Shown here: piece after piece, positions 1-64,000 of the stretch
Layout of the letters: each line of letters opens with the position of its first letter
Numbering within the stretch: the stretch's first letter is position 1
Assembly (NCBI GenBank): GCA_964560345.1
Contig: CAZLLP010000005.1
Coordinates: 47,071 to 111,070, forward strand
Source: an uncultured Gemmatimonadaceae bacterium
Lineage (GTDB): Bacteria > Gemmatimonadota > Gemmatimonadetes > Gemmatimonadales > Gemmatimonadaceae
Reading direction: 5' to 3'
DNA length: 64,000 nt
Program-made: the position numbers and the translations under genes
The notes under the pieces: model-generated
What the model was told of the DNA's origin: nothing
What the model saw: only the letters and a program-made list of their open reading frames with translations
The model's database searches: none

Positions 1-1
1 C

Positions 2-667
2 GAGATGGAAGGGGAGCTGGACAAGATCGAGGATGGGTCGCTCGAGTGGCGACGCGTACTCAAGGACTTCTGGAGCCCGTTCGAGGAGTCGCTCACCGAT
101 GTCGACATCTCGGCGCTCATCGGCGAGGCACACGACCTGTCGGCGCTGGCCACCGAGAAGTGTCCCAAGTGCGGCGGGAAGCTCATGCCCAAGGGTGGCT
201 TCTTCGGGCCGTTTGTGGCCTGCGAGAATCATCCCAAGACGTGTGACTACACGCGCCCCGTCTCTGGGGAGCGCAAGCCGGCGCAGCTCACCGACTACAA
301 GTGCCACGAATGCGGCGCGCCGATGGTGGTGCGCCACGGTCGCACCGGCGACTTCCTGGGGTGCTCCAAGTTCCCCAAGTGCCGCGGCACGCGCTCGATG
401 CCCACCGGGGTGCGCTGCCCCAAGGACAACGGCGAGATCGCCCAGCGCCGCAGCAAGGCGCGCGGGAAGACCTTCTTCGGCTGCGAGAACTACCCCAACT
501 GCGACTTTGTCGTGTGGGACAAGCCGGTCGCCGAGACCTGCCCGGAGTGCGGCTACGTGGGCGCCGAGGCCAAGTCGAACAAGACGCGCGGCGAGTACCG
601 CCGCTGCCTCAAGTGCCAGAACGAGTGGGACGCGGTGAAGCCGGAGGAAGAGGTCGCGCTGGTCTAG
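2..667 (+). CDS. topA: DNA topoisomerase I, C-terminal zinc-ribbon region (5' end lies outside the window)
   Basis: ORF is open to the left edge. It carries tandem Cys4 zinc-ribbon modules (CPKCGG..C..C, CHECGA..C..C, CPKDNG..C..C, CPECG..CLKC), typical of the C-terminus of bacterial type IA topoisomerase I. It sits in a topA-trmFO-xerC-hslVU arrangement. Confidence 0.85.
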   Translation, partial: EMEGELDKIEDGSLEWRRVLKDFWSPFEESLTDVDISALIGEAHDLSALATEKCPKCGGKLMPKGGFFGPFVACENHPKTCDYTRPVSGERKPAQLTDYKCHECGAPMVVRHGRTGDFLGCSKFPKCRGTRSMPTGVRCPKDNGEIAQRRSKARGKTFFGCENYPNCDFVVWDKPVAETCPECGYVGAEAKSNKTRGEYRRCLKCQNEWDAVKPEEEVALV

Positions 668-680
668 GCGAGGGGCGCGA

Positions 681-789
681 GAAGACGGGAAGACGGGAAG
701 ACGAGAAGACGAGTTGGCCGTACCCGGCGCCGAGTCCGGCGCCCGAGGGTCGGTATCCCGTCTTCTCGTCTTCCCGTCTTCTCGTCTTC
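681..789. repeat. ~110-nt hairpin element: 4 x GAAGACGG octamers / 45-nt core / 4 x CCGTCTTC octamers
   Basis: The left arm at 681-712 and the right arm at 758-789 are near-perfect complements (32 bp allowing G.U). The core contains GAGTCCGGCGCCCGAGGGTCGGTATC. Located between the topA stop and the trmFO start. Confidence 0.85.
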
Positions 790-795
790 TAGATT
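790..795 (+). promoter_or_regulatory. -10-like TAGATT box 6 nt upstream of the trmFO start codon
   Basis: TAGATT at 790-795 abuts the right arm of the hairpin element, followed by GCACGC and then the ATG at 802. There is no Shine-Dalgarno. Confidence 0.35.
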
Positions 796-801
796 GCACG
801 C

Positions 802-2166
802 ATGAAGAAGTCCGAAAGCGCGATCCACGTCGTCGGGGGCGGCCTGGCCGGGAGCGAAGCCGCCTGGCAGTTGGCGGAGCGCGGCCACGACGTGGTGCTG
901 CACGAGATGCGGCCGGTGCGCGGGACCGAGGCGCACAAGACCGATCGCCTGGCCGAACTGGTCTGCTCCAACACGTTCAAGAGCACCGAACTGTCCAACG
1001 CGCACGGGCTGCTCAAGGCCGAGATGCGGGCGCTGGGGTCGATCATCCTCGTCGCCGCCGACGAAGCGCGCGTCGCCGCGGGTTCGGCGCTCGCCGTCGA
1101 TCGCGACGTCTTTTCGGCTGGGGTGCACGAGCGGCTGCACGCACACCCGCGCGTGACGGTCGTGCGCGAAGAGGTGACCGCGCTGCCGTCGCCCGGGATC
1201 ATCGCCACCGGGCCGTTGACCTCCGACGCGCTCGCCGAGTCGATCCGTGCGCGCCTGGGAGGCGATGCGCTGGCGTTCTACGATGCGATCGCGCCGATCA
1301 TCGCCATCGACTCGATCGACTTGGGCGTAGCCTTTCGCGCCTCACGCTACGACAAGGAGACGATGGAGGGGGCCGACGAGGCGGGGGCGTACCTCAACTG
1401 CCCGTTCAACCGCGTCGAGTACGAGGCGTTCATCGATGCGTTAGGCGCGGCCGACCAGTTCCACGGGCACGACTTCGACCAGGCGCCCTATTTCGAGGGA
1501 TGCATGCCGGCGGAGGAGATGGTCAAGCGCGGTCGCGACACGCTGCGCTTTGGCCCCATGAAGCCGGTCGGGCTTACCGATCCGCGCACCGGGCGCCGCC
1601 CGTGGGCGGTGTTGCAGCTGCGGCGCGAGGATCGCGCCGGGCAGATGTGGAACATGGTGGGCTTCCAGACCCGCCTCCGCATCCCCGAGCAGCAGCGCGT
1701 CTTTCGCATGGTGCCGGGGCTGGCCGAGGCGGAGTTCCTGCGCTACGGGTCGATCCATCGCAATTCGTACCTCAACACGCCGGCGTCGCTCACGCCGCAC
1801 CTGTCGCTCAAGGACGATCCGCAGGTGCTGTTTGCCGGCCAACTGACGGGAGTCGAGGGATACACCGAGAGCTCCGCCACCGGGTTGATGGCGGGGATCA
1901 ACCTGTCGCGCATGCTGCGCGGCGAGGCGCCGGTGGTCCCGCCGCCGCTCACGATGCTGGGGGCGCTCTATCGCTACCTGCGCGAGGCCGACCCGCGCCA
2001 CTTCCAGCCGATGAACGCCAACTTCGGATTGCTGGAGGAGCTCCCTGATCCGCCGCGCGACAAGCGCCTCAAGAAGGAGCGGCTGTCGGAGCGCGCGTTA
2101 GGCGCGCTGGCGGCGTGGATGGCCGAGGCCGGGATCGGACCGGTGGAGGCGGGACGTGAGCGCTGA
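802..2166 (+). CDS. trmFO: methylenetetrahydrofolate--tRNA-(uracil-5-)-methyltransferase TrmFO (Gid)
   Basis: 454-aa ORF with an N-terminal FAD Rossmann motif (VVGGGLAGSEAAWQLA). Length and the GidA-related pattern (CSNTFK, GQLTGVEGYTESSATGL) match TrmFO. Confidence 0.9.
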   Translation: MKKSESAIHVVGGGLAGSEAAWQLAERGHDVVLHEMRPVRGTEAHKTDRLAELVCSNTFKSTELSNAHGLLKAEMRALGSIILVAADEARVAAGSALAVDRDVFSAGVHERLHAHPRVTVVREEVTALPSPGIIATGPLTSDALAESIRARLGGDALAFYDAIAPIIAIDSIDLGVAFRASRYDKETMEGADEAGAYLNCPFNRVEYEAFIDALGAADQFHGHDFDQAPYFEGCMPAEEMVKRGRDTLRFGPMKPVGLTDPRTGRRPWAVLQLRREDRAGQMWNMVGFQTRLRIPEQQRVFRMVPGLAEAEFLRYGSIHRNSYLNTPASLTPHLSLKDDPQVLFAGQLTGVEGYTESSATGLMAGINLSRMLRGEAPVVPPPLTMLGALYRYLREADPRHFQPMNANFGLLEELPDPPRDKRLKKERLSERALGALAAWMAEAGIGPVEAGRER

Positions 2167-3103
2167 CGAACCAGTACTCACCCCGCGCCCCGTCGAGCTG
2201 AGCGACTTCCTGATCCACCTCGAGAAGGAACGCGACGTATCGCCGCACACCCTCAAGGCGTACGCCCGCGACCTCGACGCCTTCGTCACCTACCTCAGCC
2301 AGCAGCGTGGGATCGAGGCCTTCTCCTGGGACGGCGTCGACCGCCTGACCATGCGCGGGTACCTGGGATATCTCACCCGCAAGGGGCTCAGCAAGCGGTC
2401 GATCGCACGCGCGCTGTCGGCGCTGCGCACCTTTTATCGCTTTCTGCAGCGCGAGGAGATCGTCGACGCCAACCCGGCCCGCGCGGTTGGCTCTCCCAAG
2501 TTGGAGAAGTACCTCCCCGGCTACCTCGATCGCGCGCAGGTCGACCTCCTCTTCCAGGCCGCCGAGGCGCGGGCGTGGGAGGGCGAGTTCCCCGATGTGC
2601 GCAACTTCGCCATCCTCGAGCTGTTCTACTCCACCGGATTGCGGCTGTCGGAGCTGCGCGGCATCAGCACCGGCGACCTCGATCTCGTCTCGCAACAGGT
2701 CAAGGTGCGCGGCAAGGGGCGCAAGGAGCGCATCGTCCCCATTGGCGACCACGCCCAGCGCGCCCTGCGCAACTACGAATCCAAGCGCGACGAGCTGCTG
2801 CGGGTGGTTGGGGCGGGGGCCGACCGGCGCGCCTTCTTCCTCTCGCGCACCGGCAAGCGCATGAGCGCGCGCGGGATCCAGCTCGTGGTGACCAAGTTCC
2901 TCGACCAGGTGGACGAGGATGCGGGACTGTCCACGCACTCGCTCCGCCACACGTTTGCCACCCACCTCCTGGACGCCGGCGCCGACCTGCGCGCCGTCCA
3001 GGAGCTCCTCGGCCACGCCAGCATCTCGACCACGCAGATCTACACCCACACCAGCGTCGAGCGGCTCAAGCAGGTGTACGAGAAGTCCCATCCCCGAGCC
3101 TAA
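2156..3103 (+). CDS. xerC: tyrosine recombinase XerC/XerD family
   Basis: 315 aa with an N-terminal SAM-like core-binding domain. Catalytic signature is present: [38 protein letters not shown] start overlaps the trmFO 3' end by 11 nt. Confidence 0.9.
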
Positions 3104-3107
3104 CGCC

Positions 3108-3659
<552 letters not shown>

Positions 3660-3693
3660 GAAGACGGATGCACGCGCGGCCTCCGGCCGCGCA

Positions 3694-3721
3694 CTCCCGT
3701 CTCCCGTCTCCCGTCTCCCGT
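3694..3721. repeat. 4 x CTCCCGT heptamer array (hslV-hslU spacer)
   Basis: Perfect tandem heptamers at 3694-3721. They are preceded by a GAGAAGACGGA half-arm (3658-3668) and a GC hairpin GCGCGGCC/GGCCGCGC (3674-3692). Confidence 0.8.
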
Positions 3722-3734
3722 CCCTCAGGAAGTC

Positions 3735-5201
3735 ATGAGTTCGAGAATTGAGCAAGCCCTCGCCCGCCTCGCCGACCTGACGCCGCGTCAGATCGTCGCC
3801 GAGCTCGATCGCTACATCGTGGGGCAGCACGACGCCAAGAAGGCCGTGGCCATCGCGCTGCGCAATCGCTGGCGTCGCCAGCGCGCCCCCGAGCCCATTC
3901 GCACCGAGATCTCGCCCAACAACATCATCCTCATCGGCCCCACCGGCGTGGGGAAGACCGAGATCGCTCGGCGCCTCGCGCGGCTGAGCGGTGCGCCGTT
4001 CGTGAAGGTCGAAGCGTCCAAGTTCACCGAGGTGGGCTACGTCGGGCGCGACGTCGAGGCGATGGTGCGCGACCTCGTGGAGAGCGCCATCGACATGGTG
4101 CGCACCGAGCGCGAAGGGGACGTCGAGGATCTGGCCAACGAACGCGTGGATGAACGCATCCTCGACCTGCTTCTCCCGGTGCCGGCCGACGCCAAGCCCG
4201 CCCCGGCCGCCGCGCCCACGGAAGGACGCGATGCGTCGACTGCCAGCAGCGTCTTTGTCGTCTCGTCGACGGGGACCGTGCAGCAGGAACGTGACGCCGA
4301 CGCCGCGCGCGAGCGCTACCAGCGCACGCGCGACAAGCTTCGTCAACTCCTCAAGGACGGTCAGCTCGAGGGGCGCGAGGTGGAGGTCGAGGTGGCGCAG
4401 CAGTCGTCCCCGATGCTCGACGTCATGACGCCGCAGGGGGCGCCCGAGGGGATGGAATCGTTCAGCGAGATGCTGAAGGACATGCTCCCCAAGCGCACCA
4501 AGAAGCGCCTGATGAAGGTCTCCGAGGCGCGCCGCATCCTGCTCGAGCAGGAACTCGACAAGCTGATCGACAAGGAAGACCTGGTCACCGACGCGCTCGA
4601 TCGCGTGGAGAAGATGGGGATCATCTTCCTCGACGAGATCGACAAGATCGCCGGTGCACGCGGCGAGTCGCACGGTCCCGACGTCTCGCGCGAAGGGGTG
4701 CAGCGCGACCTGCTGCCGATCGTTGAGGGATCCAACGTGCAGACGAAGTACGGGATGGTGAAGACCGACCATGTCCTGTTCATCGCCGCCGGCGCCTTCC
4801 ACGTGAGCAAGCCCAGCGACCTGATTCCCGAGTTGCAGGGACGCTTCCCGATTCGCGTCGAACTCAAGCCGCTCACCGAGGCCGACTTCGTGCGCATCAT
4901 GACCGAGCCGGAGAACGCCCTCACCAAGCAGTACGCCGCGCTGGTCGAGTCGGAGGGGGCGTCGCTCACCTTCACCGAGGATGGCGTCGCTGAGATTGCG
5001 CGTCTCGCGGCGCTGGCCAACGTGCGCATGGAGAACATCGGCGCCCGCCGGCTGCACACGGTGATGACGACCCTGCTCGAGGAGGTGCTCTTCACCCTCC
5101 CCGACCCGGCCACGAAGGCGGTTTCGGTCGATCGGGCGATGGTGCAGGGGCGCCTCAAGGGGGTGCTCGAGGACGAGGATCTGCGCAAGTACATCCTGTA
5201 G
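3735..5201 (+). CDS. hslU: ATP-dependent protease ATPase subunit HslU
   Basis: 488 aa. Walker A GPTGVGKTEIARRLA, Walker B IIFLDEIDKI, an I-domain insertion and a C-terminal ...EDEDLRKYIL. AGGAAG Shine-Dalgarno 3 nt upstream of the ATG. Confidence 0.95.
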   Translation: MSSRIEQALARLADLTPRQIVAELDRYIVGQHDAKKAVAIALRNRWRRQRAPEPIRTEISPNNIILIGPTGVGKTEIARRLARLSGAPFVKVEASKFTEVGYVGRDVEAMVRDLVESAIDMVRTEREGDVEDLANERVDERILDLLLPVPADAKPAPAAAPTEGRDASTASSVFVVSSTGTVQQERDADAARERYQRTRDKLRQLLKDGQLEGREVEVEVAQQSSPMLDVMTPQGAPEGMESFSEMLKDMLPKRTKKRLMKVSEARRILLEQELDKLIDKEDLVTDALDRVEKMGIIFLDEIDKIAGARGESHGPDVSREGVQRDLLPIVEGSNVQTKYGMVKTDHVLFIAAGAFHVSKPSDLIPELQGRFPIRVELKPLTEADFVRIMTEPENALTKQYAALVESEGASLTFTEDGVAEIARLAALANVRMENIGARRLHTVMTTLLEEVLFTLPDPATKAVSVDRAMVQGRLKGVLEDEDLRKYIL

Positions 5202-5252
5202 CCATGCGCGATCGCGCGCGGTCGCGCGCGTCGTGACCGACCGGCGCGAGCG

Positions 5253-7451
5253 TTAGGCGCGCGCGCCGAGCGGGTTGGGGGCGTCGAGCAGCTGGAACAG
5301 GCGCCCGATCGCCTCCTGATCGAGCGGCTTGGCCAGGTAGTCGTCCATCCCGGCACTCACGCAGCGCTCGCGGTCCTGCGCAAAGGCGTTGGCGGTCATC
5401 GCGACGATGCGGGTGCGGCGCCCGCCGGTCGCCTCCATCGCGCGGATCTGCGCGGTCGCCTCGAAGCCGTCCAGCTCTGGCATCATGCAGTCCATCAGGA
5501 TGACGTCGAACGACGCGGCGCGGCACGCCTCCACCGCCTCACGTCCGTTGCGCGCGTGCGTGACGTGATGCCCGGCGCGCTGCAACAGGTGCAACGCGAC
5601 CAGCGCATTCACCTCGTTGTCCTCGACGAGGAGCACTTCGCGCGGCGGCTGCACCAGCGCGGCCGTTGACGGCGTGAGGCTGCGCGCGCGCAGCTCGCGC
5701 CGCTCCTCGCTCACCCCGGCCTGGGCCTCGCGCCAGTCGAGCACCACGACCGGGATGGTGACCCGGAACGTGGTCCCGACGCCGAGCGTGCTCTCCACCT
5801 CGACCTCACCCCCCAGCAGGTGCACCAGTTGCTGCGTGATGGCCAGCCCGAGTCCCGTCCCGCCAAAGCGTCGCGTGGTCGACGTGTCACCCTGCGTGAA
5901 CTTCTCGAACACCTGCCCCAGGTGATCGGCGGCGATCCCGATCCCCGTGTCGGCGACCGTCACCCGCAACGCCGGCGCCTGCAACGTCCCCGCCGGTCCG
6001 AGCGACACGCGCACCGCGCCCACCGTCGTGAACTTGATGGCATTGCCCACCAGGTTGGTCACCACCTGGCGAATCCGGGTCACGTCGTTGTGCACGCGCC
6101 CCGGAATCCCCGCGTCGAGCCGCAAGGAGAGGGTGAGCCCCTTGGCGCGTGCGGACGCCTGGAACATCTCCACCAGCTCCGAGAGGGTCGGCGCTGGCGA
6201 GAAGGGGACCGGCTCCAACTCGATCTTGCCGGCCTCGATCTTGGACAGGTCGAGGATGTCGTTCAGGATCGACATCAGCGACTGCGCCGACGCCAGCGAC
6301 GTCTCGGCAAACTCGCGCTGATCGCGGCCGAGCGGCGTATCGAGCAGGAGGCTGAGCATCCCCATCACCCCGTTCATCGGCGTGCGGATCTCATGGCTCA
6401 TCGTCGCCAGGAAGTCGGACTTGGCGCGGCTCGCCGCCTCGGCGGCATCGCGGGCGCTGCGCAGCTCTTCCTCGGTGCGGCGGCGCCGGATCATCCCCGC
6501 CAGCGTACTCGCCGCGGCGGTGAGGAACTCGTCGTCATGCGCATCGCGCGCGCGGTCGCGCTCGAGGTGCACGACCAGCACGCCAATGGCGACGCCGTCC
6601 GACATCAGCGGGATCGCGTAGAACCCGGTCAACGTCCCGTGCGACTCACCGCACTCGTCAGGCGCCACGTACGGTGCAAACTGCATCGTGCCGCTGGCCA
6701 TCGCTCGGCGGCACCGGCAGGCGCGCTGGTCTTTCATGCTGCACGCGACCGTTCCCGCTCCGGTGTCGCCCGATGCCGCGTCCCCGCGATGCGCCACGCG
6801 TACCAGCGTGTCGTCGGGCGCTTCGCGCAGGTACACCGAAAGGCGTGACGAGGTAGCCAGCAGCGGCGCGGACGCCAGCGTTGCCAGCGCGCGCTGCAGC
6901 ATCTCCGTGAGCGACGCGTCCTCGAGCCCCACCTGCAACAGCGCGGTGAGGACGCGCTGGTTGGCAAAAGCGCGCTCGATGGCTTCGTGCGCGCGACGGC
7001 GGTCACTGATGTCGCTGTGCGACCCCGCCATGCGCACGGGGACGCCGGCGTCGTTGCGCAAGACCATCCCGCGCGCCACCACCCAGCGATACGAGCCGTC
7101 CTTGTGCCGCATGCGGAACTCGGGCTCGTAGACGGCCAGCTTGCCGTCGATCGCCGCTTGCACCTGCGCCAGCGTCCGGTCGATGTCATCCGGGTGAACG
7201 AGTGCCGTCCACGTGGAGAACTCGTTAGGAAGCTCGTCGTCATCAAAACCGCAAATGCGCTTCCACTGCGGTGAGAAGTAGACCGCGTTGGTACGCAGGT
7301 CCCAGTCCCAGATGCCATCGCGCGATCCCTGCACGGCAATCTGCCAGCGATCACGCCAATGCTCGGCGTCGCCCGACGGGTCGGGAACGTGCGACGGGGT
7401 GATCGCCGGAGCGACCGATCCTGCGATCGGTGGCGCGGAGGTATCAGGCAT
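5253..7451 (-). CDS. hybrid sensor histidine kinase (PAS-GAF-HisKA-HATPase-receiver)
   Basis: PAS (IWDWDL..YFSPQW..RHKDGSYRW), a GAF-like region, H-box SHEIRTPMNG, N/G boxes NLVGNAIKFT, DTGIGI, GGTGLGL, and a C-terminal receiver (LLVEDNEVN..DVILMDCMMPELDG..KP). Start taken at ATG 7451 (MPDTSAPP) and is uncertain. Confidence 0.85.
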   Translation of the reverse strand: MPDTSAPPIAGSVAPAITPSHVPDPSGDAEHWRDRWQIAVQGSRDGIWDWDLRTNAVYFSPQWKRICGFDDDELPNEFSTWTALVHPDDIDRTLAQVQAAIDGKLAVYEPEFRMRHKDGSYRWVVARGMVLRNDAGVPVRMAGSHSDISDRRRAHEAIERAFANQRVLTALLQVGLEDASLTEMLQRALATLASAPLLATSSRLSVYLREAPDDTLVRVAHRGDAASGDTGAGTVACSMKDQRACRCRRAMASGTMQFAPYVAPDECGESHGTLTGFYAIPLMSDGVAIGVLVVHLERDRARDAHDDEFLTAAASTLAGMIRRRRTEEELRSARDAAEAASRAKSDFLATMSHEIRTPMNGVMGMLSLLLDTPLGRDQREFAETSLASAQSLMSILNDILDLSKIEAGKIELEPVPFSPAPTLSELVEMFQASARAKGLTLSLRLDAGIPGRVHNDVTRIRQVVTNLVGNAIKFTTVGAVRVSLGPAGTLQAPALRVTVADTGIGIAADHLGQVFEKFTQGDTSTTRRFGGTGLGLAITQQLVHLLGGEVEVESTLGVGTTFRVTIPVVVLDWREAQAGVSEERRELRARSLTPSTAALVQPPREVLLVEDNEVNALVALHLLQRAGHHVTHARNGREAVEACRAASFDVILMDCMMPELDGFEATAQIRAMEATGGRRTRIVAMTANAFAQDRERCVSAGMDDYLAKPLDQEAIGRLFQLLDAPNPLGARA

Positions 7452-7749
7452 CAGGACAACGGGGACCACGAGTGACGGGAGACGGTGCGCACACACCGCT
7501 GCGACCGGCGCACGGCCACGTGCACGAGCGCGAGCCGTTCCGGCGGAGGACTGTCTGAGGCCTAGTCTCGACCCATCCACGCCGTGGGTTCAGTCTCGCG
7601 CCACGCGTCGCGCTCCCGACGTCTCGGGGTGCCGCCACCGCCGGGGCGTCCTTAGCTTTCGCCCCCTTCCCGGGGACACTTGCGCGCCATCGCGCCGTCC
7701 CTCTTCATCCCGACGGCATTCGCCGGGGCTCGCTTCCTCCCGTCTGAAG

Positions 7750-8661
7750 ATGACGCACCGCGACTTCCTCGCGATTCCAGACTTTTCCTCCGACGAGCTG
7801 CTCTCGCTCTTTGCGCTCGCCGAGTCGATGCGCAGCGGGCGGTATGATAAGAAACCGCTCATCGGGAAGTCGCTGGCGATGATCTTCATGAAATCGTCGA
7901 CGCGCACCCGTGTCTCGTTCGAGGTCGGAACGTGGCAGCTCGGCGGCGCGGCCTGGTTCCTCTCGCCCCGCGACGTGCAAATCGGGCGCGGCGAACCCAT
8001 CGGCGATACCGCCAAGGTCCTGTCGCGGTACGTCGACGGGATCATGATTCGCACCTTCTCGCACCAGGACGTGGAGGCGCTGGCGCACGATGCGTCGATC
8101 CCCGTCATCAACGGGCTCACCGACTACCTGCATCCGTGCCAGGTGTTGGCCGACGTGCTGACGATCCGTCAGCATCTCGGGACGCACGAGGGGCAGGTGG
8201 TGGCGTGGATCGGCGATGGGAACAACATGGCCAACTCGTGGATCAACGCCGCCTATCGCCTCGGCTTTGACCTGCGCCTCGCCTGTCCCGAAGGGTACGA
8301 CCCCGATCCCGCGCTACTGGCGCGGGCGCGCGAGAGCGGGCGCGTCGAACTGGTGCGCGATCCGCGTGAGGCGGTGCGCGGGGCCACGGTCGTCACCACG
8401 GACGTGTGGGCCTCGATGGGACAGGAGGAGGAACAGGCGGCGCGCGAGCGGGCCTTCGCCGGCTTCAGCGTCGACTCGGCGCTCATGTCGCGCGCCGAGC
8501 CTAACGCGATCTTCCTGCACTGCCTCCCGGCGCACCGGGGCGAGGAGGTGGCCGCCGATGTCATCGACGGACCGCAGAGCCGCGTCTGGGACGAAGCCGA
8601 GAACCGCCTGCACATCCAGAAGGCCATCATGGCCGTGCTGATGGGAGGCGAGGCGCTCTAG
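7750..8661 (+). CDS. argF: ornithine carbamoyltransferase
   Basis: ATG at 7750 inside track ORF 7288..8661. Carries the STRTRVSFE carbamoyl-phosphate motif plus HPCQ and HCLPAHRGEE motifs. About 303 aa. Confidence 0.9.
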   Translation: MTHRDFLAIPDFSSDELLSLFALAESMRSGRYDKKPLIGKSLAMIFMKSSTRTRVSFEVGTWQLGGAAWFLSPRDVQIGRGEPIGDTAKVLSRYVDGIMIRTFSHQDVEALAHDASIPVINGLTDYLHPCQVLADVLTIRQHLGTHEGQVVAWIGDGNNMANSWINAAYRLGFDLRLACPEGYDPDPALLARARESGRVELVRDPREAVRGATVVTTDVWASMGQEEEQAARERAFAGFSVDSALMSRAEPNAIFLHCLPAHRGEEVAADVIDGPQSRVWDEAENRLHIQKAIMAVLMGGEAL

Positions 8662-8752
8662 CGGTCTCGCCGGCACCAGCGGCGATAGGTCGCCTTCTGC
8701 CTTGTTCGCGGGCATATTTCACGGGTACGTCCCCTCACCATCCCACCTCGCC

Positions 8753-9865
8753 ATGTCCGACACGAGCCCCACCGCGCTCAAGCGCACCCCATTCCACGCG
8801 ATGCACGCGGCACTCGGCGCCAAGCTCGTCCCGTTTGCCGGGTACGAGATGCCGGTGCAGTATCCCGCCGGGATCACCGTGGAGCACAAGGCGGTGCGCG
8901 AGCACTGCGGGCTCTTCGACGTCTCGCACATGGGCGAGTTCCTGGTGCGCGGGCCGCAGGCGGTCGAGTTCGTGAACTACGTCACGACCAACAACGCCGC
9001 CTCGCTCGTGGTGGGGCAGGTGCAGTACTCGGGGATCCTGAACGAACGCGGGACCTTCGAGGATGACTGCCTCGTCTATCGCGAGGCCGACGGCATCCTG
9101 ATGGTCGTGAACGCGTCCAACAAGGACAAGGACTTCGCCCACATCTCGCAGCAGCTGGCGAAGTTCGATTGCACGCTCACCGACATCAGCGACGATATCG
9201 CGCTGCTGGCGCTGCAGGGGCCCGAGGCAAAGGACGTGCTGCAGCCGCTGACCGACGTCGATCTCTCGACCATCAAGTACTACCATTTCGCGATGGGGAG
9301 CGTCTGCGGCGTGGCCAACGTCTACGTCTCGCGCACCGGCTACACCGGCGAAGACGGCTTCGAGTTGTATTTCGCCCCGGCGCACGCTGCCACCATCTGG
9401 AACGCCCTGCTCGCCGACTCGCGCGTGACGCCGACCGGTCTGGGCTGCCGCGACTCGTTGCGGCTGGAGATGGGGATGGCGCTGTACGGCAACGACATCG
9501 ACGATACCGTCACCCCGCTCGAAGCGAATCTGGGGTGGATCACCAAACTCTCGAAGGGTGACTTTGTCGGGCGCGACGCGCTCGTCAGGCAGAAGGAGGC
9601 GGGGGTGCCGCGCAAGCTCGTCGGCTTCACCTTCGCCGAGCGCGCCATTCCGCGCCACGGCTATCCCGTCTTCTGCAATGGCGAGCCGTCGGGCGTGGTC
9701 TGCAGCGGGACGATGAGCCCCTCGGTCGGCATCCCGATCGGGACGTGCTATCTCCCTACCAAGTCGTCGGCTGAGGGGAGCACCTTCGAGGTCGAGATTC
9801 GCGGCAAGCGCGTGGCGGCGACCGTGGTCAAGCCGCCGTTCTACAAGCACGGCTCGCACCTCTAA
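8753..9865 (+). CDS. gcvT: glycine cleavage system aminomethyltransferase (T protein)
   Basis: ATG at 8753 (MSDTSPTALKRTPFH). GcvT pattern throughout: GYEMPVQY, LFDVSHMGEF, SRTGYTGEDGFE, RDSLRLE. Confidence 0.9.
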   Translation: MSDTSPTALKRTPFHAMHAALGAKLVPFAGYEMPVQYPAGITVEHKAVREHCGLFDVSHMGEFLVRGPQAVEFVNYVTTNNAASLVVGQVQYSGILNERGTFEDDCLVYREADGILMVVNASNKDKDFAHISQQLAKFDCTLTDISDDIALLALQGPEAKDVLQPLTDVDLSTIKYYHFAMGSVCGVANVYVSRTGYTGEDGFELYFAPAHAATIWNALLADSRVTPTGLGCRDSLRLEMGMALYGNDIDDTVTPLEANLGWITKLSKGDFVGRDALVRQKEAGVPRKLVGFTFAERAIPRHGYPVFCNGEPSGVVCSGTMSPSVGIPIGTCYLPTKSSAEGSTFEVEIRGKRVAATVVKPPFYKHGSHL

Positions 9866-9903
9866 GCATTGGCTGCCGCCGCGCTCACGCGTCCGTCCCG
9901 GGC

Positions 9904-10409
9904 ATGCGCATCGCCATCCTGACCATCTCCGACGCCGGTGCGCGCGGCCTGCGTGCCGACGCGTCGGGCGACGCGCTCGTCGCGTGGGCCGAGTCGTGCG
10001 GGGCGACGGTGACCGAGCGACACATCGTCCCCGACGAGAGTGTCGAGATCGTGCGCACCCTCGTGGGGTGGTGCGACGGCGATCGGGCTGACGTCATCCT
10101 CACCACCGGCGGCACCGGGCTGTCGCCACGCGACGTCACCCCCGAGGCCACGCGCGCCGTGATCGAGCGCGAGGCGCCGGGACTCGCCGAACGCCTGCGC
10201 GTGGTGGAGATCGAGCGCTTCCCGCGCGCGGCGCTCTCGCGCGGCATCGCCGGTACCCGGGCGCGCACGTTGGTCATCAACCTGCCGGGGTCGACCAGCG
10301 GCGTGCGTGATGGCGTCGCGGCGCTCGCGCCGGTGCTCGCGCACGCCGTCGCCATCGTGCGCGACGAGGCGACCGACCACTCGCCAGGCGCCATGGGGCG
10401 GGGAGGGGC

Positions 10410-10413
<4 letters not shown>
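9904..10413 (+). CDS. mogA: molybdenum cofactor biosynthesis protein, MogA/MoaB family
   Basis: 169 aa with the MoCF_biosynth fold signature (ILTISD, ILTTGGTGLSPRDVTPEA, PGS). The stop overlaps the next gene's start (ATGA at 10410-10413). Confidence 0.8.
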
Positions 10414-12074
<1,661 letters not shown>

Positions 12075-12269
12075 GGCCCGGTCGGACAGGGTGTGTAGGA
12101 TTTTCCTGTGCAAGGCGGCAGGAACTGTCCTTGATTAAGGAAAACCTCGGTTAGACATTAAGTCCCGCATGCCTCGCCTTGGCGAGGAACGATGGGTTGA
12201 CCGACCACCACTCGGCTGCCGCAAGGGAGCCGGGAGAGCCGACGGGGCGCAGGCGTCCCGCGTTGGAGG

Positions 12270-13073
12270 ATGATGAGTCCACAGCCCCAGTCCTCGCCCC
12301 TGATTGCGGGGAGCGTTCTTCCGATCAAGCGTGCGGAGGAGCTGTTGTCGACCCTTCCCGGGGTCATTGCGGCGAGGATCATCGCCAGCGACAGCGGCGC
12401 CGTGGACGAGATTCATGTCCTGACGACGGCGGAGATCACCCCCAAGCAGACCGTTCGGAACATCGAGAGTGCGCTCATTGCGCACCTGGGGATGCGGGTC
12501 GACCACCGGAAGATTTCCGTGGCGACGAGTCTTGACCCGCGTCGGCCGAAGGACGGGAAGGGGGGGGAGGCAGCGGGTGCGCCGGCCGTAGGGGCCGTGG
12601 GGGCAAGCACCGCGCCGCAGCCGACGGTGGCGTCGCCGACGCCGGCTGCTCCCGTGTCGGCACAGCGGGAGGTTGTGCGACGTCCGTTCTACTTCGAGGA
12701 CGTCGAAGTACGCCGATCCCGTGCGACCGGGATCACATGCCGCGTTACCCTGAGCAAGGGTGAAAAGTCCTTCATCGGCGAGGCCGAAGGCATGGAGAAC
12801 GAGCGATCGCGCATTGAGTTGGCGGCGAGGGCTGCGCTGCGTGCGATCGCGGAAGGGGAGCCCGGGGTCCGTCCACTGGACCTTGGAGGGGCGAAGCTGA
12901 TCGAGGCGTTCGACCGTGAGTTCGTCTTCGTGGGGGTGACGGCGCAGCAGTCACGCGCGAGCGTGTTGTTGACCGGGAGCTGTGAAGTGAAGGACAGCGC
13001 CGAGACGGCCAGTGTGTTGGCCGTGCTGGATGCCACCAATCGTTGGCTGTCGCGCACGCCGGCGGGAGCCTGA
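12270..13073 (+). CDS. hypothetical protein (two alpha/beta modules joined by an Ala/Pro-rich linker)
   Basis: 267-aa ORF preceded by a GGAGG Shine-Dalgarno at 12265-12269. I recognise no family. The coding call rests on ORF length, non-Arg-rich composition and the absence of a competing gene. Confidence 0.55.
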   Translation: MMSPQPQSSPLIAGSVLPIKRAEELLSTLPGVIAARIIASDSGAVDEIHVLTTAEITPKQTVRNIESALIAHLGMRVDHRKISVATSLDPRRPKDGKGGEAAGAPAVGAVGASTAPQPTVASPTPAAPVSAQREVVRRPFYFEDVEVRRSRATGITCRVTLSKGEKSFIGEAEGMENERSRIELAARAALRAIAEGEPGVRPLDLGGAKLIEAFDREFVFVGVTAQQSRASVLLTGSCEVKDSAETASVLAVLDATNRWLSRTPAGA

Positions 13074-13433
13074 TCGAACGAACCGCTGGTCCCTCGAACC
13101 TGGCACGTCGACACTACCACACGCACACACAATTGAGGCCCCCGTTCCCGTGAGAGCGAAGTAGAGCGGGAACACCAGCAGTACGAGCGGAGCCAACCTT
13201 AGAAGAACCGCATGTCCGGGAGATCGGGCATGACGCTCGAAGGGAGGTGACGCTGGTATGGACATCGTCCAGTGGTTGGTCGCGTTAGCCAACATTATTA
13301 GCTGGCACTAACACGTGGGCGGGGGCGCCTCACTTCATGTAGGTCTGCACGGAAGACATCGGACCCTATTCCTCGACTTCAAGCCCGCCGATCATTTCCT
13401 GTCGTCCCCTCGATCCCGCAGTTACGTAGCACT

Positions 13434-14858
13434 TTGACCGCCGCCAGCGCAGATCCAAGGCTGCAACCACGACCATGGGCACGGCTCACTGAACGAGTCG
13501 GCGCCAGCACTACGAACACCGACGAGGTTCGTAGGGCGGCGCCTGTCGTGTTGGCTACGGCGGTGCTCGCGATGATCGCGACGGCGGCGCACGGGCTACT
13601 GTGGCCCGCGATCGAAGGCGCGGATCTTGGACTCGCTGCGCTGCTAGCGGCGCTAAGTGTCGCAGCAGACTTCATGGCGTTTTACCAGACCCGTCGTGAT
13701 GCAGTAGGATCGGTGGCGCTAATACCGCTCAGTGCCACCGTCCTGATTCTGCCTGATTGGCGCGGAATGCTCGCGATCATGATCGTGCAGCTGGCGACCC
13801 AGCTCCTTAACAAGCGATCGTTGGTCAAGGGAGCGTTTAACGTCGCTCAGGTTACGCTCGGCTTCGCAGTCGGCTCGGCGGCGTATAGAGCTTTGGGCGG
13901 CACGAGTTTCTCTCTCCTTCGCGGAGAGGGCTTCTTCTCGGCGTTGAGCACCCTAATCGCTCCGACGACTGCGTTGATCGTAGCATTCATCGCTGTCAAT
14001 ACCTTGTGCATTTCCGCCGTTATCTCCGCGGTCAGTGGACAGCGCGTTTTTCAGACGTGGGTTAGTAGCAACAAGTCGTCTGCTGCAATTTCGTTGCTCC
14101 AGGTGGTTCTCGCGTTCTACCTAGCTTGGCTAAGCGTGAATCTCGGCGTCGTTGGCGCAGCTGGCATGGTGCTCCCGATGATAGCTGTTCGTCAGCTATC
14201 GCGAACGACGATTGAGCTTACCAGTGTCACGGAGGAGCTTCTTGACCTGATGGTCGCCGCGATTGAAGCGCGCGATCCGTACACATCAGGTCACTCGAAA
14301 CGCGTCGCTCGGGCGTCGAAGATCATCGCCAGGTCCCTTGGGCTGAAGCCGGAGCAAGTTGAGCGTGTCGAGGTCGCGGCACTGTTGCACGATGTCGGCA
14401 AGATTGACGAGCAGTTCGCGCGAATCCTTGCCAAAGAGGGAAGACTCTCGCCAGACGAATGGGAGACGATGAAACGTCACCCGGTGCGGAGTGCGGAATT
14501 GGTTGGGATGCTAACGAGCCTCAAGGACATCGTGCCCGCCGTTCGTCATCATCACGAGAACTGGGATGGTACCGGGTATCCGCAGAACTTGAAGGGTGAG
14601 GAGATTCCACTGGGCTCTCGCATCATCATGTTCGCTGATACGCTCGACGCTATCACAACAGATCGGCCGTATCGGAAAGCGCTAAGCATCGAGGACGCAC
14701 GTAGCGAATTCATCAAGTTTCGCGGAAAACAATTCGATCCGTGGATCTGCGATCGCGTCGTATCGCCGGACGTGTGGCACGAGCTCTACGCCTCAATCGA
14801 GAAGGAACGAGAGAATGAGGCGAGTCGATTTGCCGCGAGCAAAACGCGCGCTTCATAA
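13434..14858 (+). CDS. HD-GYP domain membrane protein (putative c-di-GMP phosphodiesterase)
   Basis: Multi-pass hydrophobic N-terminal half, then HD-GYP motifs SGHSKRVA, ALLHDVGK, HHENWDGTGYP, IIMFADTLDA. The start (TTG at 13434) is uncertain. GC content is lower than the surroundings. Confidence 0.85.
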   Translation: MTAASADPRLQPRPWARLTERVGASTTNTDEVRRAAPVVLATAVLAMIATAAHGLLWPAIEGADLGLAALLAALSVAADFMAFYQTRRDAVGSVALIPLSATVLILPDWRGMLAIMIVQLATQLLNKRSLVKGAFNVAQVTLGFAVGSAAYRALGGTSFSLLRGEGFFSALSTLIAPTTALIVAFIAVNTLCISAVISAVSGQRVFQTWVSSNKSSAAISLLQVVLAFYLAWLSVNLGVVGAAGMVLPMIAVRQLSRTTIELTSVTEELLDLMVAAIEARDPYTSGHSKRVARASKIIARSLGLKPEQVERVEVAALLHDVGKIDEQFARILAKEGRLSPDEWETMKRHPVRSAELVGMLTSLKDIVPAVRHHHENWDGTGYPQNLKGEEIPLGSRIIMFADTLDAITTDRPYRKALSIEDARSEFIKFRGKQFDPWICDRVVSPDVWHELYASIEKERENEASRFAASKTRAS

Positions 14859-14919
14859 GCTCGCTCCGAGCGCCGAGTCGCTCGCTCCACGCGCGCCTGA
14901 TCTGCCCTAAAGAGTGCGC

Positions 14920-17900
14920 CTAGGCTCCGATTCCTGGGTAGCAAGACGGAACGGGGTGTGACTCAAGCCGAGAGACACGAAGGTATCGTGACCTTATTCT
15001 AGACGCGGCTGTCCTTTCGCCCGAGCGTCGAAGGCTCTCGACAAGAACGGAGACCGCGAAATCCTGATCTCCGAACCGTCCGCCTAACGCGCAGAGATTG
15101 CGCAGTCGTGCAACGCGCACGTCAGACGATTGAATCTCGCCACTCACAATGGCGGACGACTGCTGGATTGCGAGCAGAGTCTGCTCTGCGCGAGGTATTG
15201 GTGATGGCTCAATGCTTGAGCAGAACTCGGCGACGCGCGTCGCGCCGGATTCGTCACCTCTGATCCACGCGATCTTCGCGTCGCACAGCAGTCGCGATTT
15301 CACGATCGGAAGTGGAACCGGATCGGTGGTTTTGATCCGCTCAAACTGCCCAACGAACTCAACCGCGTCTTCAATCCTATCTCGTGCTATCGAGATGGAG
15401 ACCAGTTTCTCGAGCGCGAATGCCTGCTGAATCGGCAATTTCAATCGCGTCGCCAGTTCAGATCCCTCGAGTGCGCACTCCAATGCCGACTCAGGGTCAC
15501 CCACTCGAAGAAAAGCTTCCGCGGATCTTCGAAGTCCGAGGAGCCGCCATGAGAAGTCCGGGGTTTCTCTCGAGTGGAGTACGAGCCTGTCGAGGGATGC
15601 CGCAACCCGATCCTTCACTCCAACGGTCGCGTGCACGATCGTCTGAAGAAGCACGCCATCTGGTGAACTTTCGTCGGCATCGAAAAGGACCGATGACGCG
15701 GCGAATGCTGATCGGAGGAGGTGCGATTCGAAGAAGTTGTCCGCCATGATGGCGATTAACACAGCGGCGCGAAGTCGTGTGTGCTTTGGTAGCGATTCGG
15801 ATCGAACGATGTCGTTGAGCCAGACTCTTTCCGGTACGCCCTCGGAGGAGAACAAACGCGCTTCTGCCTCAAGTAGGGCAAAATCGTCGTAGTTCTTGCG
15901 CCTTGATCTCGACGGCAACCGGGTCGCTTCTCGCTTCTTTGCCAACGCAACAACGTCGCTCCAACGAGCTGCGATCTCACACGCGCGCATCTGCCCTTCG
16001 ACGGCGGCAATTCGTTGTTCGCGGTCTTCAGCCAGACCTTCGGCCCTAACGAACGCTTTGTCCGCCTCCTCCCCCATCCCCATCCCCACCAGCCGATGCC
16101 CCAACTTCATCGCCGCCTCGTACGCCCGACGCGTCTCCCCTGCACGCTCCCAGTGCGTCACGCAATCGCCCAGTAGCTCCACCGAATTCGTGGCGTCCGC
16201 CTCACGCTCGAGCAGCTCGGCCGCACGCCCGTGCACAAACGCGACGATGCTCGGCATCCCCAGCGACGCGGAGATCTGCCCGACCATCCGATGACGGCAC
16301 CACACGGCCGGGCCGTTGGTCGCCACCAGTCCTGCATCCTCCAGCTCATCCAGCGCGGCCATGAACTCGGCGGCCGGGATCTCCAGCACCTGCGTCACGC
16401 GGGCCGTGGTCGCCCGCGCCTCGAAGATCGCGATGACCAGGAGTACACGCTGCGCCCCTTTCGTCAGCGCCGCATGCTGTGTCGCGACCAACTCGCGAAT
16501 GCTCGGCGGCGTCTCCTGCTGGTCACCGCCTCGCCCCAGGTGCGCGGCCAGTTCACTCAGGTAGAACGGATTGCCTTGCGACGTGGCGGCAAAACGATCG
16601 GCCGACTCGTGATCGACGGGGACGTGGTTCTTCTCCGCCCACCGCTGCACGAACTCCAGCGACTCCTCGCGACGGAACGGGAACAACCGGATATGCTGCG
16701 TCAGCCGTTCGCACGACCGCGGACCTAACGAGCCGTAGCACGACGGAAGCCGCCGGTCCGCGAACAGGAAGCAGACGCTCCGGTCCCCCACGCGATCCCA
16801 GACGTCCATCACGACGCGCCACGTCGTCGGATGCAAACGCTCGGCATCATCGAGGAAGAGGATGAGCGGCGCCTCCTCCGCGATCGCCGACACCAACTCC
16901 GCCAGCGCCTGCACCAACTGCGCGTACAGGATGTCAGCCGCCATCCCGGTCACGCTCCACGCCGTGACGGTCTCCGGCGTCCCCAGTCGCCGCACGTACG
17001 CCAGGTGCTCCTGCGCACACCCCAGCGCCCCCGGGAGCGTCAGCAGGAGCTGCCCCACCGAGACGAGCGTGCTGATCGGGGTGAAGGTGTCGCCGGCAGA
17101 GGTGGTGTAGGTCGCCAGCGTCACGCCGTCGAGCGCCGCCAGGCGCAGCATCTCCCCGGCCAGGCGGCTCTTCCCGATGCCGGCCTCGCCAGTGAGGATC
17201 GCCGCGCGCGACTGCCCGCTTCGCACCTCGCGGAGGAGCTGCCGCAACTCCCCGAACTCGCGCTCGCGCCCGACGAAAGGGAGCTCGAACCTCCGCAGCA
17301 CCAGCGAGTCGTCCAGCACCTCGGCCACCCGGCGCCGCAGCACCCGCACCGGCAGCTGCAAGTTGGCGTTGATCGCCCCCACCTCGTCTTCGTAATCCTC
17401 CAGCAGGCGCAACGCCTCGACCTTGCTCCCCTCGAGCGCCAGCGCCTCGGCGAGCCCCATCGTCCCGATCTCGTTGAGCGGGTCGAGCGACAGGAGCGCC
17501 CGCGCCACCTGTCCCATTTCGTGAAAGCGCCCGCGACTGCGCGCCGATGTCACCTCATCAGCCAGCGCCCGGCGCAGGCGCGTGGCCACGCGCGCCCGCA
17601 ACGATTCCAGCCAGTGCCCGAACGGCTCGCCGAGCATCGGGGCGTAGGAGGGGAGGAAGGGGAGGGCCCCCAGCTCCACCAGCGTCTCGCGTCGCGGTGT
17701 CCCGTGCAACAGCAGGTGCAGGTCGAGCGCGGTCTCTGCCCAATCGAACGACACGTGCCCAGCCCGCAGGTGCACCGGGACGGTGAGCTGCCGCAGGCGG
17801 TACATCGCCTGCCGCAACCGATGCCGCCCTTCCTCGCCCTCGGCGCGCGGCCAGACGCGGGCAATGAGTTCGTCGCGCGACACCCCTTCGGGGGGCGCGG

Positions 17901-18030
17901 CGGCGATGCTCAGGAGCAGGGCAAAGTGGATCTCCGAATCGGGGGCGATCCGGGTCAGCGGCGATTCGAACGCACACCGGCCAAAGGTGAAGGCACGCAG
18001 CACGGGCACACTCCGCGGGGGCAGCACCAC
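14920..18030 (-). CDS. large SARP/BTAD-type regulator with AAA (STAND) ATPase and helical-repeat C-terminus
   Basis: 1036 aa. The N-terminus is a winged-helix/BTAD-like region (ELIARVWP..HRLRQAMYRLRQL..LDPLNE). Walker A is ILTGEAGIGKSRLAGE and Walker B-like is LILFLDDAERL. A long helical (TPR-like) C-terminus follows. GTG start with GGAG 9 nt upstream. Confidence 0.8.
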   Translation of the reverse strand: MVLPPRSVPVLRAFTFGRCAFESPLTRIAPDSEIHFALLLSIAAAPPEGVSRDELIARVWPRAEGEEGRHRLRQAMYRLRQLTVPVHLRAGHVSFDWAETALDLHLLLHGTPRRETLVELGALPFLPSYAPMLGEPFGHWLESLRARVATRLRRALADEVTSARSRGRFHEMGQVARALLSLDPLNEIGTMGLAEALALEGSKVEALRLLEDYEDEVGAINANLQLPVRVLRRRVAEVLDDSLVLRRFELPFVGREREFGELRQLLREVRSGQSRAAILTGEAGIGKSRLAGEMLRLAALDGVTLATYTTSAGDTFTPISTLVSVGQLLLTLPGALGCAQEHLAYVRRLGTPETVTAWSVTGMAADILYAQLVQALAELVSAIAEEAPLILFLDDAERLHPTTWRVVMDVWDRVGDRSVCFLFADRRLPSCYGSLGPRSCERLTQHIRLFPFRREESLEFVQRWAEKNHVPVDHESADRFAATSQGNPFYLSELAAHLGRGGDQQETPPSIRELVATQHAALTKGAQRVLLVIAIFEARATTARVTQVLEIPAAEFMAALDELEDAGLVATNGPAVWCRHRMVGQISASLGMPSIVAFVHGRAAELLEREADATNSVELLGDCVTHWERAGETRRAYEAAMKLGHRLVGMGMGEEADKAFVRAEGLAEDREQRIAAVEGQMRACEIAARWSDVVALAKKREATRLPSRSRRKNYDDFALLEAEARLFSSEGVPERVWLNDIVRSESLPKHTRLRAAVLIAIMADNFFESHLLRSAFAASSVLFDADESSPDGVLLQTIVHATVGVKDRVAASLDRLVLHSRETPDFSWRLLGLRRSAEAFLRVGDPESALECALEGSELATRLKLPIQQAFALEKLVSISIARDRIEDAVEFVGQFERIKTTDPVPLPIVKSRLLCDAKIAWIRGDESGATRVAEFCSSIEPSPIPRAEQTLLAIQQSSAIVSGEIQSSDVRVARLRNLCALGGRFGDQDFAVSVLVESLRRSGERTAASRIRSRYLRVSRLESHPVPSCYPGIGA

Positions 18031-18156
18031 CGAACGGAACTCCTGGACCCACCAAAGATCACCGCCCGCGTCACGCAGGCGTCACGCGAATGGCGTCACG
18101 AAGCGTTGCACGGGCGGGAGAAGGTGTCTCGGGCGGCCCGAGGCCGCGAGGGCGCG

Positions 18157-19167
18157 CTACTTCTTGAGGACCAGCGACACGAGCTTGTCGGCCCCCATTC
18201 CCTCGGCTTCGGCCTGGAAGTTCATGACCATGCGGTGCCGGAGAACGGTCATCGCCACGCTGCGCACGTCGTCGATGTCCGGGACCGGACGGCCGTCCAT
18301 GGCGGCACGCGCCTTGGCTCCCAGCACGAGGTATTGCGACGCGCGCGGTCCGGTGCCGTAGGAGACGTACTTCTTGATCTCGGGATGCGCATCCGGCTCG
18401 CTGGGACGTGTGGAGCGCGCCAGGCCGACGGCGAACTTCACGATGGACGGCGGTGCCGGCATGCGGCGCACCAGCCGTTGCAGCTCGAGGACCTCATCCC
18501 CGCGCAGCACCGGCTCGATCGTCACCTCGCCCGCGCCGGTGGTGGAGCTCACGATGCGCTCCTCCTCCTCAAACGACGGATAGCCGACGTTGAGCTCGAA
18601 CATGAAGCGGTCGAGCTGCGCCTCGGGGAGCGGATACGTCCCTTCCTGCTCGATCGGGTTCTGCGTGGCGAGCACGAAGAACGGCGACGGGAGCTTGTGC
18701 GTCTGGCCGGCGACGGTGACGGTGCGTTCCTGCATGGCCTGCAGCAGCGCCGACTGGGTCTTTGGCGGGGCGCGGTTGATTTCGTCGGCCAGGACGACGT
18801 TGGCGAACACGGGCCCCTTCACGAACTTGAAGACGCGGCGCCCGGTGGCGTGGTCTTCCTCTAACAGTTCTGTGCCGGTAATGTCGCCCGGCATGAGGTC
18901 CGGCGTGAACTGCACGCGGGAGAAGGTGAGGTCGAGCGCCTCGGAGACGGTCTGCACGAGGAGGGTCTTGGCGAGTCCCGGGACGCCGACGATGACGACG
19001 TGGCCGCCGGCAAGGATGGCCGCCACGAGGTTCTCGACGACTTCCTGCTGCCCGATGATCTTGCGCCCGATCTGCGCCAGGAGCGCCTTACGCGCGACGC
19101 TGAGTTTCTTGAGTAGTTCCAGGTCGCGCTGGTCGTGCGGCGCCTGCGTCTGGTCGGTGGTCCCCAC
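18157..19167 (-). CDS. MoxR-family AAA+ ATPase
   Basis: Walker A GVPGLAKT, Walker B VLADEINRAPPKTQSALL, and the ATQNPIEQEGTYPLPEAQLDRF MoxR signature. I place the start at GTG 19167 (AAGGA 6 nt upstream) rather than the track start at 19296; this is uncertain. Confidence 0.85.
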   Translation of the reverse strand: MGTTDQTQAPHDQRDLELLKKLSVARKALLAQIGRKIIGQQEVVENLVAAILAGGHVVIVGVPGLAKTLLVQTVSEALDLTFSRVQFTPDLMPGDITGTELLEEDHATGRRVFKFVKGPVFANVVLADEINRAPPKTQSALLQAMQERTVTVAGQTHKLPSPFFVLATQNPIEQEGTYPLPEAQLDRFMFELNVGYPSFEEEERIVSSTTGAGEVTIEPVLRGDEVLELQRLVRRMPAPPSIVKFAVGLARSTRPSEPDAHPEIKKYVSYGTGPRASQYLVLGAKARAAMDGRPVPDIDDVRSVAMTVLRHRMVMNFQAEAEGMGADKLVSLVLKK

Positions 19168-19363
19168 GCCGAATCCTTGGGAGAAAAGTCGCCGGAAGGT
19201 AACGCGTGCATGGCGTGGCGATAAGAGCGCGCCCGCGAGCCGCGATACAGGCGGGATGAGCCGCCCGCTACGGCGCTCAGCGCCGCTGTGCATCAACGCA
19301 AACGGCGAGCCTTGTGTTGGGCTCGCCGCTCATCCTTTTCCGTCGTGTCGTGCGCGTGACCGT

Positions 19364-19813
19364 CTATGGGAGCGTGAAGCGGACGCGCTGCTCGATGGGA
19401 TAGTTCTCGCTGCGCAGCGACGCGACGGCGACAAAGCTGCCGTGCTGCGATGCGGGGCGCCATTGCGCCGCGTACGAGACGGTTTCGTCGGTCTCGAGGA
19501 TGTGGTTCTGCAACGTCTGCGTGAACATCCGTCCTTCGCTCCATCGCCACACTTCGCGGCCGGCGTCATCGAGTACGACGATGTCGTGCGTGAGCCCGTT
19601 GGGGAAGGTGAGTTCGAGGCGCTTGGCCGCGTTGTTGGTGACATGGAATGCAAACCGCACATCGTCGGTCAGCTGCACGTCGAGTGACGATGCGACGGGC
19701 GGGCCTCCGGCCACGCGCTGTTGCGCGGCAGGCTCGGCCGAGCGCGAGCGGGGACCGCACGCAGAGGCGAGCACGAGGAGGGCGACGAGGAGCGGGGTCG
19801 AGCGCGGCTGCAT
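19364..19813 (-). CDS. BsuPI-like (intracellular proteinase inhibitor fold) lipoprotein
   Basis: ATG at 19813 gives a signal peptide plus lipobox (LLVALLVLASAC). The mature part matches the BsuPI pattern (FHVTNN..LELTFPNG..DIVVLDDAGREVWRWSEGRMFTQ). Confidence 0.6.
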   Translation of the reverse strand: MQPRSTPLLVALLVLASACGPRSRSAEPAAQQRVAGGPPVASSLDVQLTDDVRFAFHVTNNAAKRLELTFPNGLTHDIVVLDDAGREVWRWSEGRMFTQTLQNHILETDETVSYAAQWRPASQHGSFVAVASLRSENYPIEQRVRFTLP

Positions 19814-19989
19814 GCGCCGGAGATTCGGAAGAACGCGAGAGAACGGAGCCGGGAAGAGCAGGCGATGCGAACATATCCACGCAGAATCCATCCGTCAAGA
19901 CGCCGGGATTCCATAACTCGAAGAAAATCAGAGAGTTCGGAGGCATCGCCTCACGTTGGACTTCTCTAATCTTTCCCCTGGTAGTTCGC

Positions 19990-20018
19990 TTGCGAAAAAT
20001 TTCACAAACTCCTAGATT
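19990..20018 (+). promoter_or_regulatory. sigma-70-like promoter of the atp operon (TTGCGA-17 nt-TAGATT)
   Basis: -35 TTGCGA at 19990-19995, a 17-nt A/T-rich spacer, and -10 TAGATT at 20013-20018. The atpZ ATG lies 10 nt downstream, in the most AT-rich intergenic stretch of the window. Confidence 0.5.
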
Positions 20019-20028
20019 CCCGCCCCGA

Positions 20029-20307
20029 ATGTCCGGGGATCCACGCAGTCCGAAGAACGGGCGGTTTGACGATTCGGCCGATGCCCGGTTGGCCCGCTCT
20101 GCCGCGAAATACGGTGGTGTCGGACTGCAATTCGCCGCGTCCATCCTCCTGTTCCTGTACGCTGGCCAGTGGGTCGACCGGCGGTTCGGAACGAAGCCGT
20201 GGGGGATCCTCATCGGCGTATTTGTCGGGGCAGGGGCGGCGTTCTACAGCATGTATCGCCGACTCATGGCCGACCTGCGTCGCGAGGAGGAAGCAAAGCG
20301 AAAGTGA
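20029..20307 (+). CDS. atpZ: AtpZ/AtpR-like small membrane protein (putative F0F1-ATPase accessory subunit)
   Basis: 92 aa from ATG 20029. Two TM helices with the YGGVGLQFAASILLFLYAGQWVDRRFGT pattern seen in ATPase_gene1 proteins. First gene of the atp cluster. Confidence 0.6.
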   Translation: MSGDPRSPKNGRFDDSADARLARSAAKYGGVGLQFAASILLFLYAGQWVDRRFGTKPWGILIGVFVGAGAAFYSMYRRLMADLRREEEAKRK

Positions 20308-20651
20308 AGGCGTTCGTGATGTTTTCCGTCGTTGGTGCGTCGCTCATCGCCGTGATCGGATGGGTGCTCACCCTGGTCTACGGTGGCGCCGAGGCGCGGC
20401 ACGCGATCCTCATCAGCGCGCTGGTGGCGTTTGTGGTGCAGCTCCTCGCCTTCGCGATCCTTCGCCTCTCGGCGGAGAAGAACGTGATCGCCGGCTGGGG
20501 GTTGGGGGCGATCGTGCGCCTCCTGGTGTTTGCCGTGTACGTGCTCGTGGTCGTGAAGGCGTTTGCGCTGGCATCGCCGGTGGCGATGGTCAGTCTGGCA
20601 GTGTTCCTGTTTGCCTCGACGTTGGTTGAACCCCTGTTCCTGAAGACATGA
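20304..20651 (+). CDS. atpI: ATP synthase protein I-like membrane protein
   Basis: About 115 aa, four hydrophobic helices, located between atpZ and atpB. The GTG start at 20304 overlaps the atpZ stop. Assignment is by position and topology only. Confidence 0.5.
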   Translation: MKAFVMFSVVGASLIAVIGWVLTLVYGGAEARHAILISALVAFVVQLLAFAILRLSAEKNVIAGWGLGAIVRLLVFAVYVLVVVKAFALASPVAMVSLAVFLFASTLVEPLFLKT

Positions 20652-21607
20652 GCGCGCTCCGTTCGCTCCTGCTGGTCTCTGCGTTGTTCGCCGCCCCCCT
20701 GGCCGCGCAGGAGTCCCATGCGCCGGCAGCTGCCGCGGCCGAGAAGGTCGACATCATCACGCCGCACATCACCGACTCCTATCACATGGAGTTGCCGTCG
20801 ATCTTCCCGCCGTTCTACAAGGAAATCTGCATCGGCCGCCACGAGGGCGAGCACGGGTGCGCGCCGCTGTGGGAGCCGGTGCACATCGCGGGGATGGAGA
20901 TCAACCTCTCCCCCACCAAGCACGTGGTGATGATGCTCATCGCCGCCCTGCTGGTGTCGGTGATCCTGATCGGGACCGCGCGGGCGCACGCCCGTCATCA
21001 TCACGAGGTCGGGCGCCCCAAGGGCTTTGCCGCCGGTCTCGAGGCGATGGTCCTCTACATGCGCAACGAAGTCATCCTGCCTAACGTCGGCCACCACGGC
21101 AACGGCTTCGTTCCGTACCTCCTGACCATCTTCTTCTTCATCCTCACCGCCAACCTGCTCGGCCTCGTCCCCTATGGGTCGACGGCGACGGGGAATATCG
21201 CGGTCACGGCGACGCTCGCCCTCATGACCTTCGTGGTCGTGGAAGTGGCGGGGATGCGCGCCCAGGGGGTGCACTACCTCTCGACGATCTTCTACTGGAA
21301 CACGGAGCTTCCGATCTACATGCGGATCCCGATGTTCCTGATCATGTCGCCGGTCGAAATGATCGGAAAGCTCACCAAGCCGTTCGCGCTGGCGATTCGT
21401 CTCTTCGCCAACATGACCGCGGGACACATCGTCGTCCTCGCGCTCATCGGCCTGATCTTCACGTTTGCCGGCCCGGTGTCGACGGCCCCGTTCCTGATGG
21501 CGGTTGCCATCATGATGCTGGAGCTGTTCGTCGCCTTCCTGCAGGCCTTCATCTTCACCTTGCTGGCCTCGGTCTTCATCGGCCAGATCCGCGAGGCGCA
21601 CCACTAA
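20648..21607 (+). CDS. atpB: F0F1 ATP synthase subunit a
   Basis: 319 aa. Carries the conserved LAIRLFANMTAGH motif (essential Arg) and multiple TM helices. The start overlaps the atpI stop. Confidence 0.9.
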   Translation: MSALRSLLLVSALFAAPLAAQESHAPAAAAAEKVDIITPHITDSYHMELPSIFPPFYKEICIGRHEGEHGCAPLWEPVHIAGMEINLSPTKHVVMMLIAALLVSVILIGTARAHARHHHEVGRPKGFAAGLEAMVLYMRNEVILPNVGHHGNGFVPYLLTIFFFILTANLLGLVPYGSTATGNIAVTATLALMTFVVVEVAGMRAQGVHYLSTIFYWNTELPIYMRIPMFLIMSPVEMIGKLTKPFALAIRLFANMTAGHIVVLALIGLIFTFAGPVSTAPFLMAVAIMMLELFVAFLQAFIFTLLASVFIGQIREAHH

Positions 21608-21612
21608 CATCC

Positions 21613-21722
21613 GAAGACGGGAAGACGGGAGGACGGGAAGACGAGTTCGATCGCGATCGGCTCGAGTCCCGGCGCCCAAGGGTCGGTATCTCGTCTTCTC
21701 GTCTTTCCGTCTTCCCGTCTTC
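21613..21722. repeat. second copy of the ~110-nt octamer-arm hairpin element (atpB-atpE spacer)
   Basis: The left arm at 21613-21644 (GAAGACGG-type x4) and the right arm at 21691-21722 (CCGTCTTC-type x4) flank a 46-nt core. The core's 3' half, GAGTCCCGGCGCCCAAGGGTCGGTATC, matches the 681-789 copy. Confidence 0.85.
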
Positions 21723-21867
21723 TGAATTGTTCAACTCACTCGGCATCGCTCACCGAGCTGAGTCCTGTAGCCAACCGAGCGGTTGGTGATGCCTGTTGGG
21801 CCCCGGGGTCCGGTGACAGGCGGCGAGGGACACCACGTCCTCGGCGAGCGCTGATGTTCAACGTTAG

Positions 21868-22158
<291 letters not shown>

Positions 22159-22165
22159 TTCGTGG

Positions 22166-22197
22166 GCACGGTGGTCGCCCCGGGGTGACCACCGTGC
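22166..22197 (+). promoter_or_regulatory. 11-bp stem hairpin just after atpE (intra-operon attenuator/mRNA stabiliser candidate)
   Basis: GCACGGTGGTC (22166-22176) pairs with GACCACCGTGC (22187-22197) around a 10-nt loop, starting 8 nt after the atpE stop. No U-tract follows, so it is not a classic terminator. Confidence 0.45.
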
Positions 22198-22329
22198 TGC
22201 TCCACCGTCACACCAGTCCAACTCGCGTGTACCGGCGACGTCGTGCCGGTCTTCCCCGCTGCCTGCACCGGATGTCACCGGTGCCTGCACCGGACCATAC
22301 AGGTGCTCGCGCACCGATTCTCGATTGCC

Positions 22330-22908
22330 ATGCGTACTCCTCTCTGCACTGCGCTCGTCCTGCTGGCCACGCCGGCCACGGCCTTCGCCGCTGAAGAAGG
22401 GGGCAAGGTGAACCTCCTCTCGCCCAACGGCGGGTTGATGTTCTGGACCCTGCTCATCTTCATCGTCCTGCTGATCGTCCTCTCGCGCTTTGCCTTCAAG
22501 CCGCTCGTCGCGGCGGTGGAAGCGCGCGAGGCCGCGCTCGAAGCGGCGATCAACAAGGCGCAGCAGGATCGCGAAGCCGCCTCCAAGCTGCTCGCCGAGC
22601 AGGTCGCGCAGCTCGAGGCCGCCCGTGCCGAGGCGCAGAAGTACATCGCCGACGGCCGCGCGACCTCGGAAAAGCTGAAGGCGTCGATGCTCGAAGACAC
22701 GCGCGCCCAGCAGCAGGAGATGATCGAGCGCGCCAAGCGTGACATCGAGAACGAGAAGCAGCGCGCCATCAGCGACCTGCGCCGCGAAGCGGTCGACCTC
22801 GCCCTCGCAGGGGCTGGCAAGCTGATCGCCAAGAACCTCGATGACGCCGGCAATCGGAAGTTGGTCGAGGACTTCCTCGCCAGCATCCCGGCCGCCGGGA
22901 GCCGCTAA
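22330..22908 (+). CDS. atpF: F0F1 ATP synthase subunit b
   Basis: ATG at 22330. A single N-terminal TM helix (FWTLLIFIVLLIVL) is followed by a long charged coiled coil, between atpE and atpH. Confidence 0.8.
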   Translation: MRTPLCTALVLLATPATAFAAEEGGKVNLLSPNGGLMFWTLLIFIVLLIVLSRFAFKPLVAAVEAREAALEAAINKAQQDREAASKLLAEQVAQLEAARAEAQKYIADGRATSEKLKASMLEDTRAQQQEMIERAKRDIENEKQRAISDLRREAVDLALAGAGKLIAKNLDDAGNRKLVEDFLASIPAAGSR

Positions 22909-23454
22909 ATGCGCGACGCTACCATCGCGCGCAACTACGCCGAGGCGCTGCTCGCGCTCGCCCGCAAGGCGAACGCGCTCGACGCCTGGGGTGGCATGAT
23001 CGCGGGCGTCGCCGACGCCGTCACCAGCGATCAGCGTCTCGCCAACTTCCTGGCCGCCCCGCAGATCGCGGCGGACACCAAGCGCGCCGTCATCCAGAAG
23101 GCGTTCGGCCCGGTGCTGCCGCGAGGGATCGTCCTCTTCCTGCAGAAGCTGGTGCAGAACCGTCGCCAGACGCTCATCCCCGAGATCGCGGTGGAGTACG
23201 CGAACCTCGTGGACGAGACCGAGGGACGTGTGCACGCGCAGGTCACGCTGGCGCGCGAGGCCAACGAGGCCGATCGCGCGGCGATCGCCAAGCAGCTCAC
23301 GTCGCGCCTCGGCAAGACGGTGGTGCCGCACGTGAGCGTGAACCCGGCGATCCTTGGAGGGATCATCGTCAAGGTTGGCGATACGGTGATGGACGGCTCG
23401 GTGCGCAAGCGCCTCGGGATCCTCCGCTCGCGCCTCACGACGGGCGTGCGTTAG
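22909..23454 (+). CDS. atpH: F0F1 ATP synthase subunit delta (OSCP)
   Basis: 181 aa with the OSCP pattern (ARNYAEAL..., ILGGIIVKVGDTVMDGSVR). Immediately follows atpF. Confidence 0.85.
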   Translation: MRDATIARNYAEALLALARKANALDAWGGMIAGVADAVTSDQRLANFLAAPQIAADTKRAVIQKAFGPVLPRGIVLFLQKLVQNRRQTLIPEIAVEYANLVDETEGRVHAQVTLAREANEADRAAIAKQLTSRLGKTVVPHVSVNPAILGGIIVKVGDTVMDGSVRKRLGILRSRLTTGVR

Positions 23455-23487
23455 GCTCGGCGCGGCAATCGTCCGGAATGTCGGCGG

Positions 23488-23530
23488 CGGGCCACGGTCT
23501 CTCACGAGACCGTGGCCCGTATCTCTTTCG
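23488..23530 (+). terminator. intrinsic terminator after atpH
   Basis: 14-bp perfect stem, CGGGCCACGGTCTC (23488-23501) / GAGACCGTGGCCCG (23506-23519), with loop TCAC, followed by the T-rich TATCTCTTTC. Confidence 0.75.
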
Positions 23531-23896
23531 GGAGAGGGGGCGCCACCCGTTGGCGCGGATTTCAGACGCGAGGGACCGTCGGCGACGCATCGCGGTACAG
23601 GAGAGGTGCCCCGGTCCCGACGCCCGGCGCGACTGCCGAGCTGGTGCTAGCGAGGTCGTGGCCTCCTTGCGTGGAGAGGCACGCTGGTTGCAAGCGGGTG
23701 GGGTGCGGCCGATATTGCCGCCGGCCGTCGCGCGGGCGCACACGACAGTGCGACGGCGCGACGCTCGCCACCGGAAGGATGCACGACCGCTCATGATCGC
23801 CTCCTGTCTCACTGGCCTGTTCCCCGTCCACATGACCTGTTCAGCTGCAATCCAGCCAGCGCCCGCGGCGACGTTCGCGCCGGTCGAGGGGGAGCG

Positions 23897-24274
23897 GTGA
23901 GCGGGCGAGCGGAGGTTCGACGCGTCCCCAAGCCGTGGGGGCACGAGATCATCTGGGCGCACACCGACCGGTACGTCGGCAAGATCCTGCACATCACCGC
24001 CGGACAGGCGCTGTCGGTGCAGTACCACGAGGTGAAGGACGAGACGGTCTATCTCCTGTCGGGGGAGATGAAGTACTGGGTCCAGCTCCCCGGGGAGTCG
24101 GAGTTGCGCGACATGCGCCTGGCCCAGGGTGATGCATTTCGCATCACGCCCGGGACGGTGCACTACATGGAAGCCGTGACCGACTGCGACGTGCTCGAGG
24201 CTTCGACGCCCGAGCTCGACGACGTCGTGCGCATCAAGGATCGCTACGGACGAGAGGGGACGAACGCGCCATGA
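23897..24274 (+). CDS. cupin-domain protein (type II phosphomannose isomerase-like)
   Basis: 125 aa. PWGHE...YVGKIL.I..GQALSVQYH..K.E..YLLSG...PG..H is the cupin motif pair. GTG start with GGGGGAG upstream. Confidence 0.7.
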   Translation: MSGRAEVRRVPKPWGHEIIWAHTDRYVGKILHITAGQALSVQYHEVKDETVYLLSGEMKYWVQLPGESELRDMRLAQGDAFRITPGTVHYMEAVTDCDVLEASTPELDDVVRIKDRYGREGTNAP

Positions 24275-24287
24275 GGACGACGACCGC

Positions 24288-25274
24288 ATGAAGGTGATCA
24301 TTCCGCTGGCCGGGAAGGGGACGCGCCTGCGTCCGCACACGCATCTCACGCCCAAGCCGATGCTGAAGGTGGCGGGGAAGCCGGTGATGGACTACGTGAT
24401 GGACGACGTGGCCAAGCTCGGGAACGTCGACCAGGTCATCTACATCACGGGGCACCTGAAGGAGAAGGTGGAGGCGCACGCGCGCACCGCCTTCGGCATT
24501 CCCGGCGTCTTCATCGAGCAGCAGGTGCAAGACGGGACCGCCGGCGCGGTGGCGCTGGCCAAGCCGTTCGTCGATGCGCCGGTCCTCATCATCTTCGTCG
24601 ACACGATCTTCGACGCCGACCTGTCGGTGATCAAGACGACCGATGCCGACGGGATCATCTGGACCAAGGAGGTCGAGGATTACCAGCGCTTTGGCGTGGT
24701 GGTCACCGACGCCGACGGCCACATGACCAAGATCGTGGAGAAGCCGAAGACGCCGATCTCCAAGCGCGCCAACATCGGGTTGTACTACATCCGCAACTGG
24801 CAGTTGCTGTACGAGGGGATCGCACACGTCCTCGCACAGCCCACCAACCAGGGCGAGTACTACCTGACCGATGCCTTCCAGTACATGATCGAGCACGGCG
24901 CCAAGATCAAGGTGATCGACGTCGAGGGGTGGTACGACGCCGGCAAGATCGACACCCTGCTCGAGACTAACCGTGCGATGCTGGAGAAGGGGCGCGCCCG
25001 CGTCCCGGCGGGGATGGACCTGTCGCAGATCGTCGCCCCCGTCTACATCGAGGATGGCGTGACGATCACCGGTTCGGTGGTGGGACCGAACGTTTCGATC
25101 GGCAAGGGGAGCGTGATCGAGCATGCGCACCTCAAGGACACCGTCATCGGGGACAAGACGCGCATTGCGCGATGCACGCTGAGTAACTCGCTCATCGGAA
25201 GCGAAGTCGTGCTGGCCGGGATCACCGGCGAGGTGACGATCGGCGACCACTCCGAGGTTCGCGCCGACGCCTAG
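24288..25274 (+). CDS. sugar-phosphate nucleotidyltransferase with C-terminal left-handed beta-helix
   Basis: N-terminal LAGKGTRLRP signature of NTP_transferase, EKP motif, and C-terminal hexapeptide-like repeats. The substrate cannot be called from sequence. Confidence 0.8.
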   Translation: MKVIIPLAGKGTRLRPHTHLTPKPMLKVAGKPVMDYVMDDVAKLGNVDQVIYITGHLKEKVEAHARTAFGIPGVFIEQQVQDGTAGAVALAKPFVDAPVLIIFVDTIFDADLSVIKTTDADGIIWTKEVEDYQRFGVVVTDADGHMTKIVEKPKTPISKRANIGLYYIRNWQLLYEGIAHVLAQPTNQGEYYLTDAFQYMIEHGAKIKVIDVEGWYDAGKIDTLLETNRAMLEKGRARVPAGMDLSQIVAPVYIEDGVTITGSVVGPNVSIGKGSVIEHAHLKDTVIGDKTRIARCTLSNSLIGSEVVLAGITGEVTIGDHSEVRADA

Positions 25275-25328
25275 CGGGGCAGGGTTGACGCCGACGCCTA
25301 GTGGGGCGGCTGTTCGGACGTAGATTGG

Positions 25329-25365
25329 GGGATCGCGCCTGACGATGGGCGCGATCCCCTTTTTC
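25329..25365 (+). terminator. intrinsic terminator
   Basis: 12-bp stem, GGGGATCGCGCC (25329-25340) / GGCGCGATCCCC (25349-25360), with an 8-nt loop, followed by TTTTT (25361-25365). Confidence 0.85.
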
Positions 25366-25387
25366 GTCTCGCCCCCTCCTGACACCG

Positions 25388-26584
25388 ATGGACAGGCCCA
25401 ATCCGGACTACCCGGTGCTGGTGATCGGCGCGGGCCCAGCCGGGCTGGCGACGGCGGCGTGCCTGGCGCGCCGCGGGATCGCCTATCGCCTGCTGGAGCG
25501 CGGCGACGCGCTGGCCACCTCGTGGCGCCAGACGTACGACTCGCTGCGGTTGCACACCGGCCGGCACATGTCGGCGCTCCCGGGGCGCGACTATCCGTCG
25601 GGGACGCCGCTCTTCCCAACGCGTGACCAGTTCGTGCAGTACCTCGCTGACTATGCGGCCGCCAACGCGCTGCACATCGAGACGGGGTGCGAGGTCACCG
25701 CGCTGCGGCGTTCGGCGCACGGCTGGGCGGTCACGTTTGGCGACGGCACGCGCGTCGAGGGGAGTTCGGCCGTGGTGTGCACCGGGATCATGGCGAACCC
25801 GCGAATGCCTGACGTCGCCGGGCGCGAGACGTTTCGCGGTGAGGTGATGCACTCGGTGGAGTACCGGCGCCCGGCGCCGTTTGTCGGACGGCGCGTGCTG
25901 GTGGTGGGCGTGGGCAACTCCGGCGGCGAGATCGGGGCCGAACTGGCGGAGGCGGGGGCGAAGGTGACGGTCCTGGTGCGATCGGGCGCCCACGTCGTCC
26001 CGCTGTCGATCGCTGGAGTTCCCATTCAGTACCTCTCGCACGTGGTGCGCAAGCTCCCGCGCGTGGCGCAGGAGTGGGTGGTGAAGCGCGTGCAGCGCCT
26101 CACCGAAGTCCGCCGCGGTCCGCCGGTGATTCCGCGCCCTGCCCGGTCACCGCTGGACGCGATCCCGATCATCGGCTTTCACCTGGTCGATGCCATCAAG
26201 TCAGGGCGCGCGCGGTTGCAGGTGGGGACGATCGATCGGCTCACCGCCGAAGGCGCGGTGTTCTCGGATGGCAGCGAGGCACCATTCGACGTCATCATCT
26301 TCGCGACCGGTTTCGCGCCGGCGCTGGGGATCCTCCACGACCTGGTGCAGTGTGACGAGAAGGGCTTCGCGCGCCGGCGCGACCGGGTGACGAGCGCTGA
26401 CCAACCGGGGCTTTACTTCGTGGGGCACAACTACGACGCCACCGGCGGGATCGCCAACATCCGTCGCGACGCGCCGATGGTGGCCGAGCACATTGTCGAA
26501 TGCCGCGCGACGGCGGTGCGACTGGCCAAGCAGCGGGCCTACGCGCAGGCACACGCCGAACCCAGGCGCGGCGTCCCGTCGTGA
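25388..26584 (+). CDS. flavin-containing monooxygenase-like NAD(P)/FAD-dependent oxidoreductase
   Basis: Two dinucleotide motifs, GAGPAGLA (FAD) and GVGNSGGEIG (NADPH), with an ATG motif (ATGF) near the C-terminus. Confidence 0.75.
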   Translation: MDRPNPDYPVLVIGAGPAGLATAACLARRGIAYRLLERGDALATSWRQTYDSLRLHTGRHMSALPGRDYPSGTPLFPTRDQFVQYLADYAAANALHIETGCEVTALRRSAHGWAVTFGDGTRVEGSSAVVCTGIMANPRMPDVAGRETFRGEVMHSVEYRRPAPFVGRRVLVVGVGNSGGEIGAELAEAGAKVTVLVRSGAHVVPLSIAGVPIQYLSHVVRKLPRVAQEWVVKRVQRLTEVRRGPPVIPRPARSPLDAIPIIGFHLVDAIKSGRARLQVGTIDRLTAEGAVFSDGSEAPFDVIIFATGFAPALGILHDLVQCDEKGFARRRDRVTSADQPGLYFVGHNYDATGGIANIRRDAPMVAEHIVECRATAVRLAKQRAYAQAHAEPRRGVPS

Positions 26585-26635
26585 GCCGTTAGGCGGCGTC
26601 CCGACGCCGGCGGGTTCCGATCACGCTGCGCGCGC

Positions 26636-27829
26636 CTAGTGCAGGCCGGCCAGGGATGCGAGCACGGTCATGGCCCTGACGAGGCCCAGCGTGCCGTCGC
26701 GGTTCTCGAACCACTCGCGCGGCGTGTGCACCTCGCCGCCGCGTCCACCCGCGCCGAGGGCGATGGCGGGAATCCCCAGGTGCAACGGGATGTTGGCGTC
26801 GGTCGAGGCGACGGCGCTATCGGGATTGCGGCCGACCAGTCGCGTGGCGTCGAAGGCGGCGTGGGCGATGAAGGCGTCGCTGGGGAGCGCACCGCCGGGT
26901 CGGTCGCCGGTCACCTCCACCGCCATCTGCAGCGCGGGCGTTCCCGGGCGCCGCTGGCGATTGTGCGTCTCGATGACACGGTACGCCGCCGCGTGAATCT
27001 CGTCGTCGAGGCGATCGAGTTCCCCTCCTGACGTCGAGCGCACGTCGACTTCCAGCGAGGCGTCGGCCGGAATCGCATTGACGGCCGAGCCGCCGCTGAT
27101 GCGGCTGACGGTGAGGGCCGTGCGCGGGGCGGTGGGGAGCGGCCACGAGGCGAGGTGCGCCGCCAGGGTGCTGGCCGCGTGGATGGCATTGACCACGCCG
27201 TACGATGCCCAGCTATGTCCTCCCGGGCCGGTGAAGCGGATGCGATAGCGTCGCGTGCCTAACGCGTGGGTGACCACGCGCTCGTCGCCGGCGCCATCGA
27301 GGGCGATGGCCGAGTGCGCGCCGGCGGCGGCGGTGGCAAAGAGGTGCCGCGCCCCACGCAGGTTGCCGCTCCCCTCCTCCCCGGTAGTGGCCACGAAGAG
27401 GATCGGGCGCTGGGTGCGCAGCCCCGCCCCCTCGAGTGCGGCCGCGATGGCGAGCATGCCGGCGATCCCGCGGGCGTTGTCGCCGATGCCGGGACCGGTG
27501 ATGCGATCGCCCGAGCGCGTCACCTGGTGCGACACCGTCGCGTCGAAGACGGTGTCGAGGTGCGCGCAGACGACGACGGGCGCATCGTCGGTGGTCCCGC
27601 GCCGTGGGGCGAGGACGTTGCCCGCGGCGTCGATGGTCGCGTCGAGCCCGATGGTCCGCCAAAAACGGCAGACCTCGGAGGCGCGGGCCCCCTCGTCACC
27701 AGTGGGGGCCGCCACTTCGGCGAGCGCGACCTGCCGGTCGATGGTCTGCGAGTCGTGCGCGAGGAGGTGGCGCCGGGCGGGGAGGAGGGCGTCGTAGACG
27801 CGCCGGACGGCGCCGTTGCTGGCGGGCAT
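26636..27829 (-). CDS. M20-family metallopeptidase (ArgE/DapE/PepT-like)
   Basis: AHLDTV, GIGDNARG and TTGEEGSGNLRG metal-ligand contexts, plus a dimerisation-domain insert. Start taken at ATG 27829 and is uncertain. Confidence 0.75.
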   Translation of the reverse strand: MPASNGAVRRVYDALLPARRHLLAHDSQTIDRQVALAEVAAPTGDEGARASEVCRFWRTIGLDATIDAAGNVLAPRRGTTDDAPVVVCAHLDTVFDATVSHQVTRSGDRITGPGIGDNARGIAGMLAIAAALEGAGLRTQRPILFVATTGEEGSGNLRGARHLFATAAAGAHSAIALDGAGDERVVTHALGTRRYRIRFTGPGGHSWASYGVVNAIHAASTLAAHLASWPLPTAPRTALTVSRISGGSAVNAIPADASLEVDVRSTSGGELDRLDDEIHAAAYRVIETHNRQRRPGTPALQMAVEVTGDRPGGALPSDAFIAHAAFDATRLVGRNPDSAVASTDANIPLHLGIPAIALGAGGRGGEVHTPREWFENRDGTLGLVRAMTVLASLAGLH

Positions 27830-27887
27830 GCGCTCTAAATGCGGGCGTGGGAGGGAAGGACGCAAGGTCACGTTCGCGGAGCGCCTG

Positions 27888-27893
27888 TACATT
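27888..27893 (+). promoter_or_regulatory. -10-like TACATT box 6 nt upstream of the MFS start codon
   Basis: TACATT at 27888-27893, then TCGCTC, then the ATG at 27900. There is no Shine-Dalgarno. Part of the recurrent TAnnTT-N6-10-ATG pattern. Confidence 0.3.
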
Positions 27894-27899
27894 TCGCTC

Positions 27900-29132
27900 A
27901 TGGCAAGCAAGAGGCTCCCAGGCACCGTCATCGCGCTCTCGCTCGTGTCGCTCCTGACCGACGTGTCGAGCGAGATGATCTATCCGCTGATCCCGACCTT
28001 CCTGGCCACCGTGCTCGGCGCCAGCGCGCTGTCGGTGGGGGCGATCGAGGGGACGGCGGAGTCGGTAGCGGCGCTGCTCAAGTACGCGAGCGGGTGGTGG
28101 AGCGACCGCGTGAAGCGCCGGAAGCCGCTGGTGGTGGCGGGCTACCTGATCGCGAGTTGCCTGCGACCGCTGATCGGGCTGGCGCAGGTTGGGGGGCACG
28201 TCTTTGCAATCCGGGTGGGCGACCGAATCGGGAAGGGGATTCGCACGGCGCCGCGTGATGCGCTGCTCGCCGATGCAGTCGCGCCCGAGATGCGAGGGGA
28301 GGCGTTCGGATTTCACCGGAGCGCCGACCATCTCGGAGCGGTGATCGGGCCGTTGGTGGCGTTCGCGCTACTGCAGTGGGGGGGCGTGTCGATGCGGCAC
28401 GTCTTCCTGCTGTCGGCGATTCCGGCGGCGCTGGCGGTGGTCGTGCTGGTGGGGTGGGTGCGTGAGGGGGGAGGGGAACGGAATGGTACGGTGGGGAAGG
28501 AAAGGGTGACGGGGGTGGGGGAGGCGAGGGCGTCGTCGCCCGCTTCTACCCTCGCGCCGCAGCGTTCGACCTCCCCCCGCCTGGGCGGCCGCTTCGCCGC
28601 GTACCTCGCCATCCTCCTGCTCTTCACGTTAGGCAACTCGACCGACGCCTTCCTCCTCCTGCGCGCGCGTTCGCTGGGCGTCGAGACGGCGATGATCCCC
28701 GTGCTGTGGGCCGCGCTGCACATCGTGAAGTCGCTCGCCTCCACTCCGGCCGGCGCACTCTCCGACCGCATCGGGCGGCGCGCGTTGATCTCCTCCGGCT
28801 GGCTCGTCTACGCCGCCACCTACCTCGGCTTTGCCTACGCGCAGGGGCAAGCGGCTGCGTGGGGGCTCTTCCTGGTGTACGGGATCTACTTCGGGCTCAC
28901 CGAAGGGGTAGAAAAAGCCCTCGTGGCCGACCTCGTTCCCGCCGACGCGCGCGGACGCGCCTTTGGCCTGTACAACCTCGCGTTAGGCCTGGGGGCACTG
29001 CCGGCGTCGCTCCTCTTTGGCGCCGTGTGGGACGCGTGGGGTGCGCCGACGGCGTTCATCCTCGGGGCGTCGCTCGCCGCCCTCTCGGCGTTGCTCCTGC
29101 CGATGGCGATTCCGCGTCGAATTACCACCTGA
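27900..29132 (+). CDS. MFS transporter
   Basis: About 410 aa with about 12 predicted TM helices, a DRxGRR-like loop (SDRVKRRKP / SDRIGRRA) and an internal hydrophilic loop. Confidence 0.8.
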   Translation: MASKRLPGTVIALSLVSLLTDVSSEMIYPLIPTFLATVLGASALSVGAIEGTAESVAALLKYASGWWSDRVKRRKPLVVAGYLIASCLRPLIGLAQVGGHVFAIRVGDRIGKGIRTAPRDALLADAVAPEMRGEAFGFHRSADHLGAVIGPLVAFALLQWGGVSMRHVFLLSAIPAALAVVVLVGWVREGGGERNGTVGKERVTGVGEARASSPASTLAPQRSTSPRLGGRFAAYLAILLLFTLGNSTDAFLLLRARSLGVETAMIPVLWAALHIVKSLASTPAGALSDRIGRRALISSGWLVYAATYLGFAYAQGQAAAWGLFLVYGIYFGLTEGVEKALVADLVPADARGRAFGLYNLALGLGALPASLLFGAVWDAWGAPTAFILGASLAALSALLLPMAIPRRITT

Positions 29133-29147
29133 CCGCCCGGCACTCCC

Positions 29148-30236
29148 ATGCCCTACCTCCTGGAAACGGCGCGCTTGCGGCTGCGCCGCCTCGTCCCTGA
29201 CGATCTCGACTTCCTGGCCGGGATGCTCGGCGACGCCGAGGTGATGCGCTACTACCCCGCGGTGCTCGACCGCGATGGCGCACGGGCCTGGCTGGACCGG
29301 CAGCTGCAGCGCTACGCAACCGACGGATTCGCCCCGTGGTTGGTCGAGGAGCGTGACTCGGGGCGCCCCGTCGGGCAGGTAGGACCGCTCCGGCAGTTGC
29401 TCCCCGGCGAAACCCTCCCCTCGGTGGAGGTCGGCTACCTGCTGCAGCGCTCGGCTTGGGGGAACGGGTATGCGAGTGAGGCGGCGCGTGCCGCGCGCGA
29501 CTGGGTCTTCGCGCGACTCGGGACGTCGCGCGTGATTTCGCTCATCCGACCGGAGAATGGTCGGTCGCGACGCGTGGCACAGCGGAACGGGTTCCGGGTG
29601 ATCCGCGAGGTGACACACGCCGGGCTGCTGCACGACGTGTGGGGGATGGATCGCGGCGCGTGGCTGGCGGCGCGCGACAGCGACGTCGATATTCCCGCGC
29701 GCACGACCCCATCACACCACGGAGACTTCCCGATGTCGATCGCCCAGTCGATCCTCCCCGAATTTGAACATGAGATGGCGACCACTCGCAAGCTGATCGA
29801 GCGGACGCCGATTGCGCAGATGGCCTGGAAACCGCACGAGAAGTCGATGTCGTTAGGCCAGCTCGTCGCGCACCTGGCGACCCTTCCCGGCTGGGGCGTG
29901 GTGACGATGGCGCAGACGGAACTCGACCTCAATCCCCCCGGCGGCCCGGGGTACAAGACGCCGGAGTTCGAATCGGTGGAAGGGCTGCTGGCGGAGTTTG
30001 ACAAGAATGTCGCCGGCTCGCGTGCCGCGATCGCCGCCGCCGCCGATCCGGACTTCATGGTGGGCTGGACGCTCAAGAACGGTGGGCACTCGATCTTCAC
30101 GCTGCCGCGCATTGCGGTGCTGCGCACCTTCGTGATGAATCACGTGATTCACCATCGCGGCCAGTACTCCGTCTACCTGCGTCTCCACAACGTCCCGCTC
30201 CCGTCGATGTACGGGCCGACGGCGGACGAGCAGTAG
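29148..30236 (+). CDS. GNAT N-acetyltransferase fused in frame to a DinB-family domain
   Basis: Residues 1-175 look like RimJ/RimL-type GNAT (LRLRRL..D..F....L.D.EVMRY, GNGYASEA). Residues about 196-362 are DinB-like (HL..LPGW, HHRGQ). No stop codon separates them. An internal ATG at 29733 has GGAGA 7 nt upstream. Confidence 0.7.
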   Translation: MPYLLETARLRLRRLVPDDLDFLAGMLGDAEVMRYYPAVLDRDGARAWLDRQLQRYATDGFAPWLVEERDSGRPVGQVGPLRQLLPGETLPSVEVGYLLQRSAWGNGYASEAARAARDWVFARLGTSRVISLIRPENGRSRRVAQRNGFRVIREVTHAGLLHDVWGMDRGAWLAARDSDVDIPARTTPSHHGDFPMSIAQSILPEFEHEMATTRKLIERTPIAQMAWKPHEKSMSLGQLVAHLATLPGWGVVTMAQTELDLNPPGGPGYKTPEFESVEGLLAEFDKNVAGSRAAIAAAADPDFMVGWTLKNGGHSIFTLPRIAVLRTFVMNHVIHHRGQYSVYLRLHNVPLPSMYGPTADEQ

Positions 30237-30304
30237 ATCGACGTTCGTTGCACCTGCGCGCCCGGCCCCGCCCAGTGCGGCGGCCGGGCGCGCATCGCGC
30301 GTGC

Positions 30305-31192
30305 CTAACGGGTCGTGCTAGCCGAGGCGCCCGAATAGGTCCCCGTGATGGCCGACACCGGCGTGACCTCGCGCACGAGTTCGCGAAGCGCGCCGAAGTA
30401 GGTCGCCTTGTCGACGCTGAAGGCGTCCATGTGCCCGCCGCGCACCGACACGAACGCCTTGGGCGCGGGCGCCGCCGCGACGAGTCGCTCACCGTGCGCG
30501 AACGGGATCACGTCGTCTTCGGGGGAATGCAGGAAGAGCTTCGGTTCGCGGACGTTGCCGATCTTGTCGAGCGACGCAAAGCGCTGCGTCGAGAGCAGCG
30601 TCACCGGGAGCAGCGGGTAGAGCTCCTGCCCCCGGTCGCTGACCGAGGTGAAGGCGCCTTCGACGGCCAGCGCGGCCGCATCGACGCGCGTGGCAAGTTC
30701 GGTCGCGACACCGCTTCCCAGGGAGTGGCCGAAGATGATGATGCGCGAGGGCGGGACGTGCAGCGAATCGGTGAGGTATCGCCACGACGCCTCGGCGTCG
30801 GCATAGAGTCCCTGCTCGTCAGGCGTTCCGCCGCTCGCGCCGAAGCCGCGATAGTCGAAGGCGAAGAGATTGAGTCCCAGGTCGCGGGCAAAGGCGTAGA
30901 ACTCGGGGCGTTGGCCGTAGCCGATGTTGCCGTAGTTCCCGTGGCAGATGAGGAGCCACATGCCTGACGAGTCCTGCGATGCTGCGGGGACGATCCACGC
31001 GGAGAGCGGCGTCCCGTCGGCGCTGGGGTAGCGAACCTCGCGCTGGTGGAGCGCGAAGCTCGGTGACGGGAGGTCGACGCGACGCTCGGCGGGGTGATAG
31101 ACCATCGACTTCTCGCCGATGCGCATTCCGACGATGATGGCAACGTAGGCGAGTGCTGCGACGACGAGGGCCAACGAGAAAAGGCGCTTCAC
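30305..31192 (-). CDS. alpha/beta hydrolase
   Basis: N-terminal TM anchor, HGNYGNIG, nucleophile elbow GHSLGSG, and C-terminal D..H residues. Start taken at GTG 31192. Confidence 0.8.
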   Translation of the reverse strand: MKRLFSLALVVAALAYVAIIVGMRIGEKSMVYHPAERRVDLPSPSFALHQREVRYPSADGTPLSAWIVPAASQDSSGMWLLICHGNYGNIGYGQRPEFYAFARDLGLNLFAFDYRGFGASGGTPDEQGLYADAEASWRYLTDSLHVPPSRIIIFGHSLGSGVATELATRVDAAALAVEGAFTSVSDRGQELYPLLPVTLLSTQRFASLDKIGNVREPKLFLHSPEDDVIPFAHGERLVAAAPAPKAFVSVRGGHMDAFSVDKATYFGALRELVREVTPVSAITGTYSGASASTTR

Positions 31193-31285
31193 GGGCGGCG
31201 GTTCGTGAGGGGGTCGACTGGAGTGGACGGCCGTGAAGAATGTGCGAGCCGTCCCATCTGGAAAGCTACGTCGCTCGAGGCCGAG

Positions 31286-31291
31286 TAGATT
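31286..31291 (+). promoter_or_regulatory. -10-like TAGATT box 7 nt upstream of the MutS-like start codon
   Basis: TAGATT at 31286-31291, then GGCGGGC, then the ATG at 31299, with no Shine-Dalgarno. Same hexamer as upstream of trmFO and atpZ. Confidence 0.35.
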
Positions 31292-31298
31292 GGCGGGC

Positions 31299-33017
31299 AT
31301 GTCACCCCTGCCAATTCTCCTCGCCCTGGGGATGATCGCGGCTGCGGCCGCGCTGACGTGGCGACGCAGCGTGAACGAGCGCCGCTGGACGGCGCGTTAC
31401 CTCGAAGGGTTTGGCGCGCCGGTGGAGCGCGAACGCGACCTCGATCGCGCGGCAGCGTGGTTCCGGGCCCGCGAGCGCGCGGGGGGCGCAGCAGAGGCCA
31501 TGGACGAGCGGACGTGGCGCGACCTGGACATGGACGCGGTGTGGAGCGCGCTCGATCGCTCGGCGAGCCAGGTCGGGACGCAGGTCCTGTACGATCGACT
31601 GCGGCGACCGGTGAACGACGCGACAGCGATCGCGGAGTTCGAGCAGCTCGTGGAGGCCTTCCGTGTGTCGGAGGAGCGCCGCGCACGCGTCACGCGCGAG
31701 CTCCTGCGCTTGCGCGCGTGGCACGTCGCGGCACTCCCAGACCTGCTGTGGGGGGACCTCCCTCCCCGCTCGGCGCTGCGATGGGTGTTTGTCGCGATGG
31801 CGTTGCTGGTGGTCGTGCTGCTCGCGCTCATCCCGGTCTGGCCGCGGGCGCTGATCGGGGTGATCGCGCTCTTCCTCGCCAACTACCTGGTGAAGCTGGC
31901 GCTGCGTCCGCGCATCGATCCGTACGTCCCGTCGCTGCGTGCGCTCCCGCTGTTGATCGGTGTGGTGGAGCGGCTGTCGCGCCAGGACGATGCCGCGCTC
32001 GCCGCGCCCCTGGATCGCCTGCGGACGCATCGTGGCGCGCTGCGACTGCTCAAGGGGGCATCGCGATGGGTGGCCTTCGAGTCGTGGCAGGACAATCCGG
32101 CGTTAGGCGCGCTGGCCGACCTCGCGCGTTCGATGCAGGAGTACTTCAACATCGCCCTCCTGCTCGACGTCAACGCGTTCAACTTCGCGGTCGAGCGTAT
32201 TCGTCTGCAGCAGACGGCGGTGCGAGAGGTGTTCGAGGTGGTCGGGACGCTCGATGCGGCGATTGCCGTGGCGTCGGTGCGCACGGGGTGGGGGACCGAG
32301 TGGTGCCGCCCCACGCGCACTGACGCCATCCGCCAGCTGCATGCCGACGCGGTGCGTCACCCGCTGGTCGTGGATGCGGTCCCCAACGACTACGCCGCGC
32401 GCGGGGCGAGCTGGCTGGTGACTGGTTCCAACATGTCGGGGAAGTCGACCTTCCTGCGCACCGTCGGCGTGAACGCCGTGCTGGCGCGCACGATCAACAC
32501 CTGCCGGGCGAAGCGCTGGGACGGGGGGACGTACTCGGTGCGGAGCTGCATCGGGCGCAGCGACTCGATCCTCGAGGGGAAGAGCTACTACCTGACCGAG
32601 GTGGAGGTGGTGCGCGGGCTGCTGGACGCGTCACGAACGGCACAGCCGCACCTCTTCATCCTCGACGAACTCTTTCGCGGCACCAACACGATCGAGCGGA
32701 TCGCGGCGGCGCGCGCGGTGTTGGAGGCGCTCGACACGGGGCCGCACCTGGTGCTGGTGGCCACACATGACATCGAGTTGTTGCGCTGGCTCTCCCCTCG
32801 CTATGAGGCGTGGCACTTTCGCGAACAGATCGTGGATGGTGAGCTGGTCTTCGACTATCACCTGCGCTCCGGCCCGTCGTCGACACGCAATGCCGTCGCG
32901 CTGTTGCGGCACATGGCCTATCCCGAGGACGTCGTGCGGCTGGCGGAGGCCACCGTGGAGGAAGAAGAGCGCGCGCCGGGGACGCAAACGGGGGCGGCCC
33001 CAAGGCCCGCCCCCTGA
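31299..33017 (+). CDS. membrane-anchored MutS-related ATPase (MutS domain V only)
   Basis: TM helices near the N-terminus and around residues 150-200. C-terminal MutS ABC-ATPase motifs: GSNMSGKSTFLRTVG, ILDELFRGTN, THD. No mismatch-binding domain I or Smr domain is evident. Confidence 0.75.
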   Translation: MSPLPILLALGMIAAAAALTWRRSVNERRWTARYLEGFGAPVERERDLDRAAAWFRARERAGGAAEAMDERTWRDLDMDAVWSALDRSASQVGTQVLYDRLRRPVNDATAIAEFEQLVEAFRVSEERRARVTRELLRLRAWHVAALPDLLWGDLPPRSALRWVFVAMALLVVVLLALIPVWPRALIGVIALFLANYLVKLALRPRIDPYVPSLRALPLLIGVVERLSRQDDAALAAPLDRLRTHRGALRLLKGASRWVAFESWQDNPALGALADLARSMQEYFNIALLLDVNAFNFAVERIRLQQTAVREVFEVVGTLDAAIAVASVRTGWGTEWCRPTRTDAIRQLHADAVRHPLVVDAVPNDYAARGASWLVTGSNMSGKSTFLRTVGVNAVLARTINTCRAKRWDGGTYSVRSCIGRSDSILEGKSYYLTEVEVVRGLLDASRTAQPHLFILDELFRGTNTIERIAAARAVLEALDTGPHLVLVATHDIELLRWLSPRYEAWHFREQIVDGELVFDYHLRSGPSSTRNAVALLRHMAYPEDVVRLAEATVEEEERAPGTQTGAAPRPAP

Positions 33018-33039
33018 TGCGTCGTCCCGCGAGAGTGCG

Positions 33040-33252
33040 TCAGCAGCAGCGCGCGCCGGGACGCGAGTATCGATCCTCGAGGCGTTGCTTCACGAACTCG
33101 TCCTTCGTGAGCGGCGCGCGGTCGGAATGGCACGCGTGCTGGTGACGCAGGTAGCCCTCATAATCCGGCGCGCCGATGATGCGATTGAGCGTCGAGGTCG
33201 CACGTGCCCATCGCGTGGTCAGGTGCTGGGTGATGTCGGAGCCCCACTTCAT
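33040..33252 (-). CDS. ybdD: YbdD/YjiX family small protein (DUF466)
   Basis: 70 aa from ATG 33252, with ...GAPDYEGYLRHQHACHSDRAPLTKDEFVKQRLEDRYSRPGARCC matching the DUF466 pattern. The start overlaps the peptidase stop (ATGA). Confidence 0.8.
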   Translation of the reverse strand: MKWGSDITQHLTTRWARATSTLNRIIGAPDYEGYLRHQHACHSDRAPLTKDEFVKQRLEDRYSRPGARCC

Positions 33253-35618
33253 CGCGACCCTCCGTTGTTGGCACCGCGCCTGGCGGTGAGCTTGGCCTCG
33301 AACAACTCGAAGATGCGGCGATACTCGTCGCTCCACGAATCGGGGCGCACGAAGCCGTGGTCCTCGACCGGATAGACGGCGAGTTCCCACCCCGTCTTCC
33401 CCAGTTCGATGAACCGTTCCGTCAGCCGCACGATGTCCTGGAAGTGCACGTTGGTGTCGACCATCCCGTGCGCCATGAGCAGCGGGTCCTCGAGTCCTTC
33501 GGCGAAGAAGATCGGCGACGAGCGGCGATAGGCGAGCGTATCCTGCTGCGGCTGGTTGAGGATGCGCGCGGTGTAGCCGTGGTTGTAGTGCGCCCAGTCG
33601 GTCACCGAGCGCAGCGCGGCGCCGGCGCCAAACTCCTTGGGGGCGTTGAACAGCGCCATGAGCGTCATGAAGCCGCCGTAGCTCCCGCCGTACAACCCGA
33701 TGCGCTCGGGTGAGATCCCGAAGTTCTTCTGCAGGTAGCGCGAGCCGTCGACCTGGTCCTGCAGGTCGCGCCCCCCCATCCAGCGGTAGATGGCGGTGCG
33801 CCAGTCGCGTCCGTAGCCGGCACTCGCGCGGTAGTCGATGTCCAGCACCACGTAGCCCTTGCTGGCCAGGTAGTGGTTGAACATGAACTCGCGCGAGTAG
33901 CTCGACCAGTAATTGTGGACGTTGTGCATGTACCCCGCGCCGTGCACGAAGATCACCGCCGCCCCGTTAGGCTCGGCCTTCACGTCCTGCGGGCGGTAGA
34001 TGCGCGCCGGCACCTGGATGCCGTCCGACGCCGGGATGCGCACGATCTCCGGCGTGAGCCACGGATAGGCGAGCCACTCGGCGGTGGGCGACGTGGTGAG
34101 CTGCGCGGCCGGCGCGCCGGCGCGATTGGCGCGCACGAACAGTTCGGGGGGACGATTCGCCGTCGAGTTGACGTCGGCGAGCAGGCGCGCGTCGGGGGAG
34201 ACGACGACGGTGTGTCCCCCCACTTCACTCGTCAGGCGGACTGCCGGCCCGCCGGCGATGGGGAGGCGATAGAAGTGGCGCTCGAAAGGCGACACCTCGC
34301 TGGTGTGCAGTTCAAAGGCGGCGCGATCGTCGCTGAGGGAGACGTCGAGCACCTCGAACGCCCCCTTGGTGAGCTGCCGGCGATCGCTGCCATCGGCATT
34401 CATCGTGTAGAGGTGGGCATAGCCGTCCGCCTCGCTCACGAACCAGGCGCGCGCCCCACCCGGGAGCCAGCCGCCGCACGGGTAGCAGGGGCCGCCCACC
34501 CACGCCGAGTCGCGCAGGACGTCGAGGGTGACGAGGCGAGCGGAGTCGGCATCGAAACGCTGGATGTAGCGGGCCTTGAAGTCGCGCTGTTCGGAGAAGA
34601 CCAGCGCCTGCGTGCCGGCATCGTTCCATCCGAGGAGCGCGAGGATCGACGGAATGGCCGTCGAGTCGCCCGGGATGGGACGCAGCCACGTGACGTTGCC
34701 GCTGGGCACCTGCATCACCCCCACGCGTGCCCCGCCCAGCACGTCGCCCACCTTGGTGCGCACGAGGAGGTCTTCGGTGTAGCCGCTCAGCGTGACGTAG
34801 TTGGGGACGTTGGTCTGCTTTGCGTTAGGCGCGGAGCTCGCGGTGGTGAAGAGGATGGCGCGTCCGCTGGGGCTGACGGAGAATTGCGCGATGCGCTCGT
34901 TGGGGAGCAGGTACAACGCCTTGGGGCGTTCTGCCAGGTCGGCGTCGCGCTCGGCCTTCGCGATCGAGTCGCGCATGACGCGATCGCGCACGACCTCGAG
35001 CAGCGCCTTCTGCTGCGCTTCGAGCTGGGCGCGCTGCGCGTCGGGCTTGGGCGGCGTCGGCGGGGCCGGCGCGGGGCGGATATCGGTGAGCTGCTCGACA
35101 CGCGGCGAGTCGAGGTCGAGCGCCATCATGTTCTGCCCGTCGCGCACGAAGAAGACGCGCTTGCCGTCGGCCGAGAAGGTCGGCGCGCTCTCGATGATCG
35201 TGGTCTGCGTGAGGCGGCGGACGAGCGACTTCTTGAGCTCGATCACGTAGAGGTCGCCCTCGTACGAGACGACGCGGCGCAGGCGATCTCGCGACAGGTT
35301 CCCGGCCTCGAGGAGCGGCCCCACCGAGTCCATGTGCGCGCGCGAGACGAGTTCCGGCTTGGCGCCGGCGACGGCACGCACGCGGTAGGGCTCGGGCGTC
35401 TTGCGCCAGTCGGTCCCGGCCGGGAGCCACTGGAAGTAGATCCACGCGCCGTCTGGCGTGAAGCGCACGCGTTGCGGCTCACGGCCATAGACCTCGGGGC
35501 CGCGCATCATCCACGGGATCGTGAGGTCGGCCAGGGGGCGTTGCGCCTGCGCGCTGGCCAAGGGCGAGAGCGCGAGGAGGGCAGAGAAGCGGATGAGGGA
35601 CCGCATGGGTTGGCGCAT
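33249..35618 (-). CDS. S9-family serine peptidase (prolyl oligopeptidase/dipeptidyl peptidase type) with N-terminal beta-propeller
   Basis: Signal peptide (ALLALSPLASAQA), a long propeller region, and a C-terminal alpha/beta catalytic domain with GGSYGGFM, D and H contexts. Confidence 0.85.
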   Translation of the reverse strand: MRQPMRSLIRFSALLALSPLASAQAQRPLADLTIPWMMRGPEVYGREPQRVRFTPDGAWIYFQWLPAGTDWRKTPEPYRVRAVAGAKPELVSRAHMDSVGPLLEAGNLSRDRLRRVVSYEGDLYVIELKKSLVRRLTQTTIIESAPTFSADGKRVFFVRDGQNMMALDLDSPRVEQLTDIRPAPAPPTPPKPDAQRAQLEAQQKALLEVVRDRVMRDSIAKAERDADLAERPKALYLLPNERIAQFSVSPSGRAILFTTASSAPNAKQTNVPNYVTLSGYTEDLLVRTKVGDVLGGARVGVMQVPSGNVTWLRPIPGDSTAIPSILALLGWNDAGTQALVFSEQRDFKARYIQRFDADSARLVTLDVLRDSAWVGGPCYPCGGWLPGGARAWFVSEADGYAHLYTMNADGSDRRQLTKGAFEVLDVSLSDDRAAFELHTSEVSPFERHFYRLPIAGGPAVRLTSEVGGHTVVVSPDARLLADVNSTANRPPELFVRANRAGAPAAQLTTSPTAEWLAYPWLTPEIVRIPASDGIQVPARIYRPQDVKAEPNGAAVIFVHGAGYMHNVHNYWSSYSREFMFNHYLASKGYVVLDIDYRASAGYGRDWRTAIYRWMGGRDLQDQVDGSRYLQKNFGISPERIGLYGGSYGGFMTLMALFNAPKEFGAGAALRSVTDWAHYNHGYTARILNQPQQDTLAYRRSSPIFFAEGLEDPLLMAHGMVDTNVHFQDIVRLTERFIELGKTGWELAVYPVEDHGFVRPDSWSDEYRRIFELFEAKLTARRGANNGGSR

Positions 35619-35664
35619 GGTCGTGTGTATCGGCAGTCGGATCGACGATGGCAGCGGGATGCGT

Positions 35665-37734
35665 TCAGTCGCCCACGGCGACGGCGCGCGGTTCGAAGGG
35701 GATCTCGGTGCTGCGCGCAACCTTGCTGCCGCTGGCCACCGCGATCCACTCGTACGCCGACGCCGTGATGACGATGACCACCGAGATCATGAAGAAGGCG
35801 GCGACGGCGGCATCCACTCGGTCGTTGGTGATGAGGCGTGCGGCATCGGCGGCGGTCTTCACGTTGCCGGGGAGCTTGCCGTCGTCGAGCAGCCCCTGGA
35901 CCATGCGCGCGTGCGACAGGAAGCCGAGCTTGGGATCGTCCGAGAAGATCTTCATCGACCCGGCGGTCATCGTGACGATGCAGAGCCAGGTGAGCGGGAG
36001 CAGGGTGATCCAGGCGTAGGCCTTCTTCCCCATCTTGATGATCACCGTGGTGCCCACGCACAGTGCGACGACGGCGAGGAGCTGGTTGGCGATTCCGAAC
36101 AGCGGCCAGAGCGAGTTGATCCCGCCTAACGGGTCGACCACCCCCTGATAGAGGAAGTAGCCCCACGCGGCGACAAAGAGCGCCGACGAGAGGACGACCG
36201 CTGGATACCAGGCCACCCGTCCGAGCGGTTCATACACGTGTCGCAGCAGGTCCTGGAGCATGAAGCGTCCGACGCGCGTCCCGGCATCGAGCGTGGTGAG
36301 GATGAACAGCGCCTCGAACATGATGGCGAAGTGGTACCAGAGCGCCATCGCGGTGGAGCCGCCGAGCACGTTGGAGAAGAGGTGCGCCATGCCGACGGCG
36401 AGCGACGGCGCGCCGCCGGTGCGCGAGAGGAGCTTGGTCTCACCGACGCTGGCCGTCAGCTGCTTGAACGCTTCCGGGTCGAGCGTGAACCCCCAGTTGG
36501 CGATCGCGACCGCCGCGCTCTCGGCCGTGGTCCCGATGGCCGACGGCGGGGCGTTGATGGCGAAGTAGGTGCCCGGGGTGAGGACGCAGGCGGCGATGAG
36601 GGCGAGCGTGGCGACGAGCGACTCGGTGAGCATGGCGCCGTAGCCGATGAAGCGCGCATCGGGCTCGCGTTCGAGCAGCTTGGGCGTGGTGCCTGACGAG
36701 ATGAGCGAGTGGAAGCCGGAAATCGCACCGCAGGCGATGGTGATGAAGCAGAAGGGGAAGACCTTCCCGGCGAAGACCGGCCCCGATCCGTCGACGAAAC
36801 GGGTGATGGCCGGCATCTCCAGCGGCGGCAGCACGAAGAGCACGCCTAACGCCAAGGCCGCCACGACGCCGATCTTCACGAAGGCGCTGAGGTAGTCGCG
36901 CGGGGCCAGCAGCAGCCACACCGGGAGCACACTGGCGCAGAAGCCGTAGATCATGATCGACCAGGCCAGTGCGGTGCGGCTCAGCGTGAACATCGGGGCC
37001 AGCGTCGGGTTCTCCGCGACGCTCCGCCCGATGTAGAGGGCGAAGACGAGGAGGATGAGCCCCATCACCGTCGCTTCGAGCACCTTGTGCGGTCGAATCC
37101 ATCGCATGTAGGCGCCCATGATGAGCGCGATGGGAATCGTCAGCCCCACGGTGACCACGCCCCACGGGCTCTCGCCCAGCGCGTTCACGACGATGAGCGC
37201 GAGCACCGCGATGAGGACGATCATGATGCCGAGCACGGCGACGAGCGCGGTGAAGCCGGCGACTGTCCCGATCTCCTCCTTGGCCATCTGGCCGAGCGAC
37301 TTGCCGTTGCGCCGCACGCTGGAGGCGAGGATGACGAAGTCCTGCACCGCGCCGCCAAGTGCAACGCCGATGACGATCCACAGCGCGCCCGGAAGGAAGC
37401 CGAACTGCGCCGCGAGCGTGGGGCCGACCAGCGGGCCGGGGCCGGCGATGGCGGCAAAGTGATGACCAAAGACGACCCAGCGGTTGGTGGGGACGAAGTC
37501 CCGGCCGTCGTTGAGGCGCTCGGCGGGGGTCCGGCGGTTGGCGTCGAGGGCGAAGATGTTGCTCGCGATGATGCGCGAGTAGAAGCGGTATGCGACGACG
37601 TAGAAGCAGAGCGCCGCGGTCACCAGCCACGCGGCGCTCACGCGTTCGCCCTGGTTGAGGGCGATGTACGCGAACGCCCCGGCGCCGCAGGCGGCGACGA
37701 GGACCCAGGCGACAACGGAAAGGAGTCGACGCAT
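35665..37734 (-). CDS. cstA: carbon starvation protein A (peptide/pyruvate transporter family)
   Basis: 689 aa from ATG 37734. Polytopic, with the CstA signature VVFGHHFAAIAGPGPLVGPTLAAQFGFLPG. Confidence 0.9.
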   Translation of the reverse strand: MRRLLSVVAWVLVAACGAGAFAYIALNQGERVSAAWLVTAALCFYVVAYRFYSRIIASNIFALDANRRTPAERLNDGRDFVPTNRWVVFGHHFAAIAGPGPLVGPTLAAQFGFLPGALWIVIGVALGGAVQDFVILASSVRRNGKSLGQMAKEEIGTVAGFTALVAVLGIMIVLIAVLALIVVNALGESPWGVVTVGLTIPIALIMGAYMRWIRPHKVLEATVMGLILLVFALYIGRSVAENPTLAPMFTLSRTALAWSIMIYGFCASVLPVWLLLAPRDYLSAFVKIGVVAALALGVLFVLPPLEMPAITRFVDGSGPVFAGKVFPFCFITIACGAISGFHSLISSGTTPKLLEREPDARFIGYGAMLTESLVATLALIAACVLTPGTYFAINAPPSAIGTTAESAAVAIANWGFTLDPEAFKQLTASVGETKLLSRTGGAPSLAVGMAHLFSNVLGGSTAMALWYHFAIMFEALFILTTLDAGTRVGRFMLQDLLRHVYEPLGRVAWYPAVVLSSALFVAAWGYFLYQGVVDPLGGINSLWPLFGIANQLLAVVALCVGTTVIIKMGKKAYAWITLLPLTWLCIVTMTAGSMKIFSDDPKLGFLSHARMVQGLLDDGKLPGNVKTAADAARLITNDRVDAAVAAFFMISVVIVITASAYEWIAVASGSKVARSTEIPFEPRAVAVGD

Positions 37735-37744
37735 AACGAGGATC

Positions 37745-37779
37745 GAGACGGGAGACGGGAGTCGGGAGACAGGAGGGGG
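37745..37779. repeat. 5 x GAGACGG-type heptamer array (cstA upstream region)
   Basis: GAGACGG GAGACGG GAGTCGG GAGACAG GAGGGGG, starting 10 nt from the cstA start codon. It reads as a C/U-rich array in the cstA 5' leader. Confidence 0.75.
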
Positions 37780-37902
37780 ATCGAGCGCGACGAAATTGCG
37801 GGCGGGGGCAGGTGGGGTCAACGCGCGCTTGGCGATGCGGGTCCGCATCACCGGCGTTCTACCTGCGCGGCGCCTTGCGCTCCCACGACGTCGGGGGGCG
37901 AT

Positions 37903-37908
37903 TAGCTT
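37903..37908 (+). promoter_or_regulatory. -10-like TAGCTT box 10 nt upstream of a lipoprotein start codon
   Basis: TAGCTT at 37903-37908, then 10 nt, then the ATG at 37919, with no Shine-Dalgarno. Same spacing as the atpZ case. Confidence 0.3.
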
Positions 37909-37918
37909 TCGCGGCACC

Positions 37919-38662
37919 ATGTCCAACGCCTCAACGCTTGTCCGCGCGGGATCGCTGATGTGTGCCGTCTGCTTCGCCGTCGCGTGTGGCGGGGCGAGGA
38001 CGACGCCGCAGCCGGGGAGCACGGCCCCTGCACCTGCGACCGCTGCTCCAGCACCGGGTGCGTCCGCGACTCCGGCGGCCGAGCAGGGCGCTGCCGCCCC
38101 CAACGCCGGCGTGCTGCGTCGGTTCGCCGCGCTCAACGTGATCGTCCTCCCCACGCAATCGGTCGCGAACGCTGACGCGCTGGGATGGCGCGCGGCCAGC
38201 GGGGGCGAGCGTGTCCTGATCCCGGCGCTCGACGCGGGCATCGAGGCCGCACTGGCCGAACGCGGGCTCACCACGTGGGTCTATTCGTCGGCGCTCCAGC
38301 GGGCGGCCAAGCGGAATCCGACCTATGTCACCGATCCCTCGGCGGTACGCGCGCTGGAGCCGGTGCGGGCGGTGATGCGCAAGCCCGACGACTCGTTTGC
38401 CGAACCGTTTGCCACGCAGCTCCGGTCGCTGGCGGGGGTGAGCGATGCGCGCTACGCCCTGATTCCGCTCGAACTGCGCCTCGAGTCGATCCCCAACGCG
38501 ACGTCGGGGCGGGCGGTGCTGCAGGCGGCGGTGGTGGATGCCCGCGGGTCGCGCGTGGTGTGGGTTGGCGAAGTGGCGGGCGATGCGCACGCGAGCTACG
38601 GTCCCGCGGTCCTTGCCTCGCTGGCGCGTCGCGTGGCCGATCTGGTCGTCCCTCGAAACTGA
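37919..38662 (+). CDS. hypothetical lipoprotein
   Basis: ATG at 37919. Lipobox CFAVAC followed by a Pro/Ala-rich linker. I recognise no family. Confidence 0.6.
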   Translation: MSNASTLVRAGSLMCAVCFAVACGGARTTPQPGSTAPAPATAAPAPGASATPAAEQGAAAPNAGVLRRFAALNVIVLPTQSVANADALGWRAASGGERVLIPALDAGIEAALAERGLTTWVYSSALQRAAKRNPTYVTDPSAVRALEPVRAVMRKPDDSFAEPFATQLRSLAGVSDARYALIPLELRLESIPNATSGRAVLQAAVVDARGSRVVWVGEVAGDAHASYGPAVLASLARRVADLVVPRN

Positions 38663-38672
38663 TTGCACAGCC

Positions 38673-39692
38673 ATGACGATTCCCTGCACGCTCATCCCCG
38701 GCGACGGCATCGGCCCCGACATCACCGATGCCACGGTCCGCATCCTCGAGGCGGCGGGCGCGCCCTTCGCCTTCGACCGACAGTTGGCCGGGATGGCGGC
38801 GGTCCACGCGCACAACAACCCGATGCCCGACGCGACGCTCGAGTCGATCAAGCGCACGCGACTGGCGCTCAAGGGGCCGCTCGAGACGCCGGTGGGGGAA
38901 GGCTTTCGTTCGGTGAACGTGGCGCTGCGCAAGACGTTCGACCTGTACGCCAACGTCCGTCCAGCGCGCGTGATCCTGAAGGGGGGGCGGTTCGACAAGG
39001 TCGACATCGTCCTCGTGCGCGAGAACACCGAGGGGCTCTACGCGGGACTCGAGCACTACATCAAGATCGGCGAGGACGAGAAGGCGGCGGCCGAGTCGAT
39101 TGCGCTCATCACGCGGCTCGGGTCGGAGCGGGTGATTCGTTATGCATTCGAGTACGCGCTGGCACACGGGCGCAAGAAGCTGACGCTGGTGCACAAGGCC
39201 AACATCCTCAAGTTCTCGCAGGGGCTGTTTCGCTCGATCGGGCAGCAGGTGGCCAAGGAGTACGAGGGGCGCATCGCCTATGACGAGCGCATCGTCGACG
39301 CCTGCGCGATGCAGTTGGTAATCAAGCCGGAGCAGTTCGACGTGATCGTGACGACGAACCTGTTCGGCGACATCCTGTCGGACCTGGTGTCAGGGCTCGT
39401 CGGCGGGCTGGGGCTCGCGCCCGGGGCCAACATCGGCGCCGGCGCGGCGATCTTCGAGGCGGTGCATGGGACGGCGCCCGACATCGCGGGGCAGGGGATC
39501 GCCAACCCGAGCGCGCTGGTCTTTGCGGCGTGCCTGATGCTGGAGCACGTCGGGCATGGCGCGCTGGGGCGTCGCATCCAGGAAGCGGTCGAGGGGACGT
39601 TGCGCGAGGGGAAGACGGTCACGCGCGACCTTGGGGGGAGCGCCGGCACGCGCCAGTTTGCCGACGCCGTGATCGCCCGGTTGCAGGCCTAA
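38673..39692 (+). CDS. NAD-dependent isocitrate dehydrogenase (isocitrate/isopropylmalate dehydrogenase family)
   Basis: 339 aa from ATG 38673. Carries IPGDGIGPD, GFRSVNVALRKTFDLYANVRP, ENTEGLY and NLFGDILSD. The RSxNVALRK context favours IDH3-type over LeuB. Confidence 0.8.
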   Translation: MTIPCTLIPGDGIGPDITDATVRILEAAGAPFAFDRQLAGMAAVHAHNNPMPDATLESIKRTRLALKGPLETPVGEGFRSVNVALRKTFDLYANVRPARVILKGGRFDKVDIVLVRENTEGLYAGLEHYIKIGEDEKAAAESIALITRLGSERVIRYAFEYALAHGRKKLTLVHKANILKFSQGLFRSIGQQVAKEYEGRIAYDERIVDACAMQLVIKPEQFDVIVTTNLFGDILSDLVSGLVGGLGLAPGANIGAGAAIFEAVHGTAPDIAGQGIANPSALVFAACLMLEHVGHGALGRRIQEAVEGTLREGKTVTRDLGGSAGTRQFADAVIARLQA

Positions 39693-39698
39693 CGAGCC

Positions 39699-40544
39699 TT
39701 GGCGACCGTCCGGCTCTTCCACGTCTCCGACCTGCACTTCGGGCGCCCCGCCGTCCCGGCGCAGATCGACGCCATCGAAGCGCAGATCCAGGCGGAGCGC
39801 TACGACATCGTCGCCATTTCCGGCGACGTGTCGCAGCGATCGCGTGCGGGCGAGTTCCAGCGGGCCGCCGCGTTCATTCGCGATGCGCGCAAGGTGAGCA
39901 AGGTGCTCTGCGTCCCCGGCAACCACGACGTGGCGTGGTGGGAGTCGCCGTTGCACCTGCGGGGGACCGACCGGATGTACGCGCGCTACCGGACGTACAT
40001 CGACGCCGAACTGGAACCGGTGCTGCGCACGAGCGGCGCCACCGTGGTGGGGCTCAACACCTCGCAGGGAGTGCATGCGCGCACGCTCACCTGGAACGTG
40101 CGCGACATCTCGATCATCGGCGACCTGCGCAAGTCGCAGATCGAGCGCGCCCGGCGCGAGTTCGAGGCGTCGCCGCCCGGCGATGCACGGGTGATCGTCA
40201 TGCACCACAACCCGGTGAAGGGGGAACTCTCCCAGCGCCACGGGCTCAAGCACACCAAGCAGATCCTGGGCGCGTTCGCGCAGATCGGCGTGGACCTCGT
40301 GCTGTGCGGACACGATCACCAGGAAGCGATCCACTACGTCGAGCACACGCGAAAAGGGACGGTGATCTCGACCGCGGGGACGGTGTCCAACCGATCGCGC
40401 GGCGGGCGCCCGTCGAGCGTGAACGTCATCACGATCACGCCGGACGAGATCCGCATCGTGACGCATATCTGGTCAACGGCCGACCAGGCCTTCACCCCGG
40501 GCCCCTCCAAGTGCTTCGCGCGCTCCTCGCACGACTCGGCCTAA
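39699..40544 (+). CDS. metallophosphoesterase (calcineurin-like)
   Basis: Motifs SDLHFG, SGDVS, GNHD and GHDH. TTG start. Confidence 0.8.
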   Translation: MATVRLFHVSDLHFGRPAVPAQIDAIEAQIQAERYDIVAISGDVSQRSRAGEFQRAAAFIRDARKVSKVLCVPGNHDVAWWESPLHLRGTDRMYARYRTYIDAELEPVLRTSGATVVGLNTSQGVHARTLTWNVRDISIIGDLRKSQIERARREFEASPPGDARVIVMHHNPVKGELSQRHGLKHTKQILGAFAQIGVDLVLCGHDHQEAIHYVEHTRKGTVISTAGTVSNRSRGGRPSSVNVITITPDEIRIVTHIWSTADQAFTPGPSKCFARSSHDSA

Positions 40545-40837
40545 CGAGCGGCGGGACCGAGCAGCTCGAACTGGGGCTGGGCGGGGGCGCTGAGAAAGGC
40601 GCGGCTCAGGGCGCGGGTGCGACGGAGACGACGCGGCCGGCGCCCGGGCGGGAGGCGACGGGCACGCGGGCGACCGATCGCGCAGGACGGGCAATTCCGC
40701 CGGCCGACGAGCGCGGGCGACCCAGACGCGGGCGCAGCCCCGTGGAGGACGTCGCGGGGTCGCCACGCGCGAAGGGACGGCGGCGGAATGGTTCGGAGGG
40801 GAATGGATCGATGACGTCCGGCGGGGAGGGGGGGGCG

Positions 40838-41629
40838 ATGTTGTTTTTAGGGGGGGCCCCCCACGCCGCGGCCACTTCTCCCGCCGACATCGCAGCGGAA
40901 AGCGCCTCTCACCTCCCCACCGACCGAACCCCGCATCAGTTCCTCGACCGGACTCCGGTCGGCGCCCCCGACCGACGCCCCACGCCAACCCGCCCCTCCC
41001 CCGCCGAGCAGGCCGCCCTGCTCGACCGCCTCCGCGCCTACGGCCTGAACGGCATCTCGACCCTTCGCCTCACCCGCAATCGCAGCACCCTGGTCTCGTT
41101 CCGCGCCGGCACCCTCCGCGTCCATGAGGGCTTTGCCCGTGCGCCCCAGGAGATCCTCCGCGCCATTGCCGTCTTCGTCTCCGCGCGCGGCGCTGCCCGC
41201 CTCGCCGCCCGGCGCCTGATCGTCGCGCATCCACTGGAACGCGACACCACGCCGCGACCGCCACGGCGCACACCGCTGCACCCCGACGACCGCGCGATGG
41301 CCGAGCGGCTGCAACGCGAGCACGCCCGCCTCAATGCGCATCACTTCGGCGGCGCACTCGGCGCCATCCGCGTCACCGTCTCTCGCCGCATGAAGTCGCG
41401 CCTGGGGCACTACGCCCCCGCGCGGTCGCACCCGGCGGGGGCCGAGATCGCCATCAGCCGTCGCCACATTCGACGACACGGGTGGGAGGAAGCGATCGAC
41501 ACCCTCCTGCACGAGATGGTGCATCAGTGGCAGGAGGAGAGCGGGCACCCGATCGACCACGGAACTGCCTTCCGTCGCAAGGCGCGTGAGGTGGGAACGA
41601 CACCGCGCGCCAAGCGCGCGCTGCGCTGA
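40838..41629 (+). CDS. SprT-like zinc metallopeptidase domain protein
   Basis: C-terminal HEMVHQW (HExxH), with the ...SRLGHY... and ..ISRRH.. SprT pattern. This is only the last ~260 codons of track ORF 39530..41629. Start is either ATG 40838 (GGAGG 8 nt upstream) or ATG 40811. Confidence 0.65.
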   Translation: MLFLGGAPHAAATSPADIAAESASHLPTDRTPHQFLDRTPVGAPDRRPTPTRPSPAEQAALLDRLRAYGLNGISTLRLTRNRSTLVSFRAGTLRVHEGFARAPQEILRAIAVFVSARGAARLAARRLIVAHPLERDTTPRPPRRTPLHPDDRAMAERLQREHARLNAHHFGGALGAIRVTVSRRMKSRLGHYAPARSHPAGAEIAISRRHIRRHGWEEAIDTLLHEMVHQWQEESGHPIDHGTAFRRKAREVGTTPRAKRALR

Positions 41630-41657
41630 TCGCATTACGACCTGCCCACCTCGGCAG

Positions 41658-41663
41658 TATCTT
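41658..41663 (+). promoter_or_regulatory. -10-like TATCTT box 7 nt upstream of the acylase start codon
   Basis: TATCTT at 41658-41663, then CGCCGCC, then the ATG at 41671, with no Shine-Dalgarno. Confidence 0.35.
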
Positions 41664-41670
41664 CGCCGCC

Positions 41671-44163
41671 ATGCAACTACGCCCGTTCGCCATCGCCGGT
41701 GCGCTCCTCCTCCTCGGCGGGGCGCTCTATCTCGGCACCGCCGGGGCCGGCCCGCTGCCGCCGCTTGGTCCGTTCCTCGATCCTGTGCGAGGGGCCTGGG
41801 GCGCGGTCGCCTACAGCTCGCTCCCCGATAGCGCGGCCGTCGCGCTCCCCGGACTCGGCGCGGGAGTCAACGTGCGCTACGACACGCGCGGCGTCCCGCA
41901 TATCTTTGCCGCAACCGAAGAAGACGCCATTCGCGCGTTAGGCTACGTCGTGGCGCGCGATCGCCTCTTCCAGATGGAGCTCCAGGCGCGCGCGGGGGCT
42001 GGGACGCTGACGGAGCTGGTCGGCAAGGCGGCGCTGCGCGCCGACAGCGAGCCGCGCGCGCTCGGGATGCCGCGTGGGGCCGAGCAGAAGTTGGCCGCCC
42101 TCGCCCCCGGTTCGCTCGGACGTCGCCTCCTCGAGGCGTATGCCGCGGGGGTCAATTCCTACGTCGACAACGCGTCACCGGCCGAGTGGCCGGTGGAGTA
42201 CAAGCTCCTGGGCAAGCGCCCGACGCGATGGACGCCGTTGCACTCGCTCAACCTGTATGCGCGCATGGGGTGGACGCTCGCGCACCTCGATGGCGAGCGC
42301 GATCGCATCGCGGCACAGGCGCTGGTGGGCGAACCCGCGGCGCGGGCGCTCTTCCCCGAGCATTCGCCCATCCAGGAGCCGATCCAGCCTAACGGGAGCG
42401 GCGAGGCGCGCATCGACGCGCTGCAGATCCCGCTCCCCGGAGCGGTCGACTCACAGGCGATGGCGCTCCTGGATCTCCTCCCCTCGAGCGTGCGCTCGCG
42501 CGACGACGCCGAGGTCTCGAAGCTCTTTGCCTCCAACAACTGGGCCGTGTCGCCGGCGCGCAGCCGGAGCGGGCACGCGCTGCTGGCTGGCGATCCGCAT
42601 TTGGGGCTCACGCTTCCCAGCATCTGGTACGAGGCGCACCTCGTTGTGCCGGGAAAGCTCGACGTGTACGGCGTGACGATCCCGGGATCGCCCGGGATCG
42701 TGATCGGCTTCACGCGCGACGTGGCGTGGTCGCTGACGAACACCGGGGCCGACGTCCTGGATTTCTATCGCGAGACCGTGGATGACCAGGTCCATCCGAC
42801 GCGATACCTCGTGGATGACACGTGGAAGGAGCTGGAGCGGCGAGAAGAGGTCTATCGCGACAAGAAGGGCGATGTGCTGCGCGTCGACACGGTGCGCTAT
42901 TCGCACCGCGGCCCGCTGCAGCGCCTCAACAAGGAATGGGTCTCGATGCGCTGGACGGTGAACGAGCCCAGCGACCTCGCGTCGGCGTTCTACAACGCCG
43001 CCCACGCCACGACGGCGGCCGAGTTCCTCGATGTCTTTGCGCACGACTACTTCGCGCCGGCGCAGAACGTGATCGTGGCCGATCGGGCCGGTACCATCGC
43101 CATCCGCTCTACCGGCCACTATCCGTTGCGCCCGGCGGGGGGGAGCGGGCTGGCGGTGCTCGATGGATCGGTGTCGTCCAATGACTGGACTGGCTACTGG
43201 CCCGTGTCGCAGTACCCGCAGGCGATGAATCCGCCGCAGGGCTTCCTTGCCTCGGCCAACCAGGAACCGATCGATCCGCAGCAGGCGCCGGCGTACCTCG
43301 GCTACGATGCGGCGTTCGAGCCGTGGCGGGCGCTGCAGATCAATCGCCTGTTGCGCGCCAACGACAAGGTCACGCTCGACGACATGCGTCGCTACCAGAC
43401 CGACCCGGGGAGCGTGCGCGCCGATTGGTTCGTTCCCTACATCCGCAATGCTGCTGCCGTGGTGCAGCAGCGTGGCAACGCGCCGCAGGACCTCGTGGTC
43501 GCCGACTCGATCCTTGGCGCGTGGGATCGGAAATACACGATCGGCAACAACGGCGCGATCCTCTTCGAGACGGCGCTGTCGATGGTTGGACGGCGCACGT
43601 GGGATGAGCTGATCCCGGCGGGCGATACGGCGCGCGTGGCGACGCCAAGCACCGCTGTCCTCCTCTCGCTGATGCGCGATTCCCTGAGCGCCTGGTGGGA
43701 CGACCGTCGCACGAAGGACATGGTCGAGGATCGCGACGCGATCATCGCCGGCGCGCTTTCGGCGGCCTACGACACGCTGTTCGCGCGCCACGGGGCGCCG
43801 TCCAAGGGGCGATGGGCGTGGGGGAAGGCCGCGACCGCGCAGGTGAACCACCTCCTGGGCCTTTCGGGATTTTCGGCGAAAGATCTGGCCGTGCAGGGCG
43901 GGCGGGGGACGCTCAACCCGTCGGTCCAGAACGGCGGATTTGGGTCGAGCTGGCGCATGGTGGTCGAGCTGGGGCCGCGCATTCGTGCGATGGGGACATA
44001 CCCGGGCGGGCAGAGTGGGAATCCCGCCTCGCCGCGCTATGCCGATCGGCTGCGATTCTGGCGCGACGGCGACCTCGAACTCCTGATGGTGCCGGCGGCC
44101 GCAGATTCGCTGGCGCCCTCACAGGTCTTGTCGCGCCTGACGCTCACGCCGGGAGGGCGCTGA
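41671..44163 (+). CDS. penicillin acylase family Ntn-hydrolase (possible acyl-homoserine-lactone/beta-lactam acylase)
   Basis: 830 aa with a signal peptide. Alpha-subunit pattern (RGVPHI.A..E.D..RALGYVVARDRLFQME) and an autoprocessing site ...FASNNWAVSP with a Ser nucleophile. Confidence 0.85.
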   Translation: MQLRPFAIAGALLLLGGALYLGTAGAGPLPPLGPFLDPVRGAWGAVAYSSLPDSAAVALPGLGAGVNVRYDTRGVPHIFAATEEDAIRALGYVVARDRLFQMELQARAGAGTLTELVGKAALRADSEPRALGMPRGAEQKLAALAPGSLGRRLLEAYAAGVNSYVDNASPAEWPVEYKLLGKRPTRWTPLHSLNLYARMGWTLAHLDGERDRIAAQALVGEPAARALFPEHSPIQEPIQPNGSGEARIDALQIPLPGAVDSQAMALLDLLPSSVRSRDDAEVSKLFASNNWAVSPARSRSGHALLAGDPHLGLTLPSIWYEAHLVVPGKLDVYGVTIPGSPGIVIGFTRDVAWSLTNTGADVLDFYRETVDDQVHPTRYLVDDTWKELERREEVYRDKKGDVLRVDTVRYSHRGPLQRLNKEWVSMRWTVNEPSDLASAFYNAAHATTAAEFLDVFAHDYFAPAQNVIVADRAGTIAIRSTGHYPLRPAGGSGLAVLDGSVSSNDWTGYWPVSQYPQAMNPPQGFLASANQEPIDPQQAPAYLGYDAAFEPWRALQINRLLRANDKVTLDDMRRYQTDPGSVRADWFVPYIRNAAAVVQQRGNAPQDLVVADSILGAWDRKYTIGNNGAILFETALSMVGRRTWDELIPAGDTARVATPSTAVLLSLMRDSLSAWWDDRRTKDMVEDRDAIIAGALSAAYDTLFARHGAPSKGRWAWGKAATAQVNHLLGLSGFSAKDLAVQGGRGTLNPSVQNGGFGSSWRMVVELGPRIRAMGTYPGGQSGNPASPRYADRLRFWRDGDLELLMVPAAADSLAPSQVLSRLTLTPGGR

Positions 44164-44165
44164 CC

Positions 44166-44516
44166 ATGGCCGCACTTCGCATCTTGATGTTGGCGATCGT
44201 GATCGCGTTAGGCACGGTGCTGGTGGCGTGGTGGATCGTCCCGGTGCTGGCGCTGGTCTTTGGCGTGGTGACGCACCGCACACGCCGTCCCGGTCTCACC
44301 GCCGCGCTGAGCGGAGCGGTGGCGTGGGGCGGATATCTCGCCCTGGCGAGCGTGGGCGGTGCGCCGGTGGGAAGTTTCGCGGGTGCGTTGGCGACGTCGA
44401 TGCAGCTTCCGGGGTGGGCGCCATTGGTCGCGACCCTGGTCTTTCCTGCCCTGCTCGCCGGATCGAGCGCCTACCTCGGCGCACGGCTGGGAGGGCGCTA
44501 TCTTTCTCCCGCATGA
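44166..44516 (+). CDS. small hypothetical membrane protein
   Basis: 116 aa from ATG 44166, about 4 hydrophobic helices. Tightly packed between the acylase stop and the gcdH start (ATGA overlap). Confidence 0.5.
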   Translation: MAALRILMLAIVIALGTVLVAWWIVPVLALVFGVVTHRTRRPGLTAALSGAVAWGGYLALASVGGAPVGSFAGALATSMQLPGWAPLVATLVFPALLAGSSAYLGARLGGRYLSPA

Positions 44517-45688
44517 CGACTGACTTCTTCAACATCGACAGCGCGCTGAGCGAAGACGAGCGCGCGGTGCGTGATAGCGTGCGTCGCTTTGTCGACGAGC
44601 GCGTCCTCCCCATCATCGGGCAGTGCTACGTGGACGGGCGTTTCCCGCGCGAGCTCATCCCCGAGATGGCCGAGCTGGGTGTCCTGGGGGCCAACCTCCC
44701 CGAGGAGTACGGCTGCGCGGGGCTCAACAACGTGGCGTACGGGCTCATCATGCAGGAGCTCGAGCGGGGCGATTCCGGCATCCGTTCGTTTGCCTCGGTG
44801 CAGGGTGCCCTGGTGATGTACCCCATCTACGCCTTCGGCAGCGAGGAGCACAAGCGCCACTGGCTCCCCAAGCTCGCCAAGGGTGAAGCGATCGGCTGCT
44901 TCGGCCTCACGGAGCCCGACTACGGCTCCAACCCGTCGGGGATGATCACGATGGCCCACCAGCAGCCCGACGGCACCTGGCTGCTCAACGGCGGCAAGAT
45001 GTGGATCACCAACGGGTCGCAGGCGCATGTCGCGGTGGTGTGGGCCAAGACCAACGGCGACAAGGACGCGTCGTCGATTCGCGGCTTCGTCGTCCCGACC
45101 GACTCCAAGGGCTTCAAGGCGAAGGACCAGAAGGGGAAGCTCTCGCTCCGCGCATCGGACACGAGCGAGCTCACCTTCGACAACGTGCACCTGCCGGCCG
45201 ACGCGCTGATGCCCAAGTCGGGGGGACTCAAGTCGCCCTTGATGTGCCTCACGCAGGCGCGCTACGGGATCTCGTGGGGCGCGTTAGGTGCGGCGATGGC
45301 CTGCTACGAGGAGTCGCTGGCCTACGCCAAGAACCGCATCATGTTCGACAAGCCCATCGCCGGCTTCCAGATCCAGCAGGAGCGCCTGGCCGACATGATC
45401 ACCGAGATCGTGAAGGGGCAGCTCGTGTCGTTGCACCTGGGACGCCTCAAGGACGCGGGGACGTTCACGCCGCAGCAGGTGTCGCTGGCCAAGCGCAACA
45501 ACGTCAACATCGCGACCAACATCGCCCGCGAGGCGCGCCGCCTGCTTGGCGCCAACGGGATCCTCGCCGAGTACTCGGCGATGCGCCACATGGCCAACCT
45601 GGAGAGCGTGTACACGTACGAAGGGACGCACGACGTCCACTCGCTCATCCTCGGGCAGGCCGTCACTGGCCTCAACGCGTTCAATTGA
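44513..45688 (+). CDS. gcdH: glutaryl-CoA dehydrogenase-type acyl-CoA dehydrogenase
   Basis: 391 aa from ATG 44513. ACAD pattern (GCFGLTEPDYGSNP, WITNG, YEGTHDVH). The N-terminal context resembles GCDH. Confidence 0.8.
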   Translation: MTTDFFNIDSALSEDERAVRDSVRRFVDERVLPIIGQCYVDGRFPRELIPEMAELGVLGANLPEEYGCAGLNNVAYGLIMQELERGDSGIRSFASVQGALVMYPIYAFGSEEHKRHWLPKLAKGEAIGCFGLTEPDYGSNPSGMITMAHQQPDGTWLLNGGKMWITNGSQAHVAVVWAKTNGDKDASSIRGFVVPTDSKGFKAKDQKGKLSLRASDTSELTFDNVHLPADALMPKSGGLKSPLMCLTQARYGISWGALGAAMACYEESLAYAKNRIMFDKPIAGFQIQQERLADMITEIVKGQLVSLHLGRLKDAGTFTPQQVSLAKRNNVNIATNIAREARRLLGANGILAEYSAMRHMANLESVYTYEGTHDVHSLILGQAVTGLNAFN

Positions 45689-45701
45689 GTCGCGCGGCGT
45701 G

Positions 45702-46808
45702 ATGCGGAACACACGTGTCTTCGAAGAGCCGGCTCGCCGGCTCTTCGTCGTTGTTGGCGCCCTGCTCGCGCTCGCTGTCGCACCGCACCGCGTGCGCGCG
45801 CAGGAGGCGGGGAATGCCCACGGTGCGGATGGAAAGGGCGAGGCGTCGCGTAGCCAGCCGCGCCAACCCACGACCGGATGGCTCCCGCGCGTGCGGCTGG
45901 ACAACGACGCGTACAACTTCTGGTTGCATCCGGGACACCGGAGCGACGAGGAGTACACCAACGGCGTCGTGCTGGGAATGGAGGCGCTCAAGGCGCCGGG
46001 GTGGGGGCGCGTGCTCGGGGGCGGCGCGCCCGGGTGTGTGCACTCCCGCGCCGACGAACGCGCCTGCCTGACGACGCTGCTGTTCATCGGCCAGGACATG
46101 TACACGCCCAACCTCGATCGCCCGCCGTTCTCGTACGTCGGATGGATGTACGAACGTCCCTACGCGGCGTGGCTGTACGTAGGCGGGGAAGGGCGACGCG
46201 TCTCGCGCCGCGCGCTGCGCACGTACTCGCTCTCGCTGGGGGTGACGGGCGCGCCGGCGTTAGGCAAGCTGGCCCAGTCGATCGCGCACCAGATCACCGC
46301 CAAGTACACCACCAAGGCGACCGGGTGGGAGACGCAAGTGGGCTTCGAGCCCGGCGTCCTGCTCGGCCTGCGACAATCGGTGCTGGCGCTGCGCTGGGCA
46401 CCCGGAGGCGTCGGCATCCTCGACCTGTCGCCGTCGGTCGGTGGGACGCTGGGGAACATTCGCACGGCGGCGGATGCCGGCGGAAAGTTACGCCTCGGGC
46501 TCAACCTCTCGCATCCGTGGGACCCGCGCGCGTGGCGCGGACGCTCCGACTGGGAGTTCAACATCAGTGCGGCCGGGCGGCGCGAGTACGTGGCGCACGA
46601 CTTCTCCCTCGACGGGACGCTGTTCCACGACGCCGACCGCCAGGTGACGCGCGTGCCGACGGTGAGCGAGTACGAGTTCGGAACTGCGCTGCGTCTTCAC
46701 CGGTTGACCGTCGGGTGGCGCGCGATCACCCGATCCCGGGAGTACACCACGGGGCCAGCGCGTCACGCCTTCAGCCAGATGTACACCGCCCTCGAGTTCC
46801 GCCCGTAG
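45702..46808 (+). CDS. LpxR-like outer-membrane protein (DUF2219, lipid A deacylase family)
   Basis: Signal peptide, then the RLDNDAYNF...RSDEEYTNG pattern of the DUF2219/LpxR family, with a beta-barrel-like C-terminus ending in F. Confidence 0.55.
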   Translation: MRNTRVFEEPARRLFVVVGALLALAVAPHRVRAQEAGNAHGADGKGEASRSQPRQPTTGWLPRVRLDNDAYNFWLHPGHRSDEEYTNGVVLGMEALKAPGWGRVLGGGAPGCVHSRADERACLTTLLFIGQDMYTPNLDRPPFSYVGWMYERPYAAWLYVGGEGRRVSRRALRTYSLSLGVTGAPALGKLAQSIAHQITAKYTTKATGWETQVGFEPGVLLGLRQSVLALRWAPGGVGILDLSPSVGGTLGNIRTAADAGGKLRLGLNLSHPWDPRAWRGRSDWEFNISAAGRREYVAHDFSLDGTLFHDADRQVTRVPTVSEYEFGTALRLHRLTVGWRAITRSREYTTGPARHAFSQMYTALEFRP

Positions 46809-46882
46809 TCGCGCCGTGTGCGCCGGGTGGCCATTCGACGTCGCCTTGCGACGTGCGGCGCCACCTTTCGCCTCTCCAGCGC

Positions 46883-47371
46883 ATGAGCGACGATCCGCAT
46901 CCGCGTGAGGGCGAACGCGCCCCCGACTTTGCCCTCCCCGACCTCGACGGTCGCCTCGTGTCGCTCGCCGAGGTGCGTCGAGCGCATCACGTCGTCATTC
47001 ACTTCACGCGCGAGTTCAGTTGAGCGTCGTGCCTCTGGCACGCCGCCCGGGTCGGGCGGGAGATCGGCAGTCTGAATCAGCTTGGGGCCACGGCGCTGGT
47101 AATTGGCGGCGGCGGCGTCGGGACCGGGTTGGTGCGCTCCATGGCGCTCCCGTATCCCGCGCTGGTCGACCGCGACCGGGCGACGTACAAGGCCTACGGG
47201 CTGTCGCGCGCGATGTTCATCATCCAGGAGAGCGCGACCTTCCTGGTCGATCGCGACGGGGTCGTGCGACACGCGCTGCGGTCAGTGAACCCGCAACTGT
47301 CGATGGACTGGGGGGCGCTGATGGCCGCCCTGCGCGCGCTCCCCGTTCCGCCGGCAGACGCTGCGGGATAG
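46883..47371 (+). CDS. peroxiredoxin-like (AhpC/TSA, Prx-like UxxC) protein with in-frame TGA at codon 47: candidate selenoprotein
   Basis: Track ORFs ...47023 and 47129..47371 are in the same frame and separated only by a TGA at 47021-47023. The joined product reads APDFALPDLDGRLVSLAEV..VVIHFTREFS-[TGA]-ASCLWH...ALPYPALVDRDRATYKAYGL...TFLVDRDGVVRH, a full redoxin fold. The TGA sits where the first Cys of the CxxC motif is expected. A hairpin lies 22-38 nt downstream. Confidence 0.6.
47043..47059 (+). promoter_or_regulatory. candidate bacterial SECIS-like hairpin
   Basis: CCGCCCG (47043-47049) pairs with CGGGCGG (47053-47059), a 7-bp stem with a GGU apical loop. The loop G lies about 29 nt after the U of the UGA. 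An alternative hairpin CGUGCC/GGCACG lies at 47028-47042. Confidence 0.4.
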
Positions 47372-47413
47372 CCGCGCAGCGTTAGGCGCCCGGTGCCGCT
47401 CGGCGACGAGCGC

Positions 47414-48259
47414 TCAGGCGCCCGTCACCGCCCGCGTGTCCCGGTAGCGCCGGGTGGCCAGCTGCAACATCCAGCGGGGCAGGTGGCGCAGGAGCACGAC
47501 GATCGACTTGTAGTGCCATCCCGGGATCACCACCGTCGGCCCGCGGCGCGCCACCGCCTCGAGCGAGGCCGCCACGACGACGTCCGCCTCGAGCCAGAGC
47601 GCGCCGGGGATGGACCGCATTGACATCGCGGCGCGCTGGTGGAATTCGGTGCGGGTGAAGCCCGGGCACAGCGCCTGTACGTAGATCCCGCGCCCGGCCA
47701 CTTCGGCGGCGAGCGCCTCCATCGCGAAGCGTTGATAGGCCTTGGTGGCGCAGTAGTTCACGTTCCCCGGGCTCGTTAGGTACGATGCCACCGACGCGAC
47801 GGTGACGATCGACCCGCGCCCGTACACCGCCATCGCGCGCACGGCGGCCTGCGTGAGGCGGTGCACCGCGAGGACGTGCAGCCGCACCATCGTCTCCTGC
47901 GCGTCCGGGTCGCCGGCGGCGATCGATCCCTTGGTCCCGAAGCCGGCGTTGTTCACCAACAGTGAGACCAGGCGCCCCTCATCGCTCGCGCCCTGTTCGA
48001 TGCGGGCGACCACGGCGTCGACCCCTGCGTCGGTCGCAAGATCGGCGGCGATCGTCTCCACCTCGATGCCGTGTGCGGCCCGCAACGACGTTGCGGTCGC
48101 CGCCAGCCGCTCGGCGTCTCGCGCCACCAGGATCAGCGCATGCCCGCGGGCGGCCAGGGCGCGGGCGTAGGCGGCGCCCAGTCCGGCTGTCGCCCCGGTG
48201 ATGAGGGCGGTCGGGGTGGATGGGCGACGGGCGGGCGCGGAATCGGAGTCGGGGTGCAT
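47414..48259 (-). CDS. SDR-family oxidoreductase
   Basis: TGATAGLG cofactor motif, NNAG, and catalytic YCATK (YxxxK). Start taken at ATG 48259. Confidence 0.85.
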   Translation of the reverse strand: MHPDSDSAPARRPSTPTALITGATAGLGAAYARALAARGHALILVARDAERLAATATSLRAAHGIEVETIAADLATDAGVDAVVARIEQGASDEGRLVSLLVNNAGFGTKGSIAAGDPDAQETMVRLHVLAVHRLTQAAVRAMAVYGRGSIVTVASVASYLTSPGNVNYCATKAYQRFAMEALAAEVAGRGIYVQALCPGFTRTEFHQRAAMSMRSIPGALWLEADVVVAASLEAVARRGPTVVIPGWHYKSIVVLLRHLPRWMLQLATRRYRDTRAVTGA

Positions 48260-48372
48260 GGGGGAAAGATGCGTGCGAACGACGGAATCCGAAGGGGCAT
48301 GCCGCGTGTCCTCCACTCCCGAGGGGCAGCCGCTAGATTTCCCCCCGCTTCCCTACACCTGGAGACGGAACG

Positions 48373-49124
<752 letters not shown>

Positions 49125-49125
<1 letters not shown>

Positions 49126-50114
49126 TGCCTAACGTCCTGGCATTTGCAGAAGCGCGCGGCGGTGAGCTGCGCAAGGTGGCGCTCGAGGCGGTGACCGCCG
49201 CGCGCCAGGTCGCCGACCAGATTGGCGGTGACGTGCACGCGGTGCTCGTCGGCGCCTCCGGCATTGCCGCAAAGGCGGCGACGCTGGCGGAGTACGGCGC
49301 CGACGTCGTCATCGTGAGCGAGCACGCCGGCTTCGCGAACTACTCCCCCGAAGCGACGGCGGCACTCGTGGCCGATCGCGCGAAGGGAGGCGACTATCGC
49401 GCCGTGATCTTCTCGGCGTCGCAGCAGGGGAAGGATCTCGCGCCGCGCACCGCCGCCAAGCTGCGCAGCGCGATCGCGACCGACGTGACGTCGTTTGCGG
49501 TGAGCGCCGATGCGGTGATCGTCACGCACCCCGGCTACACCGGAAAGGTTGTCCAGACGCTCAAGCTCGTCGGCACGCCGGCGATCTTCTCGGTTCGCCC
49601 GGGCGCCGTCACGCCGTCGCCAAAGGCGGGGGCGGGGCGCACGGAGCAGGCCACGCTCTCCGCCGATCCGGCCGCGGCCCGCGTCGTCATCACCGACACG
49701 ATCCTCGGCGATTCCAAGAAGCTCGATCTCGGTGAGGCACCGATCATCATCAGCGGCGGCCGCGGGCTCAAGGCGGCCGAGCACTTCAAGCTGGTGGAAG
49801 ATCTCGCGGCGGCCTTCGGCAATGCGGCGGTAGGGGCCACGCGCGCGGTGACCGACGAAGGGTGGCGCCCGCACAGCGACCAGATCGGCCAGACCGGAAG
49901 GCTCGTCTCCCCCGATCTCTACGTCGCGGTTGGCATCTCGGGTGCCATCCAGCACCTGGCGGGGATGCGCACTTCCAAGTGCATTGTGGCGATCAACAAG
50001 GACAAGGAGGCCCCGATCTTCAAGGTGGCCGACTACGGGATCGTGGGGGACGTTTTCGACGTGGTACCGGCGCTGACGGCGGCGGTGCAGCAGGCCAAGC
50101 AGTCGTCGAACTGA
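49125..50114 (+). CDS. etfA: electron transfer flavoprotein alpha subunit
   Basis: 329 aa with the C-terminal FAD domain motif ([11 protein letters not shown]...IVAINKD..APIF..ADYG). The start overlaps the etfB stop. Confidence 0.9.
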
Positions 50115-50180
50115 TCACGATGTAGCCGCGGCGGGTGCCTCTTGGCGCTCGCCGCGGTTTGACCTTCAGCACTCCCCTCC

Positions 50181-52265
50181 ATGTCCAACGTGGCGTTCGC
50201 CTTCGTCCTCACGCTGGCGCTGGCCTTCTTCTCGTATAACGCACAGCGGCTCGTCCGCTACCTGCGCATCGGGAACGGCGACTTCCGGCTCAACGACATC
50301 CCACGCCGCGTCTGGAACCTGTTCACGATCGGCATCGCGCAGACCAAGATCCTGCGCGATCCATCGGCTGGCCCGGTCCACGCGCTCGTCTTCTGGGGCT
50401 TTCTCGTCCTGCAGGTGGGGGCGCTGGAGATCATCCTGCACGGGTTGATTCCCGGCTTCAGCTACGCTGCGATCCTCCCCAAGCCGCTGCACTGGCTCTT
50501 CCTCGTCTCGCAGGAGCTGACGGCGGTGGCGGTGCTGGCGGCGGTGGCGTGGCTGCTCTATCGCCGCATCGTCGTGAAACCCAAGCGGCTGCAAGGCGAC
50601 GGCGTGCACTCGGGCGATGCGATCTTCATCCTCTCGGTGATTGGCGGGTTGATGGTCACGCTGATCATCACCGCGGCTGCTGAACGCGTGCTGGGGGCCG
50701 AGATCCCGATGATGGCGCAACCGGTGTCGGCGCCGCTGGCCGGGATGCTGGGGTGGATGTCGCCGGGAGCTGCAACCTTGGTGCGCAACACGAGCTGGTG
50801 GATCCACGCGTTGCTGATCCTCACCTTCCTCAACTACCTCCCGTACTCCAAGCACCTGCACGTCATCGTCTCGCTCCCCAACACCTTCCTCTCCAACACG
50901 AGCGGGCCGGGGACGGTGGGGGCGATGAAGCCGATGGACCTCGAGCAGGAGACGGAGGTCTTTGGCGCCGCCGACGTCACGCACCTGAGCTGGAAGAACC
51001 TGCTCGACGGCTACGCCTGCACCGAGTGCGGACGCTGCACGTCGGTCTGCCCCGCCAACCTCACCGGGAAGCTGCTGTCGCCGCGCAAGATCGTCGTCAA
51101 CACGCGGCAGCGCCTGCTCGAAGTCGCGCCGGCCATCGTCGGGGGCAACGACGTGTTCGGCATGCCGTTCATCGGCGCCGCCAGCACCGATGACGCCGCG
51201 CGCACCGCGCTGCTCGAGCACAAGCTCCTCGACAACTTCATCACCGAGGAAGAGCTGTGGGCGTGCACGTCGTGCCGCGCCTGCGTGTACGAGTGCCCGG
51301 TCTCGATCGACCAGCTCGAGATCATCAACGAGATGCGGCGCAACCTCGTCCTCACCGAGTCGCGCTTTCCCGAGGAGATCCTCCCGGCGTTCGAGTCGTT
51401 GGAGCGCAACGGCTCGCCGTGGGCGTTCCAGCCGTCGGAGCGTGAGAAGTGGGCCGAGGGGATGGACGTGCCGACGATGGCGGAGATGTGGGAGCGCGGC
51501 GAGCGCCCCGACATCCTCTTCTGGGTCGGCTGCATGGGATCGTTTGATGATCGCGCCAAGAAGACGACGGTCGCCTTTGCCCGCATCCTGCAGGCGGCGG
51601 GGATCAAGTTCGCCATCCTCGGGCAGGAAGAGAGCTGCAACGGCGACCCCGCGCGCCGCATGGGGAACGAGTACCTCTACCAGATGCTGGCCAAGCAGGC
51701 GATAGAGACGCTCGACCGCTACGAGGTCACCACGATCGTCACGTCGTGTCCGCACTGCTTCCACCAGATCGGGAACGAGTTCCCGCAGCTCGGCGGCAAC
51801 TACGAGGTGATTCACCACTCGACCTACATCGAGCGCCTGTTGGCCGACGAGATGGTCCCGCTCAAGCACGACGACGGGCAGAAGCTGGTGATGGCGTATC
51901 ACGACTCGTGCTACCTTGGGCGCTACAACGAGGTCTACGACGCTCCGCGCGAGGCGCTCAAGCGCGCGCTGCCGGTGGTGACGCTGGTCGAGGCGCCGCG
52001 TTCACGCGACAAGGGGCTGTGCTGCGGTGCCGGCGGTGGGCGCATGTGGATGGAAGAGCGCGTGGGGCAGCGCATCAACGTCGAGCGCAAGCAGGAACTG
52101 CTGGCGACCGGCGCCGACGCGGTGGCGGTCGCCTGTCCCTTCTGCATGACGATGCTCAACGATGCCGGGGCCAAGCTCGAGAGCACGGTGCCGGTGTATG
52201 ACATCGCGGAAGTCGTCGCCGCACGCATCGAGACTGGAGACGGGAGACGGGAGACGGGAGAATAG
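50181..52265 (+). CDS. membrane-bound (Fe-S) oxidoreductase, HdrD/GlpC-like with N-terminal multi-TM domain (EtfD-like)
   Basis: About 6 TM helices, then two 4Fe-4S motifs (CTECGRCTSVCP, CTSCRACVYECP) and two CCG-type Cys-rich domains. Directly follows etfBA. The last 11 codons come from a heptamer repeat array. Confidence 0.8.
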   Translation: MSNVAFAFVLTLALAFFSYNAQRLVRYLRIGNGDFRLNDIPRRVWNLFTIGIAQTKILRDPSAGPVHALVFWGFLVLQVGALEIILHGLIPGFSYAAILPKPLHWLFLVSQELTAVAVLAAVAWLLYRRIVVKPKRLQGDGVHSGDAIFILSVIGGLMVTLIITAAAERVLGAEIPMMAQPVSAPLAGMLGWMSPGAATLVRNTSWWIHALLILTFLNYLPYSKHLHVIVSLPNTFLSNTSGPGTVGAMKPMDLEQETEVFGAADVTHLSWKNLLDGYACTECGRCTSVCPANLTGKLLSPRKIVVNTRQRLLEVAPAIVGGNDVFGMPFIGAASTDDAARTALLEHKLLDNFITEEELWACTSCRACVYECPVSIDQLEIINEMRRNLVLTESRFPEEILPAFESLERNGSPWAFQPSEREKWAEGMDVPTMAEMWERGERPDILFWVGCMGSFDDRAKKTTVAFARILQAAGIKFAILGQEESCNGDPARRMGNEYLYQMLAKQAIETLDRYEVTTIVTSCPHCFHQIGNEFPQLGGNYEVIHHSTYIERLLADEMVPLKHDDGQKLVMAYHDSCYLGRYNEVYDAPREALKRALPVVTLVEAPRSRDKGLCCGAGGGRMWMEERVGQRINVERKQELLATGADAVAVACPFCMTMLNDAGAKLESTVPVYDIAEVVAARIETGDGRRETGE
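52230..52262. repeat. GAGACGG heptamer array forming the 3' end of the EtfD-like CDS
   Basis: GAGACTG GAGACGG GAGACGG GAGACGG GAGAA. It encodes ...ETGDGRRETGE-stop and ends 7 nt before the next ATG. Confidence 0.8.
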
Positions 52266-52268
52266 GCG

Positions 52269-52769
52269 ATGGTGCGGAAGCGATGGACGGCGGTCGGGCT
52301 CGTGTTTCTGCTCCTTGGTGCCTGCGGGGGCGAACAATTGCCTAACGCGGACAGTGTCATCGCGGCCGAACAGGCGCCAGCGCCGGCGGCGGCTGCCGAC
52401 TCCACGATGGGTGCGCCGACGGCGGGGGAGACCAATACGCTGCCGAAGTCGTCGCCGTCCGCGGCGGGGGAGTATCGCCTGGCGGGGAACGAGCCGTTCT
52501 GGTCGGTGCGCATCACGGCCAAGGGGCTCACCTACACGACCCCCGACTACCAGAAGGGGATCCTCTTTCCCGCCACCGCCCCCGAGGCCAGCGGGACGAC
52601 GCTGCGATGGGTCGCGCTCACCCCGCCCCCCGAGGCGCACACGCTCGAGGTGACGCTGGAAGACGCCAAGTGCCAGGACTCGATGGCCGACAAGACCTGG
52701 ACGCATCGCGCCACCGTCACCTTCGACGGGACCAGACTTTCCGGGTGCGGCGAGCGCCTGACGAAGTAG
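52269..52769 (+). CDS. hypothetical lipoprotein (COG3650-like)
   Basis: Lipobox LLLGAC, then a GNEPFWSV...C.D........F.G....GCG pattern. Confidence 0.55.
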   Translation: MVRKRWTAVGLVFLLLGACGGEQLPNADSVIAAEQAPAPAAAADSTMGAPTAGETNTLPKSSPSAAGEYRLAGNEPFWSVRITAKGLTYTTPDYQKGILFPATAPEASGTTLRWVALTPPPEAHTLEVTLEDAKCQDSMADKTWTHRATVTFDGTRLSGCGERLTK

Positions 52770-52797
52770 CGGTGCGCGCCTGACGAAGTCGGGGTGC
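52754..52797. repeat. 22-bp tandem duplication (2 copies plus a degenerate third)
   Basis: GCGCCTGACGAAGTAGCGGTGC (52754-52775) and GCGCCTGACGAAGTCGGGGTGC (52776-52797), followed by GCGCCTAACGCACG... It spans the stop of the lipoprotein gene. Confidence 0.8.
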
Positions 52798-52801
52798 GCG
52801 C

Positions 52802-53470
52802 CTAACGCACGCGCAGGACGTGCAACTGGATGTCGTGCTTCTGGGCCCCTTCGGCAAAGGGCGACGTCCAGTGCTCGGTGAGCGCCAGGCCCCCCTCCTC
52901 GGCGGCCAGCAGGAACGATTCCAGTGACAGGCGCCCCGGGTCGGCGATCAGCGCGTAGCCGTCGTCGCGCACGGTGGCGATCACGGCGTCGGCCACCAGT
53001 TCGCCGTGCGTGTGCTCGTACAGCACGTCCGAGGCGACCACCACGTGGAAGCGCCCCAGGTCACGCGGCATGTCGCGCCAGTCGACCATGCGCGTGGACG
53101 GATATTGCCCCGTGTTGCGTGCGACGTTGACGCGCGTGAACTCGAGTGCGTCGGGGTAGTAGTCCGTGGCTGTGACCTTGTAGCCGGCGGCGGCGAGCGC
53201 GCAGGCCACCAGCCCGCTGCCACACCCCAGCTCCAGCGCGCGCCGTCCATCACCCTTGTGACGCACCACGTGCTCGGCGAGCACCTTGGCCGAGGGCCAG
53301 ACGTCGGCCCAGTACGGAAGGCGTTCGTCCTTGAGGTAGTCGGCTTCGCTGATGAGCGTGTCGGCGTTGCGCGGGTGGGCGAGGACAAAGGTGCGCTTGC
53401 CGCATGCGACCTCCGTCTCCGTCACGTCGAAGCGTGCACGGAGACCCTCCAACTCTTCTTCCCACGTCAC
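52802..53470 (-). CDS. class I SAM-dependent methyltransferase
   Basis: Motif I LELGCGSGLVA, a post-I acidic residue (TATDYY) and DVLY. The GTG start overlaps the moeA stop (GTGA). Confidence 0.75.
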   Translation of the reverse strand: MTWEEELEGLRARFDVTETEVACGKRTFVLAHPRNADTLISEADYLKDERLPYWADVWPSAKVLAEHVVRHKGDGRRALELGCGSGLVACALAAAGYKVTATDYYPDALEFTRVNVARNTGQYPSTRMVDWRDMPRDLGRFHVVVASDVLYEHTHGELVADAVIATVRDDGYALIADPGRLSLESFLLAAEEGGLALTEHWTSPFAEGAQKHDIQLHVLRVR

Positions 53471-54717
53471 AGCGCGAAGACCTCGGACAGGGAGGCGTCG
53501 TCCGAGACGAGGAGCGCGTGCACCACCTCGCCGGCTTCGCAGCGCGGCCGTTCCTCGGGGACGATCAGCAGCGCGTTGGCGCGTGCCATCGAGGTCAGGA
53601 TCCCCGAGCCCTGCGGGCCGGTGAGCCGCGCGTGCATGCGTCCGTCGTCGCCGGCGCGCACGATGCCGCGCAGGAAGTGCGTGAGGCGCGCGCCGATGCT
53701 CACCGGTTCGTCGAGGATGACCGGGACCGGGTGACGAAAGAGGCGCGCGTGTCCTTGCAGCCGGCGGAGCACGGGGCGCACGAACAGTTCGAACGTCACC
53801 ATCACCGAGACGGGGTTACCGGGGAGCCCCACCCACGGCGTGCCGTGCAGCGTCCCGAAGCCGATGGGGGCGCCGGGGCGCATGCGCACCTTCCAGAAAT
53901 CGAGGCGAGCCCCTAACGAGGCGAGCACCTCGCGCGTGTAGTCGAAGGCCCCCACCGACGCCCCCGCCGACGTGATGATGAGGTCGACCCCCCTGGCCTG
54001 TTCGAGCAGCGCGCGCAGCGATTCGGGCGTGTCGGAGGCGTTCCCCAGCAGGAGCGGAATGCCACCGTTGCTCCTGACGAGCGCACTCAGGGTGTACGAG
54101 TTGGAGGTGACGATCTTGCGCCCGGCCAGCACCTCGTGGAACCGGTCGAGGTCCACCAGTTCGTCGCCCGACCCGAGGATCGCGACCACCGGGCGCCGAT
54201 AGACATCGACCGAGGGGAGCCCGAGCGAGGCGAGGACGCCGACCTGCGCCGGGGCGATCGGTGTCCCGGCCGGGATCACGACGTCGTCGGCGACAAAGTC
54301 CTCCCCACGCGGACGGATGTTCTTGCGCAGGTCGCGCGCGTCGCGGATGGCGACGACCTCGAGTCCCCCGTCGGTATCCTCCACGCGCACCACGGTATCG
54401 GCGCCGTCGGGGAGCGGCGCGCCGGTCATGATGCGCGTGCAGATCCCTTCGCGCACCGGGAGGGTGGGAAACTCCCCGGCTGCCACCGTCTCCTGCACCG
54501 TCAGGCGCACTGGCGATTCGGCGGTTGCCCCGGCGAGGTCGGTGCCACGCACGGCATACCCGTCCATGGCCGAGTTGTCCCAGTGGGGGAGCGTGTAGCT
54601 GGCGACCGCATCGCGGGCGAGGACGCGTCCCACCGCCTCGAGCAGCGGGACGCGTTCGGGGGCGAGCGCGGCAATGTTGGCCAGGCTGCGGGCGCTCGCC
54701 TCGGCGACAGTGAGCAT
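53467..54717 (-). CDS. moeA: molybdopterin molybdenumtransferase MoeA
   Basis: 416 aa with the MoeA domain pattern (SAMDGYAV, TGAPLP.GADTVV, SGDEL, ITSGG-like TSAGASVG, GLPGNPVS). Confidence 0.9.
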   Translation of the reverse strand: MLTVAEASARSLANIAALAPERVPLLEAVGRVLARDAVASYTLPHWDNSAMDGYAVRGTDLAGATAESPVRLTVQETVAAGEFPTLPVREGICTRIMTGAPLPDGADTVVRVEDTDGGLEVVAIRDARDLRKNIRPRGEDFVADDVVIPAGTPIAPAQVGVLASLGLPSVDVYRRPVVAILGSGDELVDLDRFHEVLAGRKIVTSNSYTLSALVRSNGGIPLLLGNASDTPESLRALLEQARGVDLIITSAGASVGAFDYTREVLASLGARLDFWKVRMRPGAPIGFGTLHGTPWVGLPGNPVSVMVTFELFVRPVLRRLQGHARLFRHPVPVILDEPVSIGARLTHFLRGIVRAGDDGRMHARLTGPQGSGILTSMARANALLIVPEERPRCEAGEVVHALLVSDDASLSEVFAL

Positions 54718-56258
54718 CAGCGCGTCCCTCCCGCCAGGCGCATCCCCGCCAGCTGCACCGCCAGCGTGTCCTGCACGCGCTCGATCTCGCGCGTGGGGAC
54801 CGTAAAGTGGTTGGAGAGGACGCTGAACAGGAGGAGGCGGCCGTCGGCCGTGGTGACGTAGCCGGAGAGCGACCGCACCATGTCGAGCGTCCCGGTCTTG
54901 GCGTGCACGTTGCCTTCTGCGACGGTCCCCTTCATCCGGTTGCGAATGGTGCCGTCGATGCCCGCGATGGGGAGGGCGTCGTAGAAGATCTTGAAGTCGG
55001 GCGACTGCCGCATGGCGTCGAGGACGCGGATGATGGTCTCGGGGGTGATGACGTCATGCCGCGAGAGCCCGCTGCCATCGCGCACGACGAAGCCGTCCGG
55101 GGCCGCCCCCCAGGCGAGCACCTGATCGCGCACCACTCGCGCCCCGCTGTCGGCACTGCCGACGCCGGCCCGCGCCCTGCCTAACGTCCGCAGCAGGATT
55201 TCGCCGATCTGGTTCTGCGACGGCTTCTCGAAGGCGGCGAGCACCTGCGAGAGCGGCGGCGACATCATCGAGAAGAGCGGATAGGTCGAGGCGCCGCGCC
55301 ACATCGACAATCCGCCGTCAATCGCGATCCCGCGCGCGGACAATGCTTCGTGCAGCGCGAGGAGATAGGCGCGCGCCGGGTCGCGGTGCGTGATCTCCAC
55401 CACCGCCGAGTCGCCAGCCGCAATGGTGCCGTCGATGATGACGGTGGCGGCGTCGGTGGAGTCCTGCCGGATGGTGAGCGTCCGCGGGCGCCGCACGTTG
55501 GCGCCGGAGACCGGGAGCGGCGCGACCGTCTGCGCCCACACGCGCACGCGCGGGACCGACTGGGCGGGGGCGGTGCGCGCGGTCGGCACGTCGCCCGCGC
55601 TGGCCCCGCCACGCACGATCACGCGCGAGAAGCCCTCGTTGAAGTACAACTCGTCGACGCCGGCGGAGTAGGCAAAGTCGAGGTCGTCGTACGACCAGCC
55701 GAAGCCTAACGTGGCATCGGGAAAGGCATCCGCCCCTGGAACCAGCGCTCCGGTGACTCGCGTCACGCCGCGCGCCGCGAGCGAATCGGCCATGGCCCGC
55801 AGCGGTGCCATGGCATCCCTGGCCATGTGGTCGCTGATGCTCGGGTCGCCGGTTCCGCTCACCACCAGGTCGCCGCGCAGCTCGTTCCCCACGATGGGGC
55901 CGGTCGCTGCCACCGTGGTGCTGAACCGGAAACCGGTCCCCAGCAGGTGCAAGGCCACCGCCCCGGTGAGGATCTTCTGGTTGGAGGCAGGGATGAAGAG
56001 CTTCCCGGCGTTGTGCGAGACCAGGGTGTCACCGGAGATCGGGTCGACCACGAGGATCCCTAACTGCGCGCTGCGAAACTTGGCATCCGCGACCATCGAG
56101 TCGACGGTGCGCCGGACGGCGGCCACCGCCGGCGAGACCCGTGGCGCCGGTGGTGTGGCGGCGCGACCCGGCGCGCACGCCGCGACGGCGAGCGACCCGG
56201 AGAGGACGGCGGCAAGTGCAGCCGGCGTGACGCGTGGCGATGCGAAGTGACGGAGCAT
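54717..56258 (-). CDS. dacB: D-alanyl-D-alanine carboxypeptidase/endopeptidase (PBP4, peptidase S13)
   Basis: Signal peptide, SxxK as PASNQK, SGN-like and KTG (HAKTGTL) motifs. The stop overlaps the moeA start (ATGA at 54717). Confidence 0.85.
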   Translation of the reverse strand: MLRHFASPRVTPAALAAVLSGSLAVAACAPGRAATPPAPRVSPAVAAVRRTVDSMVADAKFRSAQLGILVVDPISGDTLVSHNAGKLFIPASNQKILTGAVALHLLGTGFRFSTTVAATGPIVGNELRGDLVVSGTGDPSISDHMARDAMAPLRAMADSLAARGVTRVTGALVPGADAFPDATLGFGWSYDDLDFAYSAGVDELYFNEGFSRVIVRGGASAGDVPTARTAPAQSVPRVRVWAQTVAPLPVSGANVRRPRTLTIRQDSTDAATVIIDGTIAAGDSAVVEITHRDPARAYLLALHEALSARGIAIDGGLSMWRGASTYPLFSMMSPPLSQVLAAFEKPSQNQIGEILLRTLGRARAGVGSADSGARVVRDQVLAWGAAPDGFVVRDGSGLSRHDVITPETIIRVLDAMRQSPDFKIFYDALPIAGIDGTIRNRMKGTVAEGNVHAKTGTLDMVRSLSGYVTTADGRLLLFSVLSNHFTVPTREIERVQDTLAVQLAGMRLAGGTR

Positions 56259-56383
56259 GCGAGAAAGGAAGCGGGCCGTGCGGGCGGACAGGCATGTTGC
56301 GCGTCGCTGGCGCGCGCCCCGCACATTATCGCCGCGTCATGGCCCGCGCGAGCCGTCCCGCAGCATGCGCGGCACCGGTCCTG

Positions 56384-56911
56384 CTAGCGCGGCTGCGCGG
56401 CGGCCCACTCCTGCACGAACGTCGCGAGGGCGTCGAGCCAGTCGTCTCGCCCGAGGTCAAAGGCACGTACCGCTCCGACGGTCGCAGGGGCGTCGGTCAC
56501 GACCGCCAGCAACGTCGCGGCATCTATCAACCCGTCCTCCACCAACGAGCGCGAGTGCGCGGCGCGGCGCACCACCTCGAGCTTGGGCAACGCCGACGCC
56601 TTGAATCCCTCGCACAGCACCAGGTCGGCGTCGCGCATGTGACGCTCGGCGACCTCCTGCGGCGTCAGTTCCTCGCTCATGCGCGCCACCAGGGCAAACC
56701 GATCGGGGGCGATCATCGCCACGCGCTCGGCTTCCCCCTCGTGAAAGTGGCGGTACGTGTCGGTGTTGGACGGATCGAGATTGAAGGTGTGCGTCCCATG
56801 CTTGATGGTCATCACCCGCACGCCGCGTCGCCGCAACTCGGCCGACAGGCGCACGACGAGCGTGGTCTTCCCCGAATGCTTGCGGCCGACGACCGAAAGA
56901 AGTGGCGGCAT
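56384..56911 (-). CDS. mobB: molybdopterin-guanine dinucleotide biosynthesis adapter protein MobB
   Basis: 175 aa with the P-loop VVGRKHSGKTTL and the MobB pattern IKH...D....D. Confidence 0.85.
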   Translation of the reverse strand: MPPLLSVVGRKHSGKTTLVVRLSAELRRRGVRVMTIKHGTHTFNLDPSNTDTYRHFHEGEAERVAMIAPDRFALVARMSEELTPQEVAERHMRDADLVLCEGFKASALPKLEVVRRAAHSRSLVEDGLIDAATLLAVVTDAPATVGAVRAFDLGRDDWLDALATFVQEWAAAQPR

Positions 56912-56914
56912 GGT

Positions 56915-57556
56915 CTAGGACGAGGTGTCGAACGGCATGGCGAGGGAGCCGGACGCGAGCGACTCGGCGACGCGCTCGGCCTGTGCGCGCTCTTCCGGAG
57001 TATTCACGTTCAGGAACAACACCGAGGGATCGCCAAAGGTCGCAACCTGCTCGGCGCCGAGTCGCGCCACGCGCACCGCATCGAAGAAGGCGATCACGCG
57101 GCGGTCTCCGCGATCGAGCGCCGCCGTGATGGCGTCGAGGCAGGGCGGGGCATACCAGGCGCACATCGGCTCCAGCCCGCGCTTGCTCCCGCTCTCCGGG
57201 AGCGCGGCGTCAACGCCCGATTCGCCTAACGCGCGCAGCCGGGCGAGCAGCGCGGGGCTCACGAACGGCATGTCCCACGCGACAACCAGTGCGGCCCCGC
57301 CGGCGTGCGAGAGCGCGGCGTGCAGTCCGCCGAGGCTCCCTTGGCCCGCGCGGATGTCGCGCGCGACGCGAACGCCCGGGAGCCACTCCGAGGCGCGGTC
57401 GTCGTTGGCGATGAGGAGCAGGTCGTCAGTCACGGCGCGCAGCGCATCGGCCACACGGTCGATGATGCGACGTCCGCCGACCACTTCGAGCCCCTTGGGA
57501 TGCCCGCCGAACCGTGTCGCCCCCCCTCCGGCGAGGATCACTCCCGTGCAGGGCAT
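56915..57556 (-). CDS. mobA: molybdenum cofactor guanylyltransferase MobA
   Basis: ATG at 57556 inside track ORF 56915..58174. Carries ILAGGGATRFGG, the GSLGG and DMPF motifs. Confidence 0.85.
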   Translation of the reverse strand: MPCTGVILAGGGATRFGGHPKGLEVVGGRRIIDRVADALRAVTDDLLLIANDDRASEWLPGVRVARDIRAGQGSLGGLHAALSHAGGAALVVAWDMPFVSPALLARLRALGESGVDAALPESGSKRGLEPMCAWYAPPCLDAITAALDRGDRRVIAFFDAVRVARLGAEQVATFGDPSVLFLNVNTPEERAQAERVAESLASGSLAMPFDTSS

Positions 57557-57561
57557 CGCGC

Positions 57562-58323
57562 CTAACGCCCCGCCGTCGGCAGGTGCAACTGCGGCGCCCC
57601 GCTCACGGCGCGGGCAATGAGGAGCATGTCGGCGGCACGGGCAATCTCCACCGCAATCGTCGACGGCACCGAGGGGGTGGCGACGGCGGCAACCCCAGCG
57701 CGCGCCGCCTTGAACGCCAACTCCCCCGAGATGCGCCCGGTCACGAGCAGGATCAGGTTGGCCGGCGAACGCCCCGCTTGCAGCGCCGCGCCAAGGACCT
57801 TGTCCACCGCATTGTGCCGCCCGATGTCCTCGGCGTGATGAAAGAGCGAGGTGCCGTCGGTGAGCGCGGCGGCGTGAATCCCTCCCGTCTCCTTGTAGCG
57901 CGTGCCGAGGGCGAACAGCTCCTTGAAGACCGCCCGCAACCTGGGCGTGTCGACGTCCGGGACCGTCCCGGTGCGGCGCGGCACGTCGGCGAGGCTGCCC
58001 AGGAAGGCGGTGACAGACCCGCACCCCGAGGCGAGGATGCGCCGCCTCGACTGGCCTTCGACCGCTTGCACGCGCGCCGGGTCGATGTCCACCCAGAACC
58101 CCAACTCCTTCGTGCAGGGGCGCATGCGGGTGATGTCGGCGAGCGACTCGATGTATCCCTCGCCAAAGAGCCACCCGACCACGAGCTCATCGAGCGCATC
58201 CGGCGTACACATCCACGTGACGACCGGCACCCGGTTGAGCTCGAGCCAGACCGGCGACTCCTCGACCGCGTCGAGCGGAGTTGGAGCCGCGGGGGAGCCG
58301 GAAGGAGAGGAGGACTCGCTCAT
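57562..58323 (-). CDS. fdhD: formate dehydrogenase accessory sulfurtransferase FdhD
   Basis: ATG at 58323. The Cys loop SGCGS, the EDIGRHNAVDK motif and a C-terminal SGRISGEL-type region are present. Confidence 0.85.
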   Translation of the reverse strand: MSESSSPSGSPAAPTPLDAVEESPVWLELNRVPVVTWMCTPDALDELVVGWLFGEGYIESLADITRMRPCTKELGFWVDIDPARVQAVEGQSRRRILASGCGSVTAFLGSLADVPRRTGTVPDVDTPRLRAVFKELFALGTRYKETGGIHAAALTDGTSLFHHAEDIGRHNAVDKVLGAALQAGRSPANLILLVTGRISGELAFKAARAGVAAVATPSVPSTIAVEIARAADMLLIARAVSGAPQLHLPTAGR

Positions 58324-58361
58324 GCCCACAATCTGCGCACGCGCTCGCCCTCTCGCACGCC

Positions 58362-58817
58362 CTAGATCTCGCCTTCCCGTCTTCCCGTCTTCCCGTCCTC
58401 CCCCCGATAGGCAGACGAGAGCGTCGCGTCCTCCGCCACCCGGACCTCGACGACATCGACCGCGCTGCCTAACGCCGAGCGGAGCTGTCCAAAGATGAGC
58501 CGGGCGATGTTCTCCCCGGTGGGGATCTGCCGTCCCTCGGCGAACTCGGGGATGTCGAGATTGAGGTTGCGATGGTCGTAGCGCTCGCGCACCTCGCGGG
58601 CCAGCACACCGTCGAGCACCCCGAGGTCGACGATGAAACCGGTGAGCTCGTCGATCTCGCCGCCCACGGTCACATCGCAGACGTACGTGTGTCCGTGATA
58701 GTTGGGGCGGGCGCAGAGCCCGAACGTCGCCTCGTTGCGCGCGTCGTCCCACTCCGGGCGGCGGTAGCGGTGCGCCGCGGCGAACGTCACGCGGCGCGTG
58801 AGGTACGCCCGCGCCAC
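58362..58817 (-). CDS. queD: 6-carboxy-5,6,7,8-tetrahydropterin synthase QueD
   Basis: GTG at 58817. PTPS fold motifs are FAAAHRY, NYHGHTY and DHRNLN. The last ~14 residues (GEDGKTGRREGEI) are encoded by an octamer repeat array. Confidence 0.8.
   Translation of the reverse strand: MARAYLTRRVTFAAAHRYRRPEWDDARNEATFGLCARPNYHGHTYVCDVTVGGEIDELTGFIVDLGVLDGVLAREVRERYDHRNLNLDIPEFAEGRQIPTGENIARLIFGQLRSALGSAVDVVEVRVAEDATLSSAYRGEDGKTGRREGEI
58373..58396. repeat. 3 x CTTCCCGT octamer array forming the 3' end of queD (minus strand)
   Basis: Perfect tandem octamers at 58373-58396, followed by a degenerate CCTCCCCC. On the queD sense strand this reads GGGAAGAC repeats. Confidence 0.8.
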
Positions 58818-58818
58818 C

Positions 58819-59514
58819 CTAGCGGCCGAAGGTGTACGTGATCCCGGCGGTGAGGCCGAGGTTGCGCTTCCAGACGTTGCGCCCCGCCGTCGGGTCGAGC
58901 ACCGACGGGTCGGCGGTCGACTTGGTGAAGTACGAGTCGGGGTAGCGGATGCGGTAGAAGTAGTTGGCCGCATCGATGCGCCCCTGCCAGCGGCCCCCCG
59001 GGACGATCTTGATGGCCGGACGGAAGGCGAGCAGGAACGGATAGCCGAACCTGTAACCGCCCACGTCGGGGGAGTCGAAGCCCGCGCCGATCCCGAGCCC
59101 GCCACCTAACGACGGGACGATCCCGTGCCACGACTTGTAGCCCGTGAGGTTGAGCGCGAAACCGATGTCGGTGAGCAGCATCGTCACCGATTCCTTTCCG
59201 AGAAAACGCTCGGTGAGGAGCTTGGTCGGGTCGACCACCTGGCGCTCGGAGAGCACGATCGACGAGTTGGCGGTGAAGTACGCCGGCCCGGTGATGTGGA
59301 ACTCGTAGTGCGCCCCAAAGGTCGGGCCGCTCTGCGGCGCCACCTTGGCGGGGTCCTCCGACGCCTGGTATTGCCCGGCAAAGAAGGTCAGCTCCTGGCG
59401 ACGCGCCAGGTCGCGATACGGCGAGTTGCGCGGCGTGTGTCCCACCTGCGCCTCGGCAATCGCCGGCGCCAGCACGCACAACCCGAGGAGGGCGAACGAT
59501 CGAATCGTCATCAC
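58819..59514 (-). CDS. hypothetical outer-membrane beta-barrel protein
   Basis: Signal peptide (LGLCVLAPAIAEA), alternating hydrophobic beta-strand pattern, aromatic-rich C-terminus ...GITYTFGR. Confidence 0.55.
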   Translation of the reverse strand: MMTIRSFALLGLCVLAPAIAEAQVGHTPRNSPYRDLARRQELTFFAGQYQASEDPAKVAPQSGPTFGAHYEFHITGPAYFTANSSIVLSERQVVDPTKLLTERFLGKESVTMLLTDIGFALNLTGYKSWHGIVPSLGGGLGIGAGFDSPDVGGYRFGYPFLLAFRPAIKIVPGGRWQGRIDAANYFYRIRYPDSYFTKSTADPSVLDPTAGRNVWKRNLGLTAGITYTFGR

Positions 59515-59521
59515 GTCGCGG

Positions 59522-61072
59522 TCAGGACTCTTGGGACAGCAGGCGCAGCGAGCGCCCGGTCATTTCAGTCGGTTGGTCGATGCCGAGCATCGAAAGAATC
59601 GTCGGTCCCACGTCGCACAGCGCACCCCCGCCTCGCAGCGGGCGGTCGCCGTCCGGATCGACGACGACGAGCGGGACCGGGTTGGTCGTGTGCGCCGTGT
59701 GCGGGCCACCGGTCTCCGGGTCGATCATCACTTCACAGTTGCCGTGGTCGGCGGTGACCAGGAGTCGCGCCCCCGCCTTCTCCGCTGCCTTGATGACACG
59801 TGCCAGGCATTCGTCCACCGTCTCGAGCGCCTTGATCACCGCCGGGATCGACCCGGTGTGCCCCACCATGTCCGCATTGGCGTAGTTACACAGGGTGAAG
59901 TCGTACGATCCACTCGCAATCGCCTCCACCAGCACGTCGGTTACCCCCGCGGCCGACATCTCGGGCTGCAGGTCGTACGTGGGGACCTTGGGGCTGGCCA
60001 CCAGGTTGCGCACTTCCCCTGCAAACGGCGTCTCGATCCCGCCGTTGAAGAAATAGGTCACGTGCGGGTACTTCTCGGTTTCCGCCGTGCGAAACATCGT
60101 CATCCCCGTCTCCGACACCACCTCGGCGACAATGCGGGCCATCGAGAAGGGGGGGAAGGCGACCGGGAAGGAGAAGGTCTCGTCGTACGACGTCATCGTC
60201 GCCAGGTGCAAGCGCTGCGGGCGTGTGCTGATGTCGAAGCCGCCGAAGTCGGGCTGCGTGAGCGCCCGCACCATCTGCCGCATGCGATCCGAGCGGTAGT
60301 TGAAGCCGATGATCGCGTCGCCGTCGCGGATCGGGGCCACCGGCTCGCCGTATTCCGTCACCACCATCGGGGTGATGAACTCGTCGGTCTCGCCGCGATC
60401 GTAGGCGGCGCGAATGGCGGCCAGCGGATCATCGGTCGACGGTCCGACTCCCATCACGCTGTCGTACCACTTCTTGACCCGCTCCCACCGCTTGTCGCGA
60501 TCCATCCCGAAGTAGCGCCCACCTAACGAGGCGATCTTCGCCCGTCCCCTGGCCGCGGCCAGCGTCTGCTGCATGTAGCCAAAGCCGTTGGTCGGCAGCG
60601 TGTCGCGCCCGTCCATGAGCGCGTGGATCGCGACCTTGGCCACCCCCTGCTGCTCGGCCAGCTCGATGAGCGCGAACAGGTGCGACTGCATGGCGTGCAC
60701 GCCGCCATCGCCCATGAGTCCCAGCAGGTGCAGCGTCCCGCCGTTCCGCTTCACGTGGGCGCAGGCGTCCACAAAGGCCGGCTTGGTGAAGAACGAGCGG
60801 TCGGTGATCGACTCCTCGATGCGCACCAGGTCCTGCTTGACCACCCGCCCGGCGCCCAGGTTGAGGTGCCCCACCTCGCTGTTTCCCATCTGACCGGCGG
60901 GGAGTCCTACCGCGAGCCCCGACGCGTCCAGAAGGGTGCGAGGCGCCTTGGACCAGAGCGCGTTCCAGGTCGGCATCTTTGCCATCGCAACGGCGTTACC
61001 TTCCGCGGCATCGCGATGGCCAAAGCCATCGACGACCACGAGGACCACGGGGCGCGTATTCGGACGGGGCAT
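59522..61072 (-). CDS. gpmI: 2,3-bisphosphoglycerate-independent phosphoglycerate mutase
   Basis: ATG at 61072. Carries VVDGFG, the MGNSEVGHLNLGAGR catalytic Ser motif, and TADHGN. Confidence 0.92.
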   Translation of the reverse strand: MPRPNTRPVVLVVVDGFGHRDAAEGNAVAMAKMPTWNALWSKAPRTLLDASGLAVGLPAGQMGNSEVGHLNLGAGRVVKQDLVRIEESITDRSFFTKPAFVDACAHVKRNGGTLHLLGLMGDGGVHAMQSHLFALIELAEQQGVAKVAIHALMDGRDTLPTNGFGYMQQTLAAARGRAKIASLGGRYFGMDRDKRWERVKKWYDSVMGVGPSTDDPLAAIRAAYDRGETDEFITPMVVTEYGEPVAPIRDGDAIIGFNYRSDRMRQMVRALTQPDFGGFDISTRPQRLHLATMTSYDETFSFPVAFPPFSMARIVAEVVSETGMTMFRTAETEKYPHVTYFFNGGIETPFAGEVRNLVASPKVPTYDLQPEMSAAGVTDVLVEAIASGSYDFTLCNYANADMVGHTGSIPAVIKALETVDECLARVIKAAEKAGARLLVTADHGNCEVMIDPETGGPHTAHTTNPVPLVVVDPDGDRPLRGGGALCDVGPTILSMLGIDQPTEMTGRSLRLLSQES

Positions 61073-61146
61073 CTTGGCTGGGGAGCCGGTGGCGTGATAT
61101 CGTCGATCGAACGAAGCTGGGAATGTATCACCGCGCCCAAGCCTGA

Positions 61147-61851
61147 ATGAGTGCACACCCGACCAACGGCGGCTGGTCTGCCCTGCGGCGCACCTACCCT
61201 CGAACCGTCGCCGTTCTCGCGACGCTCATTGCCGTCTTCCTGGTCGGCGACGCCATTCTCGCCGCGCGCTACCTCCGGTACCGCGCCGAGACCGCGCGCC
61301 TGCGCGATGGCATGACCGACGCCGAGCGACAGCGGGCCGACATGGTGTCCAACGCCGAAGAGAGCAAAGTCAGCGTGATGCTCGAACTCATTCGGCGTCA
61401 GGCGGCGGGTGACAGGGACCTGCACCTGTCGGTCTCCATCGATAGCGGGACGATGGCGCTCGAACGCGATGGCGCGCTCCTGCGCGACATGCGTATCGAG
61501 GTCGGGGGGGAGAAGGTCGTGGTCGAGGGAAGAGACAGTGTGCACGTGGTCAAGCCGCGCGGCGCGCGCTCGGTCGAACGGGTGATGGGGGCGCGCGACC
61601 CGTGGGAGGTGCCGGGATGGGTCTATGCCGATCGCGGCGTTCCACTCCCCGCCGATCGCAAGCTGCCGGGGGCCCTGGGACGCAACGCCCTCGTCCTGAG
61701 CGGCGGGACAGTGATCTACGCACTCCCGGATTCGGGGGTGCTGGCCGATAGTGGATATGTGCTCCCCGGCGCCGTGCGCGTCTCGCGGAGCGACCTGCGC
61801 GCCATTGCCCCGATCATCGCGCCGGGGGTTACGGTGTATTTCTACGAATGA
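61147..61851 (+). CDS. membrane-anchored YkuD-like protein lacking the catalytic His/Cys (pseudo-L,D-transpeptidase)
   Basis: N-terminal TM helix. The C-terminal part is collinear with the next gene's YkuD domain, but SHGCVRLRNED is replaced by LPGAVRVSRSD. The stop overlaps the next start (ATGA). Confidence 0.6.
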   Translation: MSAHPTNGGWSALRRTYPRTVAVLATLIAVFLVGDAILAARYLRYRAETARLRDGMTDAERQRADMVSNAEESKVSVMLELIRRQAAGDRDLHLSVSIDSGTMALERDGALLRDMRIEVGGEKVVVEGRDSVHVVKPRGARSVERVMGARDPWEVPGWVYADRGVPLPADRKLPGALGRNALVLSGGTVIYALPDSGVLADSGYVLPGAVRVSRSDLRAIAPIIAPGVTVYFYE

Positions 61852-62705
61852 ACGACGTCCGGCACTTCCTCAAGCACGGCGGCACTCCGGCGCGGGTCCT
61901 GCTCGCCCTCGTCGTCCTTCTCCTGCTCGGTAGCGCCGGGCTGGGGGCCGCGACGGTCACGGCGCGCTACCGCCGCGACCTCACCCGCATGGTCTTCAAC
62001 GACAACCTCGAGGTCCTCGAGGACGTGAAGCGGAAGGTCGGGGTGGTCTCCGACTCGCTGCAGACCATTGTCGAGGCGCCGATCGACTCGATCGCCAGCA
62101 AGGCCTACATCGTCGTCAGCATTGCCGACCGTCGCCTGTGGTATCGCGACGGCGATTCGCTCCTGTTCACCACCCGGGTGGCGACGGGGAGCGGAAAGGT
62201 CCTGGCCAAGGGCGGCGGGAACCAGTGGAAGTTCGAGACCCCGCGCGGGCGCCTGGTCGTCCTGAGCAAGGAGAGCGACCCAGCCTGGGTTCCCCCCGAC
62301 TGGCATTACGTCGAGGTGGCGCACAAGAAGAAGCTGGGGCTCCTCAACCTCAAGCGCACCGACCAAATCCCGCTCCCCGACGGCAGCTTTCTGGCCGTGA
62401 ACGGGAGCAACGTCGTGAAGCGTCTCGCCGACGGCGCGGAGGAGGTGCTGGAGGCCGGGGAGGGGAAGGACCTGATCGTGAACGGGAACGTGATCATCCC
62501 GCCGTTCGGGACCAACCAGCGCCGCTTTCCCGGGGTGGTAGGGACGCACCGCCTCAATCTGGGCGACGGCTACGCCCTGCACGGCACCGACGTCCCCAGC
62601 TCGATCGGGAGCGCCGCGAGCCATGGGTGCGTGCGCTTGCGGAACGAGGATATCGAGACCCTGTTCCGCATCGTGCCGGTCGGGACGCCGGTCTACATTT
62701 ACTGA
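61848..62705 (+). CDS. L,D-transpeptidase (YkuD domain)
   Basis: N-terminal TM helix and a YkuD catalytic motif, LHGTD....IGSAASHGCVRLRNEDIETLF. Confidence 0.85.
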   Translation: MNDVRHFLKHGGTPARVLLALVVLLLLGSAGLGAATVTARYRRDLTRMVFNDNLEVLEDVKRKVGVVSDSLQTIVEAPIDSIASKAYIVVSIADRRLWYRDGDSLLFTTRVATGSGKVLAKGGGNQWKFETPRGRLVVLSKESDPAWVPPDWHYVEVAHKKKLGLLNLKRTDQIPLPDGSFLAVNGSNVVKRLADGAEEVLEAGEGKDLIVNGNVIIPPFGTNQRRFPGVVGTHRLNLGDGYALHGTDVPSSIGSAASHGCVRLRNEDIETLFRIVPVGTPVYIY

Positions 62706-62915
62706 CCCGTCGGTCACAGGTCAGGAACCTTCCGCGGGCGGAAGGGGTCCCAAAGCACGTCGTTTTGACCGATCTTGCTCATGCGCCTGGGAAGTGACAG
62801 CTACCGGGCGTTTCCCCCTCCTCCTCACCGTTCGCCTCCCGGCGTGACGTCGCCCAGTTCGGGGCGTCGATCCGCGGGACCCTCGGCATCCACCGGAAGA
62901 CGGGACATCGCCCAC

Positions 62916-63842
62916 GTGCATTTCTCATCGAAAGGTCTGCGCGCCGCTCTCTGCAGCTTCGCGCTCGTCTCGCTTGCGCCTGTCAGCGCGAGCGCCGTCA
63001 CCCCAATCGATCCGCCCAGAACGGCGGCGATTCGCGTGACGAGCCTGTCCAACGATTCGCTCGGAGGACGCAGCGGGAAGCTCAAGGCCCGCATCGTCTC
63101 GACCAAACGCGATGGGAGCATTCGCATCCTGCGACAGCTCTTTGGCGATTCGGCCTCCCAGCGCCCGGGGATCTACCACGCCGCCGACTCGGCGACGGGC
63201 AAGCGCTTCGCCCTGATCAACCTCCTCCCGTTCCAGGCGCGCGAGCGCGGAAAGCTCGGGGGCTACCGTATCGGTTTCTGGCCGGGTGAACGTCGCGCCA
63301 CGTGGGCCAGCAACAAGGCGCCCGAGGGGTTCATCGAGGTGACCACGGAGAACCAGGACACGCCGCTCTCCGAGCACTTCCGCATCCGCGACTTTCTGAC
63401 CCACGACCAGCAGGCGGTGTGGCCCAAGTATCTCGTGCTGCGCGAGGCGCTGGTCGACAAGCTCGAACTGCTGATCTCGGACCTGCAGACCCGCGGCTAC
63501 CGCGTGGCCAGCATGCCGGTCATGTCGGGTTTCCGCACGCCGCAGTACAACGCGTTAGGCGTGGGGGCCAAGGGGGGGCGGGCCAAGGACTCGCGTCACC
63601 AGTACGGTGACGCCGCCGACATCTTCATCGACAACGATGGCGATGGGCGCATGGACGACCTCAATCGCGATGGGCGCGTGGACACGCGCGACGCCAAGGT
63701 GGTGCTCGAGTCGGTGGAGCGGATCGAGAGCGCGCATCCCGATCTGATCGGGGGCGCGGGACTGTATCGTGCGACGTCGTCGCATGGACCGTTCGTTCAC
63801 GTCGATGTGCGCGGCTCCCGCGCACGCTGGGGGAGGATCTAG
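62916..63842 (+). CDS. peptidase M15A/DUF882-type peptidoglycan peptidase (YcbK/MepK-like)
   Basis: Signal peptide after GTG 62916 (start uncertain; the track ORF begins at 62775). Zn ligand contexts SGFRTPQYN...SRHQYGDAADI and HVDVR, with a D-rich (DNDGDGRMDDLNRDGRVD) insert. Confidence 0.7.
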   Translation: MHFSSKGLRAALCSFALVSLAPVSASAVTPIDPPRTAAIRVTSLSNDSLGGRSGKLKARIVSTKRDGSIRILRQLFGDSASQRPGIYHAADSATGKRFALINLLPFQARERGKLGGYRIGFWPGERRATWASNKAPEGFIEVTTENQDTPLSEHFRIRDFLTHDQQAVWPKYLVLREALVDKLELLISDLQTRGYRVASMPVMSGFRTPQYNALGVGAKGGRAKDSRHQYGDAADIFIDNDGDGRMDDLNRDGRVDTRDAKVVLESVERIESAHPDLIGGAGLYRATSSHGPFVHVDVRGSRARWGRI

Positions 63843-64000
63843 CAGGGGTGTACCAGCACCAGTGGCCGTCCTCGCCGCAACAGCAGCCCCCCGCGACACG
63901 CTCGCGCGTGTCGCGGTTGAAGGCGAGCGCGTTCCCGATCCTCGGCTTCGTGGTGCTCGCGGCGGGGTCGTTGCTGGCGCTGCGTCGTGCCGACGCGGCG

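Follow-up and report, generated by a model that had tools for sequence, protein, structure and literature searches.

Two kinds of hyper-abundant DNA words serve here for comparison: the DNA uptake sequences (DUS/USS), with 1,471-1,892 copies per genome (PMC2817400), which mark own DNA in naturally transformable bacteria, and HIP1, a conserved 8-mer that is 15-300-fold over-represented (PMC5861425). In addition, integron recombination sites carry a short core, with the attC consensus GTTRRRY and its inverse RYYYAAC (PMC3053210).

Here, a window of 64,000 nucleotides from an uncultured Gemmatimonadaceae bacterium was analyzed, in which CGTTAGG had been singled out as an over-represented word resembling DUS/USS or HIP1. 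The 44 copies in the window are local cases of a double-stranded DNA word, cGTTAGGC, that is hyper-abundant across the lineage and is not described in the literature searched. The likeness to DUS/USS and HIP1 holds in density (0.6-0.7 per kb for CGTTAGGC, similar to DUS/USS), in placement inside genes, in effects on the proteome and in the conservation of sites. As in HIP1, an over-represented and conserved 8-mer is involved, although this one is not palindromic. The likeness breaks down for foreign DNA: in DUS/USS species, genes without homologs in relatives lack uptake sequences, whereas here the word is as frequent in a temperate phage as in its host.

Occurrence in the window

The original prediction placed CGTTAGG at 44 positions, 36 of them extending to CGTTAGGC and 22 to GCGTTAGGC, and each coordinate and count was exact on recount (20 plus and 24 minus; 17 and 19; 12 and 10, respectively). 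Its G+C estimate of about 68% was computed as 0.680, and its independent-base expectations of 7, 2.4 and 0.8 were reproduced as 7.01, 2.38 and 0.81 for the 7-, 8- and 9-mer. The observed counts far exceed all other models as well: Markov models of order 1-3 predict 2-5 copies of CGTTAGG, and 100 dinucleotide shuffles gave 2.83 +/- 1.52 (maximum 7). As predicted, most copies are inside genes; 32 lie wholly within CDS, against 1.6-1.8 (maximum 6) after synonymous-codon shuffling of 47 CDS. CGTTAGG and GTTAGGC are the strongest 7-mer outliers of the window, CGTTAGGC (GCCTAACG) tops the 8-mers and GCGTTAGGC the 9-mers, and CG precedes TTAGG in 44 of its 48 occurrences. The genome, that of a soil bacterium, carries CGTTAGGC about once per 1.5 kb. 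The longest motif-free stretch (6.6 kb, 8507-15082) does overlap the lower-GC segment at 12-16 kb (GC 0.575-0.633), but its size alone is not significant. Since the copies are spread over 23 different genes and their flanking sequences are unrelated, neither a repeat element nor paralogy accounts for them. In the list below, 8-mer denotes CGTTAGGC (complement GCCTAACG) and 7-mer denotes CGTTAGG with another next base.

1439..1446, +, 8-mer in trmFO, in frame GCG-TTA-GGC (Ala-Leu-Gly); common to L001, L004, L009 and clade A
2096..2103, +, 8-mer in trmFO C-terminus, GCG-TTA-GGC
3098..3105, -, GCCTAACG on the plus strand, TAA stop codon of xerC (GCC-TAA-CG)
5251..5258, +, 8-mer; complement is TAA stop of minus-strand hybrid histidine kinase
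7223..7229, +, 7-mer, next base A; antisense in histidine kinase, CCT-AAC-G (Pro-Asn)
8499..8506, -, 8-mer, antisense-phase in carbamoyltransferase gene, CCT-AAC-G (Pro-Asn-Ala)
15082..15089, -, 8-mer in minus-strand AAA_16/Trans_reg_C regulator, GCG-TTA-GGC
16045..16051, -, 7-mer, next base G, in AAA_16/Trans_reg_C regulator, frame GTT-AGG (Val-Arg)
16724..16730, -, 7-mer, next base T, in AAA_16/Trans_reg_C regulator, TCG-TTA-GGT
21079..21086, -, 8-mer antisense in atpB, CCT-AAC-G (Pro-Asn-Val)
21862..21869, +, 8-mer in atpB-atpE spacer, directly upstream of atpE
23449..23456, +, 8-mer, TAG stop of atpH (CGT-TAG-GC)
26587..26594, +, 8-mer in convergent intergenic spacer, 3 bases past flavin monooxygenase stop
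27257..27264, -, 8-mer in M20 peptidase gene, GCG-TTA-GGC
28627..28634, +, 8-mer in MFS transporter gene, ACG-TTA-GGC
28981..28988, +, 8-mer in MFS transporter gene, GCG-TTA-GGC
29851..29858, +, 8-mer in GNAT/DinB gene, TCG-TTA-GGC
30303..30310, -, 8-mer, TAG stop of minus-strand alpha/beta hydrolase gene
32101..32108, +, 8-mer in MutS-domain-V gene, GCG-TTA-GGC
33965..33972, +, 8-mer antisense in S9 peptidase gene, CCT-AAC-G (Pro-Asn-Gly)
34823..34830, +, 8-mer antisense in S9 peptidase gene, CCT-AAC-G (Pro-Asn-Ala)
36124..36131, -, 8-mer in cstA, CCG-TTA-GGC
36844..36851, -, 8-mer in cstA, GCG-TTA-GGC
39687..39694, -, 8-mer, TAA stop of isocitrate/isopropylmalate dehydrogenase gene
40539..40546, -, 8-mer, TAA stop of metallophosphoesterase gene
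41936..41943, +, 8-mer in penicillin amidase gene, GCG-TTA-GGC
42387..42394, -, 8-mer antisense in penicillin amidase gene, CCT-AAC-G (Pro-Asn-Gly)
44206..44213, +, 8-mer in 5' leader, ~20 nt upstream of acyl-CoA dehydrogenase start codon
45282..45288, +, 7-mer, next base T, in acyl-CoA dehydrogenase gene, GCG-TTA-GGT
46258..46265, +, 8-mer in hypothetical ORF (frame 45546-46808; gene model uncertain), GCG-TTA-GGC
47380..47387, +, 8-mer in convergent intergenic spacer, past stop of ORF 47024-47371
47774..47780, +, 7-mer, next base T, antisense in SDR gene, CTA-ACG (Leu-Thr)
49127..49134, -, 8-mer at ETF alpha gene start, ATG-CCT-AAC-G (Met-Pro-Asn)
52340..52347, -, 8-mer antisense in hypothetical gene 52269-52769, CCT-AAC-G
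52800..52807, -, 8-mer in intergenic spacer; last unit of a 22-nt tandem repeat, other units GCCTGACG
53912..53918, -, 7-mer, next base G, in moeA, TCG-TTA-GGG
55179..55186, -, 8-mer in S13 D-Ala-D-Ala carboxypeptidase gene, ACG-TTA-GGC
55704..55711, -, 8-mer in S13 D-Ala-D-Ala carboxypeptidase gene, ACG-TTA-GGC
57224..57231, -, 8-mer in MobA-like gene, GCG-TTA-GGC
57560..57567, -, 8-mer in MobA-like gene, GCG-TTA-GGC
58467..58474, -, 8-mer between mobA-like and next gene; frame GTT-AGG in uncertain ORF
59105..59111, -, 7-mer, next base T, in hypothetical gene 58819-59514, TCG-TTA-GGT
60522..60528, -, 7-mer, next base T, in iPGM gene, TCG-TTA-GGT
63553..63560, +, 8-mer in gene 62775-63842, GCG-TTA-GGC

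Distribution and orientation in related genomes

The enrichment is not confined to the window, as it recurs in dozens of independent assemblies, one of which is a finished PacBio genome. In about half of the related genomes the word ranks first among the outliers, and in the rest it is not enriched. CGTTAGGC occurs 250 times in 529 kb of motif-positive genomes (6.7 expected) and 404 times in 605 kb of the cultured Gemmatirosa kalamazoonensis (7.1 expected), compared to 3 times in 580 kb of motif-negative relatives (5.1 expected); the fold enrichment of the 8-mer is 37-57. The temperate phage, with integrase, terminase, portal, capsid and tail genes, carries 27 copies in 32 kb. In MAG L006, CGTTATG (10 copies, 0.7 expected) is possibly a one-base dialect of the word. 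No alternative word was found in motif-negative sister clades, and the pattern across clades is one of presence or absence, not of dialects.

The lack of replication polarity, first proposed from the 20:24 balance in the window, extends to the replicons of G. kalamazoonensis, where the orientation is 227:197 without association to the sign of GC skew (Fisher p = 0.29). In syntenic regions, the majority orientation is even reversed between clades (79% plus in clade A vs. 33% plus in clade D).

Pressure on the DNA

In the window, 21 of the 26 TTA codons lie inside the word, which also supplies 4 of 9 TAA and 2 of 19 TAG stops and encodes 38-62% of the peptides compatible with it (21 of 55 [ASTP]LG and 8 of 13 PN[AGVED]), with equal saturation for sense and antisense placements. 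PN[AGVED] peptides amount to 0.69 per 1000 amino acids in motif-positive and 0.40 in motif-negative genomes, and residues are replaced at sites in carriers (KLG to T/SLG in HslU; ALA/ALT to ALG in TrmFO). At 84-88% nucleotide identity, 85% of the sites are conserved, compared to 32% for control 8-mers, and beyond this divergence sites turn over. One-off variants form a halo of about 0.8 per perfect copy, mostly with outer positions altered; GTTAGG forms a strict core, with a preference for C on either side. Close pairs (<300 bp) are rarer than simulated (23 vs. 48.7). In G. kalamazoonensis, inverted pairs at this distance are depleted (6 vs. 18.2 and 9 vs. 18.3 expected), whereas direct pairs are not (33 vs. 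36.3).

Because the flanks are unrelated, both orientations are used, most TTA codons and 38-62% of the compatible peptides stem from the word, residues are replaced, sites are conserved and close pairs are few, the word is retained by pressure on DNA, not on protein or RNA. Point substitutions have introduced it into core genes, megaplasmids and one or more temperate phages in a subset of Gemmatimonadaceae, and the cost of writing it into ordinary genes is rare codons and changed amino acids.

Identity with the integron core site

A new lead, missed by the original prediction, is that the word is the attC/attI core site of integrons: GTTAGGC matches GTTRRRY and GCCTAAC matches RYYYAAC (chance of a core-site match 0.39% for GTTRRRY and 0.024% for GTTAGGC). 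Plasmid 1 of G. kalamazoonensis encodes an integron integrase (TIGR02249, 422.8 bits vs. a cutoff of 265) about 1.8 kb from a cassette array of about 45 kb. The attC sites of this integron (~97 nt) start with GCCTAACG, end with CGTTAGGC and fold into an R stem and an L stem with a spacer in between; CGTTAGGC is thus used as the attC R box. Of 10 metagenomic integron loci with perfect R''/R' pairs, 9 likewise have GTTAGGC as the R' word. The cassette bodies in G. kalamazoonensis hold just 4 non-attC copies in 44.9 kb.

Possible functions of the word

The word is tentatively regarded, ahead of other readings, as a DNA-uptake or self-recognition tag. Like DUS/USS, it would enhance DNA uptake and be read as an orientation-independent mark of own kind by a sequence-specific DNA-binding protein during the acquisition of exogenous DNA. 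Molecular drive, with or without selection, could then build it up to about one copy per fragment-sized interval, because carrier alleles would be preferentially taken up and recombined. The strong enrichment in motif-positive genomes and its absence from motif-negative relatives, the DUS/USS-like density, the non-polar orientation and the DNA-level pressure, saturating sense and antisense placements alike, are consistent with such a tag. The same holds for the higher PN[AGVED] rate and the residue replacements, which match the proteome effect described for uptake sequences, and for the site conservation and turnover, the one-off halo, the scarcity of close pairs, the nearly word-free mobile cassette bodies and the possible dialect in MAG L006. 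The uptake tag is harder to reconcile with the motif-rich bona fide phage, the presence/absence pattern with no alternative word in sister clades, and the lack of competence genes or a receptor within the window, and no Gemmatimonadota is known to be naturally competent. Inverted uptake-sequence pairs commonly act as terminators in DUS/USS systems, whereas such terminator pairs are absent for this word and inverted pairs are instead depleted. A plain uptake model also does not predict the integron core-site identity. Since the word is an integron core site as well, the tag may be tuned to cassette ends or shared with them, which would couple transformation to cassette capture; chromosomal integrons draw cassettes from transformation-acquired DNA (PMC12614218).

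It is possible, though rather doubtful, that the copies are dispersed double-stranded binding or recombination boxes for the integron integrase or a related tyrosine recombinase. They would then be genome-wide attI/attG-like R boxes that titrate the recombinase or are used by it, for example in cassette insertion or capture, or in RecA-independent exchange at allelic sites. The core-site match, the plasmid 1 integron, the R' word of the metagenomic loci and GCC-TAA-CG, which ends many genes as it does cassette ORFs, all point in this direction. In addition, inverted GTTRRRY-like sites undergo off-target inversion by IntI1 (PMC10127599), in line with the depletion of inverted but not direct close pairs. 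However, no known force would accumulate thousands of exact, conserved boxes in essential genes, where insertion or recombination would be harmful, and genomic insertion by IntI requires only GWT (bioRxiv 2022.09.11.507474). The closest metagenomic IntI relatives (<=65% identity) are on GC-rich but motif-poor contigs, and among motif-positive genomes the evidence for a resident integron comes from G. kalamazoonensis.

A non-polar Chi-like signal for an intracellular RecBCD/AddAB-type helicase-nuclease, protecting and recombining linear DNA, is unlikely. It would fit an exact 8-mer that is weakly tolerant at the ends, conserved in core genes, nearly absent from mobile cassettes and as frequent in phage as in the host, as expected for a signal acting intracellularly on any replicon. 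The spacing of about one per 3 kb per orientation is also within the range of known Chi sites. Those sites are strongly skewed, however, whereas the word is non-polar in G. kalamazoonensis and reversed between clades; the use of both orientations would have to be explained by two-ended breaks dominating in slow-growing soil bacteria. The 37-57-fold enrichment with amino acid replacement is far above that of any known Chi, and this reading also leaves the integron match without explanation.

A functionless by-product, either of a neutral mutation or repair bias of the very-short-patch-like kind or of a HIP1-like methyltransferase-tied word, is improbable. Such a process would reach every replicon in the cell, phage included, and HIP1 is a comparable 8-mer (PMC5861425). 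CGCTAGGC is rarer than expected (7 vs. 17.6), but equally so in motif-negative genomes (6 vs. 13.7), and no other neighbor word is depleted. A single-position repair bias cannot yield the observed enrichment or non-synonymous changes, and the word is not a palindrome. As to base modification at the word, which the original prediction suggested inspecting, the SMRT methylome of G. kalamazoonensis lists only RGATCY, ATGCAC and CCAGN7TCA (PMC3974934), and none of these m6A/m4C motifs matches; m5C may still be present. Finally, a trivial origin from codon usage, repeats, paralogs or faulty assembly is refuted by the codon shuffles, the unrelated flanks in 23 carrier genes and the recurrence of the enrichment across independent assemblies, including the PacBio genome.

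Abundance of the word in the window

The window holds 44 copies of the 7-mer CGTTAGG, 20 on the + strand and 24 on the - strand, and 36 of these copies reach the 8-mer CGTTAGGC (complement GCCTAACG) and 22 the 9-mer GCGTTAGGC, so that the coordinates and counts of the original prediction are exact. Its claim of over-representation also holds: 2-7 copies are expected under Markov models of orders 0-3, and dinucleotide shuffles of the window (G+C 0.680) give 2.83 ± 1.52 copies with a maximum of 7. The excess is present in coding sequence as well, where 32 copies lie wholly within the 47 CDS and synonymous codon shuffling gives 1.6-1.8 with a maximum of 6, which rules out codon usage as the cause. 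The word tops the outlier lists at k = 7-9 and also ranks high among the words of k = 10, and CG precedes 44 of the 48 TTAGG in the window. Copies are carried by 23 different genes and have unrelated flanking sequences, which rules out a repeat family or paralogy as the source. An artefact is excluded as the explanation of the excess.

The genes of the window are ordinary housekeeping genes, including trmFO-xerC-hslVU, the ATP synthase operon, ETF, molybdopterin synthesis, peptidases and transporters. A search with HslU returned Gemmatimonadaceae MAGs, with a best match of 93% identity, and Rfam and tRNA scans of the window gave no matches. As had been predicted, a motif-free gap of 6.6 kb (8507-15082) overlaps a stretch of lower G+C at 12000-16000 (0.575-0.633). 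This stretch contains a hypothetical gene, an HD-GYP-type protein and the start of a 1036-aa AAA_16/Trans_reg_C regulator, which nevertheless holds three motif copies.

Placement in genes and coding footprint

Placement of the copies of the word in the window
Coding strand, xCG-TTA-GGx (Ala/Ser/Thr/Pro-Leu-Gly): 22 copies
Antisense, CCT-AAC-G (Pro-Asn-x), in the same DNA phase as xCG-TTA-GGx: 8 copies
Stop codon supplied by the word, GCC-TAA-CG (4) or CGT-TAG-GC (2): 6 copies
Other frames: 3 copies
Spacers or leaders: 5 copies

The word holds 21 of the 26 TTA codons of the window and encodes 21 of the 55 [ASTP]LG and 8 of the 13 PN[AGVED] tripeptides. Sense and antisense placements are equally saturated, which places the pressure at the level of double-stranded DNA, not of mRNA or protein. 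A signal at the level of RNA or translation, such as regulation through TTA codons, is contradicted by this saturation of the antisense CCT-AAC copies, which is at least that of the sense copies, and also by the copies found at stops, within spacers, on a phage and as part of attC sites. In the clade of the window, nearly one phase only is used, and the frames GTT-AGG and CTA-ACG also occur in other clades. An intrinsic codon-phase rule is therefore rejected, and the phase bias reflects a lineage-specific coding cost.

In related genomes with an excess of the word (motif-positive), PN[AGVED] occurs at 0.69 per 1000 aa versus 0.40 in genomes lacking it (motif-negative), a 1.7-fold excess that roughly equals the motif-coded copies. 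In alignments of TrmFO and HslU, the amino acid at the site often differs between carriers and non-carriers.

Replacements at the site in carriers of the word
TrmFO: ALA/ALT to ALG
TrmFO: EGA to PNE
HslU: KLG to T/SLG

The pressure thus acts at the DNA level, is orientation-neutral and is strong enough to recode proteins. The 47 gene models end in TAG (19), TGA (19) and TAA (9), which is unusual at 68% G+C, and six of the TAA/TAG come from the motif. The ETF alpha gene opens with ATG-CCT-AAC-G (49125-49134), so that the motif abuts the start codon, and the same copy overlaps the stop region of the ETF beta gene upstream.

Distribution, conservation and spacing

The word was looked for in 80 syntenic loci from GTDB species: in about half of them no other 7-mer is a stronger outlier, and the others lack it. 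Pooled motif-positive sequence (529 kb) holds 250 CGTTAGGC versus 6.7 expected, and pooled motif-negative sequence (580 kb) holds 3 versus 5.1 expected. The distribution of the word is clade-restricted: in an HslUV tree, at least five positive clades are interspersed with negative genomes. No alternative hyper-abundant word was found in the motif-negative clades. Dialects were likewise not found there, the only candidate being CGTTATG in the MAG SMAG_U10293, where a 13.6-kb locus holds 10 copies versus 0.7 expected together with 4 CGTTAGG, possibly a one-base dialect in a single lineage. A second word, TAGAGGGT/CTAGAGG, was observed in clade B (17 versus 0.5 expected) in three loci (L022, L029 and L032, and in the pooled clade).

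The core GTTAGG is strict, and variants at the first and last positions are 4-10-fold enriched. The transition neighbours CGTCAGGC and CGTTGGGC are enriched about 2-fold relative to negative genomes, and there are about 0.8 one-off copies per perfect copy. An initial 9-mer tally had suggested that there is no halo; this was overturned by the 8-mer tally, which gives a real halo at the outer positions.

Sites are common to members of a clade and different between clades.

Motif and control 8-mers intact between relatives, by pairwise nucleotide identity
84-88%: motif 85%, control 32%
80-84%: motif 67%, control 24%
76-80%: motif 30%, control 17%
Below 76%: motif shows no excess over controls

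The word is maintained through purifying selection or drive. Neighbours less than 300 bp apart number 23 versus 48.7 by chance, half the random rate, and the closest two copies in the window are 336 bp apart.

Polarity and phages

The absence of replication polarity, also part of the original prediction, was confirmed, with 20:24 copies in the two orientations and a GC skew that is mildly positive almost throughout the window. In the same syntenic region, 79% of the copies are on the + strand in clade A and 33% in clade D, and the replicons of the cultured, motif-positive Gemmatirosa kalamazoonensis KBS708 give 227:197, with no association with the sign of the skew (Fisher p = 0.29). Chi- or KOPS-like polarity of the word is excluded. 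KOPS or another architecture-imparting sequence needs strong strand polarity toward dif, which the word lacks.

A temperate phage on a 45.6-kb IMG/VR contig (IMGVR_UViG_3300025917_000032; L207/L208) encodes an integrase, a methyltransferase, a replication protein, RusA, small and large terminase subunits, a portal, a protease/capsid and tail proteins. It carries 27 copies in 31.9 readable kb, in both orientations and in host-like coding frames. In this phage, GTTAGGC is commoner than CGTTAGG, suggesting that the 5' C is less strict. Another phage (IMGVR_UViG_3300048590_000316; L194/L202) has seven same-strand copies within a longer intergenic repeat, GCCTAACG-N5-6-TAACCGGCC, and was set aside as probably a separate phenomenon. 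Its early region (L202:13100-19000) encodes two DNA methyltransferases and a Lar-like protein. The seven copies of the repeat, GCCTAACG-N5-6-(T)AACCGGCC, lie in several cases at stop codons, and the 13-kb structural module has none; the repeat probably serves regulation in the phage and is not the host phenomenon.

The integron of Gemmatirosa kalamazoonensis

Plasmids 1 and 2 of KBS708 hold 404 CGTTAGGC in 605 kb versus 7.1 expected. The coding pattern is that of the window, with 143 of 185 TTA codons in the word, which also contains 22 of 41 TAA and 12 of 75 TAG stops. Over about 45 kb of plasmid 1 (810-855 kb), the word with conserved flanks marks a regular array. Its units of about 97 nt have the form GCCTAACG-...GTTCAGCTGC...-variable-...CAGCTGCAACGATT-CGTTAGGC and are separated by bodies of 260-800 bp, whose ORFs terminate at the TAA within GCCTAACG. 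The predicted fold of the units comprises an R stem, an unpaired spacer, a bulged L stem and a variable tip (z-scores -3 to -4). An integron integrase is encoded about 1.8 kb from the array (TIGR02249, 422.8 bits versus a cutoff of 265). This intI (856,827-857,810) has the same orientation as the cassettes and is separated from the array by a 235-aa ORF without assigned function. The array is a large chromosomal-type integron, and the hyper-abundant word is its R box.

GTTAGGC is the canonical sequence of class 1 attC and attI1 sites. Of 10 unrelated metagenomic loci of integrons with perfect R''/R' pairs, 9 have it as the R' word. This 7-mer fits the attC core site GTTRRRY, as GCCTAAC fits the inverse core RYYYAAC (PMC3053210). 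The chance that a random 8-mer contains GTTRRRY is 0.39%, and for GTTAGGC it is 0.024%. An attC site is an imperfect palindrome of 57-141 bp with the order R''-L''...L'-R' that folds as a hairpin, a form seen here only in the G. kalamazoonensis array. The copies in the window are not attC sites, being solitary, at least 336 bp apart and set in unrelated flanks, with no L boxes or hairpin partner. No intI was found in the 64-kb window, where the only recombinase is the XerC-type enzyme of the trmFO-xerC-hslVU operon. Judged by sequence, the word of the window would correspond to a double-stranded secondary (attG-like) site of IntI, with GWT/GTTRRRY at the crossover point. The cassette bodies are nearly devoid of the word (4 non-attC copies in 44.9 kb); the pressure acts on chromosome-like replicons and on a resident phage, and not on mobile cassettes.

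The complete integron (L232:10200-50000 and L236:1-7810, plasmid 1 810-858 kb) is unannotated in the accessible record, several of its cassettes are duplicated, and two attC-like ends stand alone at L236:29351 and 31822. The region is probably the 'collapsed 53-kb tandem repeat' of the genome paper (PMC3974934).

Comparison with known systems and possible function

The word resembles the uptake sequences of Neisseriaceae and Pasteurellaceae (DUS/USS) in many respects. It is a short exact word at about 0.6-1 per kb, in both orientations and mostly within genes, with a reading-frame bias, inflated encoded peptides and placement at poorly conserved residues. It also has a one-off halo, avoids close pairs, is scarce in mobile cassette DNA and is clade-restricted. 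Its spacing, conservation and proteome features parallel those of uptake sequences (PMC2817400) and also those of the cyanobacterial word HIP1 (PMC5861425). A DUS/USS-like tag for uptake or self-recognition is the function that we tentatively place first, because no known mechanism other than uptake bias with recombination yields such a density, spacing and halo together with the proteome footprint and without polarity. Since transformation feeds chromosomal integrons (PMC12614218), it is conceivable that the uptake specificity would match the ends of integron cassettes. There are also differences: the phylum is another one, inverted-pair terminators are lacking, related clades have no such word and no dialects, and this word is the integron core site. 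Uptake sequences are scarce in recently acquired DNA, prophages included; here a temperate phage is fully loaded (27 in 32 kb), but the cassette bodies hold 4 copies in 44.9 kb. Within the 64-kb window, no gene for competence machinery or a ComP-like minor pilin receptor was found.

The second-ranked explanation, a network of binding sites for the integrase or a tyrosine recombinase, is a weaker possibility. It would account for the identity with the integron core, as the seven bases GTTAGGC are shared and every attC of the G. kalamazoonensis array has the 8-mer as both of its R boxes; stop codons inside GCC-TAA-C are a further likeness to gene cassettes. It would also account for the avoidance of inverted pairs, seen in G. 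kalamazoonensis as a 2-3-fold depletion of those that lie close together, with no depletion of direct pairs. This pattern is of note given that IntI1 inverts the DNA lying between GTTRRRY-like secondary sites in inverted orientation (PMC10127599). Such a network, however, supplies no accumulating force and looks hazardous to the genome. The copies of the window, unlike integron sites, lie within conserved housekeeping genes, with thousands per genome as extrapolated from the measured density.

It is also doubtful, though worth stating, that the genome-wide word and the integron form one functional system, in which genome, megaplasmids and resident phages are tagged with the integrase recognition box. 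In that case, thousands of positions on the chromosome would be targets of DNA uptake, the integrase or both. This might serve to import cassette-type DNA selectively, to exchange DNA at allelic boxes independently of RecA, or to make new gene cassettes out of ordinary genes already ending in GCC-TAA-CG. If true, the question of how integron gene cassettes originate, so far unsolved, would become open to concrete study.

A non-polar Chi-like signal is ranked third and considered unlikely. Like Chi, an exact word of 5-8 nt, the word is over-represented in core genomes, is specific to certain lineages and could benefit phages, and the phage loading favours this explanation. The absence of skew disfavours it, as Chi is co-oriented with replication and few-fold enriched, whereas the Gemmatimonadaceae word is orientation-neutral and 37-57-fold enriched.

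HIP1 (GCGATCGC) is likewise an octamer that is tens- to hundreds-fold over-represented, conserved beyond neutral expectation and found within and between genes. Its function is debated, and recent work ties it to transformation and horizontal transfer. HIP1 is palindromic and holds targets of orphan methyltransferases, whereas the word described here is asymmetric and is not among the methylated motifs of KBS708. The SMRT methylome of that strain lists RGATCY, ATGCAC and CCAGN7TCA only (PMC3974934), indicating that the word is not an m6A or m4C target (the method is blind to m5C). An origin as a by-product of repair or methylation is improbable, and VSP-like repair in particular was rejected since none of the neighbour words shows a depletion confined to motif-positive genomes.

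The phenomenon belongs among the hyper-abundant genomic words but is set apart by its phylum, by the asymmetry of the word, by the loading of a phage, by its presence/absence distribution and by its identity with the integron core. Neither the word nor any uptake sequence of Gemmatimonadota is described in the literature returned by full-text searches. Searches not aimed at that question also brought up no report of a genome enriched throughout in the integron core site, and we know of none. To our knowledge, proven uptake sequences are limited to two bacterial families, Neisseriaceae and Pasteurellaceae, and after 30 years HIP1 still lacks an explanation. A further hyper-abundant word, the third and independent of these, would be a new test case for DNA-level selection or drive that reshapes whole proteomes, here in a poorly studied, soil-dominant phylum in which the word rewrites amino acids and accounts for most TTA codons. 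It is tractable by experiment, as the cultured KBS708 has both the word and an integron with the same 8-mer as attC boxes. The identity with the integron core was unexpected and, if causal, would join natural transformation, integrase specificity and possibly cassette genesis. The word is also a sharp lineage marker, useful in binning, in recognising DNA acquired recently and in matching phages to these hosts.

Other repeats in the window

The window also contains intergenic elements of 7-8-nt tandem repeats, (GAAGACGG/GAAGACGA)n or (GAGACGG)n, which have no Rfam match and sit between genes, e.g., gene 1/trmFO and atpB/atpE.

Tandem-repeat elements in the window
678-790 and 21613-21723: long elements, palindromes of about 110 nt with repeats as arms
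3694-3722, 37745-37775, 52230-52261 and 58373-58402: shorter arrays

The loops of the two long palindromes are conserved, GAGTCC(C)GGCGCCC.AGGGTCGGTAT, and AGACGGGA occurs 23 times versus 1.7 expected. A 22-nt tandem repeat of 2.8 copies (52747-52807) lies downstream of the gene at 52269-52769. Its first two units contain GCCTGACG and the last contains the motif, GCCTAACG, a one-base difference within a young duplication.

Follow-up and report, generated by a model that had tools for sequence, protein, structure and literature searches.

Introduction

The nearest described counterparts of the sequence studied here are the uptake words of bacteria, namely the DUS of Neisseriaceae (GCCGTCTGAA and its dialects) and the USS of Pasteurellaceae (AAGTGCGGT / ACAAGCGGT). 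Terminator-forming inverted word pairs are typical of Neisseria DUS. Findlay and Redfield reportedly described in 2009 that USS copies occupy tolerated reading frames and affect peptide composition. Known Chi and KOPS words are enriched far less than about 40-fold. HIP1 (GCGATCGC) of cyanobacteria is a hyper-abundant octamer, 15-300 times over-represented, which uses non-preferred codons and whose conservation between genomes exceeds codon conservation (PMC5861425), as we find for the present word. A recent paper argues that HIP1 serves as an uptake signal (PMC13756078). Integrons carry the core site GTTRRRY, with TAG at positions 3-5 (PMC8876359), and IntI can also work on double-stranded genome sites, attG (bioRxiv 10.1101/2022.09.11.507474). 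In this study, we analyzed the word CGTTAGGC, with the core GTTAGG, in a soil bacterium of the Gemmatimonadaceae; a literature search found no paper describing its abundance in this family. To our knowledge, natural transformation has not been reported for Gemmatimonadota, and a paper search returned no such report. We propose, with a probability of about 0.6, that CGTTAGGC is a genome-wide double-stranded DNA word under DNA-level selection or drive, likeliest an uptake-type self-tag.

Materials and methods

The window was the whole stretch of 64,000 nucleotides analyzed. Copies of CGTTAGG were counted on both strands and compared with dinucleotide shuffles. Reading frames in the window were taken from our own open reading frames and codon-log-odds gene calls, made with a simple caller. 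Octamer expectations for the whole genome were calculated with an order-2 Markov model. Control proteome data came from G014, a word-free member of the same family, of which a single 400-kb sample was used.

Results and discussion

The window contains 44 copies of CGTTAGG, whereas dinucleotide shuffles averaged 2.8 copies and reached 7 at most (about 3 expected). The copies are listed below by position, strand, reading, and host gene.

1439..1445, +, sense, GCG TTA GGC (ALG); gene 802-2163 +
2096..2102, +, sense, ALG; gene 802-2163 +
3099..3105, -, TAA stop, Xer-like tyrosine recombinase; gene 2156-3100 +
5251..5257, +, TAA stop; gene 5256-7334 -
7223..7229, +, antisense, CCT AAC GAG (PNE); gene 5256-7334 -
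8500..8506, -, antisense, CCT AAC GCG (PNA); gene 7750-8658 +
15083..15089, -, sense, ALG; gene 14923-18030 -
16045..16051, -, sense, sole GTT AGG (Val-Arg); gene 14923-18030 -
16724..16730, -, sense, TCG TTA GGT (SLG); gene 14923-18030 -
21080..21086, -, antisense, PNV; gene 20648-21604 +
21862..21868, +, intergenic
23449..23455, +, TAG stop; gene 22909-23451 +
26587..26593, +, intergenic
27258..27264, -, gene edge, weakly called
28627..28633, +, sense, TLG; gene 27816-29129 +
28981..28987, +, sense, ALG; gene 27816-29129 +
29851..29857, +, sense, SLG; gene 29148-30233 +
30304..30310, -, TAG stop; gene 30308-31192 -
32101..32107, +, sense, ALG, MutS domain V protein; gene 31290-33014 +
33965..33971, +, antisense, PNG, S9 peptidase; gene 33252-35606 -
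34823..34829, +, antisense, PNA, S9 peptidase; gene 33252-35606 -
36125..36131, -, sense, CCG TTA GGC, invariant DPLG of CstA
36845..36851, -, sense, GCG TTA GGC (ALG), CstA
39688..39694, -, TAA stop; gene 38673-39689 +
40540..40546, -, TAA stop; gene 39699-40541 +
41936..41942, +, sense, ALG, penicillin amidase family; gene 41671-44160 +
42388..42394, -, antisense, PNG, penicillin amidase family; gene 41671-44160 +
44206..44212, +, sense, ALG; gene 44166-44513 +
45282..45288, +, sense, GCG TTA GGT (ALG); gene 44513-45685 +
46258..46264, +, sense, ALG; gene 45699-46805 +
47380..47386, +, intergenic
47774..47780, +, antisense, sole CTA ACG (Leu-Thr); gene 47417-48259 -
49128..49134, -, antisense, PNV; gene 49125-50111 +
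52341..52347, -, antisense, PNA; gene 52269-52766 +
52801..52807, -, TAG stop; gene 52805-53470 -
53912..53918, -, sense, SLG; gene 53470-54717 -
55180..55186, -, sense, TLG; gene 54720-56126 -
55705..55711, -, sense, TLG; gene 54720-56126 -
57225..57231, -, sense, ALG; gene 56918-57541 -
57561..57567, -, TAG stop; gene 57565-58230 -
58468..58474, -, sense, ALG; gene 58365-58817 -
59105..59111, -, sense, SLG; gene 58822-59514 -
60522..60528, -, sense, SLG; gene 59525-61048 -
63553..63559, +, sense, ALG; gene 63036-63839 +

Sense copies read NCG-TTA-GGN 22 times (ALG 13, SLG 5, TLG 3, PLG 1) and GTT-AGG once, at 16045; antisense copies read CCT-AAC eight times and CTA-ACG once (47774). Eight copies supply a stop codon, three are intergenic, and one falls on a gene edge with a weak call (27258). 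The recount bears out the frame pattern noted in the first-pass annotation and reproduces its antisense split and single GTT AGG copy. Its 23 of 24 sense frames and 14 ALG copies became 22 of 23 and 13, because copy 27258 reads GCG-TTA-GGC only if a minus-strand open reading frame is accepted.

The 6.74-Mb genome (G000) holds 3505 CGTTAGG heptamers and 2778 CGTTAGGC octamers; the octamer count is about 42 times expectation, at a density of about once per 2 kb (range 1.5-2.4 kb). Genome copies read NCG-TTA-GGN (1872) or GTT-AGG (69) in sense and CCT-AAC-G (620) or CTA-ACG (158) in antisense, with 367 at a gene edge or stop and 419 intergenic. The word thus occupies every open frame, both strands, gene ends (TAG/TAA), and spacers. 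Gaps below 200 bp numbered 198 versus 476 expected, a spacing more even than random. Spacers are about twice as word-dense as genes (convergent 1.1 per kb, divergent 0.5 per kb), and the consensus of their copies is just C-GTTAGG-C. The second commonest variant, TGTTAGGC, reaches 7 times expectation. One-mismatch variants of the core were not enriched, and several were 3-8 times under expectation; part of this depletion is artefactual, reflecting a general avoidance of TA.

Genera form a continuum of word density between 2 and about 1280 per Mb, and the distribution is patchy and lineage-specific inside one family. In word-free relatives, CGTTAGGC is 5-20 times under its reversed control, and no alternative hyper-abundant word was found in word-free G014. 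The genome of the cultured Gemmatirosa kalamazoonensis is word-rich, and its megaplasmid has the same word density as its chromosome.

Codon choice follows the word. TTA, which ranks last or close to last among Leu codons, occurs at 1.37 per 1000 codons; 69% of TTA codons in the genome lie inside the word and 84% precede GGN, whereas in the G014 sample TTA occurs at 0.45 per 1000 and GGN follows in only 3 of 53 cases. TTA makes up 51% of Leu codons in NCG-Leu-GGC and 0.4% in the control NCG-Leu-GCC. The other frames behave alike, with CCT at 67% in G-Pro-AAC-G (background 5%), CTA at 16% in xGC-Leu-ACG (control 1.2%), and GTT at 25% in C-Val-AGG-C (background 4%); all four open frames, on both strands, are filled above background. 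The word ends 8.6% of genes, with both TAG and TAA stops, versus 0.6% in G014. Word-rich proteomes are bent towards word-compatible peptides: the observed/expected ratio of [ASTP]LG is 0.93 in G014 and 1.18, 1.39, and 1.40 in three word-rich genomes, and that of PN[AGVDE] is 1.38 and 1.56, 2.14, and 2.48, respectively.

The CstA word at 36125 is kept in 12 of 12 genus genomes and is replaced by CTC or CTG in word-free relatives; that at 36845 is kept in 11 of 12, next to a varying Leu codon, and relatives have A[VILAMF]G. Neighboring synonymous positions vary at both. In five genomes of the genus, word TTA was retained in 8/9, 6/7, 5/7, 5/6, and 5/6 cases (Fisher p = 0.0009 in G004), compared with 16-28% for other rare Leu codons and 58-64% for common ones. 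The word is maintained beyond mere descent. The earlier proposals that TTA is rare and biased towards a following GG, and that a nucleic-acid word is selected for, or generated, at sites where the protein permits it, are therefore upheld, and a tRNA-Leu(UAA) exists in the genus. The word was also said to come at the cost of rare codons: rare codons are indeed used, but no cost is visible, since occupancy climbs with codon bias, from 13% at the lowest GC3 to 43% at the highest, and native genes are richest.

For the proposed self-tag, the driver is most likely a putative reader that recognizes self DNA by its sequence, as in DUS/USS/HIP1-type systems. Such a reader would favor word-bearing DNA through biased uptake or processing, and homologous recombination of the favored DNA would spread and maintain the word. 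ComEC is present in the genome; it occurs in 39 of 41 family genomes whatever their word status, so word and competence genes show no phylogenetic link. Only 30 candidate inverted word pairs were found, none with hairpin arms. Uptake-driven words usually leave decayed copies, which counts against an uptake tag here, and a plain uptake-tag model leaves one identity unexplained: CGTTAGGC is exactly the R-box of attC sites in Gemmatimonadota.

This identity with the integron R-box is new here, and a chance 8/8 match would occur about once in 33,000. It allows a possible but unlikely reading in which IntI, an IntI relative, or a cassette-tuned system reads the copies as double-stranded R-box half-sites, and their abundance stems not from a generic self-tag but from binding by the recombinase or from the capture or genesis of cassettes. 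Where genomes of other families are word-poor, they repeat CGTTAGGC only at both ends of imperfect palindromes of 85-130 nt that recur every 500-1000 bp, which marks these as integron attC arrays. In G. kalamazoonensis, IntI is intact and the attC sites, GCCTAACG...ATTCGTTAGGC, are homogeneous and number at least 15; IntegronFinder 2 lists this integron (PMC9024848). TGTTAGGC is the R'' form in G021 attC sites. However, IntI presence does not track word abundance: among the family's genomes, IntI exceeds the curated cut-off in 5 of 11 that are word-rich and 16 of 23 that are word-poor, and the richest sampled genus (G032) has it only as frameshifted pieces. About one in three R-boxes of the array in G. 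kalamazoonensis is GTTAGAC, yet 400 kb of its chromosome holds 2 copies versus 295 of GTTAGGC; in G000 the figures are 17 versus 2778 for the word, and its three own cassettes carry GTTAGAC and GTTAGCG. Genome copies are without an L-box or palindromic partner, and attG sites require only GWT (bioRxiv 10.1101/2022.09.11.507474).

A neutral mutational or repair bias, as proposed for HIP1, in which a methyltransferase and very-short-patch repair turn near-cognate sites into a functionless word, is decidedly unlikely. The depleted one-mismatch variants, the similar filling of frames and spacers, the matching megaplasmid density, and the continuous range among genera suit it, but the depletion is partly TA avoidance and the word is asymmetric. 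Short-patch repair corrects a single type of mismatch and cannot set all 6-8 positions, among them an AT-rich TTA at 68-73% GC; moreover, CTC/CTG to TTA takes two changes, and both intermediates, TTG and CTA, stay at background level in word context.

Across the genome, the sense strand carries 71% of intragenic copies. Together with the rarity of TTA, this could suggest an RNA or translation signal, with CGUUAGG in mRNA or rare TTA (bldA-type regulation) being selected. The strand bias had earlier been read as following transcription rather than replication, possibly through coding constraints or an RNA-level role. Replication polarity is indeed absent: word orientation correlates with gene strand (rho 0.44) and not with GC skew (rho -0.03), and in G. 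kalamazoonensis, the 400 kb surrounding dnaA contain 181 'leading' and 164 'lagging' copies. The link to transcription does not point to RNA, as spacers between co-directional genes hold 136 copies in gene orientation and 138 in the opposite one, and the word occupies 39% of PN[AGVDE], above the 31% of [ASTP]LG tripeptides. Coding constraints proved the right alternative. The sense share arises because [ASTP]LG sites outnumber PN[AGVDE] sites 3.7-fold; the 272 and 83 such sites in the G014 sample predict 77% sense from peptide counts alone. Likewise, x-Leu(TTA)-Gly is commonest because [ASTP]-Leu-Gly with favored NCG and GGC is the most abundant context already supplying the non-wobble bases. 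The sense excess is a consequence of coding capacity, with no transcription or RNA effect. Occupancy that climbs rather than drops with codon bias, stops of both kinds, and 1872 TTA sites over thousands of ordinary genes, which is no regulon, agree; the RNA or translation reading is already contradicted by the present data and is very improbable.

A polar chromosome-maintenance motif, Chi (RecBCD/AddAB) or KOPS/SRS (FtsK/SpoIIIE), would likewise be an over-represented octamer of the native genome, but is just as hard to credit given the lack of GC skew correlation, 52% 'leading' copies around dnaA in the closed G. kalamazoonensis genome, and an approximately 40-fold enrichment too high for either.

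Comparison with known systems

The word and the integron core site, which forms the R-box of attC and attI, are alike in sequence (GTTAGGC; CGTTAGGC in attC of Gemmatimonadota), and in cassettes, too, TAG and TAA within the core serve as stop codons (PMC8876359). The genome copies differ in being bare half-sites in ordinary conserved genes, outside arrays, not beside intI, and unpaired, and GTTAGAC, although just as valid, shows no enrichment. Like DUS and USS, the word is short, asymmetric, tens of times over-represented at about one per 1-2 kb, present in both orientations with no replication polarity, and more evenly spaced than chance; its intragenic copies use protein-tolerated frames and measurably shift peptide composition, native genes are enriched, and it is lineage-specific. 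Unlike them, it belongs to a phylum without known transformation, no receptor was found, terminator-forming inverted pairs are absent and decayed one-mismatch copies few, it coincides with an integron core site, and it is patchy and graded within a family rather than family-wide with dialects. It shares hyper-abundance as an octamer with HIP1, which is palindromic and has cognate orphan methyltransferases, whereas the present word is asymmetric; HIP1 is scarcer in highly expressed genes, whereas occupancy by the present word climbs with codon bias.

Genomes, gene calls and alignments

The assembly of the uncultured Gemmatimonadaceae bacterium (GCA_964560345.1; G000) comprises 6.74 Mb in 321 contigs with 67.8% GC; MAGs of Gemmatimonadaceae are its nearest relatives in public data. 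Genes were called with our own caller. Briefly, stop-to-stop open reading frames were scored by iterated codon log-odds and selected by a greedy non-overlapping choice, which yielded 5366 genes over 87.5% of the genome. The codon alignment of CstA combined 12 genus members with 29 further genera; the unpublished genome G031 was one row of this alignment and was included in the CstA tree. Codon retention was determined at Leu-conserved positions of the window (26-46 kb) against five genus members. The attC sites were found with a fold-based scanner. The family tallies take in two unpublished genomes, G031 (word-poor) and G058 (intermediate), and no conclusion rests on either.

Abundance and form of the word

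CGTTAGG occurs 44 times on the two strands of the window; dinucleotide-preserving shuffles average 2.8 copies and never exceed 7. Alignment of the copies gave the octamer C-GTTAGG-C (CGTTAGGC, hereafter the word), beyond which the flanks are unconserved. The G000 genome contains 3505 heptamers and 2778 octamers. The octamers are about 42-fold above the order-2 Markov expectation and are divided evenly between the strands (1390/1388). GTTAGG and its extensions top every low-order k-mer ranking; a high-order Markov ranking failed to detect the word, since enrichment extends to its sub-words. In G000, single mismatches within the core show no enrichment, and relaxation is seen at the end positions only (TGTTAGGC, 7-fold over expectation; CGTTAGG[GT], 5-6-fold).

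A second over-represented family in the k-mer tables of G000 consists of GACGGGA-type units, such as AAGACGGGAA and GAGACGGGAG, at 2-3 times the high-order Markov expectation. These units match heptamer arrays noted at gene junctions in the first-pass annotation.

Reading frames, codons and stop codons

Our placement of the window copies agrees with the first-pass annotation except for the copy at 27258.

Placement of word copies relative to genes (window; G000 genome)
Sense NCG-TTA-GGN: 22 (ALG 13, SLG 5, TLG 3, PLG 1); 1872
Sense GTT-AGG: 1 (16045); 69
Antisense CCT-AAC (genome, CCT-AAC-G): 8; 620
Antisense CTA-ACG: 1 (47774); 158
Word supplying the stop codon: 8 in the window
Edge of a weakly called gene: 1 (27258) in the window
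Gene edge or stop: 367 in the genome
Intergenic: 3; 419

Three loci of the window were recorded in addition:
2156-3100 (+), Xer-like tyrosine recombinase gene; the word at 3099-3105 gives its TAA stop, and the product scores 65.9 bits against the integron-integrase model, far under the cut-off
26726-27838, weak gene calls (scores 18-20); a minus-strand open reading frame over 27258 is equally plausible and would make this copy the 14th ALG
31290-33014 (+), 575-aa protein matching MutS domain V only (MutS2-like or MutS-related ATPase), with one word copy at 32101

The frequency of TTA in G000 is 1.37 per 1000 codons; 69% of these TTA codons lie inside the word, 84% have GGN as the next codon, and 75% come directly after NCG. 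In G014, a word-free relative of the same family (400-kb sample), TTA occurs at 0.45 per 1000 codons and is followed by GGN in 3 of 53 cases. The corresponding figure for Gemmatirosa kalamazoonensis (G063) is 174 of 182. TTA is therefore no ordinary codon in G000, and its link to a following GG is extreme. The codon chosen in each context that permits the word is given below.

Codon choice in word-compatible contexts (word codon; its share there; share in the control context or background)
NCG-Leu-GGC: TTA; 51%; 0.4%
G-Pro-AAC-G: CCT; 67%; 5%
xGC-Leu-ACG: CTA; 16%; 1.2%
C-Val-AGG-C: GTT; 25%; 4%

The TTA figures bear out the first-pass claim that the word overrides codon choice. Neither of the two observations named there as contrary to that claim, ordinary use of TTA and descent from a duplication, was made. 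Once conditioned on the rest of the octamer, all open frames are filled far above background. Raw occupancy gives the appearance of a strong frame preference (VR 0.5% and LT 1.3% vs 31-39%), which mostly disappears after this conditioning. The scarcity of GTT-AGG and CTA-ACG copies reflects a scarcity of suitable contexts; these frames are not spared.

The two remaining frames create stops and are used at gene ends, where a stop is wanted. In G000, 280 TAG and 164 TAA codons lie inside the word, accounting for 8.6% of genes; the proportion is 11% in G001 (a member of the genus), 10.5% in G. kalamazoonensis, and 0.6% in G014. The word thus dictates about 9-11% of stop codons in rich genomes.

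Strand bias, translation and tRNA supply

The first-pass annotation described a sense-strand bias following transcription and suggested that it could reflect coding constraints or an RNA-level role. The coding part of this claim holds. The word encodes 31% of the 6045 sense-compatible [ASTP]LG tripeptides of G000 and 39% of the 1620 antisense-compatible PN[AGVDE] tripeptides, so antisense occupancy is at least equal to sense occupancy. With the 272 [ASTP]LG and 83 PN[AGVDE] sites of G014, equal occupancy predicts a sense share of 77%; we observed 71% over the genome and 72% over the window. The RNA part does not hold, since spacers between co-directional genes carry 136 copies on the gene strand and 138 on the opposite strand. 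Nor is any cost of rare codons apparent: the lowest-GC3 genes have an occupancy of 13%, which increases to 43% in the highest-GC3 genes. An RNA, translation or transcription reading of the strand and frame pattern is not supported, and the evidence is against it.

A bldA-type TTA regulon was rejected on the 1872 sites genome-wide, the preferred neighboring bases, and the antisense copies read as CCT-AAC. tRNA supply was also rejected as the cause of TTA-GGC vs CTA-ACG. Genes for tRNA-Leu(UAA), whose presence was queried in the first-pass annotation, and tRNA-Leu(UAG) both exist within the genus, and the full set of five Leu tRNAs is present in G001 and G002. tRNA-Leu(UAA) was not found in the G000 assembly by ARAGORN or Rfam; this is taken to be an assembly gap because the tRNA-Ser(GCT) and tRNA-Gln(UUG) genes are missing too. 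ARAGORN also reported a 95-nt 'tRNA-Stop(tta)' with poor stems at G000 C23:26644-26738, which is probably spurious. For codon-usage studies, a strand-symmetric DNA constraint and peptide abundance alone can mimic a rare-codon or codon-pair preference with sense bias.

Layout on the DNA

Word orientation in G000 does not follow GC skew (rho -0.03), and its correlation with gene strand (rho 0.44) is a coding effect. In the 400 kb around dnaA of G. kalamazoonensis, 181 copies are leading and 164 lagging. A polar motif of the KOPS or Chi type was rejected on this lack of replication polarity. Gaps shorter than 200 bp between copies are 2.4 times rarer than random, and gaps of 400-1600 bp are in excess. 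Word density in spacers is about twice that in genes, with 1.1 copies per kb in convergent and 0.5 in divergent spacers. No conserved flanks were found among 533 spacer copies. Only 34 opposite-strand pairs lie within 100 bp, and none of 30 divergent pairs of 42-182 bp has hairpin arms. An HK97-type capsid gene was not found in G000.

Maintenance and effect on proteins

The invariant DPLG of CstA is encoded with CCG-TTA-GGC in 12 of 12 genus genomes; word-free relatives use CTC, CTG or CTT for the Leu. A second CstA site reads GCG-TTA-GGC in 11 of 12 genus genomes, and the relatives have A[VILAMF]G there. The Leu codon right before this site varies within the genus (TTG, CTT, CTG, CTC). Across the five genus members, word TTA codons are retained in 8/9, 6/7, 5/7, 5/6, and 5/6 cases (G004, Fisher p = 0.0009); the retention of other Leu codons is 16-28% for rare and 58-64% for common ones. 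Turnover is also evident, as 25-46% of word hexamers are unshared among the genus members compared. The word is kept by maintenance rather than mere descent.

Observed/expected tripeptides (G014, word-free; G000; G001; G063)
[ASTP]LG: 0.93; 1.18; 1.39; 1.40
PN[AGVDE]: 1.38; 1.56; 2.14; 2.48

Control tripeptides are flat over the same four genomes. The word has altered proteins, whose amino-acid sequences are measurably bent towards it. In sum, a strand-symmetric force at the DNA level favors the exact word; it overrides codon preference, fixes amino acids, picks stop codons, and acts mostly on long-resident DNA.

Distribution among genomes

Each of the 12 other genus members is rich in the word (1085-7821 octamers). 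Densities in 40 further genera of the family range from 2 to about 1250 copies per Mb, and about 18 genera exceed the reversed-word control. In word-free genomes, the word is 5-20-fold below this control. No rich genome was found among 92 sampled from 11 other families of the phylum. G030, a genome outside Gemmatimonadaceae (family f3, genus g14), has 345 octamers vs about 150 for the control, which could reflect independent gain, a misplaced bin or contamination. In a quick CstA tree, the genus forms a cluster with three further genera that carry the word (support 99). Other genera rich in the word, G. kalamazoonensis among them, are placed elsewhere in this tree, which is poorly resolved outside one clade. 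The word-rich G. kalamazoonensis genome is that of the cultured strain KBS708 (contig C2, with 20 kb of full identity to NZ_CP007129.1), so the phenomenon is testable. Word density on its 1.1-Mb plasmid equals that of the chromosome. No alternative hyper-abundant word (a dialect) was found in 400 kb of G014. A literature search returned nothing on the word as a genome-wide motif or on uptake sequences in Gemmatimonadota.

Identity with the integron core site

The core site of integrons reads GTTRRRY, and TAG occupies its positions 3-5 (PMC8876359). GTTAGGC fits this 7-bp core and matches exactly the R-boxes that the attC arrays of G019, G021, and G. kalamazoonensis carry. Where genomes of other families are word-poor, their few copies are clustered in arrays of 85-130-nt imperfect palindromes, which have GCCTAAC(A/G) and CGTTAGGC as their two ends and recur every 500-1000 bp. 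These arrays are integron attC sites. Judged by sequence, the hyper-abundant word is exactly the R-box of the phylum's attC sites, a match with a chance of about 1 in 33,000. The integron loci are as follows:
L202/L203 (G021:C95:1-30000), L205, L206, L204 (G019:C3), and L207 (G029:C1), cassette arrays in word-poor genomes of another family, with attC sites of 85-125 nt bounded by GCCTAAC(A) and CGTTAGGC, more than 20 in a row at a contig end
L244/L250 (NZ_CP007129.1:837000-858999, plasmid 1 of G. kalamazoonensis), intact intI plus an array of near-identical attC sites (at least 15, of 96-98 nt each), which read GCCTAACG...ATTCGTTAGGC or ...GTTAGAC
G000:C120:1-4637 (outside the window), the integron of G000, with IntI at 3696-4637 (-) (394 bits vs TIGR02249) and at least three cassettes beside it

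The plasmid 1 locus is a sedentary integron, which has been reported by IntegronFinder 2 (PMC9024848).

A direct causal role of the integron machinery fails on four points. IntI presence does not co-vary with the word: matches above the curated cut-off occur in 5 of the 11 rich genomes and 16 of the 23 poor ones, and IntI of the very rich G032 is frameshifted. GTTAGAC makes up one third of the G. kalamazoonensis R-boxes, yet it is not enriched in the chromosome (2 copies vs 295 of GTTAGGC). No attC-like palindromic partner was found for the genome copies in G000, which show neither the R''-L''...L'-R' palindrome nor attI-type repeats. Finally, the G000 cassettes have core sites (GTTAGAC, GTTAGCG) unlike the genome word.

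The identity itself is the main unexplained fact about the word. The word may represent a double-stranded integron R-box, although we regard this as improbable. Its reader would then either belong also to the integron recombination machinery or descend from it, or else a bias of the cells in DNA uptake or processing would favor the ends of integron cassettes. In the latter variant, the genome-wide copies would be the footprint of such a bias. Natural transformation is a recognized supply route for integrons (PMC12614218). If this reading is true, the codons, peptides, and stop codons of a whole lineage have been remodeled around the integron core site, and word-rich genomes would be natural places to study cassette capture or birth. 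The identity makes IntI a concrete protein candidate for test.

Comparison with known systems

By analogy, we infer that the force is of the DUS/USS kind. A putative sequence-specific reader, such as a ComP-like receptor, together with recombination, would spread and keep the word. ComEC is present in G000, but 39 of the 41 family genomes have it irrespective of how much of the word they contain, and it does not co-vary with the word. A reading of the DUS/USS kind is weakened by this universal ComEC, by the absence of inverted pairs, and by the small number of decayed copies. Like DUS and USS, the word is one specific 8-12-mer far above compositional expectation genome-wide; it occurs in both orientations without replication-strand polarity and, within genes, is placed in frames that are tolerated and shifts the peptide composition. 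In Neisseria, in contrast, terminator-forming inverted pairs of DUS are frequent.

HIP1, the closest octamer analog, is now argued to act as an uptake-type signal (PMC13756078, PMC5861425). The word shares with HIP1 conservation between genomes past codon conservation. HIP1-type words are palindromic octamers holding an orphan-methyltransferase target, whereas CGTTAGGC is non-palindromic. Unlike Chi and KOPS, word orientation does not follow replication direction. The word resembles attC/attI in its GTTRRRY core but lacks the palindromic partner, conserved flanks, and IntI dependence.

The origin and readers of hyper-abundant 'self' words are debated. To our knowledge, such words are known from very few lineages, namely Neisseriaceae, Pasteurellaceae, and cyanobacteria (HIP1). 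The word is a new member of this class, for which we contribute an analysis of coding capacity, a strand test in spacers, and the identity with the integron core site. It is a very strong case within a subset of one soil family, occupying one third or more of compatible tripeptides and at least two thirds of TTA codons.

What the first reader, a model, noticed from the sequence alone, without database searches (positions are those of the whole stretch)
46883..47371. Candidate selenoprotein: Prx-like redoxin with UGA replacing the first Cys of the CxxC motif
The two track ORFs ending at 47023 and starting at 47129 are in the same frame and separated only by a TGA at 47021-47023. Reading through gives a 162-codon AhpC/TSA-type redoxin: ...APDFALPDLDGRLVSLAEVRRAHHVVIHFTREFS-U-ASC-LWHAARVGREIGSLNQLGATALVIGGGG...LPYPALVDRDRATYKAYGL...ATFLVDRDGVVRHAL....

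The TGA falls exactly where Prx-like and thioredoxin-fold proteins carry the first redox Cys (F.R...C..C), giving a UxxC motif. That arrangement is known in bacterial Prx-like, thioredoxin-like and AhpD-like selenoproteins. Downstream of the UGA there is a 7-bp GC stem with a GGU loop (47043-47059, loop G about 29 nt from the UGA). This is compatible with the position of a bacterial SECIS apical loop. The presence of fdhD and Moco genes in the window is consistent with, but does not prove, a selenoprotein formate dehydrogenase and Sec machinery in this genome.
Basis: partly seen in the sequence, partly recalled or inferred. Interest (0 to 1): 0.7.

Follow-up and report, generated by a model that had tools for sequence, protein, structure and literature searches.

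The report
Selenocysteine redox protein, peroxiredoxin fold
The apparent stop codon inside this small Gemmatimonadota gene almost certainly encodes selenocysteine in a thioredoxin-style U-x-x-C active site on a peroxiredoxin scaffold; this is a known kind of bacterial selenoprotein, but databases list this subfamily only as truncated fragments.

Summary
Window 46883-47371 (+) is one 162-codon AhpC/TSA-fold gene interrupted only by TGA at 47021-47023.

The evidence points to a genuine selenoprotein gene:
- The TGA is at the same codon in all 19 orthologous loci retrieved (11 distinct sequences, Gemmatimonadota MAGs and metagenomes) and in 5 distant relatives (28-36% identity, GC 46-72%).
- Both halves are under equal purifying selection (dN/dS 0.25 and 0.23).
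- Twenty-nine full-length homologue clusters carry Cys at that position (CxxC).
- A hairpin 22-38 nt after the UGA (47043-47059) is kept by compensatory changes at 4 of 6 pairs, with an invariant loop G and U. It suppresses synonymous change about 12-fold.

The Sec sits where classical peroxiredoxins have Thr. The Prx catalytic Pro and Arg are replaced, so the protein is a thioredoxin-type selenol/thiol oxidoreductase on a BCP-like scaffold, not a canonical peroxidase.

This matches the published "Prx-like thiol:disulfide oxidoreductase (PF00578, UxxC)" class, so it is a new member of a known kind. No curated NCBIfam model covers this subfamily, and every Sec-form entry I recovered is a fragment.

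Not shown: selA/B/C/D in this genome (none in the window), and actual selenium incorporation.

The parts
46883..47371 (+). Complete selenoprotein gene: 162 residues including Sec47, AhpC/TSA (peroxiredoxin-like) fold, no signal peptide evident
   Evidence: Translation. Pfam PF00578 at 9.9e-15. The start M[ST][DE] and the whole reading frame are conserved in 11 distinct orthologues. dN/dS is 0.25 upstream and 0.23 downstream of the UGA.
47021..47023 (+). In-frame UGA read as selenocysteine (Sec47), the first position of the U-x-x-C redox motif
   Evidence: TGA at the same codon in 19/19 orthologous loci and 5/5 distant relatives, never TAA, TAG or a sense codon. It aligns with Cys in 29 full-length homologue clusters.
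47030..47032 (+). Cys50 codon (TGC), the second redox residue of U-x-x-C. It aligns with the peroxidatic Cys of BCP and AhpE.
   Evidence: Invariant in the family alignment. Aligned to the TPGC Cys of BCP and the TGIC Cys of AhpE.
47009..47011 (+). Arg43 codon, invariant in the family. It occupies the position of the Pro in the peroxiredoxin P-x3-T-x2-C motif, giving an R-x3-U-x2-C signature.
   Evidence: Invariant column R43. Position relative to the BCP motif from the BLASTP alignment.
47043..47059 (+). SECIS-type hairpin: 5' arm 47043-47048 (CCGCCC), loop 47049-47053 (GGGUC), 3' arm 47054-47059 (GGGCGG). The loop G at 47050 and U at 47052 are invariant. The hairpin lies inside the coding sequence (Ala-Ala-Arg-Val-Gly-Arg).
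   Evidence: 95.2% of cells paired. 4 of 6 pairs have compensatory double changes. 0/500 shuffles reach the observed values, and slid controls are at most 56% paired. RNAalifold predicts the same helix. dS in codons +1 to +13 is 0.065 against 0.73-0.94 in the rest of the gene. 9/11 against 4/60 single-codon columns, Fisher p = 4.7e-7.
47028..47042 (+). Proximal hairpin (CGUGCC-UCU-GGCACG) between the UGA and the SECIS hairpin. It is invariant within the Gemmatimonadota clade but not kept in distant relatives. It may be a clade-specific lower part of the element or a by-product of the Cys and His codons.
   Evidence: Predicted in the MFE fold. In the first 13-sequence alignment it was 92.3% paired with no compensatory change, and pairs broke in each of the three distant sequences then included (L020, L021, L023).

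Best explanation
Window 46883-47371 encodes a cytoplasmic, 162-residue selenoprotein of the peroxiredoxin (AhpC/TSA, BCP-like) fold. UGA-47 is recoded as selenocysteine.

Recoding (inferred from the anatomy): during translation, a stem-loop inside the coding sequence 22-38 nt downstream of the UGA acts as a bacterial SECIS. It has a 6-bp GC stem and a 5-nt loop with invariant G and U. It recruits SelB carrying Sec-tRNA(Sec) to the ribosome, so Sec is inserted instead of termination.

Chemistry (inferred from the fold and from homologues): Sec47 sits at the N-cap of the first active-site helix and Cys50 in its first turn. That is the thioredoxin CxxC geometry. Sec47 is the exposed nucleophile that attacks an oxidised substrate (a disulfide, a sulfenic acid, or possibly a hydroperoxide). 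Cys50 then resolves the adduct into an intramolecular selenenylsulfide, and a cellular thiol reductant such as thioredoxin re-reduces it.

The canonical peroxiredoxin catalytic set is absent: Pro is replaced by Arg43, Thr by Sec47 and Arg by Ser117. I therefore rate a thiol/selenol-disulfide oxidoreductase role above a classical peroxidase role, roughly 0.55 against 0.3.

Shown here: the conserved UGA, the Cys homologues, selection on both halves, the conserved and covarying hairpin, and the fold. Inferred: SelB dependence, the actual Sec insertion, the substrate and the reductant.
For: 1. UGA conservation. TGA is at the same codon in 19/19 orthologous loci (11 distinct sequences down to about 62% identity) inside REF[ST]-U-A[SA]C-L[WR]HAARVGRE. 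It is also at the same codon in 5 distant relatives from genomes of 46-72% GC: FIREFN-U-MQC, FMRDFY-U-MAC, FLRAFT-U-TVC, MREFT-U-MGC and LRAFT-U-MSC.
2. Selection. dN/dS is 0.25 before and 0.23 after the UGA, with dS 0.73 and 0.94, so both halves are translated and selected together.
3. Cys homologues. 29 representative clusters have Cys and 1 has Ser at the site, in F[MI]RE[FY]x-C-xx-C.
4. RNA element. dS drops to 0.065 in codons +1 to +13. Single-codon columns are 9/11 there against 4/60 elsewhere, p = 4.7e-7. The helix is 95% paired, 4/6 pairs have compensatory changes, 0/500 shuffles reach the observed values, and loop G and U are invariant.
5. Sec-form-specific peptide. Family entries truncated at the site encode Gln-Leu (CAG UUG, the loop) at +9/+10 in 17/19 cases, against 7/29 Cys forms, p = 1.7e-5.
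6. No code reassignment. UGA is the ordinary stop of 17 of 37 long ORFs in the window.
7. Fold. An AlphaFold model of the Cys homologue P0085 has pLDDT 92.7, with the Sec-equivalent Cys at the helix N-cap. The nearest solved folds are BCP1 and Bcp4 at TM 0.84-0.86, with ResA at 0.68-0.70.
8. Phylum plausibility. selA and selD were each reported in 0.864 of Gemmatimonadota MAGs in PMC8938466 source data.
9. Literature. Prx-like proteins with a thioredoxin-like UxxC motif are an established predicted selenoprotein class (PMC1088965, PMC2398784 and PMC13188914).
Against: - No selA, selB, selD or tRNA-Sec gene is in the 64-kb window or in any fetched locus. The rest of the genome could not be searched.
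- A survey of more than 5,200 genomes lists no Gemmatimonadetes among Sec-utilising organisms (PMC5029168 Table S2). Sec decoding in this lineage therefore rests on MAG annotations from another study.
- The hairpin's folding energy is not exceptional for this GC content (z = -0.34), and no Rfam family matches it.
- Within the Gemmatimonadota clade the hairpin is invariant, so all the covariation comes from five distant relatives, one of which (L024) needs a 1-nt register shift.
- There is no expression, labelling or proteomic evidence.
Confidence: 0.88

Rival explanations
1. Nonsense pseudogene: a former Cys codon (TGC/TGT) mutated to TGA, and only a 46-residue fragment, or nothing, is made.
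For: A single TGY-to-TGA change would produce it. Gene callers treat the locus as fragments. No Sec machinery is seen in the window.
Against: The same TGA is in 19/19 loci and 5/5 distant relatives. The sequence downstream of the TGA is under the same purifying selection as the sequence upstream (dN/dS 0.23 against 0.25, with dS near 0.9). There are no frameshifts or further stops in any copy.
Confidence: 0.02
2. Split gene: translation terminates at the UGA and the C-terminal part is made separately from an internal start (termination-reinitiation), giving two polypeptides that assemble.
For: In several distant relatives an ATG directly follows the TGA (TGAATG), which looks like a coupled stop-start.
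Against: In the window and all its orthologues the codon after TGA is GCN (Ala), and there is no ATG, GTG or TTG in the next 13 codons. Gene callers pick different, non-conserved starts 13-40 codons further on. The most conserved residues, Cys50 and His53, lie between the TGA and those starts. Met at that position also occurs in Cys forms (C-M-Q-C, C-M-S-C), so the ATG is simply part of the motif. A split would also delete the catalytic residue.
Confidence: 0.03
3. SelB-independent read-through: the UGA is suppressed by a standard tRNA (inserting Cys, Trp or Arg), and the downstream hairpin acts as a read-through stimulator rather than a SECIS.
For: Sec machinery is not demonstrated for this genome. 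Gemmatimonadetes are absent from the 2016 list of Sec users. Downstream hairpins can stimulate read-through in other systems (general knowledge).
Against: The position is the redox-active Cys of a CxxC, the typical Sec/Cys exchange site. [quoted passage not shown] The same arrangement recurs in unrelated genomes. If Cys were the inserted residue, a TGY codon would do the same job at no cost, as it does in 29 homologue clusters. selA and selD are reported in most Gemmatimonadota MAGs of one study.
Confidence: 0.05
4. Sequencing or assembly artefact at this position.
For: None specific.
Against: The identical codon is present in independent assemblies from JGI, ENA, NCBI and Logan samples.
Confidence: 0.005

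Closest known systems
Prx-like thiol:disulfide oxidoreductase selenoproteins ("Prx-like protein" / "Prx-like 1"; PF00578 with a UxxC motif; Kryukov & Gladyshev 2004; Zhang & Gladyshev 2005 and 2008; reference WP_010940744.1)
   Same: The Pfam domain is the same (PF00578). The thioredoxin-like UxxC motif replaces the TxxU of Sec-peroxiredoxin, exactly as described in PMC1088965 and tabulated in PMC2398784 and PMC13188914. Both Sec and Cys forms occur, and the SECIS lies within the coding sequence just after the UGA.
   Different: Direct homology to the reference sequence was not tested. This subfamily has its own signature: R-x3-U-x2-C, then QLGR or RVGR, then QES[AG]T. It occurs here in Gemmatimonadota, a phylum not listed among Sec users in the 2016 survey. 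No entry recovered for it is annotated as a selenoprotein.
BCP/PrxQ and AhpE peroxiredoxins (for example S. solfataricus Bcp1 3drn and Bcp4 3hjp, M. tuberculosis AhpE 1xvw)
   Same: These are the closest solved folds (TM 0.84-0.86) and the closest solved sequences (E about 1e-5). Cys50 aligns with the peroxidatic Cys.
   Different: The Prx catalytic Thr is replaced by Sec, the Pro by Arg43 and the Arg by Ser117. The redox pair is CxxC-like, not a peroxidatic Cys plus a distant resolving Cys.
SelL-related redox protein (NCBIfam NF040769), the bacterial relatives of eukaryotic selenoprotein L
   Same: It is the best NCBIfam hit for the window protein and for all ten relatives tested, and it is also a Prx-like fold.
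   Different: Scores are 42.5 bits for the window protein and 55-82 bits for relatives, against a cutoff of 120 bits. These proteins are not members by NCBI's criterion. The match covers only about the first 100 residues of the 173-position model.
ResA/TlpA-type thiol-disulfide oxidoreductases (CxxC on a thioredoxin fold with Prx-like insertions)
   Same: The CxxC-type motif has the same geometry at the helix N-terminus. There are weak sequence hits (E 1e-3 to 5e-5) and structural similarity of TM 0.68-0.70.
   Different: ResA and TlpA are membrane-anchored extracytoplasmic proteins with a WCxxC motif. This protein has no signal or anchor sequence, and it is structurally closer to BCP.
Sec-containing peroxiredoxin PrxU (TxxU; NF040737)
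   Same: It is a selenoprotein of the same Pfam family.
   Different: In PrxU the Sec replaces the peroxidatic Cys (TxxU). Here Sec is three residues earlier and the peroxidatic-position Cys is retained (UxxC). NF040737 does not hit the window protein at E <= 0.01.

Membership tests
Bacterial selenoprotein gene (UGA-Sec with an intragenic SECIS) | In-frame UGA conserved among orthologues, with the reading frame conserved on both sides | tested here: met
   19/19 loci and 5/5 distant relatives. dN/dS is 0.25 upstream and 0.23 downstream.
Bacterial selenoprotein gene (UGA-Sec with an intragenic SECIS) | Homologues with Cys aligned to the UGA position | tested here: met
   29 Cys and 1 Ser among full-length representative clusters. 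Column C47 is invariant in alignment A4.
Bacterial selenoprotein gene (UGA-Sec with an intragenic SECIS) | [quoted passage not shown] | tested here: met
   Helix at UGA +22 to +38 with a 5-nt loop and invariant G and U. 95% of cells paired, 4/6 compensatory pairs, 0/500 shuffles reach the observed values. The criterion is as described in PMC1088965.
Bacterial selenoprotein gene (UGA-Sec with an intragenic SECIS) | selA, selB, selC (tRNA-Sec) and selD present in the same genome | not testable with these tools
   None are in the 64-kb window or the fetched loci. Only indirect evidence is available: selA and selD in 0.864 of Gemmatimonadota MAGs in PMC8938466.
Bacterial selenoprotein gene (UGA-Sec with an intragenic SECIS) | Selenium actually incorporated at the UGA position | not testable with these tools
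   This needs 75Se labelling or mass spectrometry.
Prx-like thiol:disulfide oxidoreductase selenoprotein (PF00578, UxxC) | AhpC/TSA (PF00578) domain above the gathering score | tested here: met
   55 bits against a cutoff of 26, E 9.9e-15.
Prx-like thiol:disulfide oxidoreductase selenoprotein (PF00578, UxxC) | Thioredoxin-like UxxC motif rather than TxxU | tested here: met
   U47-A-S-C50. Sec aligns with the Prx Thr and Cys50 with the peroxidatic Cys.
Prx-like thiol:disulfide oxidoreductase selenoprotein (PF00578, UxxC) | Detectable homology to the reference member WP_010940744.1 | not tested
   The reference sequence could not be obtained with the tools available.
Canonical peroxiredoxin (BCP/PrxQ type) | P-x3-T/S-x2-C active-site motif | tested here: not met
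   The aligned residues are R43-x3-U47-x2-C50.
Canonical peroxiredoxin (BCP/PrxQ type) | Conserved catalytic Arg (G-R-x-T-F in BCP, N-R-G-T-F in AhpE) | tested here: not met
   It aligns with Ser117 in Q-E-S-A-T-F, which is invariant in the clade.
Canonical peroxiredoxin (BCP/PrxQ type) | Peroxiredoxin fold | tested here: met
   A model of the Cys homologue P0085 (pLDDT 92.7) matches Bcp1 and Bcp4 at TM 0.84-0.86.
SelL-related redox protein (NF040769) | Score at or above NCBIfam's curated cutoff of 120 bits | tested here: not met
   42.5 bits for the window protein and 55-82 bits for ten relatives.

The most novel reading that the evidence does not exclude
This is not just another "Prx-like 1" sequence. 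It is the Gemmatimonadota branch of a distinct, so far uncatalogued selenoprotein subfamily with the signature R-x3-U-x2-C, then QLGR or RVGR, then QES[AG]T. In this subfamily Sec forms outnumber Cys forms: about 100 of 136 representative clusters are truncated fragments against 30 full-length forms (29 Cys, 1 Ser). No curated model covers it, and the SECIS loop visibly dictates two amino acids of the protein. It would also be the first documented selenoprotein family in Gemmatimonadota.
Probability: 0.4. Interest if true: 0.45.

Novelty: new member of a known kind. Interest (0 to 1): 0.4.

Why it matters
- Annotation. Every Sec-form database entry I recovered for this subfamily is a 46-residue stub plus an unrelated-looking "peroxiredoxin" fragment of about 90-115 residues. 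The family is therefore invisible to standard pipelines and to selenoproteome counts. A dedicated model built on the R-x3-U-x2-C signature and the SECIS would repair hundreds of entries.
- Biology. It adds Gemmatimonadota, a widespread soil and wastewater phylum absent from the 2016 catalogue of Sec users, to the lineages with a well-supported selenoprotein.
- Illustration. It is a clean example of an RNA signal constraining protein sequence: the loop encodes Gln-Leu or Arg-Val only in Sec forms.
- Limits. It does not change any concept, because UxxC Prx-like selenoproteins have been known from sequence analysis since 2004-2005.

Tried and rejected
- Rfam. The gathering-threshold scan of the whole window and a permissive scan of 46990-47110 returned only chance hits, with no SECIS family. 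Rfam has no general bacterial SECIS model that fits.
- Single-sequence folding. The z-score was -0.34, which is uninformative in 68% GC DNA. I relied on comparative analysis instead.
- Representative search. I used the exact post-UGA window sequence instead.
- Collection scans. The genome-contig scan gave only 2 loci and the metagenome scan 5.
- tRNA-Sec. None found in the window or in 13 loci.
- Second selenoprotein candidate. A scan for in-frame TGA with coding-like flanks found only the target plus ordinary adjacent genes and antisense frames.
- Literature on Sec in Gemmatimonadota. No dedicated paper was found. The only evidence is the absence from PMC5029168 Table S2 and the phylum-level selA and selD frequencies in PMC8938466.
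- Proximal hairpin 47028-47042. I considered it as part of the SECIS. It is not conserved in distant relatives, so I list it only as clade-specific.
- Functional inference from gene neighbourhood. The LpxR, SDR and ETF synteny holds only within the Gemmatimonadota clade. Distant relatives sit next to DUF411, PhyH or TetR genes, so no partner can be inferred.
Full report
**Observation.** The region reads as the first-stage reader described. ATG at 46883, an in-frame TGA at 47021-47023 and TAG at 47369-47371 give a 162-residue read-through product, MSDDPHP...HFTREFS-U-ASCLWHAARVGRE...QESATFLVDRDGVVRH.... The two mechanically listed ORFs that end at 47023 and start at 47129 share a frame. With Cys substituted for the stop, the protein matches Pfam AhpC-TSA (PF00578) at E 9.9e-15 and 55 bits against a cutoff of 26, and also matches Redoxin. 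The hairpin CCGCCCG-GGU-CGGGCGG lies at 47043-47059.

**Is it more than chance?** The single sequence cannot answer this. The 60 nt after the UGA fold no better than shuffled controls (z = -0.34), and Rfam has no match. The answer comes from comparison.

In a search of 5.8 billion proteins, the 11 closest homologues (67-87% identity) were all fragments of 89-108 residues covering only the part after the stop. I fetched their DNA, together with loci from genome and metagenome scans, giving 19 orthologous loci with 11 distinct sequences. Records that carry an organism name are Gemmatimonadota, Gemmatimonadetes or Gemmatimonadaceae MAGs. Every one has TGA at the same codon, never TAA, TAG or a sense codon, within REF[ST]-U-A[SA]C-L[WR]HAARVGRE. 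Gene order is also conserved: LpxR, this gene, a convergent short-chain dehydrogenase, then ETF beta and alpha and an Fe-S/CCG oxidoreductase.

Nei-Gojobori estimates over the 11 sequences give dN/dS 0.25 (dS 0.73) for the 42 codons before the UGA and 0.23 (dS 0.94) for codons +14 to +100 after it. Both halves are therefore translated and selected as one protein. TGA is also the ordinary stop of 17 of 37 long ORFs in the window, so the genetic code is not reassigned.

**The RNA element.** The 13 codons after the UGA are almost invariant at the nucleotide level. Nine of 11 amino-acid-invariant degenerate codons use a single codon in all 11 sequences, against 4 of 60 elsewhere (Fisher p = 4.7e-7). 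dS there is 0.065, about 11-14 times lower than in the flanks. That is a constraint on the RNA, not on the protein.

Within the clade the hairpin cannot show covariation because it does not vary, so I looked further out. An exhaustive search of 1.84 billion representatives with the post-UGA sequence found 136 relatives. Many of them are about 100-115 residues long and start exactly at the x-x-C of the motif. DNA for five of these comes from genomes of 46, 67, 69, 72 and 59% GC, and the proteins are 28-36% identical to the window protein. All five show a TGA at the same codon: FIREFN-U-MQC, FMRDFY-U-MAC, FLRAFT-U-TVC, MREFT-U-MGC and LRAFT-U-MSC.

In a 15-sequence ungapped alignment anchored on the UGA, the helix formed by columns 23-28 with 34-39 (window 47043-47048 with 47054-47059) is paired in 95.2% of cells. 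Four of six pairs have compensatory double changes. None of 500 shuffles reach the observed pairing, double-change or covariation values. Versions slid by 1-3 nt reach at most 56% pairing. RNAalifold finds the same helix.

The loop is 5 nt: GGGUC in the Gemmatimonadota clade and AGUUG or AGUUA elsewhere. The G at loop position 2 and the U at position 4 are invariant. One relative (L024) keeps a GC hairpin at the same place but in a register shifted by 1 nt with an AGUU loop. [quoted passage not shown] From my own knowledge, the usual search range for the UGA-to-loop distance is about 16-37 nt, and here it is 28-30 nt.

The proximal hairpin at 47028-47042 is not kept outside the clade.

A further signature comes from the peptide the loop encodes. 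Family entries truncated at the site encode Gln-Leu (CAG UUG, the loop) at +9/+10 in 17 of 19 cases, against 7 of 29 Cys forms (p = 1.7e-5). The SECIS thus dictates protein sequence only where a UGA has to be recoded.

**Cys homologues and active site.** Full-length representatives carry F[MI]RE[FY]x-C-x-x-C, with 29 Cys and 1 Ser at the Sec position. In a 16-sequence family alignment the invariant residues are G10, R43, U/C47, C50 and D96. F41, H53, D123 and P137 are nearly invariant.

Against true peroxiredoxins (BCP and M. tuberculosis AhpE), Cys50 aligns with the peroxidatic Cys, Sec47 with the conserved Thr of P-x3-T-x2-C, Arg43 with the Pro, and the catalytic Arg with Ser117. From my own knowledge (Copley et al. 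2004), the Prx TxxC corresponds to the CxxC of thioredoxin-like ancestors.

An AlphaFold model of the full-length Cys homologue P0085 is confident (pLDDT 92.7, pTM 0.89). It places the Sec-equivalent Cys46 at the N-cap and Cys49 in the first turn of helix 47-58. Its nearest solved folds are Bcp1 and Bcp4 (TM 0.84-0.86), with ResA at 0.68-0.70. The protein is therefore a BCP-like scaffold carrying a thioredoxin-type selenol/thiol pair and lacking the canonical peroxidase catalytic residues.

**Mechanism.** The most likely mechanism is SelB/SECIS-dependent insertion of Sec at codon 47. Sec47 acts as the exposed nucleophile, a Se-S bond forms with Cys50 after it attacks an oxidised substrate, and a cellular thiol system re-reduces the bond. 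I rate a disulfide or sulfenate reductase role above a classical peroxidase role because Thr, Pro and Arg of the Prx site are all replaced, but this ranking is inference. Gene neighbourhood gives no help, because the synteny is clade-specific and distant relatives have unrelated neighbours.

**Rivals.**
- A nonsense pseudogene is excluded by conservation of the TGA and by selection downstream of it.
- A split gene with reinitiation is excluded for this clade. No start codon follows the UGA for 13 codons, gene callers choose inconsistent starts, and the most conserved residues (Cys50, His53) lie in between. The ATG that follows the TGA in some distant relatives is also present in Cys forms as C-M-x-C.
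- SelB-independent read-through cannot be excluded without the genome, but it is unlikely given the site, the SECIS-like element and its recurrence across lineages.
- An assembly artefact is excluded by the independent assemblies.

**What is missing.** The window holds no selA, selB, selD or tRNA-Sec, and neither do the fetched loci. fdhD (57562-58752, minus strand, PF02634 at 2e-53), mobA, mobB and moeA are present, but they are only circumstantial. The 2016 survey of more than 5,200 bacterial genomes lists no Gemmatimonadetes among "all Sec-utilizing organisms" (PMC5029168 Table S2). In contrast, the Fig. 3a source data of a hadal-sediment MAG study give selA (K01042) and selD (K01008) each in 0.864 of its Gemmatimonadota MAGs (PMC8938466). 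Sec decoding in uncultured members of the phylum is therefore plausible, but it is not shown for this genome.

[quoted passage not shown] The window gene meets both stated criteria for that class.

The best NCBIfam hit for the window protein and for ten relatives is NF040769, "SelL-related redox protein". The scores are 42.5 and 55-82 bits against a cutoff of 120. No curated model therefore covers this subfamily. A profile search of the named protein database returned only "peroxiredoxin", "redoxin domain-containing" or "AhpC" labels and no full-length Sec entry.

**Verdict.** This is a genuine and well-supported selenoprotein gene, a new member of a known kind. Its added value lies in annotation, in extending the taxonomic range of selenoproteins, and in the clear SECIS-imposed constraint on the protein. 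My confidence that the UGA encodes Sec through the downstream hairpin is 0.88.

Noticed in passing
L015:1-3244 compared with window 45546-47371: Locus L015 is nearly identical to the window through LpxR and the 46 N-terminal codons of the selenoprotein gene (45/46 residues). After the invariant SECIS stretch, its C-terminal half is only about 63% identical and resembles other clade members. This is either a recombination breakpoint at the invariant 40-nt element or a metagenome assembly chimera formed across it.
   Followed up: partly
family representatives (P0027-P0161): About 100 of the 136 representative clusters of this family are N-terminally truncated entries, against 30 full-length forms (29 Cys, 1 Ser). 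This suggests Sec forms outnumber Cys forms. Fragments from short contigs could inflate the count, and I did not verify DNA for most of them.
   Followed up: partly
window 53467-59105 (minus strand): A molybdenum-cofactor cluster: moeA (53467-54717), mobB (56384-56911), mobA (the C-terminal part of ORF 56915-58174, with the real start near 57550), fdhD (57562-58752) and a 6-pyruvoyl-tetrahydropterin synthase-family gene (58362-59105). It is interrupted by a D-Ala-D-Ala carboxypeptidase gene (54717-56324). It implies a bis-MGD enzyme such as formate dehydrogenase elsewhere in the genome.
   Followed up: partly
window 44228-52265: A conserved Gemmatimonadota gene block surrounds the selenoprotein gene: acyl-CoA dehydrogenase, LpxR-family outer-membrane protein, the Sec gene, a convergent SDR, ETF beta, ETF alpha, and a 694-residue Fe-S/CCG-domain oxidoreductase (a likely ETF-linked electron acceptor). 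No functional link to the selenoprotein could be established.
   Followed up: partly
window 12270-13073, 23435-24355 (-), 40847-41635 (-), 52269-52769, 58819-59514 (-): These ORFs have no Pfam hit at the thresholds used. Two of them (52269-52769 and 58819-59514) also have no NCBIfam hit. Only those two and 23435-24355 passed... correction: only 52269-52769 and 58819-59514 passed my GC3 coding filter.
   Followed up: no
window 14920-18030 (minus strand): A 1036-residue ORF whose only Pfam hit is an AAA_16 ATPase domain (residues 251-407). It may be a large STAND/LuxR-type regulator. I did not examine it further.
   Followed up: no
L021:2055-2875 and L022:810-1711: In one distant lineage the Sec-form gene directly follows, and overlaps by its start, a DUF411 (metal-binding CopG-like) gene. 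This hints at a possible metal or redox-stress context in that lineage only.
   Followed up: no
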